Assembly (NCBI RefSeq): GCF_036365525.1
Contig: NC_090387.1
Coordinates: forward strand, 90,251,691 to 90,315,690
Reading direction: 5' to 3'
Source of the DNA: Heterodontus francisci
Lineage: Eukaryota
Length of the DNA stretch: 64,000 bases
Part shown: piece by piece, positions 1 through 64,000 of the stretch
How positions within the stretch are numbered: the stretch's first letter is position 1
Layout of the letters: each line of letters begins with the position of its first letter
Notes under the pieces: generated by a model
The model's input: only the letters and a program-made list of their open reading frames with translations
Told to the model about the DNA's origin: nothing
Database searches by the model: none
Made by a program: the position numbers and the translations under genes

Positions 1-29
1 TTTTCAAAAATCTATAAACAAAATATGGT

Positions 30-285
30 AACAGCCAAAGTGACCATGAATTTGTCGTGTTTCTCCTAAAACCCGAGCTGGTTTATTAATGTCTGTCAGA
101 GAACGCCATCTGGCACCCTTAACCGGTCCGCTCTGTCCGTGACTCCTGTCCACATTAACGTGGTTGACTCTTAACTTTTATCTGAAGTCTCCTGACAATC
201 CCACCATCAACTACTAAGGGCAGCTAGGGATAAGCAATAAGTGTTGGCCTTGCCAGCGATGACCACAGCTCCAGCATAAATGTAA
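30..285 (+). mobile_element. 3' part of a degenerate SINE (same family as 23715-24060)
   Basis: Tail 'aagggcagctagggataagcaataagtgttggccttgccagcgatg' resembles the 3' ends at 24005-24060 and of the LINE at 63361-63420. Confidence 0.55.
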
Positions 286-2189
286 AATCCTGCAGAATAC
301 CACGAGCTGAACATACAAGTTTTGCTATTTATTGTTCACGCGTGTGCCCAGACCACGGAAGCGGAACTCTGGATGCATTTATTGCAATGTGAAAAAAAAA
401 CACGAGGAGACAGGTGACAAGAAATTGGCATTCCTTTCAGGTGCCTGGTTCTTCTATCATACTATTCAACTGAATTTGGAACAACCCCAACAATCTTTGC
501 CTACACTCCTTGGGCGGAATTTGTTTCTTTGCTGCACAGGCTGCGAGGCCGAGCACACACTGAGAAGCTTATCGGAAAATTGTGCGTTATTGTCCGCCAT
601 TTCCCATAAATTGAAATCAATGGACAGAAATGTATTGGCATTAACTCGAGGTTTTCCGATATATACCGTCTGCTGCATGAAATTACCGACCTTGGGAAGC
701 GAACAAAAACCCCAACACATCACCAAAGCTGACTCTTTCAGTAACTGCTTTCCCTGATGTATGTTCGACATTTGTTTTCCATTTGTATCCCGAGTCCTAA
801 TTCTTCTCCACATTTAAGTCGTCAAAGTCCCTGCAGTGAAAGAACGAGAGATGGATATAGATATAGATGGAAAAATATGAATACTTATATAATTAGATAC
901 GTATTATATAGAAATAGATGTAAATGTTATGACATTCTGAATGAATAAACACTGAACGTAGGATTCTAAGTGTAGTCCAGAAGGTGACTGCCGAGCTTCA
1001 AATAATCTCTTGTGTTCCACATTCTAATAATTGTTTGCAGAATTCTATTCTCTATTTACTTGTTTGAACATTGAAAGTGACCTGACTACAGTTGTCCCAG
1101 ACTCCCCTCTGTCACCCTGTGCTAATTCAATTCCATCCATTCTATAATTGCAACACAGATTTTCCAATTCCGCTCAATTTCATAACATGATCTAAATGGT
1201 TTTTACTATTTCTGCTGACACAAATGTGTAGCTTCCAGTATATAAACCTTGACAGCTGCCGGTTATTTCAAGCAGTAACTCCTGTCAATAGACTGCAGGG
1301 ATGAACTTTGATCCCTCATTTTTGTTAATTTTCTTGACCTGGAAATAGCACGGGGTTTCCATAACTTAATGGAATATTCACGGAACTCTCAGAGAACCGG
1401 CCTAAAGAGCGTTTTCAGCCATTTCCCCCATTTCTCCGGGGATTCTCGTAATCACGAAGCCAAGTGAGATCAGGAGACGGGTTGTAGCTCTGTCGAGTTT
1501 TGAAGACAGATTTTCGCAAAATACCGCTTGGCGTTAAACAACAAATGCATGTGGGGAGCACACAAACATATATCTGGTTGGTAGAATCACACTCCCCAAG
1601 GAATTTTCTTTACATTCATTTCAATGGAGGGAAAAGGCATCGGGTCCTGTTGCCAGCAGCGCCTTCCCCGGAGTTTCCATTCTGCGCTCAGGGCTGGCGA
1701 TGCTTAAAGCCGAGTCGGTAAAGACCAGACCCTCTTTTCACTGTCCCACAAACTGCTTATTTTTGTAAATAAGACTCATTCCGCCTGGTGGGCACTGATG
1801 GCGCAGGCAGACACAGGGCAACAGTGACTGATATCGCATCCATTCATTTAACGGATGGACTATGGAGTTGCAGTTTCCGTCCCTGCTCGCGTCCTTCTAC
1901 ACACGGAGAGCCCAACCGAACATAACAAGATATATATGTTTGTCCTTCAGTCCATGCAGGGCACAGCCGATGTGATGGCGCCTTATGCTGAACTCGAGAT
2001 AATGAATCCCTTGAAAACTCCAAGACCAAAGCATCAAGAAAGGACAGCGCATGCCCAGGTAGGGGTGAGTAGCCGATCAAAGAGACGCGAAATGACAGTA
2101 ATTAACAGGTAAAACGGTGTAATGTAAGAAATACCTTAATTGTAGTGTACTTACCGGTAATTCTGCAAGGCTTTAGCAATGTTAGTTAT

Positions 2190-2998
2190 GTCAGCTGTAG
2201 CTCAGTTAGTAGAACTCTGGCATCTGACTCACAAGGTTGTGGGTTCATAGTCGCATCCTAGAGAGTTTTTTTTAGAGATACAGCACTGAAACAGGCCCTT
2301 CGGCCCATCGAGTCTGTGCCGACCATCAACCACCCATTTATACTAATCCTACACTAATCCCATATTCCTACCAAACATCCCCACCTGTTCCTGTATTTCT
2401 CTACCACCTACCTATACTAGTGACAATTTATAATGGCCAATTTACCTATCAACCTGCAAGTCTTTTGGCTTGTGGGAGGAAACCAGAGCACCCGGAGAAA
2501 ACCCACGCAGACACAGGGAGAACTTGCAAACTCCACACAGGCAGTATCAGGAACCGAACCCGGGTCCCTGGAGCTGTGAGGCTGCGGTGCTAACCACTGC
2601 GCCACTGTGCCGCCCCCACTGAGCACAAAATGTAGGTTGTCACTCCAGTGCAGTACTGAGGGAAATCTGCTCTGTTGGGGGTGCCATCTTTCAAATGACA
2701 CATTGGACTGAGGCCTCGTTTTCTTTCTAAGATGAATGCCGTGACACTATTTGAAGAGGAACAGGAGAGTTATCCCCAGTGTCCTAGTCAATATTTATCC
2801 TTCTATCAACATCACTAAAACAGATTATCTTCTCATTAACATATTGCTGTTTGTGGGAGCTTGCTGGGAGCAAATCGGCTGCCCTGTTTCCTGCTCTACA
2901 ACAGTTATCACACTTCAAAAAGTATTTCTTTGGCTGCTGAAATGCTTGGGATGTATTGAGGTCGCAAAAGTCCCTATATAAATGCAAGCTTTTTTTTT
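2190..2998 (+). mobile_element. tRNA-derived Deu-type SINE (SacSINE1-like), interrupted by an HE1 SINE
   Basis: tRNA-like head 'gtagctcagttagtag...gggttcatagtc', central 'ccccagtgtcctagtcaatatttatcc', tail 'tatataaatgcaagc-polyT'. Confidence 0.7.
2266..2617 (-). mobile_element. HE1-type V-SINE, full length, specific to copy A
   Basis: Minus strand 'ggcggcacagtggcgcagtggttagcaccgcagcc...gggttcggttcc' (A/B boxes), V-domain 'gagtttgcaagttctccc', CR1-like tail; empty site in copy B reads 'cctagagagttgagcac' (48330-48345). Confidence 0.9.
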
Positions 2999-3072
2999 CT
3001 ATTTAACTTATAGCTATTTATATTACAATAAACATACCGAACTAATTATATTCCCAAATATTGATTTCACAG

Positions 3073-3285
3073 ACCAAGCAAAGGACACCTGATAATAAGC
3101 TGACTTACGCTGCTGTATCTATGGCAGGGTCAAAGAAAACATCAAAGCCTAATGATAAGGATAAGAGCACGGAGTATGCTCAGCTACGGATTGAGAAAAA
3201 AGAGTGGACGTTATTTACATGGAACCGAAAACCACGTGATATTGGTGTCCCGTGCGGAACCCGTTGTATATGTGTGCATATCTAA
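3073..3285 (+). CDS. Last (cytoplasmic) exon of IgSF receptor gene A, with ITIM LTYAAV and ITSM-like TEYAQL
   Basis: Acceptor 'tttcacag' at 3065-3072, phase 0; TKQRTPDNKLTYAAVSMAGSKKTSKPNDKDKSTEYAQLR...; paralogous to 48746-48895. True stop may be TGA 3237-3239 if the A6 run at 3196-3201 lacks one base. Confidence 0.88.
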   Translation, partial: TKQRTPDNKLTYAAVSMAGSKKTSKPNDKDKSTEYAQLRIEKKEWTLFTWNRKPRDIGVPCGTRCICVHI

Positions 3286-3904
3286 CGGCAGGTCTATAAT
3301 CCTAACAACATGACAAAGTAATAATAACTATTCGGAAGGAAAGGTGGAGATTACCAGTTTAATAACTGTCGACATTTAATAACTAACATCGATTTAGAAG
3401 AAGGCGCTTCTGTATGATTGTCCCCTTCGCCTTATTTAAGCAGTTGGGAATGAAATAGATTGTAGAAATTCACTGACACGACGCCCAAATTCTGCTCCAA
3501 CAGGTCCCAAACGTCCAAGGCCAGTGAACTGATTCGTCTTCGTAGTTGTATTTAGTATTTACTGGCCATGGTGTTTGAATTCAGCAAGGGTTGGATTTAC
3601 AACTGTTTCCCGATTGACAGATAAATCCTAAATCAGAGCACTGTGATCGGTCAAGTACCAATAACCGAGTGATTTGAAAATGAATAGAAACCGGGATATA
3701 ATTTTCTGGGGTATAAATTGGATTTGGACGGTAGTGCAATACAGGATTTGGACTCCATTTGTTTTATATTGAAATTTGACCTTTGGAATTGAATTGGGGT
3801 GAAACAAAATGAGCAAAGAGCAATGAATAAGCTATGGAGAAACAGATAATGAAACAACATTTATTTTACGATTTCTGCGGATCCAGCGCTTTCCAAACCG
3901 CTTC

Positions 3905-4270
3905 ATTGTCACTGAAGGAATTTTCAACTGTAGTCACCATTGTCAGGTAGGACAATTGGGAGAGGCAACAACAACACAGTATATTTCCACAAACAACAAT
4001 TAAAATGCATGATTGGATAACTGTTTCAGTGTTGTTGGTTCAGGGATAACTATTGTCCAGGACACGAGGAGAACTTTGCTGTTTATCTGCATATAGTACC
4101 ATGGGTTCTTTTACCATGAAAGGCCAGACGGGAATTTGATTTAATGCCTCCTCCCAGAGACGGTACCTCTGACAGCGCTGCATCGACATGTGTGCCTAGA
4201 TTATTAGCTCAAGTCTTCAAAGCACTAACCTTATGACTCAGAGAGGAGAGTGGTACTGCTGAGCCAAGAG
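3905..4270 (-). mobile_element. Degenerate Deu-type SINE in the putative 3' UTR (paralog about 49570-49955)
   Basis: Reverse complement matches the family at 2190-2998 ('agggataactattgtccaggacacg', 'gagtggtactgctgagcca'). Confidence 0.65.
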
Positions 4271-4372
4271 GGCCACTGATGGAGGAGGTCAAGGCTTACT
4301 TCACAAGTCGAAAGACTTGTTGATTTATGAACTTACCGCGCTCTATAAAACATTACACAGTACGGATAAGAC

Positions 4373-4481
4373 GAATGCAGAATTTAAAGTAAATCCAGAA
4401 AGTAGTACTGGAGAACAGAACTATTTTACTTGTTTTCTCCAGTCGTACTACTTCCTGGATTTAATCTTCAATTGTGCATTC
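4373..4481. repeat. Imperfect hairpin with ~50-bp arms in putative 3' UTR, plus a third direct arm copy at ~4511-4560
   Basis: gaatgcagaatttaaagtaaatccagaaagtagtactggagaa pairs with ttctccagtcgtactacttcctggatttaatcttcaattgtgcattc. Confidence 0.85.
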
Positions 4482-4914
4482 AGCTGAACAATGTTACTTA
4501 AAATGTTGTAGATAAGTGAATGCAGAACTGTACAGTAAATCCAGCAAATTGTAGCCGAGGATAAAACATCACTATAGAAGGAAAAAATAGTTCCCTTAAA
4601 ACAGGTATTTTAAAGTGTTTGCTTTTACCCAGAAGTTGCAATAATTCTTCAAAAGGGTCTAAAGAATCTAAACTGCTTGGTGCATTGTAAATGTGTCGGG
4701 ATTCTTGAATGGGAGAGTAGTGGTATTGGGGTGAAGAGCTTCCGTGGGCAATTGGTCTTTACCAGCCCTTGACTTTGGTTAGGTCGTAATCATCCATCCA
4801 GCTGTAACCTAGTTTCCGTGTATCACTGATATTCGAGTGTTAATGTCCCGGTTTGAAACAACAATAACATGATTGAATGTGGTGATAGACTTGTCTTTCT
4901 TATTTGCATTATAT

Positions 4915-4920
4915 AATAAA
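4915..4920 (+). promoter_or_regulatory. Candidate polyadenylation signal of gene A
   Basis: AATAAA (ATTAAA also at 4948-4953) in a block almost identical to 50605-50610 of copy B, just before a CR1 insertion. Confidence 0.45.
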
Positions 4921-5056
4921 TCCAATGGTAACATTGTGTGCTAGTAAATTAAATGTATATCAAATTCCTTCCTGTTACCTCTTCATGTTGCAGCTGTTGT
5001 ACGCTTGAAGTTCCAGATTTTATGAACATAAACATGTACAAAGTACATTTGGTGAG

Positions 5057-6245
5057 CATAAGAACGTACGAAATAAGAGTATAAATATGCCATTTGGCTC
5101 TTTGAACCTGCCTTACCATTCAATAAGATCATGGCTGATCCGATTGTGGTCCAGACTCCCTGCCTGCCCCCTAACCCTGTATTCACTTGTAAATCAAATA
5201 TCTGTCAAACTCAGCCTTGAATGTAATCAATGACCCAGCCTCCACTGCATACTGGGGTAGAGAATTCCAAAGATTAATGACCGTCTGAGAGAAGCAATTC
5301 CTCCTCATCTCTGTCTTAAATGGGAGACCCCTTATTTTGAAGCTGTGTCCACCAGTTCTAAATTCCGCCACGAGGGGAAACATCCTCTCAGCATTTATCC
5401 TGCCAATCGCCCTCAAAATCTTATGTGTTTTAATAGATTTCCCACTCCTTCTTCTAAACTCCAATGAGTATAGGCACAACCTGCTCAACCTTTCCTCATA
5501 TGACCACCCCTTCATCCCAGAAATTAGTCTAGTGAAACTTCTTGGAACAGCGTCCAATGCAAATCTATCCCTTCTTAAATAAGCAGACCAAAACTGTACG
5601 CAGTACTCTAGGTGCGGTCTCACCAATGCCCTATATGGTTGTAGCAAGACTTGCCTACTTTTATACTCCATCCCCTTGCAATAAAGACCAACATTCCGTT
5701 TGCTTTCCTAATTAATGCTGTACATGCACGCTAGATTTTAATGATTCTAGTATGAGAACAACCAGATCCCTCTGTACTTCAGCATTCTGAAGTCTCTCTC
5801 CATTTAAATAATGTTCTGCTTTTCTATTCTTCCTGCCAAGTGGGCAACTTCACATTTTCCCATGTTATACTTCATCTACCATTTTTTCCCACTTATCCTT
5901 TCTATATACCTTTGCAGATTCCTTGTGTCCTCACCACAAGTTGCTTTCCCAGCTATCTCTGGATTTTCATCAGATTTGACTACAATACACTCGGTCCCTT
6001 CATCATTTATATAGATTGTAAATTGTTGAAGCCCCAGATGATCCCTGTGGCACCCTACTGATTACAGATTTGCAGCCTAAAAATGACCCATTTATCCCAA
6101 CTCCCAGTTTCCTGTTAGTTCGCCAGTCCTCTATCCATGTTAATATTACGCTCAACGCCATGGAGCTCCTATCTTGATAACATTTTATGTAGTTTATCAA
6201 ATGCTTTCTGGAAAAAAACACACTACATCTAATGGTTCTCCTTTA
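5057..6245 (-). mobile_element. CR1 LINE, 5'-truncated (RT C-terminus and 3' UTR); predates the duplication
   Basis: ORF 5183-5671 'LVRPHLEYCVQFWS...LYSLEFRR...NLWNSLP'; paralogous insertion at 50738-51900. Confidence 0.9.
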
Positions 6246-8579
6246 TTCAATTATGTCGTCCCATTAAACGGAAGTAAAGTACATCGCATGGCACAAGCTA
6301 TTGTTTGATGAGTTGCACTTTAAAAAGTGTGCAATATTATGAACATATGAACTAGGAGCAGGAGTAGGCTGCTCGGTCCCTCGAGCCTGCTCCGCCATTC
6401 AATAAGATCATGGCTGATCTGATCATAATATTGAATCAACAAGGGCTGATCCAGGGATTGTGCTCGTAGATCATGGGAAGGCGTTTGCAGGAAAGACTGA
6501 TCATGGAACAATACATCTGCTGAACTTGGTATTCTGAGCAGTTAGGTTAAAGACAAGACTTGAAACGCCCATTTTTTATTGAGTTTCGCCTCTGTAAATC
6601 CATCCATATCGTCGTAGCAAGCTGACCTCACGCAGGTTTTAGCTGGATTGGTCTTGGTGGAAAGGCAAGCTGTGAGCAGAGCCATAATAAGTCTGCCTTC
6701 CTGGGATGCAAGGACTAGTACCAGTGAAAGGCACCACTCAGCAAAGGGACAGAGCCCAATGCATCTCTATCATTCACCTAAACCACTCTCTGTGGTAGCA
6801 TGGTCCATATTCTCACCACTCTCTGGGTAAAGAAGTCAATTTTGAATTCATTATCAGATTTTGTTGGTGTCTAATTTATATTGAAGGCCTTTAGTTTTGC
6901 TCTTCTCCACAAGTGGAACATTTTCTTTCTCCGCCTACTCAAACAAAAACTTTTATAATTTAAAGACTTCTATTAGGTCACCACTCAGCCTTCTCTTTTC
7001 AAAAGAAAAGAGACTCAGCCTTTTAATCCTTTCCTGATAGGAAGACGCTCACTGTTTCAGCTTCAAGCCACACATTGACATAATTTTACTCCCAGAAGGG
7101 GTCAGAGACAGTCGTATTTAAATAGATGGATCATCAGGGCAACTTCGAGTATACCTCAAGTTGAAATGTCAGATCCTGTCCATGTTGTCAAACATGATCT
7201 GTACATTGAGCGAGTGGAAGCCATTCCTGCCGAGGTAACTAAACTGTTCAGGAAAAAAAAACATCATATGAACGTGGGTGAGAAAGCCAACACACCTGCT
7301 CCCATGGATACTGACCTCACTGAGGCAGTGATATCCTGATGTTGGATGCTGCATTCAGGTCTGGCTGCTCATCCAGAGATTCTTCAGTAAGTGCAGCCTC
7401 CCAAGATGTATCTCGAGTGACTTTGTGGAAGTAGGATTGGATCGATTCACTCTTGTTCTCGATAGAAATGAGTAGGCCTAGGGCTGGACTTGAGCCTTAT
7501 CCTCCTCCTATGATGCCTAATCAAGCTAATTTCTCTGTAATGTTCGTTCTCCTACTCCAGCTAAGATATTACAGAGAATAATCCACTCTTGGAAACCTCT
7601 TTGGAAGCTTGTGCGAGACCTAATAAAAAATATTCCATCTTGCCTGAAGTCCATACAGAAACAAATAAAAAGCCAGCTCCAATTCAGAAATTGCCAAACA
7701 GTGCCTCTCTGTTCTGCAAATCATTTTCATAGGGACCTGTTCCTTCTGTGATCCTCTTTCTCAGCAAAACGTGCAGGTAGATTACTTCACTTTCAAATAA
7801 AATTGTTCATTGTCCTTTGCACTCGTTGCCTGCCTCCTTTACTTGGCACCTTGCAGGTATTCCAGGAATGCAATTTCATAGATTCAATTTTCACTGTTCA
7901 CACACTTTACCAGGCTCCCTTATATCTTCATTTTCCTGCTGGTTGACAGAAGCAAGGGGTCATGTCAGAACAAAAATATAAATTAGTTGGCAAGAACAGA
8001 CATAACAGGAAGTCTTCAACTAAACAAAATGAAAACAAGCTATCACTGATTTCCACGTTGCACTGAAAATACCCAATCAATTCGATCTTGGAAATTAACT
8101 GGAGTTAGACTTTGTTAGTAAACGGAATTGGGCCACAGGTCAACCATGACCTAACTGAATGGCGGAACAGTCTTGAGTGACTAAACAACTCCTCCTGTTC
8201 CTGTGTTCCTATGTGAATACTAGCAGCAGTAGGCTCCTCCTGCTTTCAGTTGATGCTCTCTGATCAACAATTTCATGTTGCATTCAATTAGCAATATCTT
8301 TGTTACATGCTCCTGCACTCAATCTCCCTCTCCCTCTTTCAATTTCCTTTGCTCAATTCGTCACTGAACTGTTGGTAGACAAAGGAGAAGGAGATCAAGA
8401 GAGCAAAACAAAGAAAACAGGAAACTTTGAAGTAAAACAAGCAAACGTGAGCCATCGTTGACTTCAATGTTCTGGTCCCATTTAATCTTGGAAACTAAAA
8501 AGCGTTTGGCTTGGTCAGCACTTGCTGGGAGACCACTTGGAAGGACCAGGTGCAGTAAGATTTATTGCCACCAGTCTTA

Positions 8580-10925
8580 AAAGTCCGAAAAGAGAAGCAG
8601 TGGTACTGGACCTAATCTTAGGGAATGAAGCCAGACAAGTGGTAGTAATGTCAATGGGGGTGCATTTCGGGGATAGTGACCATAACTCTGTAAGACTTAA
8701 GGTAGTTATGGAAAAGGACAAAGATGAACCGCAAATAAAGGTACTGACTTGGGGGAAGGCCGATTTCAATATGATAAAACAGGATCTGGGCAAAGGTGAC
8801 TGGGAGCAGCTACTTGTTGGAAAGTCTAAGTCAAACCAGTGGGAGTCATTCAAAAAGGAAATAGTGAGAGTTCAGGGCCAATATGTTCCAGTAAAGGTGA
8901 ATGGTTGGACCAAGTCCATGGAACCCTGGATGTCAAGGGATATAGAGGATTGGATAAGGGAAAAAGGAGGCTTATGGCAGATTCAGAGGGCTGAAAACAG
9001 CGGAGGCCCGAGATGAGTATACAAAGTGTTGGAGGGGTGGTACTTTAAAAAGTAATTAGAAGAGCGAGGAGGGGGTCATGAAAAAAACACTGGTGGGCAA
9101 AATAAAGGAAATCCCAAGGCATTTTATAAGTATATTAAAGGTAAGAGGATAATCAGGCAAAGAGAACGGCTCATCAGGGACCAAAGTGGCAATCTGTGTG
9201 TGGAGCCAGAGGACGTAGCTGAGCCTTTAAATGATTACTTTTCATCTGTGTTCACTATGGAGAAGGACGATGTAGGTGTAAACATCAGGGAGGGGATTGT
9301 GTTACACTTGAATGAATTAGCATTGAAAGTGAGGAAGTATTCGTGGTTTTAGCGAGCTTAAAAATAGATAAATTCCCAGGCCCAGATCAGATGTATCCCA
9401 GGCTGCTATGTGAGGCAAGGGAGGAGATTGCAGGGGTTCTGACATAAAGTTTCAAATCCTTTCTGGCCACTGGAGAAGTGCCAGAGGACTGGAGGACCGC
9501 GAATGTGGTACCATTAGTTAAGAAGTGTAGTCAGGATAAGCCAGGTAATTACAGGCCAGTGAGTCTGACATCAGTGGTAGGGAAATTATTGGGAAAAAAA
9601 ATCTGAGGGACAGGATTAATCTCCACTTGGAGAGGCAGGGATTAATCAAAGATAGGCAGCATGGCTTTGTCAGGGGGAGATAATGTCTAACAAATTTTAT
9701 TGATGTTTTCGAGCAGGTAACTAGGTGTGTCGATGAGGGTAAAGCAGTTGAAGTAGTCTACATGGACTTCAGTAAGGCTTTTGATAAGGTTCTGCATGGG
9801 AGATTGGTCAAGATGGTAAGAGCCCATGGGATCCAGGGCAATTAGGCAAATTGGATCCAAACTTGGCTTAGTGACAGGAGGCAGAGGGTGATGGTCGAGG
9901 GTTGTTTTTGCTATTGGAAAACTGTGACCAGTGGTGCACTGCAGGGAATGGTGCTGGGGCCCTTGCTGTTTGTAGTGCACATTAATGATTTAGACTTGAA
10001 TATAGGAGGTATGATCAGTAAATTCGCAGATGACACAGAAACTTGTGGTGTCGTAAATAGTGAGGAAGAAAGCCTTAGATTACAGGATGATATAGATGGG
10101 CAGAGCAGTGGCAAATGGAATTTAATCCTGAGGCGTGTGAGGTGATGCATTTTGGGAGGACTAACAAGGCAAGGGAATGTACAATGGATGGTAGGACCGT
10201 AGGAAGTGCAGAGTGTCAGAGGGACCTTGGTGTACTGATGTATAGACCACTGGTGTATAGATCACTGAAGGCAGCAGCACAGGTAGATAACGTGATTAAG
10301 AAGGCTTATGGGATACTTGCCTTTATTAGCTGAAGCATAGAATATAAGAGCAGGGAGGTTATGATGGAGCTGTACAAAACGCTAGTTAGGTCACAGCTAG
10401 AGTTGTGTGTACAGTTCTGGTAGCCACACTAAAGGAAGGGTGTGATTGCACTGAAGAGCATGCAAAGGAGATTCACCAGGATGTTGCCTGGGCTGGAGCA
10501 TTTCAGCTGTGAAGAGAAACTGAATAGTCTATGGTTGTTTTCCTTAGAGCAGAGAGGGGGACCTGATTGAGGTATACAAAATTATGAGGGGCATTGAAAG
10601 GGTCGATAGAAAGAAACTGTTTCCCTTAGTGGAGGTGTCAATAACCAGGGGGCATAGATTTAAGGTAAGGGGCAGGAGGTTTAGAGGGGATTTGAGCAAA
10701 ATAAATTTCATCCGGAGGGTGGTTGGAATCTGGAACACACTGCCTGAAGAGGTGGTCGAGGCAGGAACCCTCACAACATTTAAGAAGTATTGAGATGAGC
10801 ACTTGAAACGCCAGAGCATACAATGCTACGGGCCAAGTGCTGGAAAATGGGATTAGAATGGTGCTTGGTGGCCAGAATGGACACGATGGACCAAAGGGCC
10901 TGTTTCAGTGCTGTATAACTCAATG
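8580..10925 (+). mobile_element. CR1 LINE ORF2, frameshifted, 5'-truncated
   Basis: 'LDLILGNE...GDSDHNSV', 'ISKFADDT', 'RVVGIWNTLP'; tail 'gtttcagtgctgtataactc'. Confidence 0.92.
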
Positions 10926-10929
10926 CCTC

Positions 10930-12180
10930 TGACAGGCCATTTGGCCCAACTAGTCTGTGCTGGTTTTTGTTTTCCACGCGAGACTCCTCCCATTCCATTT
11001 ACCTCATTCCAGCCTTTCAACATACGTTTCCAATTCCTTTTTCTCACTGGCACTCATCAAGTTTCTGTTTGAAAGCATCGAACAAAGAACAAAGAACAAA
11101 GAACAGTACAGCACAGGAACAGGCCGTTCAGCCCTCCAAGCCTGCGCCGATCTTGATGCCTGCCTAAACTAAAACCTTCTGCACTTCCAGGGACCGTATC
11201 CCTCTATTCCCATCCTATTCATCGAAGCTGTTTGCCTCAATCACTTCCTGTGGTAGCGAGTTCCACATTCTAACTACTGAGACTAAAGACATTTCTTCTT
11301 ATTTTCATGTTTATTATTAACTAACTTGTATTTATGGATCCTCGTTTTGGATTCTCCCACAAGTGGGAACTCGGCATCATCCTGCCCAATCCATTTATGA
11401 TTTTAAAGACTTCTATCAGCTCTCCTTTGAGTGTTATCTTTTGTAAAGAATAAAGCCCCAACCTGTTCAATCATTCCCAATAGCTGTAATCAGTTTTGGT
11501 ACCATGTTTGTAAATCTTGTTTGCACTTTTACCAGCATTTGTAGGTCCATTTTATTGAACGGATGCCAGAACTGTGATAAGTGCTCTAAGCACAGCCTGA
11601 CCAAGGTAATATACACATTTAATATAACTTTACTTCTTATGAATTCTGTTCCCCAAGAAATAAATCACAGTGCTTTTTTGGAATTTTTAATTGTTTTCCT
11701 GCTTTAAATGATTTATTTTTATCTGTACATCTGGATCCCTTTACCTTTCTGCCCATTTACTTTTTTTATTTCCTAATAAATGGTGAAGTTTGTCTTTTTC
11801 CTACCAAAATATATCACCTCAAATTTATTTATGTTCTGTGTTTCTATTGAGTCCAAAACATTGTATGTTTTCAAGAAGGAGTTAGATATAGTTCTTCGGT
11901 CTAAAGGGCATGGGGCGAACGCGGGAACAGGTTACTGAGTTGGATGATCATCCATGATCATAATGAATGGCGGAGCAGGTTCGAAGGTCCGAATGGCCTA
12001 CTCCTGCTCCTATTTTCTATGTTTCAAGTACATTTGGCACTTAACATCCAGCATGCAAGTTTTCTTATGTCCTATTGTGTGATGTTGCACTCTTCCTCAG
12101 TGTTTGCTATAGCACCCAGGTTGGTACAATCTGCATTTTTTAGTATTGAGTTACATGTTCCCAAGTCCAAATCGTAGATT
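10930..12180. mobile_element. Cluster of old CR1 fragments with nested young CR1 3' tails (11081-11220 minus; 11850-12022 plus)
   Basis: '(gaacaaa)n cagtacagcacaggaacaggcc' is the reverse complement of the 56950-57016 tail; 'ggcggagcaggttcgaaggtccgaatggcctactcctgctcc' CR1 3' UTR. Confidence 0.7.
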
Positions 12181-13440
12181 CATTCACAGCTCAGAAAGAG
12201 GCAATTTGGCCCATCAAGTCCATGCCAGCTCTCCACGGTGCTGTTCTGTCAGTCCCATCCCACGCTCAATCCTCGTAGTCCTTTTCTAACTTATCTAAGC
12301 CTGTCATAATCTTGTACATTTATATTAGAATTAGAATTAGAATATTACAGCGCAGTACAGGCCCTTCGGCCCTCGATGTTGTGCTGACCTGTGAAACCAT
12401 CTGACCTACACTATTCCATTTTCATCCATATGTCTATCCAATGACCACTTAAATGCCCTTAAATCTCTCCTCAATCTCCTTTGTTTGAATGAGAAAAACC
12501 CCAATTTTTCAAATATGACCTTATAACTAAAATCCACTATCCCTGGAATCATTCTGGTAAATCTCCTCTGTGCCTTTGCAAGGACCCTCATTTCCTTCCG
12601 AAAGTGTGGTGACCAGAAATGGGCACAGTACTCCAGTTGTGGCCTACCCCGAGCTTTGTAAACGTTAAGCGTAACCTCCCTGCTTTTGTACTCAAAGCCT
12701 TATTTATGAATCCCAAAATCCGATATGCTGTACTAACCACTCTCTCAATATGTCCTGCCACCTTCAAAGATCTATGCACATGCACACTCAGGTCCCTGTA
12801 TATATTGTTCTCCCTATTCCTTCTGCCAAAATGCATCACCTCACACTAGTTAGTATTAAATTCCATCTGTCACCTCTCCGCCCATTCTACTAGCCTATCT
12901 ATGTCCTGTTGTGGGAGCTTCATATTATATTCACTGTCTGTCACGCCTCCAAGGTTGGCATCATCAGCAAATTTTGTGATTCTACTTTATATTTCAAGAT
13001 CCAAGTCATTTATATATAACAAAAAAAAAGCAGTTGTCCCAGCACTGACCCTTGGGGAACACCACTGTCTACTATCCTCCAGACTGAAAAACACCCATTT
13101 ACTACAACTCACTGTTTTCTGCCCTTAAGCCATTTTTTAATCCAATTTGACACTGACTCTATTATTCCAGGAGCCTCAATTTTGTTAGCCAGCCTTTTAC
13201 GTGACACCTTATCAAGCACTTTCTTAAAGTCCATATAAGCAACATCAGCGACGTTCCCGACTTCATCCTTCATCAAAAATTCAATATGCTTTGTCAAACA
13301 TGATTTGCCTTTTACAAATCCATGCTGGGTATCCTTAATTAAATCAAACCTCTCCAAGTGCCTGCTGATTTCATCCCTAATTATTGTCTCTAAAACTTTA
13401 AAAACCACTGATATTAAAATAACTGGCCTGTAGTTGCTGC
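12180..13440 (-). mobile_element. CR1 LINE RT fragment with nested CR1 tail (~12325-12460)
   Basis: ORF 13109-13456 'NYRPVILIS...QHGFVKGKSCLT...YMDFKK'; 12588-12839 'MHFGRRN'. Confidence 0.85.
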
Positions 13441-13945
13441 TGAAACCCTCATCCATGCTTTTAGATCTAGACCTGACTGTTCCAACACACTCCTGGCCAG
13501 CCTTCTAACTTTCACCTTCCAGAAACTTAAATTCATCCAAAACTCTGCTGCCCATATCTTAACTTGCACCACTTCCATTCACCTCTGTGTCTGCTCACTT
13601 ACATTGTCTACTAATTGAGCAATGCCTCATTTTCAAACTTCTCATTCTTGTTTTCAAATACCTCATAGTCATACCCCTCCCTATCTTATGAACCTCCTCC
13701 AGCTCTACAACCCTCTTGCACACCCCTATTTTAATCACTCCACCATTACTTCAGCTGATTGGTTCTAAGCTCTGAAATGGCCTTCCTGATCCTTGCTGCC
13801 GCTCTACCTATCTTTTCTTTAATATTCACCTTAAAACCTATATCTTTGACCAAGCTTTTGGTCATCTGCCCTAATACCACCTTATTGACTTGGTGTCAAA
13901 TTTTGTTTGATAATGCTCACGTGAAGTACGTGGGGACATTTAAGG
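13440..13945 (+). mobile_element. L2 LINE 3' end
   Basis: 'gctgaaaccctcatccatgc' (AETLIHA), 'atccaaaactctgctgcc' (IQNSAA); same family as 57040-58020. Confidence 0.75.
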
Positions 13946-14099
13946 TCAGATGTGCATGCAGGCCTTTCATCTGAAGTTGGAAATGTTCGTGAATATGAAG
14001 AGATTCCATTCTCTCAGTGAGCTTGTATGGGACCACTCGCAGCACATCATGCAAGTGCGTATCTGCTAAAATGCACTCACAGTGAGACAATCATCCATC

Positions 14100-14925
14100 T
14101 GTCATGCACATCCCCACCTGCCAAGAATGAGGCATATTAATTTTGTCATATGAACATTGATTTTAAACTGTTGCTGGAGCGAGGAAATGACTTGTTAAAC
14201 AGATCAGGTGTGGCTGGAAAAAAACATTTACGTACTAACAGACAGTGCTTGTGGAGATAAAGGACCATTCCCTGACCCACTATGGACTTTGATCACCAGA
14301 CATTGAAGGTGGAGAAGCTCACATTCCAGGATGACTGCTAAGATGGCCGAATCCACAAACAAATGTGGTCAAACCAGCTAGTCACATGACTACCCTACTG
14401 GACAACCTGAGTTTTTTTGAATTGTTCAGAGTTTGAGAGAGAAAGACTGTTTGCTCCTGGACTGAGAAGACTTCTCCTGTCTGCTCCCATCTCTTTCTCA
14501 CAAGCCTCTGCACCCACTGAGGACACATGAACCTCAAGAGCGAAAAGTCTCTGACATCAAACAGGATTTAACAAGAAAACTGGGCCCCAACGAAAAGCAA
14601 GACCTACCTACAATCAAGGGCTTTACTGCGAGCTCGAAAAACAGTAACCAAAACTATCTTCAGATATTGCCTCAAACTCTTCCATTTTATTTCTTCTGCT
14701 ACTTTCTGGCTCTATCTGCATGTTATATCGCATATGCATGCTAGCGTGGGTGCATTGTGTATCCATAGGTATGAACCGAATTAGAGTTTAAGTTTAATAA
14801 ATTTCAACCTTTATTCTTTAAACCTAAGAAAACCTGTTTGGCTGGTTTCTTTGCCTAATAATTGGAAAGCAGTGAACAAGGATTCACTAAGTGGCAGATA
14901 AAGAAACAGTATGTTTAAAAAAACA
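14100..14925 (+). repeat. 5' LTR, 3'-truncated by a Penelope-derived insert (~14925-15045, minus)
   Basis: Aligns with 18394-19027 and 19680-19870; LTR end and PBS missing. Confidence 0.85.
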
Positions 14926-15424
14926 AATAAAAGCAAAATACTGCAGATGCTGGACATCTGAAATAAAACCAAAAAAAATGTGCAGGAAATGCTCAGCAGG
15001 TCTGGCAGCATCTGTGGAGAGTGAAGCAGAGTTAATGTTTCAGGACCTGGGTTTTACCCACAGACAAACGAGAAACTGGAAGTAGGAAACCAAACTGTTC
15101 CCAATCAAAAAAGAGCAAGATTTAAATACAGGTTTTCTTGTGGCTGTGTGTGTTTGAATACTAACATATCTCCCACTAAAGCTCATAACTGCCCAAGGCA
15201 GGGTGAAGTAACTTGGGATAAGTTAAACACACTGTCTATGGAGGAGCTGAGAAAAATGGCTGAGCAGTGTGGGATGGCAAGCCTAGGAAGTCTGAACTCC
15301 TAAGACTCATGGTCAACCATTTTTCCCTTGAATCTGAAGAAGCAGAAGCAGTGTTAAGAGAAGACTCTGACAAGGTATTGTTAGCATAGATACAATTGGA
15401 ACAGAGGAAACTTGAATTTGAGGA

Positions 15425-15560
15425 AAGAAAAAGAGAGAGAGAGAGAGAGAGAGAGAGGCAGGAGAGGGAGAGAGAGAAAGGCAGGAAAGGGAGAAAAAAA
15501 GAGCCTTCCAGAAGGAGCATGAAGACAAAGAGAGGGAGGAGAGAGACAGAGAGAAAGAAC
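15425..15560 (+). repeat. (GA)n-rich tract inside Gypsy gag (E/R coiled-coil region)
   Basis: agagagagagagagagagagagagg... Confidence 0.85.
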
Positions 15561-18393
15561 CTTCCATAATGAATGTGAAAAAAGAGAGCTAAGGTGGTTT
15601 GAGTTAACTAGGGGCCGACTGAGTAACCCCAGTGAAAGCACGGCCAATATGGAGGAGCATAATTAAGGCTGGGTACAGAACTTTTGAAACTATTTCAACT
15701 AATCCAAAATTTTAGTGAGGAAGTTGTGGAAGCGTTTTTGTGCCTTATGAGAAACTGGCAAGGTAGCTAAAATGGCCAGCTGACACCTGGCCTCTTTTAT
15801 TACAAAGCAAGCTAACCAGAAAAGCCCATAAGGTTTATTCCCTGCTGCCAGATGGGAGCTCATCAAATTATGAACTGACAAAAAATGCTATCCTCAGGGG
15901 ATATGAATTAGTACTTGAAGCCTATGGCCAAAAGCTTAGAACCCTCAAGAAGCACGTTAATCAAACTTATTCTGGAGATTGAAAGAAGTATGCAGCTGGC
16001 ATTTGATCAGTGGCTGAGGGTTCCTAAAGTACGGCTCAGCAATGAGAACCTCAGAGACATAATTCTGGTTGAGGAATTTAAAAACTCTGTCCCACTCTCC
16101 ATCGAGACACATGTAGAGGAGCAGCGGGTTCAGAGATCTCGACAAGTGGCTGATTGGTTTGCTTCAATCGAAAAGTCGGTTTCCCAGGAGAAAACCTTTC
16201 CTAGTCACCCCCACAAATCCGGAAAGGACAAAGGGTGGGAAGGTGATAGGGAGCCCAAAAGTCCTGGGAGATAAAGAAAAGCAGGAAGCACAGGGTGCCC
16301 TCCTCTAGCCAAAAAGGAAGGTGCTGTGAGCAGGAGTCAAACCCGAAGACCTGTGTGCTTTCATTGTAATAAGGCAGGTCATCGAAAAGCTTCTTGCTGG
16401 AAATGAAAGAGAAAGTCTGTAGGGTTAATCAGGGCACATCCACACAATGAAGAAGGAATCCTGGAGGAGAGCACAGCAGAACAAGCTGTAGCTGTAACTG
16501 CAGTAAGAGTGCAACCCAGGAAGCTTACTACTGCAAGTGCAGGGAAAGTTAATAGGATTCCTGAATGCTATCATAGTTTTATGTTTGAAGAGAAAGTAGC
16601 TCCATACCCCTCGTCTGGGGCCAGCAAGCCCATAGTAATTCTCAAGGATACAGGAGCCACTAGATCCTTTCTATTGAGAAAAGGTCTGACCTTTCCCTCA
16701 GAGAGTGCAGTGAACATCAGAATGGTGGTGAACGGTATTGGAGGGCAGTGTATATCTGTATCTGTACACTGGCTGCACCTGGAGTCCGACCTAGTTTCAG
16801 GACCAATGATGGTAGGGACTGTCCTTAGTTTGCCTGTGGACGGGGTTGACCTGTTCCTAGGTAATGATCTGGCGTGGGTGAAGGTGGTAGCCGCCCCCCA
16901 CCCCCACCCCCTCGTAGTAAAAGAGAAACCACAGGAGGTCAGAGAAACAGGGCAGTGGCAGGAGACAATCCACTGCAGTTTTCATGAATGTGTAATTAAT
17001 CAGGCCATGATCAAACTAGCACCCACAGAGGGGACTGCATTGGCACTGCAGGCAGATGGCCATAAGGGTTGCCTGTCCGAGACTTTCTTTGGGAAGTTAG
17101 AAGACCCAAGGAATAAATTAAATGGATTTCCCTCTCTGAGGCTCAGCGAGCTGACCCAGTATTGCGAGAGTTAGCACAGGCTGCCCAGTCTGAAAGTGAA
17201 GCAGAGGGCGTCCCTGATTGCTGCTATTTAAAGAATGAGGTAGGGATGAGGAAATTGAATTCTCGTCACAGACATGAGAGCAAGAAGTGGACAGTAGTTC
17301 ACCAGTCAGTGGTGCCGCAGAGGTACCGGAGAGAAATATTAAGATGGACGCACGAGACTACAGTGGCTGTAAATGTTGGTATTCGAAAGACCAAAGCCTG
17401 CATAAGACAGCAGTTTAACTGGCCAAAACTCCACAAAGATGTGGTGGAGTACTGCAGGAGTTGCCACATGTGCCAGGTTGAGGGAAAACCCCAACCTGTA
17501 GTGAAACGTGCATCGCTAAGTCCTGTGCTGGTGTTAGGAGGTCCCACCAGCAGAGGGCTGGTGAACTGTAAGGGAGACCCACCGAGAATAAAAGGGGACA
17601 GGCAGGCACAGGGCTAGCAAATGGTTAGAAAGGGAAGGGGAAAAGCGACCTATAAGGCAGATTAAAGAAAGTCCAGAAGACATCCTGGATGAAAACCCCT
17701 ACCCCAACTTTGAAAAGTTGGACCCCACATCCTCCTGTCTAAATGCAGACTCTGGAAACACCCCACCAGAGCTGCTAACAGCATTTACTGGAGGCTGCAG
17801 AGACAAAGAAACATCTCTAGGGGGGCATGGAAACCGTGAGGGTGATACCTCACCGAGTCGAAGTGCCACAGGGGAGTGCAGTAGAGCCTGCACAAATACC
17901 TGCAGGCAGGAGTGTCCCAGAGAACAAAGGGGAGATAGCAAACAATCTACCCCTACAGTCAGGAAAAAAAGAGAACCACTGGAAGTCAAAAGCCTTTGCA
18001 TGACTCAGCAAAGCACTGAAAGAGAGTTCAGGATAGACCCACCCTCCACAAACTCCCCTGAGGAAACAAAATCCAGCTAAGGGCTAATTAAAGCTACGCC
18101 CCACCCCACTCCCCCACTTTGCTGAACTCAACAGGAACAAAGACCCGAGGCAGTCATGGAAACTTACCCAAAAACCACATGTTTACTGGGACGCCAAAAA
18201 GGGGTAGTTAAAGCAGCAGTGGTATGTAGAAAAGACAGGCTGTAATAAGTTTTAGGATTTATGAATGAATGTGAACGAGTGAGAGAGAGAGAGAGACATG
18301 CTTTCTTTTCATGTATCTTATATTTTCTGTCTTGACCCTTTTTAATTAAATGCACTTTTCTCAAATCGCATTTCATTCCACTGGGTGTGGAGA

Positions 18394-19941
18394 TGTCATG
18401 CAGACCCTCACCTGCCAAGAATAAGGCATATTTATTTTGTCATATGAACATTGATTTTAAACTGTTGCTGGAGCGAGGAAATGACTTGTTAAACAGATCA
18501 GCTTTGGCTGGAAAAACATATATATACCAACAGACAGTGCTTGGAGAGACAAAGGACCATTCCCTAACACATTCGACCCACGATGGACATTGATCACTAG
18601 ACACTGAAGGTGAGGAAGCTCACATTCCAGGATGACTGCTAAGATGGCCGAATCCACAAACAGATGTGAACAAACCAGCAAGTCACATGACTAACCAACT
18701 GGGCATCCTGAGGTTATTTGAATTGTACAGAGAGTTTGAGAGGAAGACTGCTCCTGGACTCAGAAGACCTTTCCAGTCTGTTCCCATCTCTTTCTCACAA
18801 GCCTCTGGATCCACTGAGGTCACATGATCCTGAAGAGAGAAAAGTCTTCTACATCGAACAAGGTTTAAGAAGAATACTGAGCCCCAATGAAAAGCAAGAC
18901 CTATCTACAACCAAGGACTCTACAGCGATCTCGTAGAACAGTAACCAAAACCATCTTCAGATATTGCCTCAAACATTTCCATTTTATTTCTTCTGCTCTT
19001 TTCTGTCTCTACCTTCATGTGTGTATCATATACACATGTGTCCTCAGTACCTTGTTCTATGGCAGCGAGGCCTGGACAACGTATATCAGCCAAGTGCGAC
19101 ATCTCAATTCATTCCATCATCACTGCCTCCGGAGAATCCTTGGCATCAGGTGGCAGAACTGTATCTCCAACACAGAAGTCCTCGAGGCGGCCAACATCCC
19201 CAGCATATACACCCTACTAAGCCAATGGCGCCTGAGATGGCTTGGCCATGTGAGCCGCACGGAAGGTGGCAGGATCCCCAAGGACACATTGTACAGCGAG
19301 CTCGTCACTGGTACCAGACCCACCGGCCATCCATGTCTCCGCTTTAAAGACGTCTGCAAATGTGACATGAAGTCCTGTGACATTGATCACAAGTTGTGGG
19401 GGTCAATTGCCAGTGATCGCCAGAGCTGGCGGGCAACCATAAAGGTGGGGCTAAAGCATGGCAAGTCGAAGAGACTTAGCAGTTGGCAGGAAAAAAGGCA
19501 GAAACTCAAGGAGAGAGCCAAATGTGGAACAGCCCCAACAACCAATTTTATCTGCAGCACCTGTGGAAGAGTCTGTCACTCTAGAATTGGCCTTTCTAGC
19601 CACTCCAGGCGCTGCTTCACAAACCACTGACCACTTCCAGGTACTTACCCATTGTCTCCCGAGACAAGGAGGCCAAAGATATGCATGCTCACGTGGGCAC
19701 GTCGTATATCCATAGGCATTAACTGAATTAGAGTCTAAGATTAATAAATTTCAACATTTCTTCTTTAAATGTAAGAAAACCTGTTTGGTTGGTTTCTTTG
19801 CCTTATAATTGGAAAGCAGTGAACATGGATTCACTAAAGGGGAGCAAAAGAAACTGTGTGTTAAAAAATAAATCCCTGTATCGGTAAGACTAGGTGAAAG
19901 TTGCGAGGAACCCTAGACCCTTTTCTCACCTGGGCATAACA
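18394..19941 (+). repeat. 3' LTR with nested RTE insertion
   Basis: TG...CA ends; LTR homology resumes at 'atgcatgctcacgtggg' (19681). Confidence 0.85.
19027..19680 (+). mobile_element. RTE-clade LINE 3' end
   Basis: 'CVLSTLFYGSEAW...RLRWLGHVSR...RIPKDTLYSEL...CSTCGRVCHSRIGLSSH'. Confidence 0.9.
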
Positions 19942-19944
19942 GAT

Positions 19945-22200
19945 CCCAGACACTTTTGAGTCCCCAACATGATGTGCATGGCTGGCTACTAGGAATGGCC
20001 TCTGACGTCAGGGCTTATGACTCTTCTGAGAAAGTCCCAGACATCAGCTGAGCAATTACACAACTTGAGCCTGTATGTCATCAGTAATATCATGAAGCAG
20101 ATCATTTGGGTCCTTAAGCAGATGCAATGACTAGTCAAGAGGCCCTATTGTACTAAGCCAAGGAGGTGCCCATATTTGTGATAATTTGCTGCATGCACCA
20201 GACGTTGGTGATCATAACAGTCCAGCCACTGCCACTAGAAGTTGTGCCTAAGGTAGGCACAGGTAGAGGAGGAGAAAAATGATGGGGGCGAGTTGGGAGG
20301 AGCACCAGAGGATTCTAGCAGATTGCCCATGCATAGGAGGGATGCTCGATGCTGCACAACTGAATATTACTTTTGAGAGATATTCTCTACCATTAGACTC
20401 CAGAACCATGTTGCCACATGCTTTACCTTCCATTGCTGAGGATCCATCTGGAAGTCTACTATCTACACTCAAACCGTTCAACTCCTTCCCCATGAAGAAA
20501 GCAATAAAAATACGAGTTCAATCACGACTCAATTATCATAACCATTCTTTATCTATAACAAAACCAATCAATGAGAACATGACACAATCAGTAGTACTTA
20601 TAAAAATGAAAGCATTCACCCTGGTGCTTACCCTTAGTGACAATCCGTCTCTGGTGTTACTCCAAAGTGCAAACTGAGTGGCACCAGCAGACAAGACAGA
20701 TGGATGTTGGGAATCTGAAGAGTGCTGTTTATATGTCCTTTTTTATTTTTTTTATTAATATTTAGAGATACGGCACTGAAAAAGGCTATTTGGCCCACCG
20801 AGTCTGTGCCGACCAACAACCACCCATTTATACTAATCCTACATTAATCCCATATTCCCTACCTCATCCCCACCATTCTCCTACCACCTACCTACACTGG
20901 GGGCAATTTACAATGACCAATTTACATATCAACCTGCAAGTCTTTGTCGGTGGGAGGAAACCGGAGCATCCGGCGGAAGTCCGTGCGATCACAGGGAGAA
21001 CTTGCAAACTCTGCACAGGCAGTACCCAGAACTGGACGTGGGTCGCTGGAGCTGCGCCCTGTGACATCCTGCTGCACCACCCTGGAGAGGGAATGGGCTG
21101 TGATCGCCCTGCTTCAGACAGCACCATCTCAGCATGGGCTGGAGAAGTCCAAGCTGCCAGGCGAACAGGCAACTGCAAGAACAATGGTGGACTGACAGGG
21201 GAGGGATCAGCAAAGCTGGTCTCTGGAGAGAGGCCAGTAGGTTCCTGCTCCTTGATTTCAACACCACTGCAGTTCCATTGAGAATGCTAGTAGTGTAACA
21301 GACGCTTCCATTGCATAATTTTGTGAAAAAGGAAGCTGCTATGACTGAAATGGAATCTGTGACCTCATTCTTCAGATGTTGGACTACACAAATCGCTGGA
21401 TGGAATTGGACAACCTCTCCATGCTGGAGAGCATGTGTTCTAGGCTCTGCATTAAGTCACAGGCCAAAATGGAGGCAGGCTCCTCTATCCTCCTAGCCAT
21501 GTTCCACAAGCTTCCAGGCAAACTATCCATTACACCTATAATTTGGTTTGTTAAATCCATCAGGCTTCTTCTGAAGCGTGGCCCTGCGAGGACCTGTGCA
21601 CCAAAAGTAGAATCTGATCTTTCTGCCTGGCAACGTGGCACCTGTGGTATCTCTGCCTGTTCTTCTGGGGGCAAGGTGGATCTTGTTCCTGGAAGCCTGC
21701 AATACTAAATGCTAAGATATAATGTGTGTGATCACTGTAGGAGGAAGTGTGGCATGAGCTCATATGGAGCTTGTGAGTGAGAATAGGTTTTGGGGATTAG
21801 GAATAGTAATGTATATGTAAGGAAGCTGGGTTAGCAACATATCTCGAGGGAAGATATCATTTGCTCTATCTGTGGCCACAGCTTCTGCCTCTCCCATCTT
21901 GGTTAGCACCAGTACTGTCTCTTATAGAGAGTGTTTCCTGTCCCATGGTCCGGCCTTGATTCCGCCTCTTATTCACTACCTTTTCCTGGAAGAGAAAGAT
22001 TTGTGATTGTAAATGAATGCATTGATAAGTGTGCATGATGCTTCACATGGAGGAAGACATGTGAGATGTGTCTGAAGTGTGAGTATTGCCTGTGAAGGAT
22101 GCAATATTGTGGGCTGCACAAATGTCAGTGTAGTTAGATGGTGCACAAAATACTTTGATGCTGTGATGCTGGTGGTGGTGCAGTGTCAAACCATTATTTT
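19945..22200. mobile_element. Highly decayed PIF/Harbinger remnant (transposase C-terminus plus, accessory gene minus)
   Basis: 'gcagatcatttgggtccttaagcag' and 'atttgctgcatgcac' resemble EQTIGLLKQRF/CCMLHN; layout mirrors 32445-35150. Confidence 0.45.
20760..21055 (-). mobile_element. HE1-type V-SINE, 5'-truncated
   Basis: Matches 2270-2575. Confidence 0.85.
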
Positions 22201-22231
22201 GTCAAATAATTTCATAAAATCATTATTTTCC

Positions 22232-22475
22232 ACCCACCAGCCTCCACATCCAAAAGATCATCCTCCGCTATTTTATGTGACGTCAGGCGTGATGCCACTA
22301 CCAAGTGCATCTTCCCCTCTCCTCCCCTGTCAGCATTACAAAGGCATCATTCCCTCTGTGACAACCTGGTCCACTTCTCCAATACCCACAACAACTCGTC
22401 CCCTTCCCACGATACCTTCCCATGCAATCGCAGGAGGTGTTATATCTGCCCTTTCACCTCCTGTCTCCTCACCTG
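22232..22475 (+). mobile_element. Penelope-like element fragment (RT-endonuclease linker)
   Basis: 'ttcccatgcaatcgcaggaggtgttatatctgcc' encodes PCNRRRCYIC, the Cys motif preceding GIY-YIG. Confidence 0.65.
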
Positions 22476-23060
22476 CCGCAGACCCAGTCGAGCAGTTATG
22501 TCCTTTAGGACTCGGCCAGCTCAGTCCGTAGTGGTGCTACCGAGCCATTCTTGGTGATGGACATTGAAGTCCCCCACCCAGAGTACATTTTGTGCCCTTG
22601 CCACCCTCAGTGCTTCCTCAAAGTGGTGTTCAACATGGAGGAGTAATGACTCATCAGCTGAGGGAGGGCGGTAGGTGATAATCAGTAGGAGGTTACCTTG
22701 CCCATGTTTGACCTGATGCCATGAGACTTCATGGGGTCCGGAGTCAATGCTGAGGACTCCCAGGGCAACTCCCTCCCTACTGTATACCGCTGTGCCACCA
22801 CCTCTGCTGGGTCTGTCCTGCCGGTGGGACAGGACATACCCGGGGATGGTGATGGTAGTGTCTGGGACATTGTCTGTAAGGTATGATTCCGTGAGTATGA
22901 TTATGTCAGGCTGTTGCTTGACTAGTATGTGGGACAGTACTCCCAACTTTTGCACAAGCCCCCGGATGTTAGTAAGGAGGACTTTGCAGGGTCGACAGGG
23001 CTGGGTTTGCTGTTGTCATTTCCGGTGCCTAGGTCAATGCTGGGTGGTCCGTCCAGTTTC
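22475..23060 (-). mobile_element. LINE (CR1/L2 group) apurinic endonuclease domain
   Basis: ORF 22521-22955 'PDIIILTESYL...RQDRPSRGGGTAVY...YRPPS...VGDFNVHH'. Confidence 0.88.
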
Positions 23061-23714
23061 AGCCGTGGATGGCTGGCTGTTCACCCTACCCCCTCAGGAT
23101 GTTCTTCAGCCATTCAGTGACATCCTTGACCCTAGCACTAGGGAGGTAATGCACCATCCTGGAATTACATCTGTGGCCACAGGAATGCCTGTATATTCCC
23201 CTAACTATTGAATTACCTTTCAGTATTGTTCTTCATTTTTCTTTGTGCCCCCCTGTGCAGCTGAGCCAACTGTAGTGGCACGGACTTGGCTTTGGCTGCA
23301 CTCTCCAAATGAACCATCACTTTCATCAGTATTCTGCGAGTAAGGTGCACACAGAGGACTCTTGCACTACCTGCTGGTTTCTTGTTCACTGGTGGCCAAT
23401 TCAAGTTTATATTGTGCAAAAGTTATATGATCGCTACTCTTCGAAGAAATAAATAGCATTGAGTGGTTATCTGGACAAGCATTAATCAGAAAAATATCAA
23501 CACGTCTATAGCATTAAACAAAGGAATTTCTTATTGCAATTATTAGATGAGCTTAGTAAGGCTATTTAGCATCTGCAATAAATTGAAACTGGTGATGTAT
23601 CTTGGATTCAACTGCAGACATGAGTTCAATGAAATGCATTCAAATTATAATAATTAAGACAATTCCTCAACAACTGGACCTTATCTTGAAAAAGCAAACA
23701 GCATTTTAAGGGTA

Positions 23715-24060
23715 ACGTCACTGGAATACTAATCTCAAATCCACCCTAATCCTCTGGGACGTGGGTTCGAAACCCACCATGACAGGTGATGAAATCTGAG
23801 TTCAATTAATATATCTGGAACTTAAAATAAAAGCTAGTCTAATGCTGACCATAGAACCATTGTCAATTGTTGTAAAACCCCATTTGGTTCACTAATGTCC
23901 TTTAGGGTAGAAAATCTGCTGTCTTTAACTAGTCTAGCCTATATCTTACTCCAGACTCACAGAAATGTGGTTTACTCTTAAAATGGCCGAACAATCCGCT
24001 CAGTTTAAGAGCAGTTGGGGATGGGCAACAAATGCTGACCAAGCCAGCAAATCCCACAGA
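23715..24060 (+). mobile_element. tRNA-derived SINE sharing its tail with the 62695-63425 LINE family
   Basis: B-box 'gggttcgaaaccc' near 23763; tail 'gcagttggggatgggcaacaaatgctg'. Confidence 0.7.
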
Positions 24061-24319
24061 AAGCACATTTTAAAAAATGTTTTTAACTTTCAGCAATAAT
24101 GTAAACAGGCGGTTTCGATGGGCAGCCCATTATACACCCACTCGATTTTCAATCCCATTTAAGTAACTGAGAAAGAAAATCGGACAGTGTGTGTACTGGC
24201 TAGTCCAACAGATATCTCCTGTTTTACATTTTAGGTTGAAGTTAACATTAACAGCTGTCGCGTTTTCAGCAATTTCTTTAATAGTTTAGAAGACACTTTC
24301 CAGCACAGAAATTAGCAAT

Positions 24320-24355
24320 CTGATGAAAGGTCACAGACCTGAAACGCTAACTCTG
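24320..24355 (+). ncRNA. Minimal type I hammerhead ribozyme-like motif in a Penelope-derived short repeat (24320-24450)
   Basis: CTGATGA-a-aggtc/aca/gacct-GAAAC-gct-aactctg; 5' strand of stem I not evident. Confidence 0.5.
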
Positions 24356-24815
24356 TTATTCTCTCCACAGATGCTGCCAGACCTGCTGAGTATTTCCTGC
24401 ACTTTCTGTTTATATTTCAGATTTCCAGCATCTGCAGTACTTTGCTTATGTTTAATTAGCAAATAATTATTTGGTATATTCATTATCTACTCAGTGCACA
24501 AGTTGGCGTATCAATACAAAATAAAACAAAATGGAATTGATGCACTATCACACTTGGCATTGTGATCAGCTGCCTGCCTTAAATCGATGTGGGTTATACA
24601 GATGGCATGAGAAGTTGCTCATGCGAAAAAGTGCGATCGGTCATCAATAGCTCATTTGCATTCCTCCTGATTTCCCTTTGCCTTGAACTCCCGCTATGTC
24701 CAAACTAGTATGGCACTTACGGTCCTGGGATACAAATTTGTACATTGAAGTTGACCTACAACTTGAACCAGCCAGAAACGTTGGGCCCGCAGAAAAGACA
24801 CCAGCAGTATGGTCC

Positions 24816-24858
24816 GCAGTTCTGAAGAAGAGTCACTAACCTGAAACGTTAACTTTGC
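24816..24858 (+). ncRNA. Minimal hammerhead-like motif in a Penelope-derived short repeat (24816-24950)
   Basis: gcagtt-CTGAAGA-agagtcactaacct-GAAACGTT-aactttgc; stem I agtt/aact; stem II imperfect. Confidence 0.5.
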
Positions 24859-25109
24859 TTCTCTCTCCACAGATGCCGCCAGACCTGCTGAGTATTTCTA
24901 GCGTTTCTTGTTTTTATTTTAGATTTCCAGCATCCACAGTATTTTGCTTCTATGATGTTGTCGGGGTTAATGGGCTGATAGCGCTAGGAACTCCATTTTT
25001 GAGTCAATTACCGTTTGCTTGATGCTATGCGAAACAAGTTAGCATCAACTTAATTGAAACCAGTGGAAATGAACATCACAAAGGATATAAGGTGGGTTGT
25101 GGTTTTTTT

Positions 25110-25670
25110 TTTTAAATTTGTTCATGGGGTGTGGGCATCACTGGCTAGGACAGCATTTATTGACGATCTCCAATTGCCCTTGAGAAGGTGCTGGTGAGCT
25201 GCCTTCTTGAACGGCTGCAGTCCTTGGGGGTAGGTACACAACAGTGTTGTTAGGAAAGAAATTCCAGGATTTTGACCCAGCGACACTGAAGGAATGGTGA
25301 GATCATTTCAAGTCAGGATGGTGTGTGGCTTGGAGGAGAACTTGCAGGTGGTGATGTTCCCATGCATCTGCGGTCATTTTCCTTCTAGGTGGTAGACATT
25401 CCAGGTTTGGAAGCTGCTGTTGATGGAGCCTCGGTGAGTTGCTGCATTGCATCTTGTAGATGGTGCACACTGCTGACAAATTGCGTCAGTCAAGAAGGGA
25501 ATGAATGTTGAAGGTGGTGGATGGGATGCCAATCAAGTGAGCTGTTTTGACCTGGATGGTGTCGAGCTTCTTGAGTGTTGTTGCAGGTGCACCCATCCAG
25601 GGAAGTGGAGAATATTCCATGACGCTCCTGACTTGTGCCTTGTAGATGGTGTACAGGCATTGGGAAGTTG
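25110..25670 (-). mobile_element. LINE 3' end (family of 62695-63425)
   Basis: Reverse complement matches 62930-63420 ('gcagctcaccagcaccttctcaagggcaatt'). Confidence 0.85.
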
Positions 25671-26094
25671 TTGAGTTTGTGCTACTCCCAAGAGCAATTT
25701 CAGCTTTTCACGATAGTGTAAAATGGATGGTATGGGATGGGCTTTTGTTCTTTTCCATTGAAGTTCACTGGGCATAATCGGTAAAAGTTAAAATTACCAC
25801 CTAAGAGCGTTGAACACTGTATCTATCTCAAATCCAAGTAACAGGTAGACTGGAAAATGACAAATAATTGCAGAAATTATCATTCCTATTACACTTGAAA
25901 TAATTGACTTAAATTCATTTCAACAGAACGTTCATGTTCTTAAACCCTAGTTCTCTTCTCTTTTGAAAGGAGACTGACTGGGGATATTATGAGAGTTTAA
26001 ATGATAAAATGTTTGAACAAATTGGAGCCATGTAAGCATTATTATTATTTACAGCGTGTAAACACACGGAGCCAAATCTACAAATTATGTACAA

Positions 26095-28105
26095 CAAGAA
26101 AGGTAAGGAGCAGGAGTAGACCATTCAGACCCTCCAGCTTGCTCCACCAGTCAATAAGATTGTGGATGATCTGATTGTGACCTTAACTCTACTGTCTCTG
26201 TCTGCCCCCATAACTCTTGACTCCCTTGTAAATCTGACTATCTCTACCTTGAATGTATTCAATGACCCAAACTCCACTGCTGGCTGAGGAAGAAAATTCA
26301 AACACTAACGGCCGTCTGAGAGGCCTCCTCTTTCCTAAAAAAAACGCATCACTTCACACTTCTCGGCATTAAATTTTGTCTGTCATTCCCATTTCGCCAG
26401 TCGGTCACTGTCTGTCTGAAGTCTGCCACTATACTCGTTGCTGTTTCAAATGTTACCCTTTGTACTTGAATGGAGGTATATTAAAAAGGTCCAAATACCA
26501 ACACCTGCTTGGGGAAATGGGGGCACCGGTGTCCCATTCCATTCTGAAAAGCAACCATTTGCTATTACTTTCTACTGCGTGTCTGTCTGCCAGTTTCTTA
26601 TACACACTGCTACTGCCTCTTCAATCCCATTTGCTTCAATTTTGTGAATAAGTCTATTATTGGCCACGTTACCAAACATGTTTTGAAAGTCAACATACAC
26701 AACCCTCTCCATTATTTCATGCAAGAACACAACCGAGATAGGCATGATTTACCTTTAACATATCCATATTGATTGTTATATATTAATGCATGGTCTTCCA
26801 GGTGACACTTAATTTTGTCTCAGATTGAAGTTAAGCTGACTGGCCAATAGCAACTTTCCCCCTTGAACACGGGTGTAACTTTTGCAATAGTTCACTACTC
26901 TACCACCTCTGATATATGTTATGAACGACCACTCCAGTCAAAGCCCCCAATCAAAATATATGATTCTGATTTTGGTGGGAGAAACGCATTACTAATTCAA
27001 TCCCGTTGCTCCACAGATCGCCTAACATATTATTTAAAACTTTCCAAACTAAAGAAAAACCCAGCCAAATTGTACCATCTATTAACCCCCGAATGAGGTT
27101 AACCAAATCAGGTGTCCAAATCAACGATTTAACTCTTTAATTCGACGAACCTAATTCTTAAACACTATGAAGATATAAACAACATTTAAAAAAGAGAAAA
27201 AAAGTCCTTGTAAATTTACAGTCCACTGTTGCTTGAAGTCCTCACAGAATGTTGCTTTCCTTCTCCAGCGAGTTTCAGCAATTAACGACTTGCAAACACT
27301 TTCACCATAATCAATCTGACTTTAGAGTTTTTGAGGGATAAAAGATTGTCACAGTCTAACTTCCCTTTCTTGTGTTCAAATTACCAGAGATCTTGTGGTT
27401 TTGGCTTGACTTTTTCCTTTTAGAATTTTGAGAGATAATAATTAAACAGACTAAAATCCTATCCCTTCAGTTTAAATGGTTGACAGCTCTTTTTCCAGGT
27501 GCTGACACCACAGCTGTGCCCTGTCTGTGTGTTCTGCTAGAACAAACTGTCTTCAACTAAATGCCAGTTCAAAATTGAATTGCAACAAATGTTTTGCTTA
27601 CTACTCACTCCCAGTGGCTGTATCTATGGTAACAAGAATGCACCCTTTGAATTGCATTCTCCAAATGGCTGTTTCGAAGGGCAACCGAAAATGCAACTTT
27701 CTATAACTCCTGAGGCTTTCCAGTTCTTAAATCAATACTGATCCTCTGAAAACCTTACAGGCAAACTGCATATTCCCAGAAAGAAAATAACTACAGGACC
27801 ATGGCATATATCAAAGGAGGATTGAACGATTGTGGCTGGAGCCTCCTGTATTGCCAACCTTACATCCCCCAGTAACCTAGAATATCTCCCATCTGGACTG
27901 CGTGATTTTTTTTTACCTTAAACACTGCCAACAGCTTTAGTACCTGTTCTTTATCTATTCTAACCTATCCAAACTCTTCACCCCTTTCTCCTTCACTGTA
28001 ATATTGGCAGCACCCCATTCTTCAGTAAAGGACTCATTTAGTTCCTCAACCATGCCTCCACAAGAAGATGTAATCTATGGTTCGTAATCAGCTTCATCCT
28101 TCCTT
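26095..28105 (-). mobile_element. Decayed CR1 LINE fragments, host of a solo LTR
   Basis: 3' UTR 'ggagcaggagtagaccattc' near 26107; 'gttaagctgactggcc' (RPVSL on minus); CR1 continues across the LTR. Confidence 0.7.
26917..27806 (-). mobile_element. Solo LTR with 4-bp TSD (TATA)
   Basis: tata|TGTTATG...CATGGCA|tata; roughly 70% similar by eye to the LTR at 30057-30984. Confidence 0.8.
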
Positions 28106-30984
28106 TGATAGGTGCTGGCTATGGGTTTATAGGAGAAATTAATACTTTTGATACAGCCAAATCATTTCCTAGGATTCGATCAATTCTTTTTACTTGCAAA
28201 CTGTGGACAACACCTGCAGTTACTATCCCAGACATTAAGTCACTCTCTAGACGTACTTTATATAAAGGTATGGCATATACTCCTGGCCAATCCCATTGAA
28301 TAAAATGTTAGCGATCAAGACACTCTCTGGTGGAAACCTTATATCTTCCACAGCAAGCGCGTTTCAGTTTCTCCTGTGTCCCTGAGTATAATGATAGGTT
28401 TTCCTGTCTCACTTACAGGATATGGAGTTACTTTCCTCTTTGGCAGAAATTAATTCTAACCTTCAGGTATCTTATTCTTAACCTCTAAAATCCTTTTAGT
28501 TTTAGAATCTGGTTTTACAACTGTCGGTAAAGCTATAGCCTGGTCTGCTATACTCTCAGTCAGAGTTCTTTCCTCTGTACTAGCTTTGCATATCCCAACA
28601 AGTCCTATGGGTTTATCTCACAATTTCCAGCATTCTCAACTAAGATGACCCATTTTGTGGCAATGATAACACTTTGGCTTGCGAACCTCACTGCTACCCT
28701 CAGCACCTTCATTTCTGACCTGAGGAGGTCATCCTGGGGCATTCCCAGCTGTTCCTTTTTGTCCCCAGCTGCTTGCTTTCCTTTCACTCTCCCACTTTCT
28801 ATCCTGCTTGGGTTTATGAGGATGATAGACAAAAGAGGTTGGATTATTCACAGACTCAAAATCATCAGTAATTTCCGCTGCTTGCCTAGCTTTCAAAACT
28901 TTCAGGTTATCTGTATGAGTTCTCACTAGCGAAGGAACTGAGTTTTTGAATTCTTCCAAAAGAATCAATTCTCAAAGGTTCGCATTTGTGGTTTCCATCT
29001 TGAATGTCCATATCCGACGTCAAAATTAATTTGCTTCATTCTATCAAATTCTAAATATGTCTGCCCAGCCAATCTCCATAAGTTCTGAAACATCTGACAG
29101 TAAGCTTCAGGAACTAACTCACACTCAGTGAGAATATCCTTTTTTGCCATCTCATAATCTGCAGAAGCCTCTGCAGGAAATATGGCATAAACTTCATGAG
29201 CTCTGCCTACCAACCTACTTTGCATAAGCATAGTCCAGTTTTCTTTCAACAATTCCACCTGTTCGGCTATTTTTTTCAAAAGATATGAAAAATGCCTCTA
29301 CATCCCTTTCTCGAACTTAGTAAGAGCCTGTATAAATTTAAACTTTTTGCTGGGTCCTGAGCTGATTTCAGCTTCTTCCTGGCCTGCATTTTCCATGGAT
29401 TCAAGACTGCCCTTTTGTCTTAATTCCATCTCTTTTAACTTAAATTCCCTCTCTTTCTCCATTTCCTCCGATTCAAGTTTTTTTCATCTATAACTGAATC
29501 CTAGCCAATACCACTGCTTCAGTCTCTGACCTACTACTTTCTTGTTCCTTGTATTCACTTTCATCATCTTCTTCTTCTTCCTCTTCTTTTTCCTCTTCTA
29601 ATTCCATTATCTCTGCTTTTTTGGAACTAAATTTCAATTCCAACCCCAATTTGGCTGCCAATTTATTTTTTAATTTGTTCTTGGTCAAGTCACTCAGGGA
29701 AACACTCTGCTTTCCCAAAAACTCTGTTGCATCCGCTAATGCCATTACTATGGTATAGACTGTACCTTATTTTACAAGAAACCAGGTTCCCTTTATTTCT
29801 TTATAATTGGTGTTAGATTTAGATCCCAAAAATCGAGTTTCCAATTGATATGATCTCAGATGATAGAAAAATTAATATCGTGACAGAAGCAAGACCCCAA
29901 TTTGCATGTTATCCCAGAAATGACCAATTAATATCATTCCAAACATGAGCCCTCCAAATTAGCTGATTCTGATCCCAAAGGTGAGCCACCTAATTAAATA
30001 CGATTCTATCGATGTGTGGCTATGTTTGTACATCCTGGACGAGCCTTCAGTTAATATGTTATTGCACGACCGCTCAAGACAAAGCCCCCAATGAAAATAA
30101 ATGCTTCTGATTGCAGAGGCAGCAATGCACTGTCAATTCAGCCCTGTCATTCCACAGGTCGCATCATACATATCTTTAAGCTTTTCCAAATCAAAGAAAG
30201 CAGCAGCCATTTGAACAATCTAGTAAACACCAGCCAGGTATCTTTAGATATCAGCAAATTAAATGTTTATTCAAAAAATCAAAATATTAACAACTACTGA
30301 GATAAACCAATATCTAAAGATCTTATAACTTATTTTTTAAAACTAGCACCCGCATTTGCATACATATACTTAAACTAACAGTATATTTGTTGTTTAATTA
30401 GCTGCCTGAAAAAAATAGAAATAACAATGGAATCTTTGCAGATTTATGTTCCTGACGAAATGGAATCTTCAATGTAAAAACAGTTCAAGGTTGCTTGAAG
30501 TCTTCACTGTTGTCCGATGGGGGGAAAAAAACAAATTCTTCAACCATAGGAAATTCAGCAGTCCAGTTCAGCAGTTGAAGTGTTACTCTTCTTTTTCAAG
30601 TGATACACACAGCAGATCAGCAATAATTGGTTATTTTATTTTAAGGAACTAATCTGGCTGGAATCTTTTTAGAATTTTGAGCGATAAATAAATAAACTAA
30701 ACTCTCTTGCTTCGGTTTAAATGGCCTAAGAGTGCTCCTTTCTCCCTTCAGTTGCTGGCATGCAGCTCTGTCAATCAAAACAATTTTTTTGCCAGCCAGT
30801 TTCAAAGTCAAATGGCAACATTGTATGTCCTGTTCTCCCTCTCTATATGGCTGTATCCAGGCAACCAAGATGCACTTTCACTCGGTAACTTCTGAATCTG
30901 GCTGCCTTAAAGAAGTGCACATCTTTTGCTGCCTTGGAGACACACCGCTATATTTCTGGAGGGAAAAAAAACTTGATCATTACA
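28106..30984 (-). mobile_element. Gmr1-like Gypsy element, 3'-truncated (5' LTR, PBS, gag, protease)
   Basis: LTR 30057-30984 (TG..CA); gag 'MALADATEFL...LVPEAYCQMF...ILLEEFKNSVP'; protease 'KPIIILRDTG' at ~28370-28400. Confidence 0.85.
30032..30049 (-). promoter_or_regulatory. tRNA-Pro-type primer binding site
   Basis: Minus strand TGAAGGCTCGTCCAGGAT vs canonical TGGGGGCTCGTCCGGGAT (3 mismatches), 7 nt inside the LTR end. Confidence 0.75.
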
Positions 30985-32444
30985 GTACAAAAGATACATA
31001 TAATAGAAATTAAGGCATAAAAACAGTCCATTCGGTCCAATGCGTCTACGTATGTCTTTATGCTCTACTGGAACGTCCTCCCACCGTATCTCACCTCACA
31101 CTATCAGCATATCCTTCTATGCTTTTCTTCCTCACGTAAATCTAATTGCCCCTTAAAATATAGAGACAGCTCCACTTAAACACAATGAATGGCTTTGAAA
31201 TAGAGGGAAACAGAACAGCTAATTTTTGCACAGCAAGGACCCACAAGCAGCAATGAGATACATTATGATAGAGCTATCAGTTCTGATTAAAGTTAACAGA
31301 CCTGAAACGTTAACGTTGCTTCTCTCTCCACAGATGCTGGCAATTCTGCTGAGTAATTCCAGCATTTTTGTTTTTATTTCAGATTGCCAGCATCTGCAGT
31401 ATTTTGCTTTTATTTTAGTTGTTTGTGAGACTTCGTTTTGCTCAAATTAGCTGCTGCGTTTCTCTACATTTCAAAGCATTTTATTGATTGTAAAGTGGTT
31501 TGGGACGTCATGAGGTGGTAGAAGGCACAGTCTTGTTGCTTCTTTATCAGCGTTGAAGCAAAGTTTTATTTTATTATTGTTGTTACCGTTAGACTTGACT
31601 ATTCATACACACGCTGGCCAACCTTCCATTTTCCATCTTGTATAAGCTAAAGTTCATCCAAATCTCTGCTGCCTGCGTCCGACTCGCATCACTTCCACTT
31701 CAACCATCACACCTGTGCTCACTGACCTGCACTGCCTCTTGGTCAAGCAATACCGCAGATTTCAGATTCTACGATAGCGTTTCAGGTCTCTGTGACCTTT
31801 CAGCAGAACTGGCAAAAGTTAGAAATGTAATAGGGTTTGAGCAAGTGGAAGGGGAAATGTTGGGGGGTGGGGGAGGGAGCGGTTAGTCAAAGAACAAAAA
31901 GCAAGATCCCGCCGGCGGAACCAATCAGCCCACAAATGAGCATTTAATTACGCAGATTTGTTATCCACCTCTACCGGCGCGAGTAGCCTCTGCAGGTGCT
32001 GAACCACCTCCGGGAAGGTCGCCCAGAGGTGGAAACGCCTGAGGCCACTGACCCGATGAGTCTTTCTCGAATTCTGCCCGGTCTCCTTGGGACCAGGAAT
32101 ATTCTGCTCTAAGTCCACCATGGTGAGCACCTCTTGCTTAGTGTCTGAAAAGATGAGAATATATGCAATCGCAGATCTGTTGGCGGGGGCAAATTTGCTT
32201 TGGCCAAGTCCATCCTCAATAGGCCTTAACACAGGTGGGAAACCGAAAAAAAAATGTTCGAGTAGCTTGTGGAGGAGCAGAGCTGACATGTCAATCTCAG
32301 GACAAGGAGTGACAAGCGATTCATGACACAGCTCCTGAATTTCGATGGTGTTCTAATCTCCTTCAGCAAATTCGGTGGAATCTTGGTGGACATCCTGGAG
32401 AAACAGAATGAATTGTCATTTTCAGTTCTTCGCCACATCACTTA

Positions 32445-35150
32445 AACATATTGTATTATCAGAACAGCCCTTGCTGAGGCCGCAGGCAGCAGCAGGGCTG
32501 AAACCATTGAAGATGATGATACCTCATACTTAATATTCCTCACATCCCACTTCCTCCTCATTCAAGATCATGCATCTCTGAGTTTTCCCTCCCTCCCTAC
32601 ACCACAGCCTTACCTTTGCACCATTTTCCTTTCAGGTGTCCGGGGTGTACAACACAGTGTTGGAAGACCTAGCAGAGAGCAATTATGAAGACACAGTACA
32701 GTCACTAGATTTCACATTCACAGTCACCAGCTTAGCTATTGACATTGCACGAGTCCTAGAGGATAGATTAGAAGTGAAATCTGAACATGGGGAGATACTG
32801 GGCACAAGTGGACTCCAGCAAAGGCAGGCAAAAAGGAAAACACAAGTGGCAGCTCACTGGAGAGTGAAGTTGCATACGAGATATGCTACAGAGGAGTTAA
32901 ATGAAGATTTTGATGGGCCAGGCTACAGAAGGGGTTTGGTAGGTATACAGAACGAATGTTTGGTGCACGAGGATGCCTAGCAGCAATTCAATGTCAATGA
33001 CCAAGGAGGAGTCCAGCACCAACCTGGCACAGGGCTATGAGCAGAGATTGGAGTCAATCCTTTCCAGCATAGAAATAGTGCCAACTTCATCAGCATACTT
33101 CTGGACTCAACAATAATGCAGCGTCTAATGCAGCCCGTGTTTCAGTATCCATTGCAAAATATGCAGCCTCCACCAAAAGTATGAATGCTGCAGTGGAAGC
33201 TCAGACCGAGGCCATGCAATTCCAGCTTGCTACCATGCCAGCTCAGACTCAGACTGCTGCCGTCAACGTTCAAAGGGCCTTGCAGGATATCACAGTGGTC
33301 CAGCAATCTTTCCTCCAACAGATTACTAGGAATGCTGAGACGACCCTAGGGAAAAAGCAATGGCTCCAGGGAACAAGAACTGCTGCTCTTCCTCAGGATG
33401 ACATCGCTCGCCCTTTCAGCCACCCAGTGCCCTTGTTGCTGCCTGTCTGCCAGCCAGCCCAGGTTTCCACCAACCATGTCGATTTGGTACCACCTGAAGT
33501 ACCACCTTCAAGGTTCACAGCTGCTCGAGATCGTCCTCCAAGGCCTTTGCAGTATTCTGCATACAAGGTGAACAACCTTCCACCAACCATTGGGAAAGCA
33601 CTGCGTAGGAGAACTAGCACAGGTAAAGGTACCTGCAAGACAAGTATTAAGGGAAGGCACAAGAGTGATTAGCTTAAGTTTCTGTGCAATATTTCATGGC
33701 TTCATCTATAAATTGGGTCTGAAATGTTTATTTTGTGATGGCATTTATTTTTGCCTTGTGGCCAATAGGACGGTGTGAAAGTCAGTGAGGGATTGAAGGT
33801 ATGGAATGTGGGACTGTGGTGAATGTGGAATTGGGGTTGCAATTGCAGGTATCACGCAGATATCACAGGTATGAATATCAGAGTTGTCCATGTTAAGCCT
33901 GAACAGAAAGGCGTTGTCTAGGTTGTTGCCTCCCTTCCTCTTCTCATACTTTGCCTACCCCTCCTTTTCCTCGTGATTCTTCTACTCAACTTCTTATGTG
34001 ATAGCTGGTGGCAAGAGCTGCCACCTCATGATATGCAGTATGCAGCACACCACCATGAATCTTGAAGCCTGCTTAGCCAAATACTGCTCTAAAGCTGTCC
34101 AGGCAGTGGAATCGTTGTTTCAGTACATCAAAGGTCTGCTCTATTAGATTTCTTGTAGCAGCATGGCTCTCTTTGTATACACACTGCACAAATGTGCATG
34201 TATTGTGAACCGGAGTCAGGAGCGATGTCGTCAGCAGATACTTCTGCTCATCCAATAGCCGTACTTTGATTTCTCCTGATGACTGAAATATACCTGACAC
34301 AATAGATTGCCATTGAATGAAGACATCATTGCTGTTGCTAGGATCCCGGGCATTGACATATATGATGCGCAACTATGATCACACATCAGCTGAACATTGA
34401 GGGACTAGAATCCCAAAGCATTGTGACTGCAGTTACTGGCAGCCTGCACCATGGGGAAGCCTGTAATTCATGGGAACTCTCGTGCTCACTCTGCCAGCTT
34501 GCCTCTGAAATGAAATTAATTACTTTTGAATAGAGATTATCAGTGACCTTGCTTATGCAATAGTGGATTGCAAGTGGTGATATTTTACTAAGATCCACAA
34601 CACCAGCCTGGGAAGAGCCAGATGCACAACAGTTCATTGCCATAGTCAGCTTCAAAGCTAATTGCAATGTGGTCCTTGCCCTGCTTTGAGGTTGCAGTTG
34701 TGGCTACAGCACTCGGCATATTTCAGTGTTGACCTCCTTAGACTGCTCTTGCACTGTTTCTCATTGAGGTTCAGGTAGGATAATTGCTCTCTGAACACTC
34801 TGGGCAGGTATGACCTTCTGTTGAGACCCCTTCGCCCCCACCCTCTTCCTTCTCTCTTTCCCAGCAGCCTGTCCGGCTCTGCGTGGTCTCTTCTCATTTT
34901 CTTTGTCATGCTCTACTGCATCAGGAAGGCCTACTAGTTCACCCATGCCTGAAAGAAGAATAGTTTGTGCAGGAGTCTTGAAGTCAGCACTAAGTACTTT
35001 AGCACATGCCACATCACTCCCTGCAGACTCTTGAAGCTTGAAACAATTATGGACAAAATGGGGAAGTTTTCGAGTTGTAGCAACAACAAAAAGAAATCAG
35101 GCAGCAACTAACTTGTAAGTAGTTGATGATCCCTGTAAAAGTCCTGGTGG
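32445..35150. mobile_element. PIF/Harbinger DNA transposon remnant: HARBI1-like transposase (minus, ~33900-34950) convergent with accessory-gene exons (plus, ~32636-33672)
   Basis: 'ALKLTMAMNCCASGSSQ', 'HYCISKVTDNLY', 'HAATRNLIEQTFDVLKQRFHCLD'; many frameshifts; acceptor tttcag before 32636. Confidence 0.78.
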
Positions 35151-36252
35151 ATGGGACTTTCCTGCTGTTTAAAGACTGTTTCGTTGAGTGATGCCTAAAA
35201 GCAGGCATTGGTTGGACCGTTGAGCTCCAATATGCAGAGTTATGGGGAATAAACTGGACAGCTCTTTCAAAGAGGCTGCACAGGCACGCTGGGCCAAACG
35301 GTCACTTTCGATCCTGTAATGCTCTCCGCTTCTGTCTGAAATCTTACCTGTGCTGGGATAGGTGACAGCCTGCGGCAGGTCCTGTGGGAACCGATAAGAG
35401 GGGGAAAAAAACCTCCTAGAGTATGTCTTCATCAATCCACCAGTCACAGATGCATGTGCCTGGTCTGCATACTTCCGGCAGACGTCCACTGCCTACAATC
35501 TAACACCTGCACCAAGATGGTTTTTGACATGCTTTGCATCACAGGTGTGCACGCGTGTTGCAAAGGCCATTTTGCACCTAGCGGCCAAAAAGCGAGCGTT
35601 ATTGAGCCCAATTTCTCGCCCAGCATGGCTCAGCCATTGGTTGAAGAGGCACACTGTTGCTTGGCCTGTTCACGCACACCAGAGAACCCCTGTTGAGGGC
35701 AGCATACTGTAAATGATCACGTGCAACCCTAAGTTGCCGCCCAAAACTTCATGAAACCTCTGTGGACAGTTGTAAACGTAATGAACAGCGAGAGCCGCTC
35801 TTTTGTTCGTGACCGCAAAATTGGGGGACATGGTTTTCATACACTTCACTGTGGGGATGGATTGATGCATTACACACTGACAACCTGGTGACTATCTTTC
35901 CATTGTCCCTCTCCCTCTCAATCAGACCTGTGTCAAACGTTCCTCCCTCCCTGCATCTGTCCATGACCAATAGATGCATCAAGGAATCTGTGGGTCACTT
36001 TGTCCCCTGTACATGTGATCCGAGATTATTTTTCGATAAACCTTTGTTGTTTTTGTAGGTAGACAGTGATATTTGTGGCTGTGCTCCGACGTTTGAAACA
36101 TCTGTAAGCCATTAAATGCTGTGACAGACTAGCTCACCCTTCTCCCAACCCGTTATCGACTTTGTGCACTGAGCCATTTCCGAGTTTGGATGAAATATGA
36201 GAAAGATCGGCATTGCTGATAATATATTTATAGTAAGAATCACCGAGCATTT

Positions 36253-36958
36253 CTTTTGGGCCTCCTTATCTCGAGAGACAATGGATACGCGCCTGGAGGT
36301 GGTCAGTGGTTTGTGAAGCAGCGCCTGGAGTGGCTATAAAGGCCAATTCTGGAGTGACAGGCTCTTCCACAGGTGCTGCAGAGAAATTTGTTTGTTGGGG
36401 CTGTTGCACAGTTGGCTCTCCCCTTGCGCCTCTGTCTTTTTTCCTGCCAACTACTAAGTCTCTTCGACTCGCCACAATTTAGCCCTGTCTTTATGGCTGC
36501 CCGCCAGCTCTGGCGAATGCTGGCAACTGACTCCCACGGCTTGTGATCAATGTCACACGATTTCATGTCGCGTTTGCAGACGTCTTTATAACGGAGACAT
36601 GGACGGCCGGTGGGTCTGATACCAGTGGCGAGCTCGCTGTACAATGTGTCTTTGGGGATCCTGCCATCTTCCATGCGGCTCACATGGCCAAGCCATCTCA
36701 AGCGCCGCTAACTCAGTAGTGTGTATAAACTGGGGATGTTGGCCGCTTCAAGGACTTCTGTGTTGGAGATATAGTCCTGCCACCTGATGCCAAGTATTCT
36801 CCGAAGGCAGCGAAGATGGAATGAATTGAGACGTCGCTCTTGGCTGGCATACGTTGTCCAGGCCTCGCTGCCGTAGAGCAAGGTACTGAGGACACAGGCC
36901 TGATACACTCGGACTTTTGTGTTCCGTGTCAGTGCGCCATTTTCCCACACTCTCTTGG
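36253..36958 (-). mobile_element. RTE-clade LINE 3' end, young
   Basis: ORFs 36708-36950 and 36303-36701 in the same frame separated by one stop; C-terminal CSTCGRACHSRIGLYSH. Confidence 0.92.
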
Positions 36959-37109
36959 CATTGGTTGGATAGTTATTCGTAGTCTATCTGGTTAATCTAC
37001 ATCTGGAAATTCTATACGCCCTGCCCTAAAATCCATCATTTCCGGACCAGCCCATGCCCTTTTCATTACAGCCTTCCTTAATGTAGGAGGTCCTGAGGCA
37101 AGGCCGATC

Positions 37110-38260
37110 CAGCTGCTGTGTGTAATGAAACCGGGCAGACCACCTGGCATCAACTTGGGAACCGGAAATGGCAATGGCACACCAAACCCTGCAGAATCCT
37201 CCTTACTAACATCTGGGGGCTCATGCCGCAATTGGGAGAGCTGTCCCACAGACTGGTCAAACAACAGCCTGACAGAGTCATACTCTCAGAATAATATCTT
37301 ACAGCCAATGCCCTGGACACCACCATCACCATCCCTGGCTATGTCCTGTCCCACCAGCAGGACAGACCCTGCAGAGGTGGCAGCACAGTGGTATACATTC
37401 GGGAGGAGTGGCCCTGGGAGTAATCGTTAACATTGAATCTAGACCCCATGAACTCTCGTGGCACGAGGTCAAACATGGGCATGGAACCCTGCCGATTATC
37501 ACCTGGCAGATGCACTGAGGGTCCATGACCAAAAGTACATCAGTAGCACCGCTACTGACTGAGCTGGCCGAGTCCTGAAGGACATATCTACCAGACTGGG
37601 GCTGTGGCAGGTGGTGTAGGAACCAATAAGAGAGAAAAATATGCGAAAGTATGTCCTCATCAATCCACCAGTCGTAGATGCATCCATGACTGTATAGGTA
37701 GGATTGACCAGCACACAGTCCTTGTGAAGAAGATGTCCTGCCTCCACACAGAGGATATATTCTATTGTGTTGTGTGGCACTAGAACCATACTAAATGGGA
37801 TAGATTCAGAACAGATCTCGCAGCTCCAAACTGGGCATCCAAGAGGAGCTATGGACCATCAACAGCAGCAGAATTGTATTCAACCACAATTGCACATCCC
37901 TCATTCTACCATTACCATCAAGTCAAGGGATCAACACTGGTTCAATGATGAGTGTAGAAGGGCATGTCGGCAGCAGAGCCAGGTATACCTAAAAATGAGG
38001 TGTCAACCTGGTGGAGCTACAACACAGGACTATTTGCATACCAAACAGCGGAAGCAGCATGCAATAGACAGGGCTAAGTGATCCCACAACCAACCAATCA
38101 AGTCAAAGGTCTGCAGTTCTGTCACATCCAAAACTATGGGTGTACCCGTACCAGATGGACAGCAGCGGTTCAAGAAAATGGCACCACCACCTTCTCAATG
38201 GCAATTAGGGGTAGGTAACAAATGCTGGCCTTCCCAACAATGCCCACATCCCATGAAAGG
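37110..38260 (+). mobile_element. Internally deleted LINE (family of 22475-23060 and 62695-63425), directly upstream of gene B
   Basis: EN 'tcctgtcccaccagcaggacagaccc', 'HWFNDECRRAC', tail 'ttctcaatggcaattagggg'. Confidence 0.8.
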
Positions 38261-38278
38261 ATAAAAATATTGCGAGCG

Positions 38279-38292
38279 GCGCCCTCTTCTGG
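38279..38292 (-). promoter_or_regulatory. CTCF-like motif ~170 bp upstream of the gene B start codon
   Basis: Minus strand CCAGAAGAGGGCGC vs consensus CCASYAGRKGGCRS (1 mismatch) in a CpG-retaining patch. Confidence 0.4.
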
Positions 38293-38457
38293 CGGATTTA
38301 CAACTGTTTCAGCAAAGGGACAACCAAAATATTTTCTGAACCCATACACAGGATGTTTCGCTTCTTTGAGGTGTTTGTCGCACTCCGACCCTTCGGCATT
38401 CTTACAAACCATCAGCCACTTCATGGTCTGTCGTTCCGAGTGATCAAGTGATTCAGA

Positions 38458-38512
38458 ATGTTAGCGAGTGTTGTACTTCAGTGCCTCTCTGTTTTGGGGA
38501 TCATATTCACAG
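38458..38512 (+). CDS. Gene B exon 1: signal peptide MLASVVLQCLSVLGIIFT
   Basis: agaATG, hydrophobic core, phase-1 donor AG|gtaaca; not in the ORF track. Confidence 0.82.
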
Positions 38513-38673
38513 GTAACAGTTCCCTCTATATCTTAATTTCTCGTTAAACCTGGCATTTATTTAGCTTTCCTTTGATATAACATGTTTCATTTTCCTTTGT
38601 ACATATTCCCTGATTCCCTTATTCTCGCGCTTTTCCTTCTGTAATACTATCTCATTATCATATTTTCCGATAG

Positions 38674-38994
38674 CTTGCGGCGAAACTTCAGTCAAAGTGA
38701 ATCAGTACCCTGAGAGTACGAGCATAAACCCGGGAAGAAATGTTTCCTTTCGCTGCACGCTTTCCATGTTTCAAGACAGCCCACCTGTGAATGTCTACTG
38801 GTGGAAGGAGGGTGATAATCAATATCTAAACACAGGACAGGATGACAGAAAATTAATTAGCGTTAAAACTGGATTCAAAGCCGTTCTTTGGATAATCAAT
38901 GTGAGTGTACAAGACGCAGGAGTATACTATTGCACTGTCACTCATCGAGGCAAAATAGTTGGAAACGGAACGGGATCCAATTTAGTTGTAACGG
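38674..38994 (+). CDS. Gene B exon 2: V-set Ig domain with germline J-like G strand
   Basis: tag|CT; VSFRC...VYWWK...LWIINVSVQDAGVYYC...GNGTGSNLVVT; donor G|gtaagt. Confidence 0.93.
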
Positions 38995-40005
38995 GTAAGT
39001 ATAAAAACAACGAATGAGATCCCTGTAACTGTAATATTTCACAATTCGGAACATTTATTGATTGTGCTTCGAAGGATTCACATCGCAAATTAAATTCCAT
39101 TGTTTTAGCATGCATACATTCAAATTGCACCTGTGACGGCTGCAATTATTTTTTGATGTGCTTCAGAATATTTCAGCAATATTGATCAAGACAAGCATTA
39201 TCTCTTAGTTGCTTGATTCCCAAAATACACAGTAAACGGTATACAGAAAATTATTGAAGTTAAAATTGCAGTATCATTTACGGAGGTGTATATCCCGACA
39301 GTGTTAGATACAAGCGCGGATCTGCCGCTGTGAGCACAGATATTGCCCTATTTGAGATTTATTTTGTCTCCGTTACGCGAGACTGACTGTTTCTATCTGG
39401 ATTCAGATTTTCCTAGCTCTAATTTAATCATCTATATGTCAGGATCTTTGAAAGGGCATATTACTAACAGTTAAATTTTACATTCTGTAGATTGAGCCTC
39501 CCATCCCATTTTTCTTCATGATTTTCACCTGTAAATAAGGTATCATCCTGGACCTTGGCGCCAGTGTCCCTCTAGTTTGGTAAATTATATTTTCTCATCA
39601 GTTCTTGTGTTCAACAGAGTTCGCAGCGGTACCGCGAAACAGGGCGAGCAACGCAAATTACATCCCGCTCAATTTTCTTTCCATTAGAATAGAAAATTGG
39701 GAGAGCTGTAAAAATCATCCGTTTTTTTCCCGGCGGTAACATTGCAATTACCGCCGAAATAATAGTGACACTTGTGAAAATCCGTTTAAGATGCAACTAC
39801 TGACAGCGCAAAGTGAACATCCATGCAGTGCCACAAAGACTCATCCCCTCACCACACCCTCCACCCCCAGCCCCGACCCCCCTCCGCCCACCGACCCACC
39901 CGAGACCTCCTCCAGTGTAAACTTTGAAACGGGCTGAAACAAAACGTTCGGTTGTTCACCTTGATTAATGTCCCATTAACATTATTGTCCTTCATTTTTT
40001 TTTAG

Positions 40006-40318
40006 CTCCGCCAACTCCACTGAAAATTAAATCTCAGCAACCTGAGAAGGATTCATCTGTTTCTCTGACTGTTGTGTGCGTGACATCTCCCTTTTATCCG
40101 GAGAGTATCAGCTTCACTTGGTATAAGGATGGCAACAAAACTACAACAGGGATAAATAACGTTATTGAACCTAATACCGACGGACTATATGAAGCCTCCA
40201 GCCCGCTTGCAAGAGACGCAGTTTGTCCCGCCCGGAACTGTTTATTCCTGCCTGGTCTCTCACAGTAGCCTCCAAATATCAGCCATGGCCACTTACACTG
40301 TCACCTATCACAGCACAG
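40006..40318 (+). CDS. Gene B exon 3: C1-set Ig domain, frameshifted at CCC 40202-40204
   Basis: polyT-ag acceptor; [23 protein letters not shown]...GLYEASS, then +1 frame RLQE...[10 protein letters not shown]; donor AG|gtgaga. Confidence 0.9.
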
Positions 40319-40339
40319 GTGAGATTTCAGATAAAATCG

Positions 40340-41400
40340 GAGAATCGTACAGCATCGAAAGAGGTCATTTGGCCTGGCGTGTCTGTGCGGCCTCTTTGAA
40401 AGAGCAGTCCAGTTTAGTCCCCATAACTCTGCAGATTAAACCCCTTTAAGCAACATGTCCAATTGCCTTTTGAAAATCCATGTATAAATTGCTTCCAACA
40501 ACCTTTCAGCTCGTGTATTCGACATCTCAGCAACCCCCGTGAGAAAAGAATTCCCCTCAAAATCCCTCTAGTCTTTTTGCCAGTAGGTTTAAACCTATGA
40601 TTGCCGGCTATCGACCCATTTCTTCAGAGAAATGTTTCTTCCTACTTGATTCACTAAAACCCGTCATAATTTTGAATATTTCTCTTCGATATCCCCTTAA
40701 TTTTCTGTGTTCTAATGAGTATCCACGTAGCTGAAGGCTCTCCTCCCTGTTAAAGCCGGTAAATCTCGCCTGTATTCTGTCCAAGACCTTGACAGTCTTT
40801 TAAAATGCGGTGCCCAGCATTGTGCACAATAATCTAACTGAGAACTAACCAGAGATGTGTAAACTTTAGCATGGCTTCCATGTTTTTGTATCCGATGCCT
40901 CTATTCACAAAACTAATTATCGCACAAGCTTTCCTTAACCCTACTTATTAACTTGCTCTGCCAGCTTCAAAGATTTGTAAATATGCACCCCTATCTTCTC
41001 CTGATTTAGTATGCCCCTCAAAATAGCACCATTTCCATTATACTACCTCTCCATGTTGTTTCACCCAAAGTGCACACTTCAGACTTATCCACATTGAATT
41101 GCACTTACCATTCGTCTGCCCATTTCCTCACTGTATTTTCTCCTATAGTCTGCTACTACCTTCTCACCATTTACTACGTTACCAATTTTGCATCATTAAC
41201 AATTTTCAAATTGTACTCCCGATATCAAGTTCAGATCATTTATGCATATCAGGTAAAGTAGTGGTCCTGATACTGATCCCTGAGGGAATCCCACTGCATA
41301 TTTCTCTCCTTTCAAAAAATCCACTCTCTGCCACCTATCACTTCGCAAATTGCATACCCAAGGTACCTCGGTGCATTAAATCCAATATGTCATAGCTCAA
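40340..41400 (-). mobile_element. Old CR1 LINE fragment in intron 3
   Basis: 'gtggtcctgatactgatccctgagggaatccc' (GIPQGSVSGP on minus); CR1 3' UTR near 40345. Confidence 0.7.
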
Positions 41401-41449
41401 CATTCTTTTGCTTCATAAAACTGTACCTTAATACAAAACTATTAACTAA

Positions 41450-41912
41450 AGATTTGCATTTATATAACGATTTTCACAACCACTGGACATCTCAAAGTGC
41501 TTTACAGCCAATGAAGTACTTCTGAAGTACAGTCACTGTTGTAGTGTAGAAAACGCAATAGACAATTTGCACACAGTAAGCTCCCACAAACAACAATGTG
41601 ATAATGACCAGATAATTTGTTCTGTGATGTTGATTGAGGGATAAATATTGGCTAGCACACCAAGGATAACTCCCCTGCTCTTCTTTGAAATAGTACCATG
41701 GGCTCTTTTACATCCACTTGAGAAGGCAGATAGGGGCTTGATTTAATATCACATCTGTAAGACAGCACCTCCAACAGTGCTGCAGTGCAGCACTCCCTCA
41801 CTAATACATTGGACTGTCAGCCTTATTTTTGTGCTCAAGCCCTAAAGTCGAATCTAAACCCAGAACCTTATAACTCAGCGGCAAGAGTGCTACCAACTAA
41901 GCCACGGCTGAT
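41450..41912 (-). mobile_element. Deu-type SINE, full length
   Basis: Minus strand 'tcagccgtggcttagttggtagcactcttgcc' head to 'tatataaatgcaaa' tail. Confidence 0.8.
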
Positions 41913-42027
41913 GTCAACTGCAATAACTGACTGAAAATATTTTGAATTCTCTATCTTTCAGGGTATTTTCTTATTGAATTAAACAGCATACAGGTTCAGA
42001 TTTATATATTTAATTTACATCTTGTAG

Positions 42028-42138
42028 GTGGTAAGATCACACATTACTTGCTGATTTCTCGATCCGCATGGGGCGTCTTTGTATTACTGATGCTGGGTAT
42101 CACGATTGTGAAGCGATGTTTCTCAAAGAAAAATAACG
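42028..42138 (+). CDS. Gene B exon 4: transmembrane exon GGKITHYLLISRSAWGVFVLLMLGITIVKRCFSKKNN
   Basis: ttgtag|GT acceptor, hydrophobic stretch followed by KR..KK stop-transfer, donor G|gtaaga, phase 1-1; Arg codon at 42060-42062. Confidence 0.85.
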
Positions 42139-42883
42139 GTAAGAAATAATTTAGTGTTTTTTTGCTAAAGCTAATACAAGTTTCAAACAGTTAGCCTGTC
42201 CCACAGGAGCAGAGGTGATTGTTGAATACAAAAGTTTTTCTGGGGTTTAAAATATATGAGATCCTACACAGGCACTCCAGGTTACCATTGTAGAGGTAGA
42301 TTCAAATTTCTGAAATGGAGTGGAATTTTCCAAGGTCTCCAGTGACTGACGGAGATTCGGGGTGGAATTGTATGGGCCTGCTAATGACTGGAATGAAGGC
42401 GGGGGGCCATAAAATATCGGCGGAAGGCTGTGGGTGGACTGCCCCTCACCTTCCCATCGCCATGCGATTTTTTGGGGGCAGGAAAGGCCTTCCTAACCAA
42501 AGGCCAATTGAGGATATTAAGTGGCCAATCAATAGCCAATTAAGGGCCTGTTCCCGTCGCCACTGGTATTCTGCCTCGAAATGGAGATATCTCAGTAAAA
42601 CAAGGTGACCTCCCTGCAGTCTTTGGGGATGGGGGGGGGGGGCTCTCTGTGGGCAATCTGTGTCCCACAGAGGGTCCCCAGTGGCAAAGGCCACCCATCC
42701 ATGAATAGTCCCTCCACCACCCCCCCCCCCCCCTCCTACATCTCCCCTCCCACCTGCCGAACTAGCCCTAGCGACCTCACCACTCTTACTGGAATCTGGG
42801 ACTCCAGCGATCAGCCTCTTTTCGTAACAGCAGTGGTCACCGCTCCCAGTGGTGATGCCAGTACTACTGAGCTGCCAGCTCAG

Positions 42884-44051
42884 TATCATTTCTAAAAGAT
42901 TTCCCACGAACGAGGTCAAACTGACTGGTCTGTAGTGGCTGAGCATGTCCTTACACACATTTTTGAACAATAGTGTAACACTTGCAATTCTCTGGCACCA
43001 CAGCTGTATCTAAGGAGCATTGGAAGATAATGGCCAGTGCATCTACAATTCTCTAAATATCTTTAGATACATCTCATCAAGTCCTGGTGACCTCGTCCTG
43101 CTTGGGGGTGGGATCCCGATCCTGAAAGGCACGGGAGCCACGGCGCAGGCAGTTAATTGCTTGAGGGTCTTAAATAGAGATGGGGTGGGGGGAGCGGGGG
43201 GAGATGCTCTCCAAAGGACTGAGGCATCGGAGCAATCTTACTTCTATTGTCGAAAGTGATCATAAACCAAGCAATTCTGAACAACAAATGTGATATCTAG
43301 GTCATGTTATAATTTACATTGAATCTACCAGAAGTGTCTTTCAAGGCCGAGTAAATATTCAATTTAAAGTCTTAAACTTCATTCGTCACCAGGAGTGCAG
43401 AACGATGGTGAAAGATCCAACTCTCCTGAACAGCTGGTAGGTTTTCATAATTCGTACTAATGTATTTCAAATGTAAATATATTCATAACGGAGTTGTAAT
43501 CTATTAAATGCAACAATTTATCACGTTTAATTCCCTGCTGCACTGATTCATACAAAATAGCACAGGCTGAATTCAGCGCTTATACAACAGACAGTTTTCT
43601 ACAGCACATAACTAGTAAAAGGGTGGTAAAAGAATGAGTGGGGCCACTTAGGGTCCTAAAAGGGATTTTATGCATGGAGGCAGAGGGCATTGCTGAGGTA
43701 CTAAATGATTACTTTGCACCTGTTTTTGCTCCCAAAGTCATGGTGAAAGAGGAGGTTGTTGAGACACTGGAGGGGCTAAAATTGACAAAGAGGAGGTATT
43801 AGATAGACTGGCAGTACTTTAAGTTGATAGGTCACCAGGACTTGATGAGATGTATCTAAAGATAATTAGAGACGTGAGAGTGGAAATTGTAGATGCACTG
43901 GCCATAATCTTCCAATGCTCCTTAGATACAGCTGTGGTGCCAGAGAATTGCAAGTGTTACACTATTGTTCAAAAATGTGTTTAAGGACAAGCCCAGCCAC
44001 TACAGGCCAGTCAGTTTGACCTCGGTTGTGGGAAATCTTTTAGAAATGATA
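42884..44051. repeat. Inverted repeat, arms 42884-43093 and 43829-44051 (CR1-derived), enclosing exon 5
   Basis: Near-identical reverse complements, e.g. 'agatgcactggccat.atcttccaatgctccttagatacagctgtggtgccagagaattgcaagtgttacactattgttcaaaaatgtgt'. Confidence 0.9.
43393..43436 (+). CDS. Gene B exon 5: short cytoplasmic exon GVQNDGERSNSPEQL
   Basis: caccag| acceptor and CTG|gtaggt donor; phase 1-0 bridges exon 4 to exon 6 exactly. Confidence 0.72.
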
Positions 44052-45005
44052 ATTCAGCACAGAATTAATAGTTCCTTGGTCAAATGTGGATTAAGCAAGT
44101 AAAGCCAGCATGGATTAGTTAAGGGCAAATAGCTAAGTTGTCTGAGCTTTTTGAGGAGGTAACAGAGAGGGTTGATGAGGGTAATGCAACAGATGTGCTG
44201 CACATGGACTTTCAAAAGGCCTTTGATTAAATGCGACGTGACAGGCTTGTCAACAAAGTTAGGCCCATGGAATAAATGGGACAGTAGCAATATGGATACA
44301 ACATTCACTGAGTGACAGAAAGCAGAGAATAGTTGTGAATGGTTGTTTTTGGACTGGAAGAAGGTATATAGTGGGATTCCCCAGCAGTTGGGACCTCTGC
44401 TTTTCTTGATACACATTAATGGCCTAGACATGGTTGTACAAGGAACAATTTCATAATTTACGGATGACACAAAACTTGGAAGCATTGTGAACTGTGAGGA
44501 GGTTAGTGATAAACTTCAAAAGCAAGCTGGTGTTTTGGGCAGACAAGTGGCAGATAAAATTTAATGCAGAAAAGTATGAAGTGATTCATTTTGGTAGGAA
44601 GAATGAGGAGAGGCAATATAAATTAAATGTTATGATACTAAAGGGGATGCAGGCTCAGAGGAACCTGGGGGTGCATGTGCACAAATCATGGAAGGTTGCA
44701 GGGCAGGTTGAGAAATAGAGTAATAAAGCATATGGATCCTGGGCTTCATAAATAGGGGCGCAGAGTACAAAACAAGGAAGTTGTAATAAACCTGTATAAA
44801 ACACTATTTCGGCCTCAACTGGAGCATTGTGTCCATACTTGTTGAAGAATGTGAAGGCATTAGAGAGGATACAGAAAAAAAATCACGAGAATGGTTCCAA
44901 GGTGAGGACCTTCAATTATGTGGATAGGTTAGAGAAGCTAAGTCTGTTCTCCTTGGAGAAGAGAAGATTAAGAGGAAATTTGAAAAAGAAGTTCAGAAAC
45001 ATGAG
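43610..45005 (+). mobile_element. CR1 LINE ORF2 fragment in intron 5
   Basis: 'WADKWQIKFNAEKYEVIHFGRKN', 'LFSLEKRRLRG'. Confidence 0.88.
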
Positions 45006-45009
45006 GCCT

Positions 45010-45677
45010 CAAAAGTCCAAGTGTATCAGGCCTGTGTCCTCAGTACCTTGCTCTATGGCAGCGAGGCCAGGACAACGTATGTCAGCCAAGAGTGACGTCT
45101 CAATTCATTCCATCTTCGCTGTCTCCGGAGAATACTTGGCATCAGGTGGCAGGACCATATCTCCAACACAGAAGTCCTCGAGGCGGCCAACATCCCCAGC
45201 TTATACACACTACTGAGTCAGCGGCGCTTGAGATGGCTTGGCCATGTGAGCCGCATGGAAGATGGCAGGATCCCCAAAGACACATTGTACAGAGAGCTCG
45301 CCACTGGTATCAGACCCACCGGCCGTCCATGTCTCCGCTTTAAAGACGTCTGCAAACGCGACATGAAATCCTGTGACATTGATCACAAGTTGTGGGAGTC
45401 AGTTGCCAGCGTTCGCCAGAGCTGGTGGGCAGCCATAAAGACAGGGCTAAAGTGTGGCGAGTCGAAGAGACTTAGTAGTTGGCAGGAAAAAAGACAAAGG
45501 CGCAAGGGAAGAGCCAACTGTGCAACAGCCCCGACAAACAAATTTCTCTGCAGCACCTGTGGAAGAGCCTGTCACTCTAGAATTGGCCTTCATAGCCACT
45601 CCAGGTGCTGCTTCACAAAGCACTGAGCACCTCCAGGCGCTTACCCATTGTCTCTCGAGATAAGGAGGCCAAAGAAG
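45010..45677 (+). mobile_element. RTE-clade LINE 3' end
   Basis: ORF 45228-45626, nearly identical to 36303-36701. Confidence 0.92.
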
Positions 45678-46439
45678 ATAGATATAAATGTTGTGACTTT
45701 CTGGATGAATTAAACACTGAACGTAGGATTCTAAGTGTAGTCCAGAAAGTGACTGCCAAGCTTCAAATAATCTCGTGTTCCACGTTCTAATAATTGTTTG
45801 CAGAATTCTATTCTCTATTTACTTGTTTGCACATTGAAAGTGACCTGACTACAGTTGCTCCAGACTCCCCTCAGTCACCCTGTGCTAATTCAATTCCATG
45901 CATTCTACAAATGCAACACAGATTTTCTAATTATGCTCAATTTCATAATGTAATCTAAATGGTTTTTACTAATTCTGCTGACGCAAATGTGTAGCTTCCA
46001 ATATATAAACCTTAACAGCTGCAGGTTATTTCAAACAGTGACTCCTGTCAATAGACTGCAGGGATGAGCTTTGATCCCTCATTTTTGTTAATTTTCTTGA
46101 CCTGGAAATTTCACGGGATTTCCATAACGTCAATGGAATATTCGCGGAACTCTCAGAGAACCGGCCTAAAGACCGTTTTCAGCCATTTCCCCCATTTCTC
46201 CGGGGATTTTCGTAATCACGAAGCCAAGTGAGATCAGGAGACGAGTTGTAGCTCTGTGGAGTTTTGAAGGCAGATTTTCGCAAAATAATGTTTGGCGTTA
46301 AGCAATAAATGCATGTGGGGAGCACACAAACATCAATCTGGTTGGTAGGATCACACTTTCCAAGGAGTTTTCTTCATATTCATTTAAATGGAGGGAAAAG
46401 GCATCGGGTCCTTCTGCACACGGAGAGCCCAACCGAATT

Positions 46440-47418
46440 TAACACAGAAACATAGAAAATAGGAGCAGGAGTAGGTCATTTGGTCCTTCGAGCCTGCTCC
46501 GCCATCCATTATGATCATGGCTGATCATCCAACTCAGTAGCCTGTTCCCGCTTTCACGCTATATCCTTTGATCGCTTTAAACCCAAGAGCTACATCTAAC
46601 TCCTTCTTGAAAACATACAATGTTTTGGCCTCAACTGTTTTCTGTGGCAGCAAATTCCCACAGGCTCACCACTCTCTGGGTGAAGAAATTTCTCCTCATC
46701 TCAGTCCTGAATGCTTTAGCCCATATCCTTAGACTATGACCCCTGGTTCTGGACTCCTCCACCATCGGGAACATCCCTCCTGCATCTACCCTGTCAAGTC
46801 CTGTTAGAACTTTGTAGGTTTCTATGAGATCCCCCCTCACTCTTCTGAACTCCAGCGAATATAATCCTAACCGACTCAATCTCTCCTCATACGTCAGTCC
46901 CACCATCCCAGGAATCAGTTTGGTAAACCTTCGCTGCACTCCCTCTATAGCAAAAACATCCTTCCTCAGATAAGGAGACCAAAAGTGCACACAATATTCC
47001 AGGTGTGGCCGCACCAAGGTCCTGTATAATTGCAGCAAGACATCCCTGCTCCTGTACTCGAATCCACTCACTATGAAGGCCAACATACCATTTGCGTTTT
47101 TACCACCTGTTGGACCTGCATGCTTACCTTCAGTGACTGGTGTACGAGAACACACAGGTCTCGTTGCATATTCCCTTCTCTCAGTTTATAGCCGTTCAGA
47201 TAATAATCTGCCTTCCTGTTTTTGCTACCAAAGTGGACATTTATCCACATTATACTGCATCTGCCATGCATTAGCCCACTCACTCAACTTGTCCAAATCA
47301 CCCTGAAGCCTCTCTGCATCCTCCTCACAACTCACCCTCCCACCCAGTTTTGTGTTATCTGCAAATTTAGAGATATCGCATTTAGTTCCCTCATCTAAAT
47401 AATTAATACATTGTGAAT
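46440..47418 (-). mobile_element. CR1 LINE 3' part, specific to copy B
   Basis: ORFs 46631-47155 and 47225-47428 ('ISKFADNTKLGG'); copy A empty site 'aaccgaacataacaaga' (~1914-1930). Confidence 0.9.
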
Positions 47419-47733
47419 AACATAACAAGATATATATGTTTGTCCTTCAGTCCATGCAGGGCACAGCCGATGTGATGGTACCTTATGCTGCACTCGAGAA
47501 AACGAATTGCTTGAAAGCTCCAAGACCAAAGCATCAATAAAGGACAGTGCATGCCCAGGTAGGAGTGAGTAGCTGAACAGAGAGACACAGAATGCCTGTA
47601 ATTAACAGATAAAACGGTGCAGTGTAAGAAATACCTTAATAGTGCTTTAATACTCTGTTGTACTTAACACTAATTCTGCAAGGCTTTGGCAATGTTAGTT
47701 ATGTCAGCTGTAGCTCAGTTGGTAAAACTCTGG

Positions 47734-48282
47734 GTTCATCCCAAGCAGCTCTGTAACACAGGAGTCTGTGCTCTATGGGCTGTTCCCAGGGACGCACACC
47801 GAGACAAACATCACCTGCTGCTGGAGGACTATCAATTCGGTGAAAGACGCCCTTTGGTCTGCCCGAAACCTGCTGGTCTTCCAGCGCAAAGAGTTGTCCA
47901 CCACCGAATGTTGCAGACTGGCACATTCCAAGGTCCAGGACTACGTGCTGAGGGACGCACTAATGCTTGGGGCAGCCGCAGCAAAGGCTCAATGGGGAAA
48001 GACCACAGTGTAAGGTCCCCCCACCAAGCTGAACTGAGGGGCTGGATCCATGGGAAACTCCTCGAACTGTATCGTTAATATTTTCATTTGCTGTAAATGT
48101 AAAATGGTTTTTGGCATGACAATTGTGAAATGGAAGGGTGAAGGGTTGTGAAGAAACTCATGTTAGTATAGAAGGAAACTGATCTCCCTTGCAATGTTTG
48201 TATTTTTTGGTGCTGTTTGAAACTGTTTGGCAATGTAATTTTTGCAGATTTTTATGAATAAAGTATATTTTGGAAATAAAAA
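47734..48282 (+). mobile_element. L1/Tx1-type LINE 3' end with poly(A) tail and 10-bp TSD, specific to copy B
   Basis: TSD aaaactctgg at 47724-47733 and 48283-48292; 'LYGLFPG...VKDALWSARNLLVF'; aataaa plus A-tail. Confidence 0.85.
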
Positions 48283-48745
48283 AAAACTCTGGCATCTAAC
48301 TCACAAGGTTGTGGGTTCATAGTCGCATCCTAGAGAGTTGAGCACAAAATGTAGTTTGACATTCCAGTGCAGTACTGAGAGAAATCTGCACTGTTGGGGG
48401 GTTCTGTCTATCGAATGAGACGTTGCACTGAGGCCTCCGTTTTTTTCTAAGGTGAATCCCGTGACACTATTTGAAGAGGAGGAGGGGAGTTATCCCTAGT
48501 GTTCCAGTCAATATTTATCCTTCAATCAACATCACTAAAACAGATTATCTGTTCATTAACATATTGCTGTTTGTGGAAGCTTGCTGTGAGCAAATCGGCT
48601 GCCGTATTTCCTACAGTACAAAGGCCCGATATAAATGCAAGCTTTTTCTTTGTTTTTTTTTCTTATTTGACTTACAGCGCTTAACTTTACATTGCAAACA
48701 ATTAACATATCGAACTAATTATATTCTCAAATATTGATTTCACAG

Positions 48746-48895
48746 ACCAAGCAAAGGACACACGCTGCTGGATCTATGGCAGGGTCAAATAAAACGGCAA
48801 AGCCTAATTATCAGGATAAGAGCACGAAGTATGCTCAACTACCGATTGAAAAACAAAGAGCAGACGTCACTGACACAGAACCGAAAACCACGTGA
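48746..48895 (+). CDS. Gene B exon 6: cytoplasmic tail lacking the ITIM (TKQRTHAAGSMAGSNKTAKPNYQDKSTKYAQLPIEKQRADVTDTEPKTT*)
   Basis: tttcacag| acceptor identical to copy A; open to TGA 48893-48895; not in the ORF track. Confidence 0.85.
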   Translation, partial: TKQRTHAAGSMAGSNKTAKPNYQDKSTKYAQLPIEKQRADVTDTEPKTT

Positions 48896-50051
48896 TATTT
48901 GTGTCCAATGCGGAACGCGTTTTATATGTGTGCAGCTCCAACATTTGATAATGTTGTTTGAACATTATCCAAACAACATGCCAAAGTAATAACAACAATT
49001 CGAGGGGAAGGGTGGAGATTACCAGTTTAATAACAGTCGACAATTAATAACTAACATCTATTTAGAAGAAGTCGCTTCTGCATGGTTGTCCCCTTCGCCT
49101 TATTTAAGAAATTTCGATAGAAGTAGATTGTCGAAATTCACTAACACGATGCCCAAATTCTGCTCCACCAGGTCCCAAACGTCCAAGGCCAGTGAACTGA
49201 TCCGTCCTCGCAGCTGTATTTAGAATTTACTGTCAATGGTGTTTGAATTCTGCAGCATCTTTCCAAAGGGTTGGATTTACAGCTGTTTCCCGATTGACAA
49301 ATAAAACCTATCATCTGTCAGGTACTAATAACCGAGTTATTTGAAAATTCATAGAAACGGGATATAATTTTCTGGGGTATATTTTCGACTTGGACGGTAG
49401 TGCAATACAGGATTTGCGCTCCGTTTGATTTGATTTTATATTGAAATTTGGCCTTAGGGATTGCATTGGGGTGAAACAAAATGAGCAAAGATCAATGAAT
49501 AAGCTATGGAGAAACAGATAATGAAACAACATTTTACGATTTCTGCGGATCCAGCTCTTTCCAAATTGCTTCATAGTGACTGAAGGAATTTTCAACTGTC
49601 GTCACCATTGTCAGGCAGGACAATTGGGAGAGGCAACAACAAACAGCATATTTCCACAAACAACAATTAAAATGTATGATTAGATAACTGTTCCAGTGTT
49701 GTTGGTTCAGGGATAACTATTGTCCAGGACACGAGGAGAACTTTGCTGTTCATCTGCATATAGTACCATGGGTTCTTTTACCATGAGAGGCCAGACGGGA
49801 ATTTGATTTAATGCCTCCTCCCAAAGACGGAACCTCTGACAGTGCAGCATCCCACAGTGCTACATCGACGTGTCAGCCGAGATTATGAGCTCAAGTCTTC
49901 AAAGCACTAACTTTACGACTCAGAGAGGAGAGTGGTACTGCTGAGCCAAGAGGGCCACTGATGGAGGAGGTCAAGGCTTACTACACGAGTAGAAAGACGT
50001 TAATTTATGAACTTACTGTGATCTATAAAACATTACACAGTACGGATAAGA

Positions 50052-50172
50052 TGAATGCAGAATTTAAAGTAAATCCAGAAAGTAGTACCGGAGAACAGAA
50101 CTATTTTGCTTGCTTAGTTCTGTTTTCTCTACTCGTACTACTTCCTGGATTTACTCTTCAATTATCCATTCA
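50052..50172. repeat. 3' UTR hairpin, copy B
   Basis: As 4373-4481, with additional inner pairing aacagaacta/tagttctgtt. Confidence 0.85.
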
Positions 50173-50604
50173 GCTGAACAACGTTACTAAAAATTTTGTA
50201 GATAAGTGAATGCAGAACTGTAAAGTAAATCCAGGAGATAGTACCCGAGGATAAAACATCACTATAGAAGGAAAAAATAGTTCCCTTAAAACAGGTATTT
50301 TAAAGTGTTTGTTTTTACTCAGAAGTTGCAGTAATTCTTCAAAAGGCACTGCAGAATCTAAACTGTTTGGTGCACTGTAAATGTGTGGGGATTCTTGAAT
50401 GGGAGAATTGTGGTATTGGGGTTAAGAGCCTCAGTGGGCAATTGGTCTTTCCCAGCACTTGACTTTTGTTACGTTGTAATCATCCATCTAGCTTTAACCT
50501 AATTTCCGTGTATCACTGATATTCGAGTGTTAATGTCCAGGTTTGAAACAACAATAACATGATTGAATGTGGTGATAGACTTGTCTTTCTTATTTGTATT
50601 ATAT

Positions 50605-50610
50605 AATAAA
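50605..50610 (+). promoter_or_regulatory. Candidate polyadenylation signal of gene B
   Basis: AATAAA shared with copy A. Confidence 0.45.
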
Positions 50611-50737
50611 TCCAATGGTAACATTGTGTGCTAGTAAATTAAATGTATATCAAATTCCTTCCTGTTACCTCTTCATGTTGCAGCTGTTGTAAGTTCCAGA
50701 TTTTTATGAACGTAAACATATAAAAAGTACATTTGGT

Positions 50738-51900
50738 GAACATAAGAACGTACGAAATAGGAGTAGAAATATGCCATTTGGCCCTTCGAACCTGCCTTAC
50801 CATTCGATAAGATCATAGCTGATCCGATTGTGGTCCAGACTCCCTGCCTGCCCCCTAACCCTGCATTCACTCGTAAATCAAATATCTTTCAAACTCAGCC
50901 TTGAATGTAATCAATGACCCAGCCTCCACTGCATACTGGGGTAGAGAATTCCAAAGATTAATGACCGTCTGAGAGAAGCAATTCCTTCTCATCTCTGTCT
51001 TAAATGGGAGACCCCTTATTTTGAAGCTGTGTCCACCAGTTCTAAATTCCACCATGAGGGGAAACATCCTCTCAGCATCTACCCTGCCAATCGCCCTCAA
51101 AATCTTATGTGTTTTAATAGGTTTCCCACTCCTTCTTCTAAACTCCAATGAGTATAGGCACAACCTGCTCAACCTTTCCTCATATGACAACCCCTTCATC
51201 CCAGAAATCAGCCTAGTGAACCTTCTCTGAACAGCCTCCAATGCAAGTATATCCCTTCTTAAATAAGCAGACCAAAACTGTACGCGGTCTCACCAATGCC
51301 CTATATGGTTGCAGCAAGACTTCCCTACTTTTATACTCCATCCCCTTGCAATAAAGACCAACATTCCAGTTGCTTTCCTAATTAATGCTGTCCATGCACG
51401 CTAGCTTTTAATGATTCAAGTATGAGAACAACCAGATCCCTCTCTACTTCAGCATTCTGAAGTCTCTCTCCATTTAAATAATATTCTGCTTTTCTATTCT
51501 TCCTACCAAGTGGACAACTTCACATTTTCCCATGTTATACTCCATCTACCATTTTTGCCCACTTACCCTATCTATATACCTTTGCAGATAACTTGTGTCC
51601 TCACCACAAGTTGCTTTCCTACCTATCTTCGGATTTTCATCAGATTTGACTACAATACTCTCGGTCCCTTCATCATTTATATAGATTGTAAATTGTGAAA
51701 GCCCCAGCTGATCCCTGTGGCACCCTACTGATTACAGTTTACCAGCCTAAAAATGACCCATTTATCCCAACTCTCTGTTTCCTGTTAGTTAGCCAGTCCT
51801 CTATCCATGCGAACATTAGGCCCAACATCATGAGCTCTTATCTTGATAACCTTATCGAATGCTTTCTGGAAATCCAAACACACTACTGGTTCCCCTTTAT
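50738..51900 (-). mobile_element. CR1 LINE, paralog of 5057-6245
   Basis: ORF 50867-51241. Confidence 0.9.
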
Positions 51901-53037
51901 TCAATTAGGTAGTCCCATTAAACAGATGTAAAGTACATTGTATGGCACAAGCTATTGTTTGATGAGCTGCACTTTAAAAAGTGTGCAATATTATGAACAT
52001 ATGAACTAGGAGCAGGAGTAGGCTGCTCGGTCCCTCGAGCCTGCTCCGCCATTCAATAAGATCATGGCTGATTTGATCGTAATATTGAAGCAATAAGGGC
52101 TGATCCAGGGATTGTGCTCGTCGATCATGGGAAGGCGTTTGCAGGAAAGACTGGTCACAGAACAATACATCTGCTGTATTTGGTATTCTGAGCAGTTAAG
52201 TTAAAGACAAAACTTGAAACTCATGTTTTTATTGAGTTTTACCTCTCTAAGTCCACCTATATTGGCATATCAGGCTCACCTCACGCAGGTTTTAGCTGGA
52301 TTGGTCTTGGTGGAAAGGCGACCTGTGAGCGGAGCCGTAATAAGTCTGCCTTCCTGGGATTCAAGGACTAGTACCAGTGAAAGGCACCACTCGGCAAAGG
52401 GATAGAGCCCAATGCAACTCTATCATTCACCTTAACCACGCTCTGTGGTAGCATGGTCCATATTCTCACCACTCTCTGGGTAAAGAAGTCAATTTTGAAT
52501 TCATTATCAGATTTTGTTGGTGTCTAATTTATATTGAAGGCCTTTAGTTTTGCTCTTCTCCACAAATGGAAACACTTTCTTTCACTGTCTACACAATCAA
52601 AAACATTTATAATTTAAAGACTTCTATTAGGTCACCACTCAGCCTTCTCTTTTGAAAAGAAAAGAGACTCAGCCTGTTAATCCTTTCCTGATTTCAAGCC
52701 ACACATCGACATAATTCTACTCCCAGAAGGGGTCAGAGACAGTTATATTTCAATAGATGGATCATCATGGCAACTTCCTTTTGCAGCGGCGACAGGGAGA
52801 GCGAGGTGGCAGCTGGGTAAGTAAGTCCTATATATTTGGGCAGCGGCTGAACCCGAGACACTACACCTGTAGTGTCTCCCACGCGCCCTCCTCCTCTAAC
52901 CAAAAAAAAAGGACTCGGTGGTGTGTAGATAAGGTAAGGCTTTTTCTATTTCTTTTTTTTTACCGTGTGATTGGTAAAAACTTTTCGTTCCTTTTTCATT
53001 TATCTAAGTTAAGACTAAGTTAAGCTTAAGATTAAAA

Positions 53038-53985
53038 ATGGCAGGAGATCTCAGACCCATGTTATGCTCCTCTTGCTCAATGTGGGAGCTCAGGGACACG
53101 GCTGATGTCCCTGACTCCTTCACGTGCAGGAAGTGTGTCCAGCTACAGCTCTTGTTAGACCGCATGATGGCTCTGGAGCTGCGGATGGACTCACTTTGGA
53201 GCATCCACGATGCTGAGGAGGTCGTGGATAGCACGTTTAGCGAATTGGTCACACCGCAGATTAGGATTGCTGAGGGAGAAAGGAAATGGGTATCCAAAAG
53301 GCAGAGAAAGAGCAGGAAGGCAGCACAGTTGTCCCCTGCAGTCATCTCCCTCCAAAACAGGTATACCGTTTTGGATACTGTTGGGGGAAATGGCTAACCA
53401 GGGGAAGGTAGCAGTAGCCAGGTCCATGGCACCGTGGCTGGCTCTGCTGTTCAGAAGGGCGGGAAAAAGAGTGGAAGGGCTATAGTCATAGGGGATTCGA
53501 TTGTAAGGGGAGTAGATAGGCGGTTCTGTGGTCGAAAACGAGACTCCCGAATGGTATGTTGCCTCCCAGGTGCACGGGTCAGGGATGACTCAGATCGGCT
53601 GCAGAACATTCTGAAGGGGGAGGGTGAACAGCCAGTTGTCGTTGTGCACATAGGCACCAATGATATAGGTAAAAAACGGGATGAGGTCCTACAAGCAGAA
53701 TTTAGGGAGTTAGGAGCCAAGTTAAAAAGTAGGACCTCAGAGGTAGTAATCTCAGGATTGCTACCAGTGCCACGTGCTAGTCAGAGTAGAAATGAAAAAA
53801 TAGTCAGGATGAATGCATGGCTTGAGAGATGGTGCAGGAGGGAGGGGTTCAGATTTTTGGGACATTGGGACCGGTTCTGGGGGAGGTGGAACTATTACAA
53901 ATTGGACGGTCTACACCTGGGCTGGACTGGAACCAATGTCCTTGGGAGTGCTTTTGCGAACGCTGTTGGGGAGGGTTTAAACTAA
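53038..53985 (+). pseudogene. CR1 ORF1 (CxxC..CxxC zinc finger, coiled coil, SGNH esterase); one in-frame TAA at 53395-53397
   Basis: CSSC...CRKC; VIGDSIVRG, HIGTND, DGLHL; ORFs 53038-53397 and 53434-53985 share a frame. Confidence 0.92.
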
Positions 53986-56927
53986 TGTGGCAGGGGGATG
54001 GGAACCAAATGAGGAGGGCAGTGGACAGTAAGGAGGTAGTAACTAAAGCCTGTAAGGAACTAGATAATGAAGTCAGTGTGACTAAGGGGAAGAGTAGGCA
54101 GGGAGCAGATGATGAACACAAAGGGACTGGTGGTCTGAGGTGCATTTGTTTTAATGCAAGAAGTGTAGTAGGTAAGGCAGATGAACTTAGGGCTTGGATT
54201 AGTACCTGGGAGTATGATGTTATTGCTATTACTGAGACTTGATTGAAGGAAGGGCACGATTGGCAACTAAATATCCCAGGATATCAATGTTTCAGGCGGG
54301 ATAGAGAGGGAGGTAAAAGGGGTGGAGGAGTTGCATTACTGGTCAAAGAGGATATCACAGCTGTGCTGAAGGAGGGCACTATGGAGGACTCGAGCAGTGA
54401 GGCAATATGGGCAGAACTCAGAAATAGGAAGGGTGCGGTAACATTGTTGGGGCTGTACTACAGGCCTCCCAACAGCGAGCGTGGGATAGAGGTACAAATA
54501 TGTAAACATATTATGGAAAGATGTAGGAGCAACAGGGTGGTGGTGATAGGAGATTTTAATTTTCCCAACATTGACTGGGATTCACTTAGTGTTAGAGGTC
54601 TAGATGGAGTAGAATTTGTAAGGAGCATCCAGGAGGGTTTTCTAGAGCAGTATGTAAATAGTCCAACTCGGGAAGGGGCCATACTGGACCTGGTGTTGGG
54701 GATTGAGCCCGGCCAGGTGGTTGAAGTTTCAGTAGGGGACTATTTTGGGAATAGTGATCACAGTTCCGTAAGTTTTAGAATACTCATGGACAAAGACGAG
54801 AGTGGTCCTAAAGGAAGAGTGCTAAATTGGGGGAAGGCCAACTATACCAAAATTCGGCAGGAGCTGGGGAATGTAGATTGGGAGCAGCTGTTTGAAGATA
54901 AATCCACATTTGATATGTGGGAGGCTTTTAAAGAGAGGTTGATTAGCATGCAGGAGAGACATGTTCCTGTGAAAATGAGGGATAGAAATGGCAAGATTAG
55001 GGAACCATGGATGACAGGTGAAATTGTGAAACTAGCTAAGAGGGAAAAGGAAGCATCCATAAGGTCTAGGCGGCTGAAGAAAGACGAAGCTTTGGAAGAA
55101 TATCGGGAATGTAGGACCAATCTGAAACGAGGAATTAAGAGGGATAAAAGGGGTCATGAAATATCTTTAGCAAACAGGGTTAAGGAAAATCCCAAAGCCT
55201 TTTATTCATATATAAGGAGCAAGAGGGTAACTAGAGAAAGGATTGGGCCACTCAAGGACAAAGGAGGAAAATTATGCGTGGAGTCAGAGAAAATGGGTGA
55301 GATTCTAAACGAGTACTTTGCATCGGTATTCACCGAGGAGAAGGACATGACGGATGTTGAGGTTAGGGATAGATGTTTGATTACTCTAGGTCAAGTCGGC
55401 ATAAGGAGGGAGGAAGTGTTGGGTATTCTAAAAGGCATTAAGGTGGACAAGTCCCCAGGTCCGGATGGGATCTATCCCAGGTTACTGACGGAAGCGAGAG
55501 AGGAAATAGCTGGGGCCTTAACAGATATCTTTGCAGCATCCTTAAACACGGGTGAGGTCCCGGAGGACTGGAGAATTGCTAATGTTGTCCCCTTGTTTAA
55601 GAAGGGTAGCAGGGTTAATCCAGGTAATTATAGACCGGTGAGCCTGACGTCAGTGGTAGGGAAGCTGCTGGAGAAGATATTGAGGGATAGGATCTATTCC
55701 CATTTGGAAGAAAATGGGCTTATCAGTGATAGGCAACATGGTTTTGTGCAGAGAAGGTCATGTCTTACCAACTTAATAGAATTCTTTGAGGAAGTGACAA
55801 AGTTGATTGATGAGGGAAGGGCTGTAGATGTCATATACATGGACTTCAGTAAGGCGTTTGATAAGGTTCCCCATGGTAGGTTGATGGAGAAAGTGAAGTC
55901 GCATGGGGTCCAGGGTGTACTAGCTAGATGGATAAAGAACTGGCTGGGCAACAGGAGACAGAGAGTAGCAGTGGAAGGGAGTTTCTCAAAATGGAGACGT
56001 GTGACCAGTGGTGTTCCACAGGGATCCGTGCTGGGACCACTGTTGTTTGTGATAAATGATTTGGAGGAAAGTATAGGTGGTCTGATTAGCAAGTTTGCAG
56101 ACGACACTAAGATTGGTGGAGTAGCAGATAGTGAAGGGGACTGTCAGAGAATACAGCAGAATATAGATAGATTGGAGAGTTGGGCAGAGAAATGGCAGAT
56201 GGAGTTCAATCCGGGCAAATGCGAGGTGATGCATTTTGGAAGATCCAATTCAAGAATGAACTATACAATAAATGGAAAAGTCCTGGGGAAACTTGATGTA
56301 CAGAGAGATTTGGGTGGTCAGGTCCATTGTTCCCTGAAGGTGGAAACGCAGGTCAATAGAGTGGTCAAGAAGGCATACGGCATGCTTTCCTTCATCGGAC
56401 GGGGTATTGAGTACAAGGGTCGGCAGGTCATGTTACAGTTGTATAAGACTTTGGTTCGGCCACATTTGGAATATTGCGTGCAGTTCTGGTCGCCACATTA
56501 CCAAAAGGATGTAGATGCTTTGGAGAGGGTGCAGAGGAGGTTCACCAGGATGTTGCCTGGTATGGAGGGCGCTAGCTATGAAGAGAGGTTGAGTAGATTA
56601 GGATTATTTTCATTAGAAAGACGAAGGTTGAGGGGGGACCTGACTGAGGTGTACAAAATCATGAGAGGTATAGACAGGGTGGATAGCAAGAAGCTTTTTC
56701 CCAGAGTGGGGGATTCAATTACTAGGGGTCACGAGTTCAAAGTGAGAGGGGAAAGGTTTAGGGGGGATATGCGTGGAAAGTTCTTTACGCAGAGGGTGGT
56801 GGGTGCCTGGAACGCGTTGCCAGCGGAGGTGGTAGACGCGGGCACGATAGCGTCTTTTAAGATGTATCTGGACAGATACATGAATGGGCAGGAAGCAAAG
56901 AGATACAGACCCTTAGAAAATAGGTGA
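53985..56927 (+). pseudogene. CR1 ORF2 (APE endonuclease and reverse transcriptase); one nonsense TGA at 54240-54242
   Basis: ATG overlaps ORF1 stop (TAATG); ITET*LK, GDFNFP, SDHSSV, QHGF, YMDFSKAFD, PQGSVLGP, FADD. Confidence 0.95.
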
Positions 56928-57039
56928 CATGTTTAGATAGAGGATCTGGATCGGCGCAGGCTTGGAGGGCCGAAGGGCCTGTTCCTGTGCTGTAATTTTC
57001 TTTGTTCTTTGTTCTCTTAATCACAGCCAGAGTATCACT

Positions 57040-58020
57040 TGCAATGGTTTCTCTTCTCACTCCCACAACTTCACCTCTTATGTCTGCCAAGTACCTATCT
57101 TTAGCCTTTCCTATTTTTCATCTACAGCCTGCCTCTCAGTGACACAGTCTGAAAGTACAGCATTAGTTTCCACATCGACACTGACAACACCCAGCCCTAC
57201 CTCACCACCACTACTCTTGACTCATCCACTGTTACTGAATTATCAGACTGTTATCCGACATCCAGTACTGGATGAGCAAATGTTCCTTCCAATTTAATAC
57301 TGGGAAGACTGAAGCTATTGTCTTAAATACACACAACAAACCCTAGCTACTGGCTCCATCCCTCTTCCTAGTGACTGTATGAGGCTGAACCAGACTTCGC
57401 AACCACGTGTCATATCTGACCCCAAGATGAGCTTCCAACCACAACCCACTCCGCACTGTCACTGTGACCGTCGATTCCCACCTCTGTGACATCGCCTGAC
57501 TCTGCCTCTGTGTCATCTCATCCACTGCTGAAACCCTCATCTATGCCTTTGTTACTTTTAGATTTCATTATTTCAAAGCACTTCTGAGAAGCCTCCCACG
57601 TGCTACCCTCTATAAACTTGAGATTTTCCAAAATTCTGGTACCTGTGTCCTAACTCACACCAAGTCCTGTTCACCTGCCACCGCTGTGTTTAGTGACCTA
57701 CACTGAATCCTGGTTAAGCAATACCTCAGTTTGAAAATTCGCATCCTTGCTTTCTAATCCCTCCATGATTTCACCTTCCCTATCTCTGTAATCTCCTCCC
57801 AAAAGCCTCCGAGATATCTGTGCTTCTCTAATTCTGACCTCTTAAACATTCCTGTTTTTACTCACTCCACCATTGGTTACCGTGCCTTCAACTGCCTGGG
57901 CCCTAACTCTGAAATTCCATCCCTAAACCTTTCCACATCGTTCCTCACTTTCTTCCGTTCAGCCATTCCTTAAAACTTACCTCTTTTGATCAAGCTTTTG
58001 GTCATTTGCCCCAATATCGC
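57040..58020 (+). mobile_element. L2 LINE 3' portion
   Basis: 'tactgggaagactgaagctattgtc' (GKTEAIV), 'gctgaaaccctcatctatgcctttgttact'. Confidence 0.8.
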
Positions 58021-58027
58021 CTTATAT

Positions 58028-58364
58028 TTATTTATTTAGAGATACAGCACTGAATCAGGCCCTTCGGCCCACTGAGTCTGTGCCGACCATCAACCACCCA
58101 TTTATACTAATCCTACATTCATATCACATCCCTACCTGTCCCTATATTCCCCGACCACCAACCTATACTCGGGGCAATTTATAATGGCCAATTTACCTAT
58201 CAACCTGCAAGTCTTTGGCTGTGGGAGGAAATCGGAGCACCCGGAGAAAACCCACGTGGTCACAGGAAGAACTTGCAAACTCCGCACAGGCAGTACCCAG
58301 AATTGAACCCGGGTCGCTGGAGCTGTGAGGCTGCGGTGCCAACCACTGCACCCCTGTGCCGCCC
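58028..58364 (-). mobile_element. HE1-type V-SINE, full length
   Basis: Matches 2266-2617. Confidence 0.88.
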
Positions 58365-58707
58365 AAAGTATAATGGTCTCCTCCGGTTTCTAATGTTTTT
58401 CCCTTTGTCACTGCTTGTGTCGAACTACGTTCAGTTCAGTTCAGCCCCCAGCTAGCATTCAATAGAATTTCATGCAGAGAAGTGTTTTAAGTGATGCATT
58501 TTTGAAGGAAGAATGAGAAGAGAGAGGCAACATAAAGTACACGAACACATGGAACAAGCCGTAAAATCCCTGATTAGTTACTTTGTCTAATATTGACTCA
58601 AGCTCTCTGGATTCCTCTACTGACTTGCAATCCAACCAATCAATCTGGAGGTGTCTGAGTAACCAGGAGCATCTACTGGTTCCATACAACACTGTGCATA
58701 CACACAT

Positions 58708-60585
58708 ATAGAGTCATAGAGTTATACAGCACAGAAACAGCCCCTTCGGCCCATTGTGTCTGTACCGGCCATCAAGCACCTCACTGTTCTAATCCCATTT
58801 TCCAACACTTGGCCCGTAGCCTTGTATGCTATGCTATTTCAAGTACTCATCTAATACTTCTTAAATGTTGAGGGTCCCTGCCTCTACCACCTCTTCAGGC
58901 AGTGCCTTCCAAATTCCAACCACCTTCCGAGTGAAAAATTCCTTCCTCAGATCCCTTCTAAACCTCCTACCCGTACCTTAAATCTATGCCCCCTGGTTAT
59001 TGACACCTCTGCTAAAGGAAAACATTTCTTCCTATCTAATCTATCAATGCCCCTCATAATTTTGTATACCTCAATCATGTCCCCCCTCAGCCTTCTCTGC
59101 TCTGAGGAAAACAACCCTAGCCTTTTCAGTCTCTCTTCATAGCTGAAATGCTCCAGCACAGGCAACATCCTGGTGAATCTCCTCTGCACCCTCTCCAGGG
59201 CAATCACATCCTTCCTATAATGTGGTGACCAGAACTGTACACAGTACTCCAGCTGTGGTCTAACTAGCATTTTATACAGCTCCATCATAACCTCCCTGCT
59301 CTTAGATTTTATGCCTCGGCTAATAAAAGCAAGTATCCATATGCCTTCCTAACCACCTTATCTCTCTGTGCTGCTGCCTTCAGTGATCTATGGACAAGTA
59401 CACCAAGGTCCCTCTGACCCTCTGTACTTCCTAGGGTACTAACATCCATTGTATATTCCCTTGCCTTGTTAGTCCTCCCAAAAGGCATCACCTCACACTT
59501 CTTGGGATTAAATTCCGTTTGCCACTGCCCTGCCCATCTTACCAGTCCATCTATATTGTCTTGTAATCTAAGGCTTTCCTCCTCACTATTTACGACACCA
59601 CACATTTCTGTGTCAACTGCGAATTTACTGATCATACCTCCTATATTCACGTCGAAATCATTAATGCACACTACAAACAGCAAGGGTCCCAGCAACGATC
59701 CCTGTGGTACACCACTGGTCACAGGCTTCCATTCGCAAAAACAACTTTGACCATCACCCTCTGCCTCCTGCCAAATGCCAATTTTGGATCCAATTTGCCA
59801 AATTGCCCTGGATCCCATGGGCTCTTACCTTCTTAACCAATCTCCCATGCAGGACCTTATCAAAAGCCTTACTGAAGTCCATGTAGACTACATCAACTGC
59901 TTTACACTCATCTACACATCTCTTAACTGCCTCGAAAAAGTCAATCAAGCTAGTTAGACACGATCTCCCCCTGACAAAGCCATGCTATCCATGATTAAAC
60001 CCTCCAAGTGGCGATTAATTCTGTCCCTCAGAATTTTTTCCAATAGTTTCCCAACCACTGATGTTAGACTCACCAGCCTGTAATTACCTGGTTTATCCCT
60101 GCTACCCTTCTTGAATAAAGGTACCACATTCACTGTCCTCCAATCCTCTGGTATCTCTCCTGTGACCAGAGAGGATCTGAAATTTTGTATCAGAGCCCCT
60201 GCAATCTCCTCCCTTGACTCACATAACAGCCTGGGATACATCTCATCTGGGCCTGGGGATTTATCCACCTTTAAGCCTGCTAAAACAGCTAATACTTCCT
60301 CCCTCTTAATACTAATATGTTCAAGTATATCGCAATCCCCCTCCCTGATCCCTACACCTTCATCGTCCTTCTCCATAGTGAACACAGATGAAAAGTAATC
60401 ATTGAAAACCTCACCTATGTCCTCCGTCTCCACACACAGATTGCCACTTTAGTCCCTAATGGCCCTACTCTCCCTGATTACCCTCTTGCCCTTAATATAC
60501 TAATAAAACGCCTTAAGATTTTCCTTTATCTTGCCCGCCAGTGTTTTTTCATGTCCCCTCTTTGCTCTCCTCATTACTTTTTTAA
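58708..60585 (-). mobile_element. CR1 LINE ORF2, 5'-truncated; same subfamily as 8580-10925
   Basis: ORFs 58947-59288, 59309-59818, 59954-60433. Confidence 0.92.
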
Positions 60586-61276
60586 GTATATGTATATATA
60601 TATTTATATATATGTATATATAATCTTTTATAATCTTTGTGTGGCAAAAGATGGCTCCTGGACAGGCAAGGGAGCTCTTTGCAATATAACTCTATCCTTG
60701 GTCATCCGTTCCCATCCATTGCCCTTTCCCTCCCAATCTCCTCTCTTCCACTGTTTAAGTTCCCCTGCCTCTAATAGTGGGTGCATTTCAACCCTTAGTA
60801 TTAATTAATTGCTAGTTTACAGTGCTGTAGACCTGAAGTAACTCAATGTGACCTAATCATCTACTCTCCAAAGGACTAGGGAAATGTTCATCCTTTGCGT
60901 TTACCGCCTTATTACTGCTTGTACTATACTGCTGCTTCACACAGGGCCTGCAGTTGTAAAGGAATTAAAGCCCTTGGATAGTACTTAAGAGTGACCGTTG
61001 TCAGTAAAGGCAGCCGATGCTTGTTTGTCAAAAGTGCTGGGGTTTTGTCGTACTTGAGAACCTGAAAAGTGATTACTGATCTGCGCATTCCGTGTGTTCA
61101 GGTTTGCCAGATGGAGATTGCTTGGATACTCTAGGACTAACAGCCAGCATGGAAATACTGAAAGCAGTGGAAAAGTTAGTAAATGATCAGCCTGGATCAG
61201 CAGAGACTCCTGGGCCTAGATCAGCTGAGATCTTGGACCCAGTCAGCAGGGGTCTCTCCCTCTGGAAGGGGGAGGG

Positions 61277-62220
<944 letters not shown>

Positions 62221-62694
62221 TGGTCTTACCTACTGTTCTCTTAAGCTCTGCCTTGTTGAGAAAACACATCTCCTTCCTGTGCTATCAAGGCCAGTTCTAC
62301 AACTGGGTTTAGACCACCCTTCATGCACCAAAACCACCTCATGTTCCTATTGAAGACCAGTTCAGCAGTTGTCTTTCTACTGCAGTAAGATTCTGGTCTC
62401 ACTATTATTCTGCAGTCACTCTCCTGATTTGTGCAATTCAAAACACAGTTTATTTTGGTTTCTTGTGTGATGAGAGAATTTTATAGCATGGTCTTTTAAA
62501 ATTCTAATGTAATGTACACCACATGACCAATGTAATCTTATTAAGAACAATAAATAGTTAAACTAACAGTTTTCCCTCTGTTTAAATGCATGCTTGTACC
62601 AGTGTGAGTACAAGATTCAAGAATATTCCCTCACAGAAGTGATGGATGCAAAATTGTACAGTAGGTCTCAGGAGAACCTGCTGCTGTGTTCTAA

Positions 62695-63425
62695 GGCACA
62701 CAAGTGCCAGGCAATGACCATCTCCAACAAGAGAGAATCTAACCATCCCCCCTCGACATTCAACGGCATTACCATCGCTGAATCCCCCACTATCAACATC
62801 CTAGGGGCTACCTTTGACCAGAAACTGAACCGGTGTAGCCATATAAATACAGTGGCTACAAGAGCAGGTCAGAGGCTCGGAATCCTGAGGCGAGTAACTC
62901 ACCTCCTGAATCCCCAAAGCCTGTCCGCCATCTACAAGGCACAAGTCAGGATTGTGATGGAATTCTCTCCACTTGCCTGGATGGGTGCAGCTCCAACAAC
63001 ACTCAAGATGTTCGACACCATACAGGACAAAGCAGCCCGCTTGATTGGGACCCCATCCACAAACATTCACTCCTTCCACCACCTACGCACAGTGGCAGCA
63101 ATGCACTAAGGCTCCTTAGACAACACCTTCCAAACCCACGACTTCTATCAACTAGAAGGACAAGGGCAGCAAATGCATGGGAACACCACCACCTGCAAGT
63201 TCCCCTCCAAGTCACACACCATCCTGACTTGGAACTATATCGCTGTTCCTTCACTGTTGCTGGGTCAAAATCCTGGAACTCCCTTCCGAACAGCACTGTG
63301 GGTATACCTACCCCAAATGGACTGCAGCGGTTCAAGAAGGCAGCTCACCACCACCTTCTCAAGGGCCATTAGGGATGGGCAATAAATGTGGGACGCACAA
63401 ATCCCTGAATGAATAAAAAAAAAGT
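62695..63425 (+). mobile_element. LINE (CR1/L2 group) RT C-terminus and 3' UTR
   Basis: 'KCQAMTISNKR...AGQRLGILRR...IYKAQVR..MEFSPLAW...IQDKAARLI'; ends tgaataaaaaaaaa. Confidence 0.88.
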
Positions 63426-63479
63426 AAGAAGACATTTCTAAGTATTGTTGGCTGTGTTATTGCGTGTTTTTGCTGTAGA

Positions 63480-64000
63480 TAATGTGCGATGATGGTCATT
63501 GAGTGGTAGTGGAATTTGTCTTTTTTATTAGGTTCTTCACAAGGAAGGGACTGAAAGGATTGAGTGTAAATGTTCGATATCCTGATGGATCCTCCATTCC
63601 TGGAAGGTAAGGCATGTGGCACGGTGCTCCGGAGTCTGGTGGAGCATATCTCTCAAAAGCAGTCTTCAATTAAAGGGCGGTGAGCATCCCTCCTTGGTGT
63701 GGGTCATCTACCTGAAGCCCTCCACTGCTCCCTCTGGTCCCCCCTCCTCGTCATCCTCCTCCTCATCCTCATCTTCATTTTCAGGCTCTTGAGTTTGACC
63801 CTCTGGCATAATTGTTGGTGGTGTCGGCTGGTTTCATGATCATCAAATTGTGGAGCATGCAACACGAATATGGAACCCTCCAGTCACTCCTCCCCTCTCT
63901 TCCAGCAACTGATGCTGTGGTGCCTGGCCTCATCTCCTTTACTCATTTCTCCTCCAGACCAAACGGGGCCCATAGCAAGATCCCCATGACCAAGCATTCC
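63480..64000 (-). mobile_element. Possible Harbinger transposase C-terminal remnant
   Basis: Minus strand 'gtgttgcatgctccacaatttg' (CCMLHNL-like) followed by acidic EDEDEEEDDEE tract. Confidence 0.5.

Follow-up and report, generated by a model that had tools for sequence, protein, structure and literature searches.

Gene B, a complete seven-exon paralog (38458-48895) of the receptor gene A in the horn shark, is probably a decaying SIRP-like duplicate, and the loss of its ITIM is one of several lesions of drift and not a targeted edit. The original prediction had taken the two genes for an inhibitory/activating pair separated by precise removal of the ITIM; its observations were mostly right, and its interpretation is partly supported. 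We propose that gene B would be an older tandem duplicate with a decaying 3' half, whose tail would have gathered its lesions (the exon-6 nonsense codon, an 18-nt deletion and eight private changes) at the neutral rate. A frameshift in the C1 exon of the assembled haplotype would add to these, and the gene would no longer be kept as an inhibitory receptor. We infer that gene B is non-functional in this haplotype.

The SIRP-like genes of the window

The window, 64,000 nucleotides of Heterodontus francisci (horn shark) DNA with no N runs, takes in only the last two exons of gene A. This gene corresponds to RefSeq model XP_067905935.1, named "SIRP-alpha-like" (tail match 100%), and its protein consists of a V(J) domain, a C1 domain, an uncharged membrane span (LLISASAGGVFVLLVLSLVIV) and an ITIM tail. 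The two motifs LTYAAV and TEYAQL are present in that tail as the original prediction had read them, and a cacag acceptor precedes the start of the last exon. Because the second tyrosine is His, gene A keeps three of the four tail tyrosine motifs. Its A-run at 3196-3203 is 1 nt shorter than in gene B and all paralogs, so the frame departs from the C-terminus of the family (QRADVIYTEPKAT) and reads EWTLFTWNRKPRDIGVPCGTRCICVHI instead. The tac at 3216-3218 sits outside the ITIM reading frame of gene A as assembled.

Features of genes A and B and of the segmental duplication in the window (asterisk, stop codon)
Feature	Position	Strand	Support or remark
Segmental duplication, A-side: 3' part of gene A and downstream flank	895..7146	+	blastn, window on itself
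Gene A, cytoplasmic exon 6 (SMQGTADVMAPYAELEIMNPLKTPRPKHQERTAHAQVG)	1951..2064	+	tblastn of RefSeq model P0151/P0001; nucleotide alignment
Gene A exon 6, first Tyr motif APYAEL	1978-1995	+	
Gene A, last coding exon	3073..3285	+	100% match to P0151 residues 319-388
Gene A, ITIM LTYAAV	3100-3117	+	
Gene A, TEYAQL	3169-3186	+	
Gene A, stop TAA	3283-3285	+	
Gene B, exon 1, leader MLASVVLQCLSVLGIIFT	38458..38511	+	canonical donor
Gene B, exon 2, intact V domain	38674..38994	+	Pfam V-set/ig
Gene B, exon 3, C1-set domain	40006..40318	+	Pfam 1.1e-8
Gene B, exon 4, membrane span GKITHYLLISRSAWGVFVLLMLGITIVKRCFSKKNN	42028..42138	+	
Gene B, exon 5, small cytoplasmic exon (G)VQNDGERSNSPEQL	43393..43436	+	
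Segmental duplication, B-side	45658..52777	+	blastn, window on itself
Gene B, exon 6, SMQGTADVMVPYAALEKTNCLKAPRPKHQ*RTVHAQVG	47451..47564	+	
Gene B exon 6, VPYAAL	47478-47495	+	upstream of TAA
Gene B, last exon, homologous to the gene A exon at 3073	48746..48895	+	stop TGA 48893-48895

Searches and counts for gene B were run exon by exon, without a joined spliced model. Exon 2 holds both the V domain and a J strand, ending at 38994 in the germline-joined J-like GNGTGSNLVV; Pfam on 38565-39014 returned V-set at 1.3e-8 and ig at 7e-12, and a PDB sequence search with this exon alone gave generic Ig matches only. The two tail exons yielded no meaningful Pfam match. In the V domain, 102 of 106 residues are identical to gene A (P0151), and the C1 domain, read without an extra C described below, matches P0151 at 93/103 residues and paralogs C and D at 97/103. 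The membrane span (LLISRSAWGVFVLLMLGITIV) bears an Arg, encoded by cga at 42060-42062. Canonical splice sites are kept in all seven exons, which counts against decay.

At least seven further paralogs of the two genes are annotated on the same 99.65-Mb contig, and RefSeq labels the members SIRP-alpha-like or SIRP-beta-like. The horn-shark cluster comprises at least eight genes, with ITIM-tailed and Arg-bearing short-tailed members. We propose that the window holds part of a tandem SIRP-like receptor cluster. Each of its genes would encode, after the leader, a V domain that includes the J motif, a single C1 domain and a membrane span, and ITIM/ITSM-type tyrosines would lie in a tail spread over several exons; gene A would be an annotated member of the inhibitory type. 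The cluster had been called undescribed, which the RefSeq names contradict: both genes belong to a family already annotated in databases, and gene B is an additional member, with no protein model equal to it in the 90% clusters. A literature search on shark or cartilaginous-fish SIRP and paired receptors found, in the library covered, no paper describing the horn-shark family.

Lesions and rate of change in gene B

The duplication was predicted to be about 90% identical, in good agreement with what blastn returned: the A-side is 88.8% identical to 48620-52777 over 4.2 kb and 91-92% identical to 45658-46417, the match being broken up by copy-specific repeat insertions. The predicted changes in the last exon of gene B are present as well. 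It lacks the 18 nt equivalent to 3089-3106, an in-frame deletion with its junction inside CAC at 48761-48763 that turns PDNKLTY into H; gta>gga replaces Val with Gly, and gag>aag turns TEYAQL into TKYAQL (48824-48841). The third-tyrosine change was right in its codons, gene B having gac (Asp) at 48872-48874 where gene A has tac, but not in frame, given the position of this tac in assembled gene A. In all, this exon carries eight private amino-acid changes. Among the readable paralogs the deletion is private to gene B, being found in none of A, C, D, E, F and H.

The frame, said to stay open, does so in the last exon up to its TGA, but not upstream. Exon 6 has a nonsense TAA at 47538-47540 where gene A has GAA, and in the C1 exon an extra C in the run 40202-40204 produces a +1 frameshift relative to every family member, leading to a stop at 40266-40268. 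The annotation of paralogs D and F includes transcripts that skip exon 6; a gene B transcript of this kind would avoid the TAA and continue into the last exon, which counts against decay.

Genes A and B differ at 11-13% of sites in the tail exon; the corresponding figures are 7% for the 3.9-kb flank and 13% for the upstream intron. Across the tail exons, dN is 0.111 and dS 0.145, giving an omega of 0.77 (Nei-Gojobori, NG86), and private nonsynonymous changes number about 14 on B versus about 3 on A. The tail exons of gene B change at the neutral rate of the surrounding non-coding DNA, so the loss of the ITIM looks like drift. Nor is the removal "precise" beyond chance, since the non-coding flank itself has many in-frame indels of 6-23 nt: 7 of the 24 indel events in the 4.2-kb alignment (sizes up to 23 nt) are multiples of three, and the indel density of the tail exon equals that of the flank. 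Because the ITIM-deleted exon sits in a lesioned, neutrally drifting copy, the deletion fails as evidence of selection. The useful result lies at the level of the family.

The 5' part of the gene shows no decay of this kind. Private changes affect 2 of 209 codons in V and C1, against 19 of 123 in the membrane exon and the two last tail exons. Such clean V and C1 exons could reflect selection rather than gene conversion, which would count against decay. With V and C1 excepted, gene B combines what marks a duplicated pseudogene, namely a nonsense codon, a frameshift, a six-codon deletion and change at the neutral rate. Of the findings named beforehand as speaking against a receptor pair, the private deletion and the neutral-rate lesions in the tail are present, whereas V and C1 lack such decay and the horn shark has an intact charged-type paralog, P0200.

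Membrane charge, read contigs and alternative readings

The expected relation between membrane charge and tail is borne out among cartilaginous-fish members. All ten with a membrane-embedded basic residue (Arg or Lys) are short-tailed and lack ITIM pairs, with at most one Tyr motif, whereas 31 of the 54 uncharged members have two or more (Fisher 6e-4). As a whole, the SIRP-like family shows the paired pattern. The Arg of gene B matches in position that of the short-tailed P0200 (LLISRCAWGG) and stingray P0005 (LLISRCVW), and seems to show that gene B descends from the family's activating-type branch or has exchanged sequence with it. In P0200 and P0005 a single PY motif remains, with an early stop behind it; gene B would have the same arrangement, a resemblance that counts against decay. 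The pairing claimed originally stands as far as duplicated V(J)-C1-TM receptors are concerned, gene A having ITIM/ITSM-type motifs and gene B a membrane Arg; it is not supported for gene B as a working activating sibling, given the nonsense codon, the frameshift in the assembly and the missing protein model.

We compared public short contigs of DNA and RNA reads with a stretch of gene B upstream of exon 6 that takes in the V, C1 and membrane exons. A DNA contig spans 41882-42357, including the membrane exon and its Arg codon, with zero differences. Over 40202, DNA contigs lack the extra C, so that the C1 frameshift is uncorroborated by reads; it may be an error or occur in the assembled haplotype alone. 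These contigs may also come from those paralogs that read SSRLQ (A, D, E and H, for example). Between 38.6 and 40.6 kb, B-like contigs show 1-2% of differing sites relative to the window. Paralogs C and D best account for the RNA contigs on the V and C1 exons, and none lies on the membrane exon, in two small runs that are unable to show absence.

It is unlikely, in our judgement, that gene B, or an allele of it elsewhere, functions as an activating or ITIM-less sibling of gene A, with a membrane Arg that recruits an ITAM adaptor. Inhibition would then be switched off by truncation at exon 6 or, in a transcript that skips exon 6 like those of D and F, by the last exon with its deleted ITIM, and the C1 frameshift would be an assembly error or a private null allele. 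The Arg codon confirmed by an identical read contig, its counterparts in intact short-tailed P0200 and P0005, the family-wide association of basic membrane residues with short tails, the contigs without the extra C, the intact splice sites and the nearly unchanged ectodomain all speak for such a sibling. Against it, the tail exons evolve neutrally, and private changes in the membrane exon (5/36 codons) are as dense as in the tail. Gene B also lacks a protein model and an RNA contig on that exon, and the contigs without the extra C may stem from the SSRLQ paralogs. Moreover, VPYAAL survives upstream of the stop, so truncation alone leaves a Tyr motif. An inhibitory-to-activating switch in progress, embodied in a B-like allele with the membrane Arg, an intact C1 exon (at which the read contigs hint) and a tail silenced by redundant lesions in exon 6 and the last exon, is quite improbable; if true, it would give a direct view of the birth of a paired receptor in the oldest jawed-vertebrate lineage.

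A plausible reading, though somewhat short of an even chance, is that gene B is a mosaic, its leader, V and C1 exons recently gene-converted from a functional C- or D-like neighbour and its membrane and tail exons an old dead remnant; the clean ectodomain beside the battered tail would then result from conversion, not selection. An RNA contig assigned to paralog C differs from gene B at 7/322 nt in V and 9/317 nt in C1 versus 19/92 nt in the membrane exon, and gene B is closest to C and D in C1 but to A in V, as such patchwork would have it. However, intact paralogs also diverge strongly in the membrane exon (A and C differ at 11/36 residues). The mosaic is compatible with decay of gene B and refines it. 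The 1-2% difference between reads and window, a sign of haplotype or copy complexity, could alternatively mean that the assembler misplaced two haplotypes of a single gene in tandem, as A and B. This is extremely improbable, as B-exact contigs are present in the reads and so many further paralogs are annotated on the contig; we rejected an assembly duplication on the non-coding divergence of 7-13% and the copy-specific repeat insertions.

Comparison with known receptor families

In the mammalian SIRP family, SIRP-alpha is inhibitory, with four tail tyrosines laid out in ITIM/ITSM-type pairs, and SIRP-beta is activating through a membrane Lys and DAP12. The shark genes resemble this system in their ectodomain, where an N-terminal V domain with a J-like strand precedes a C1-set domain, in their single membrane span and in having short-tailed siblings with a basic membrane residue. 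Their tails likewise alternate ITIM-type (xxYAxL) with TxYxx[ILV]-type tyrosines; P0016, P0023 and P0161 have the complete set (VxYxxL, TVYAQ, LTYAAL, TEYAE[IL]). Unlike SIRPs, gene B and all horn-shark models have one C1 domain instead of two, only skate P0010 having two, and the basic residue, an Arg, lies towards the outer end of the span.

Activating receptors born by tail loss include KIR2DS/3DS, SIRP-beta, PILR-beta and Ly49H, with pseudogenes as frequent by-products. Gene B is similar in being a tandem duplicate with a near-identical ectodomain and a charged membrane residue, and its disabled ITIM tail leaves recognisable relic exons downstream. It differs in that the assembled ectodomain has a broken reading frame, its tail has several independent neutral lesions in place of one conserved truncation, and no expression was found in the two small RNA runs, examined as contigs, which cannot show absence.

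Conflict between hosts and pathogens has repeatedly produced paired inhibitory/activating receptors. Their occurrence in sharks, in a V(J)-C1 family named SIRP-like by automated annotation, bears on the age of the paired design and on the roles of non-rearranging antigen-receptor relatives; a descriptive comparative study of the family could be worthwhile.

Among such relatives, UrIg and UrIg2 are elasmobranch VJ-C1 genes that do not rearrange; both are reported to be expressed chiefly in the liver, and UrIg2 in the gill as well, with UrIg protein in the extracellular matrix (PMC12227049). Like them, the cluster genes encode the VJ domain in a single exon and have a C1-type domain after it. 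However, UrIg2 has nine or more C domains, whereas the multigene cluster consists of short V-C1 receptors that carry ITIM tails. We rejected UrIg/UrIg2 as the family on domain number, on expression and on the term ITIM, which does not occur in the UrIg/UrIg2 paper (PMC12227049). In phmmer searches against PDB chains, UrIg2 was the best match (2e-16, 9dmx), followed by SIRP-alpha (4.3e-15, 2wng), SIRP-gamma (9.4e-13) and Ig light chains (about 3e-11); the ectodomain is therefore no closer to SIRP-alpha than to UrIg2, and slightly closer to it than to Ig light chains.

Identity and exon structure of genes A and B

The window has no N runs, a G+C content of about 43% and abundant LINE and SINE copies. 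Searching 1.84 billion proteins with the translation of gene B's V exon, we obtained matches that form a family restricted to cartilaginous fish. The top match, P0001 with its longer isoform P0151 (XP_067905936.1/XP_067905935.1), is a Heterodontus francisci protein that RefSeq names SIRP-alpha-like. Because residues 280-388 of P0151 map onto the window (280-318 at 1948-2064, and 319-388 at 3073-3282 with a 100% match), gene A is this annotated gene, of which the window contains just the final two exons. No equal of gene B was present among the proteins in 90%-identity clusters. The original prediction that A and B are duplicates was borne out: the two lie in a segmental duplication (895-7146 vs 45658-52777) interrupted by copy-specific repeat insertions.

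By mapping family proteins on the window and reading the junctions, we delineated seven exons in gene B, with canonical splice sites throughout; searches and counts were made per exon.

Exons of gene B (window positions)
Exon	Content	Position
1	leader	38458-38511
2	V(J)	38674-38994
3	C1	40006-40318
4	TM	42028-42138
5	small tail exon	43393-43436
6	tail exon	47451-47564
7	last exon	48746-48895

The C1 exon of gene B carries one surplus C at 40202-40204, after which the reading frame meets a stop at 40266, and family sequence (24 residues) is recovered in the shifted frame. Exon 6 contains a TAA at 47538-47540 where gene A has GAA, so that the ITIM-deleted last exon sits 3' of a stop, given that exon 6 is included. 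This argument is qualified by the annotation of two paralogs, D (P0164) and F (P0199), in which exon 5 is spliced straight to the last exon; an exon-6-skipping transcript of gene B could still read the last exon. The frame described as open in gene B is therefore open in the last exon, to the TGA at 48893-48895, but is broken upstream by the TAA and the C1 frameshift.

Divergence of the two tails

Both motifs noted in the tail of gene A, LTYAAV (3100-3117) and TEYAQL (3169-3186), were found in the sequence. Alignment with gene B likewise displayed the 18-nt gap (equivalent to 3089-3106) that turns PDNKLTY into His, together with the gta>gga, gag>aag and tac>gac changes between the two last exons. 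The last of these had been taken as the loss of a third Tyr codon. The nucleotide change exists, but an A-run at 3196-3203 is 1 nt shorter in gene A than in gene B and all paralogs, and the tac at 3216-3218 is thus out of frame in gene A as assembled. Gene A (window 3196-3285) ends in 27 unrelated residues (EWTLFTWNRKPRDIGVPCGTRCICVHI, then stop), a frame that the RefSeq model retains; the C-terminus of other family members (...IEKQRADVIYTEPKAT, then stop) is in the frame of gene B. The C-terminal VIYTEP tyrosine of the family is missing from gene A owing to this shifted frame, and at its position paralog C has Ser and gene B has Asp, so the motif is weakly conserved. The second tyrosine of the family belongs to a TVYAQ motif in chimaera and other sharks; genes A, B, C, E and H instead have His there (RTAHAQ, RTVHAQ; 1951-2064 and 47451-47564), which places its loss before the duplication of these horn-shark genes.

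The ITIM of gene B had been proposed to be precisely removed. Over aligned sites, the last exon of B is 11-13% different from that of A, compared with 7% for the 3.9-kb flank downstream and 13% for the adjacent upstream intron; the tail has diverged at about the rate of the non-coding sequence around it. Comparison of A with B by the Nei-Gojobori method (NG86), summed over exon 6 and both parts of the last exon, gave dN 0.111, dS 0.145 and an omega of 0.77. With the protein sequences of six horn-shark paralogs taken as outgroups, approximately 14 nonsynonymous tail changes are private to gene B, besides the stop and the deletion, and approximately 3 to gene A. Given an even split of synonymous changes, omega is about 1 for the gene B tail and well below 1 for that of gene A. 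Indels number 24 events per 4.2 kb of the A/B alignment (7 of 24 multiples of three, sizes of 6-23 nt being common), and the 2 events in the 213-nt exon match this background density. The PDNKLTY deletion is private to gene B and missing from A, C, D, E, F and H, the paralogs readable here. Together, the rates, the indel background and the private deletion make an in-frame loss of 18 nt that takes one of three tyrosine motifs from a 150-nt exon an expectation of neutral decay, and the idea of precise removal is not upheld.

Membrane arginine, read contigs and the status of gene B

At 42060-42062 the membrane span of gene B (LLISRSAWGVF...) carries Arg instead of the Ala of gene A. Arg occupies the same span position in horn-shark P0200 (LLISRCAWGG) and stingray P0005 (LLISRCVW), and by its sequence gene B looks like a member of this charged branch or a mosaic with it. 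We tabulated membrane charge against tail motifs in a curated set of 64 mutually related family members with a clear membrane span. In all 10 members with embedded Arg/Lys the tail has no more than 41 residues and no more than one Tyr motif, whereas 31 of the 54 uncharged members have at least two motifs (Fisher 6e-4); given the relatedness of the sequences, this count is descriptive. This association gives the family the classic paired-receptor layout. P0200/P0095, on the same 99.65-Mb contig and outside the window, is intact, with a TM Arg and a 27-residue tail bearing APYVAI alone, and is the strongest candidate for a genuinely activating receptor in the cluster.

The only DNA runs containing the stretch derive from one sample and are stored as short contigs; that sample also has two small runs that we guess to be RNA. 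Read contigs were compared with the window over 38400-44399, 6 kb that end before exon 6 and the last exon. Window-identical contigs cover 41882-42357 and most of 42649-43642 except 43029-43063, so the TM exon of gene B and its Arg are seen in reads. Over the V-C1 part (38.6-40.6 kb), contigs are off the window at 1-2% of sites, while the TM/exon 5 part (41880-43640) is identical, which suggests that the 5' half of gene B exists as a second allele or as an additional, nearly identical copy. Neither of the two private V residues of gene B (38763, 38778) was seen among the read contigs. Contigs across 40202 have one C fewer, or the paralog-C form (deletion at 40206, SSQLQ), with an exception at about 5x depth in one run. 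Those without the surplus C may represent SSRLQ paralogs, or another allele or copy of gene B, and the C1 frameshift is neither corroborated nor refuted by the reads. One RNA contig, spliced and 822 nt long, has Ile>Thr at 38725, the 40206 form and 19/92 TM-exon differences and fits paralog C (P0163); another RNA contig, with FSGV, fits paralog D, indicating that the family is transcribed. No RNA contig of the gene B TM exon was found in the two small runs, which as contigs cannot prove absence.

The decay of gene B is non-uniform along the gene: V and C1 together have 2 private residues over 209 codons, the TM exon has 5 over 36, exon 6 has 6 over 38 and the last exon has 8 over 49. We consider gene B most likely an unannotated paralog with a decaying tail; in the assembled haplotype it is probably a pseudogene. 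A recent gene conversion of its V-C1 half may explain the clean ectodomain and is compatible with such decay. It is less likely, in our view, that gene B still works as an Arg-bearing receptor whose tail is disabled. The paired-receptor interpretation is partly supported at the family level, in the charge/tail pattern, but is not supported for A and B as a working inhibitory/activating couple, given the TAA, the frameshift as assembled and the neutral tail.

Relation to known receptors and neighbouring repeats

The tail layout of human SIRP-alpha is the basis of comparison for the shark tail motifs. The shark family resembles SIRP-alpha/SIRP-beta in architecture and tail layout, and RefSeq names its members SIRP-alpha-like and SIRP-beta-like; the full-length shark members P0016, P0023 and P0161 carry xxYAxL, TVYAQ, LTYAAL and TEYAE[IL]. 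Unlike SIRP, with its two C1 domains, the horn-shark genes have a single one, and the shark ectodomain scores 4.3e-15 against SIRP-alpha and 2e-16 against shark UrIg2, with Ig light chains somewhat weaker. SIRP membership is unestablished, since there is a single C1 domain and the ectodomain is no nearer SIRP-alpha than UrIg2. UrIg2, in turn, has nine or more C domains, in contrast to the one C1 of the horn-shark genes. A search of the available literature found no description of this shark family. UrIg and UrIg2 are reported to have their main expression in liver, with UrIg2 expressed in gill as well, and the UrIg protein to occur in extracellular matrix (PMC12227049); the word 'ITIM' does not occur in that paper.

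Genes A and B have a G+C-richer block between them, at 32-38 kb. In it, an ORF fragment on the minus strand (34076-34372) matches the Harbinger/PIF DDE_Tnp_4 transposase with a Pfam E of 4e-5, slightly short of the gathering score. Intron 3 of gene B contains, at 41400-41900, a SINE-like element present in very many copies (summed DNA contig depth >200,000), and its relatives at 2620-3004 (inverted) and 48458-48621 stand just upstream of the last exon of A and B. LINE fragments at 36247-36983, 45010-45676 and 19037-19684, and at 9041-10930 vs 58710-60588, are 84-95% alike, some of them inverted, and the one at 45010-45676 marks the B-side duplication block at its upstream edge.

Follow-up and report, generated by a model that had tools for sequence, protein, structure and literature searches.

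Does the horn shark locus studied here, which reads as an antigen-receptor-like gene in unrearranged form, hold a working gene, and to which receptor family does it belong? The locus occupies positions 38458-48895 of the forward strand of the window, that is, of the whole 64,000-nt stretch of Heterodontus francisci DNA that was analysed (GCF_036365525.1, NC_090387.1:90,251,691-90,315,690, forward strand); window positions are used throughout. The reading that we favour, with somewhat more confidence than doubt, is that the locus is a tandem duplicate of the upstream gene XP_067905935.1 (P0151) in a chondrichthyan SIRP-like paired-receptor family, and most likely a young pseudogene.

Gene structure

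The original prediction placed leader, V, C1, transmembrane and tail exons in this locus, six in all, and each was recovered at its predicted position with canonical GT-AG borders (Table 1). They are not the full count, since a seventh, cytoplasmic exon (family exon 6) lies between exon 5 and the last exon and had been overlooked. The remark that four of the six exons are absent from the list of open reading frames fits a 60-aa cut-off, only the V and C1 exons giving frames of at least 60 aa. No other host gene was found in the 64-kb window.

Table 1. Features of the study locus and of its upstream neighbour gene, in window positions
Feature	Position	Strand	Description
Exon 1	38458..38512	+	Start codon plus the greater part of the signal peptide; leader is split, exon closes in phase 1
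Exon 2	38674..38994	+	End of leader and entire VJ-type V domain; 321 nt, phase 1 to 1
J-like G strand	38961..38990	+	G-N-G-T-G-S-N-L-V-V; the G-x-G bulge holds a glycosylation sequon (N-G-T)
Exon 3	40006..40318	+	C1-set domain; assembled length 313 nt against a required 312
Frameshift	40202..40204	+	CCC run, one base more than in paralogue transcripts
Exon 4	42028..42138	+	Stalk, transmembrane helix, juxtamembrane basic stretch
Transmembrane arginine	42060..42062	+	CGA codon, outer third of the helix (L-L-I-S-R-S-A-W)
Exon 5	43393..43436	+	First cytoplasmic exon; 44 nt, phase 1 to 0
Family exon 6	47451..47564	+	Cytoplasmic; ITIM-like V-P-Y-A-A-L at 47478-47495; alternative donor between 47558 and 47559
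Nonsense codon	47538..47540	+	In-frame TAA in family exon 6; GAA (Glu) in the neighbour gene
Last exon	48746..48895	+	Tail with ITSM-like T-K-Y-A-Q-L (48824-48841), TGA stop
Tail deletion	between 48761 and 48762	+	In-frame loss of 18 nt, taking away the L-T-Y-A-A-V ITIM tyrosine
P0151, second cytoplasmic exon	1951..2064	+	Located by tblastn and DNA alignment
P0151, last exon	3073..3285	+	100% over 70 aa; aligned with the study copy

The 18 residues encoded by exon 1 are 100% identical to the horn shark paralogues P0162 and P0163. The V domain that follows matches the whole Pfam V-set model (positions 1-109, 3.8e-9; Pfam ig, 3.1e-12), is 96% identical in amino acids to the neighbour protein P0151, and is encoded unrearranged, together with its J-like strand, in one uninterrupted exon. 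A search of 38400-40400 on either strand for RSS-like heptamer-spacer-nonamer arrangements found none, so that the joined V-J exon without RSS, as predicted, stands. In the J-like strand, positions N116, G117 and G119 are conserved in at least 90% of 26 family members and V124 is invariant, and the AF2 model of P0151 places a strand at 120-126 after the G-x-G bulge. The second domain bears both of the C1 hallmarks ascribed to it, the FYP...TW and the Y-x-C-x-V-x-H motifs, and the first 69 aa of exon 3 match Pfam C1-set (6.2e-9). A single C1-set stretch is likewise found by Pfam in P0151, whose model has confident V and C1 domains (pLDDT mostly >90), a transmembrane helix at 229-262 and a disordered tail. 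The exon structure thus bears out a non-rearranging VJ-C1-TM receptor gene with one C1 domain.

Spliced RNA over the predicted junctions, which was to be sought in any paralogue, does exist. An 822-nt contig of a public run (record 1 of run X1) is colinear with 38441-38510, 38672-38993, 40005-40321 and 42042-42133, and joins leader, V, C1 and transmembrane exons precisely at the predicted junctions; the leader-V joint 38510>38672 (GT..AG, cut +2) is present in contigs of runs X1 and X2, and of the six bins over the V-C1 intron five have no read depth at all, the remaining one showing a trace in a single run. The contig derives from the paralogue P0162 and not from the study copy, as all 11 of its 11 non-synonymous differences equal P0162 residues.

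Alterations of the study copy

The claim that the gene is intact, with consistent splice phases, fails first in exon 3, which is one base too long for its frame and whose two C1 motifs lie in different frames, the halves of the domain being split between the open reading frames 40074..40268 and 40165..40449. The predicted 330-aa protein is workable, provided that one base is removed from this exon, a removal left unstated in the reasoning behind it. Before the break the C1 domain is 95.6% identical in amino acids to P0162; past it the frame is open and 87.5% identical to paralogues over 40 aa, and both frames around the break are otherwise open and conserved. The base is absent in all three of the three RNA contigs crossing 40202-40206 among those listed, all of which come from paralogues and so do not show whether the extra C of the window is real. 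An assembly slip could account for the frameshift, which is a single base within a homopolymer of three.

Three further changes fall on the helix and tail. Exon 4 has P0151 as its best paralogue at only 69% amino acid identity (tblastn 59%), differs from the P0162 transcript at 19 of 92 bases, and has gained an arginine at a position that is Ala or Ser in inhibitory paralogues; an Arg stands at the equivalent position in the short-tailed P0227 and P0095 (horn shark) and P0005 (stingray). Exon 5 is well kept, with 12 of 13 aa identical to P0164 and P0225 and 11 of 11 to P0224 over a shorter overlap. Family exon 6 is 94% identical in DNA to the second cytoplasmic exon of the neighbour gene, flanks included, and 83% identical in amino acids to P0164, and the isoform models P0162 and P0223 of a paralogue between them use both of its donors. 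It is interrupted by a nonsense codon downstream of V-P-Y-A-A-L, a better fit to the ITIM consensus than the A-P-Y-A-E-L of paralogues. The deletion in the last exon is seen in the DNA alignment with the neighbour's last exon and as a 6-residue gap against eight horn shark and three other-shark protein models; a further tail tyrosine of this exon, which is about 73% identical to neighbours, has become Asp. The last exon of P0151 itself has a 1-nt deletion relative to the study copy, by which its C-terminal end is frameshifted after the ITSM. The predicted tyrosine-motif tail is therefore there as a set of exons, but in this copy it has lost an ITIM tyrosine to the deletion and carries a TAA in the exon that had been missed.

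Altogether the copy is altered at four places (C1 frameshift, exon 6 TAA, 18-base deletion and gained transmembrane Arg), and it is divided in its divergence, the ectodomain being near-identical to neighbours (V 96%, C1 about 95%) and the 3' half having drifted (transmembrane exon 69%, last exon about 73%). Alternatively, the gene is alive, the extra C being an assembly error or a rare allele, in which case the product would be a V-C1 receptor with a transmembrane arginine and a shortened tail, and the inhibitory neighbours would have in it a new partner with activating or mixed signalling; we regard this reading as serious but unlikely. The tail would then end at the stop after one ITIM, or exon 6 would be skipped in the manner of P0163, leaving only T-K-Y-A-Q-L. 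The models P0163 and P0226 are without exon 6, which makes skipping of the stop-bearing exon conceivable, and a product with one ITIM from that exon is conceivable as well. A live gene would accord with the intact splice sites, with an ectodomain whose sole lesion is one base followed by an open and conserved frame, with the position of the Arg, which matches P0227 and P0005, and with the co-occurrence of transmembrane Arg and ITIM in some members such as P0047 and P0141. However, the three other changes fall exactly on the signalling tail, and divergence is much greater in the transmembrane and tail regions than in the V and C1 domains, as relaxed constraint predicts. Moreover, none of the 15 horn shark protein models compared with the window matches the locus, and no contig over V or C1 among those listed is identical to the window, although the latter is weak evidence, coming from a sample of unspecified tissue and from contigs, which drop rare variants. 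The study copy is thus probably a pseudogene, or a copy changing function, in an undescribed SIRP-like paired-receptor family.

The receptor family in cartilaginous fish

That the locus belongs to a multigene family of cartilaginous fish, as originally predicted, is borne out. Its V and C1 domains are 96% and about 95% identical to annotated members, exon order and phases are shared, and in the V tree its V domain falls within a horn shark clade of 4 rows (100/99) nested in an elasmobranch clade of 15 rows (100/94). All matches of one search (51 of 51) and of a family profile search at E<=1e-10 (70 of 70) are chondrichthyan, from sharks, rays, skates or chimaera, and no protein of birds, reptiles, amphibians or bony fish is among the 70. 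The family is not unseen, as its proteins are already in NCBI, where they bear automatic names that disagree with one another, at least a dozen in all, of which SIRP-alpha-like is the commonest and others are Ig lambda-like, kappa-like, tapasin-related-like, B7-H6-like, class II beta-like, TCR beta-like and tyrosine-protein phosphatase non-receptor type substrate 1-like; a literature search found no paper on the chondrichthyan VJ-C1 family.

An intact member consists of a split leader, a VJ-type V domain and one C1-set domain arranged as in a single antibody light chain, a transmembrane helix, and a tail from three small exons whose tyrosine motifs are an ITIM-like, an ITIM and an ITSM-like one; the skate protein P0010, with two C1 domains through internal duplication, is an exception among the single-C1 members. 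By a crude script that considers motifs only, 43 of 95 family representatives have ITIM- or ITSM-like tails and 11 have a short tail with a charged residue in or at the transmembrane segment. Most probably the V domain of intact members binds a ligand, Src-family kinases phosphorylate the tail tyrosines, and phosphatases of the SHP-1/SHP-2 type, to judge by the motifs, are then recruited to damp cell activation. The short-tailed sister genes with a transmembrane Arg may instead pair with an ITAM adaptor and give the opposite signal, again going by motifs, and the study copy may have been in transition from an inhibitory to an activating type when the C1 frameshift struck.

The family may be nothing more than the form that tetrapod SIRP (SIRPA/B/G) takes in its cartilaginous-fish orthologue, with the second C1 domain lost or never gained, so that the receptor would be already known and its commonest automatic name correct; we consider this unlikely. 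It would explain why the single C1 domain that matches best comes from SIRP-alpha, as d3 (26.1 bits as the best single-domain PDB match of exon 3, then 45.4 and 51.8 bits), the V-P-P-T start of the domain included, and why the two share the logic of a VJ-type V, an ITIM tail and basic-transmembrane partners. Yet the margin is small, light-chain constant domains reaching 41-49 bits against the 51.8 bits of SIRP-alpha d3 with a C1-only profile, and with the family profile lambda VL-CL (67.8 bits) stands above SIRP-alpha d1-d2 (65.7 bits), with kappa at 65.2 and UrIg2 V-C1 at 61.2 bits. The members also have one C1 instead of two, skate P0010 excepted, and bear about a dozen other automatic names. 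On these scores Ig light chains, SIRP-alpha and UrIg2 stand at roughly the same distance from the family.

A more far-reaching scenario, which we think quite improbable, is that the family is an independent, ancient, chondrichthyan-only VJ-C1 lineage, sister to SIRP, UrIg and the rearranging receptors, with a switch between inhibitory and activating forms caught half-way in this copy. If so, the family would survive as a further remnant of the antigen-receptor stock that preceded RAG, and its members would switch signalling by gain of a transmembrane Arg and then stepwise loss of ITIM exons, as in the study copy. It is more doubtful still that the family is PRARP, reportedly a joined-VJ IgSF receptor of V(J)-C-TM layout that does not rearrange and is described from chicken and other non-mammalian vertebrates; Fu et al. 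(J Immunol, 2019) are said to have proposed that it is left over from the precursor of antigen receptors. Passages of two papers name it beside NKp30, SIRP, CD8, CD79 and NITR as a joined-VJ gene (PMC11599192; PMC10751288), but the profile matches given above are chondrichthyan throughout, and the V-domain relatives examined outside cartilaginous fish are reptile receptors with several V domains and no clear C1. Finally, a germline-joined immunoglobulin light-chain or TCR gene of cartilaginous-fish type, which the Ig lambda-like and kappa-like names of several members and Fab light chains as top Foldseek matches might suggest, is scarcely credible, being contradicted by the transmembrane exon and the ITIM/ITSM tail exons, by the lack of any RSS or RSS remnant in 38400-40400, by the grouping of the V domains as a family of their own and by the N-G-T sequon in the G-x-G bulge.

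Comparison with known receptor systems

The SIRP family (SIRP-alpha/beta/gamma; PDB 2wng, 4i2x) likewise combines an unrearranged V domain with J-like strand, C1-set domains and a transmembrane segment, and likewise has inhibitory ITIM-tailed members with basic-transmembrane, short-tailed partners, a likeness that for the shark family is one of motifs. SIRP-alpha is V-C1-C1, whereas the shark genes have one C1 exon between the V and transmembrane exons; unlike SIRP, they encode the tail in three short exons with ITIM and ITSM-like motifs and are confined to cartilaginous fish in both searches, and in sequence SIRP is not clearly closer to them than Ig light chains are. UrIg and UrIg2 of elasmobranchs (PDB 9dmx) also place C1-type domains after a non-rearranging, split-leader VJ encoded in a single exon, but according to PMC12227049 UrIg is a secreted protein with three C domains and nurse-shark UrIg2 has nine and a transmembrane segment, so at least three C1-type domains as opposed to one C1 with tyrosine-motif tails. 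ITIM tails or paired forms are not described for them there, and the term 'ITIM' occurs 0 times in PMC12227049.

NKp30 (NCR3) shares the non-rearranging VJ-type V domain and the activating-type transmembrane arginine, but it is without C1 and MHC-linked, whereas the shark family has a C1-set exon and, in most members, inhibitory tails. PRARP is likewise a joined-VJ receptor, but the family profile gave no bird, reptile or bony-fish match at E<=1e-10. A mechanistic parallel to what has befallen the study copy may lie in KIR, LILR and PILR, tandem clusters in which activating members derive from inhibitory ones and pseudogenes are frequent, and in which activating copies have kept the ectodomain, gained a basic transmembrane residue and lost the ITIM tail by stops or deletions. 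Their ectodomains, however, are of C2/I-type or a single V, whereas the shark family, with VJ and C1, has the layout of an antigen-receptor chain.

Gene structure and genomic setting

The V-C1 receptor gene in the window (38458-48895, +; hereafter this copy) had been predicted as a series of leader, VJ-type V, C1, TM and tail exons, and this core holds: the leader is split, V and J are already joined within one exon, and all six predicted exons are present, each with a canonical acceptor/donor (GT-AG borders). The V domain in E2 matches Pfam ig (3.1e-12) and, across the whole model, V-set (3.8e-9), and the first 69 residues of E3 match C1-set (6.2e-9). The J-like strand G-N-G-T-G-S-N-L-V-V (38961-38990) is continuous with the V domain within E2, and a scan of both strands of 38400-40400 for an RSS (CAC-heptamer, spacer of 12 or 23 +/-1, nonamer), with consensus heptamer and nonamer motifs, found none.

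Two points of the original prediction have to be amended. The family genes have seven exons rather than six: the natural paralogues P0151, P0162 and P0225 carry a tail segment of 36-38 residues between E5 and E6, and the exon that had been missed in this copy (cyt2) shares 94% DNA identity, intron flanks included, with the exon of the neighbour gene P0151 at window 1951-2064. The splice phases, moreover, are not consistent as assembled, because E3 has 313 nt where 312 are needed. The hallmarks F-Y-P...T-W and Y-x-C-x-V-x-H of the C1 exon thus lie in different frames (ORFs 40074..40268 and 40165..40449), the site of the frameshift being a CCC run at 40202-40204, and the predicted 330-aa model needs a repair. 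The exons of this copy were translated and searched singly and never joined, the C1 exon being split into two pieces, one per frame, and natural full-length database paralogues (P0151 and others) were used in place of a joined model. The window sequence is free of N, Rfam gave no match in 38000-49500, and the 64-kb window holds no further host gene.

Exons of the V-C1 receptor gene and amino-acid identity of each to the best paralogue
Exon	Position	Strand	Content	Identity to best paralogue
E1 (leader)	38458-38512	+	ATG and 18 signal-peptide codons, ends in phase 1	100%
E2 (V)	38674-38994	+	321 nt; last leader residues and complete V domain	96% (P0151)
E3 (C1)	40006-40318	+	313 nt; C1-set	about 95%; 95.6% before the break (P0162)
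E4 (TM)	42028-42138	+	111 nt; TM exon	69% (tblastn at most 59%)
E5 (cyt1)	43393-43436	+	44 nt; first tail exon	92-100%
cyt2	47451-47564	+	exon missed by the original prediction, between E5 and E6	83%
E6 (cyt3)	48746-48895	+	150 nt, TGA end	about 73%

The V exon of this copy, used as query in an exhaustive HMMER search, returned 745 proteins at E<=0.001, 148 of them at E<=1e-10. The best match, XP_067905936.1, and its cluster mate XP_067905935.1 (P0151) both come from the horn shark (Heterodontus francisci) and both bear the database name 'tyrosine-protein phosphatase non-receptor type substrate 1-like'. Since the last exon of P0151 is found at 3073-3282 of the window at 100%, this copy follows it about 35 kb downstream as the next member of the tandem array. 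Fifteen horn-shark protein models were compared with the window, and not one corresponds to this locus. The last exon of P0151 has a lesion of its own, a 1-nt deletion near its end relative to this copy and P0162 (3195-3285, +), so that beyond the ITSM-like motif its model ends with 27 unrelated residues; its ITIM and ITSM themselves are intact.

The window also holds mobile elements. A seemingly intact LINE at 53434-56927 (+), which may be young, encodes a GDSL/SGNH esterase-type domain in ORF1 (183 aa; Lipase_GDSL_2 2.3e-14) and endonuclease and reverse-transcriptase domains in an uninterrupted ORF2 of 894 aa (RVT_1 1.4e-32). A fragment of an LTR-type retroelement at 16509-18080 (+) is broken into several ORFs, one with an integrase H2C2 zinc domain (1.2e-15). 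The same repeat-borne ORF occurs three times (18887-19630; 36303-36701, -; 45228-45626), one copy lying inside the cyt1-cyt2 intron; it encodes the Cys/His-rich C terminus of a LINE-like protein, and Pfam gave no match for it.

Transcription of a close paralogue

Three small public runs, all from one sample of one study, were aligned to 38400-43500. The 822-nt contig record 1 of run X1 aligns colinearly with 38441-38510, 38672-38993, 40005-40321 and 42042-42133, the last stretch being preceded by 11 divergent letters and the first joint being listed as GT..AG (cut +2). Intron depth is nil, except for a trace in one V-C1 intron bin of one run and a high-copy repeat at about 41450-41900. Since the contigs are spliced and the introns near-empty, the material of the runs is cDNA, and the predicted leader-V, V-C1 and C1-TM junctions are used exactly as proposed, in a paralogue.

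That the transcript belongs to a paralogue follows from its sequence. The contig differs from the window at 7/322 bases in V and 9/317 in C1; 15 of these 16 differences are simple substitutions (the sixteenth, within the CCC run of the frameshift, was excluded), 11 non-synonymous and four synonymous, and all 11 non-synonymous sites carry the residue of P0162. Its TM piece differs at 19/92 bases and starts with the G-E-N-N of P0162. Thus, we reject the contig as this copy's own transcript. The exon model is thereby proven for the paralogue, and the family is expressed in at least one copy, P0162; nothing firm follows for the transcription of this copy.

Two further observations concern the aligned region. 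Of the seven bases at which the V exon of this copy (38676-38993) departs from the P0162 transcript, six alter the encoded amino acid, numbers too small to separate diversifying selection from relaxed constraint. The C1-TM intron contains a short interspersed repeat (41450-41900) covered by RNA contigs to a depth of tens of thousands in each of the three runs; the contigs show many divergent copies of it with internal joints, and Rfam gave no match at gathering score.

A chondrichthyan receptor family

With P0151 as query, all 51 matches at E<=1e-5 come from sharks, rays, skates or elephant shark, counting one row that prints no species and whose accession lies between two Callorhinchus entries. 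A 26-member family profile likewise gave 70/70 chondrichthyan matches at E<=1e-10. The family is already in public annotation, as unnamed or inconsistently named gene models: automatic names include SIRP-alpha-like, SIRP-beta-1-like, Ig lambda-like, kappa-like, tapasin-related-like, B7-H6-like, CD276, PD-L1-like, MHC class II alpha-like and beta-like, TCR beta-like and 'uncharacterized'. A full-text search, thin in its coverage of J Immunol and Immunogenetics, found no literature describing it. Ten lower-scoring V matches were looked up, namely four from turtle or viper, one from eel and five chondrichthyan; the turtle and viper relatives have three or four V domains with ITIM tails and no clear C1 domain.

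For a V tree, 125 V-domain matches were reduced to 103 rows by removing 10 under 60 bits and 12 identical duplicates. The V domain of this copy falls with P0151, P0162 and P0163 in a four-row horn-shark clade (100/99), nested in a 15-row clade (100/94) with members from catshark, bamboo/epaulette shark, smooth-hound, skate and ray, and the other horn-shark members sit in distant subfamilies. The picture that these sequences suggest is one of old subfamilies combined with recent, species-specific tandem duplication.

Across the 26-member alignment the Cys pairs and Trp of both domains are invariant, the C1 motifs are kept, the N-G-x-G of the J-like bulge is conserved at 90% or more (N-G-T there being a glycosylation sequon), and a conserved P-P-T-P linker leads from the J strand straight into C1. 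An AF2 model of P0151 made with this alignment has V and C1 mostly at pLDDT >90 and places the TM helix at 229-262, followed by a disordered tail. A motif census by crude script, restricted to the 95 proteins that reach 200 bits or more with the family HMM, found ITIM/ITSM-like tail motifs in 43, a short tail with a charged residue in or at the TM in 11, a short tail lacking such a residue in six and other classes in 12; the remaining 23, counted as having no recognisable TM or C1 motif, are fragments and possibly secreted forms. Clear short-tailed members with a TM arginine include horn-shark P0227/P0095 and stingray P0005, in which the arginine occupies the L-L-I-S-R position that it has in this copy. 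In SIRP, KIR, LILR and PILR, ITIM tails recruit SHP-1/2, and a basic TM residue pairs with an ITAM adaptor. The anatomy of the family is that of paired inhibitory and activating receptors, and by analogy we infer that its ITIM/ITSM-bearing members would recruit SHP-1/2 and that those with a TM arginine would pair with an ITAM adaptor.

Fate of this copy

Towards its 3' end this copy becomes less like its best paralogue, amino-acid identity being high in leader, V and C1 and low in TM and cyt3. Either selection or gene conversion has kept the 5' half alike, or the 3' half drifts freely. In the 3' half, the changes strike the signalling elements in turn. The TM exon has gained an arginine (CGA at 42060-42062) at a position held by Ala or Ser in inhibitory paralogues; cyt2 has the in-frame stop TAA (47538-47540) in place of the GAA of the neighbour P0151; an 18-nt in-frame deletion in the last exon (at the junction of 48761 and 48762) has removed six residues, the tyrosine of the L-T-Y-A-A-V ITIM among them; and one more tail tyrosine is replaced by Asp. 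It is in this way that inhibitory genes give rise to activating partners.

Should the C1 frameshift be real, this copy makes no functional protein, whatever the state of its tail. Since the frames on either side of it are open and conserved, the lesion is either young or artefactual. Were the extra C an error or a rare allele, the gene would make a receptor with a TM arginine and a truncated tail; we regard a functional receptor of this kind as rather unlikely. All three listed contigs that cross 40202-40206 omit one base there; the same contigs also differ from the window elsewhere and come from paralogues, so they say nothing firm about the extra C. We consider it probable that this copy is a young pseudogene; a decaying duplicate is what it most likely represents.

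The gene structure is real, and so is the family, which is expressed and of evolutionary interest. This copy alone adds little because it is probably dead. It illustrates how the cluster evolves, by tandem duplication with an ectodomain conserved or homogenised and signalling motifs rapidly lost, and it calls for caution in counting functional receptor genes from an assembly.

Relation to known receptors

Non-rearranging genes with a VJ-type V and a C1 domain are raw material for models of how antibodies and T-cell receptors originated, and here a large family of this layout extends across cartilaginous fish, known only through inconsistently named gene models. UrIg, UrIg2, NKp30, SIRP and PRARP are the non-rearranging VJ-type receptors cited for antigen-receptor origin in PMC12227049 and PMC10751288.

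Run against all PDB sequences, the family profile scored 67.8 bits with lambda VL-CL, 65.7 with SIRP-alpha d1-d2, 65.2 with kappa VL-CL and 61.2 with UrIg2 V-C1, and, on extra C1 domains, 45.4 with SIRP-alpha d3, 33.9 with UrIg2 C3 and 26.7 with IgG CH3. A C1-only profile built from five natural V-less models gave 51.8 for SIRP-alpha d3, 46.5 for SIRP-gamma d3, 41-49 for light-chain C domains, 41.9 for IgNAR C1 and 41.4 for B7-H6, so that SIRP d3 is nominally the nearest C1 domain, by a margin of a few bits. Foldseek, VIA-align and the ESM Atlas confirmed the two-domain V and C1 fold of the P0151 model and nothing finer, its matches (light chains, TCR chains, B7-H6, NCAM, MHC class II and others) being tied at Z 13.4-15.1.

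UrIg is a secreted protein of VJ and three C domains and UrIg2 a TM protein of VJ and nine, according to PMC12227049; identity with either is rejected on the number of C domains. NKp30 is rejected since it has no C1 domain and this copy does, and a germline-joined IgL or TCR gene is rejected on the TM and ITIM exons and the lack of an RSS. As for SIRP, the review PMC12975943 never mentions evolution, fish, shark, chicken or ortholog. We file the locus in a chondrichthyan family of database models that is SIRP-like by layout and probable working, a likeness that does not imply orthology. In the skate Amblyraja radiata, one member (P0010, 493 aa) has two nearly identical tandem C1 domains arising by internal exon duplication; with this V-C1-C1 arrangement it has independently reached the domain count of SIRP-alpha.
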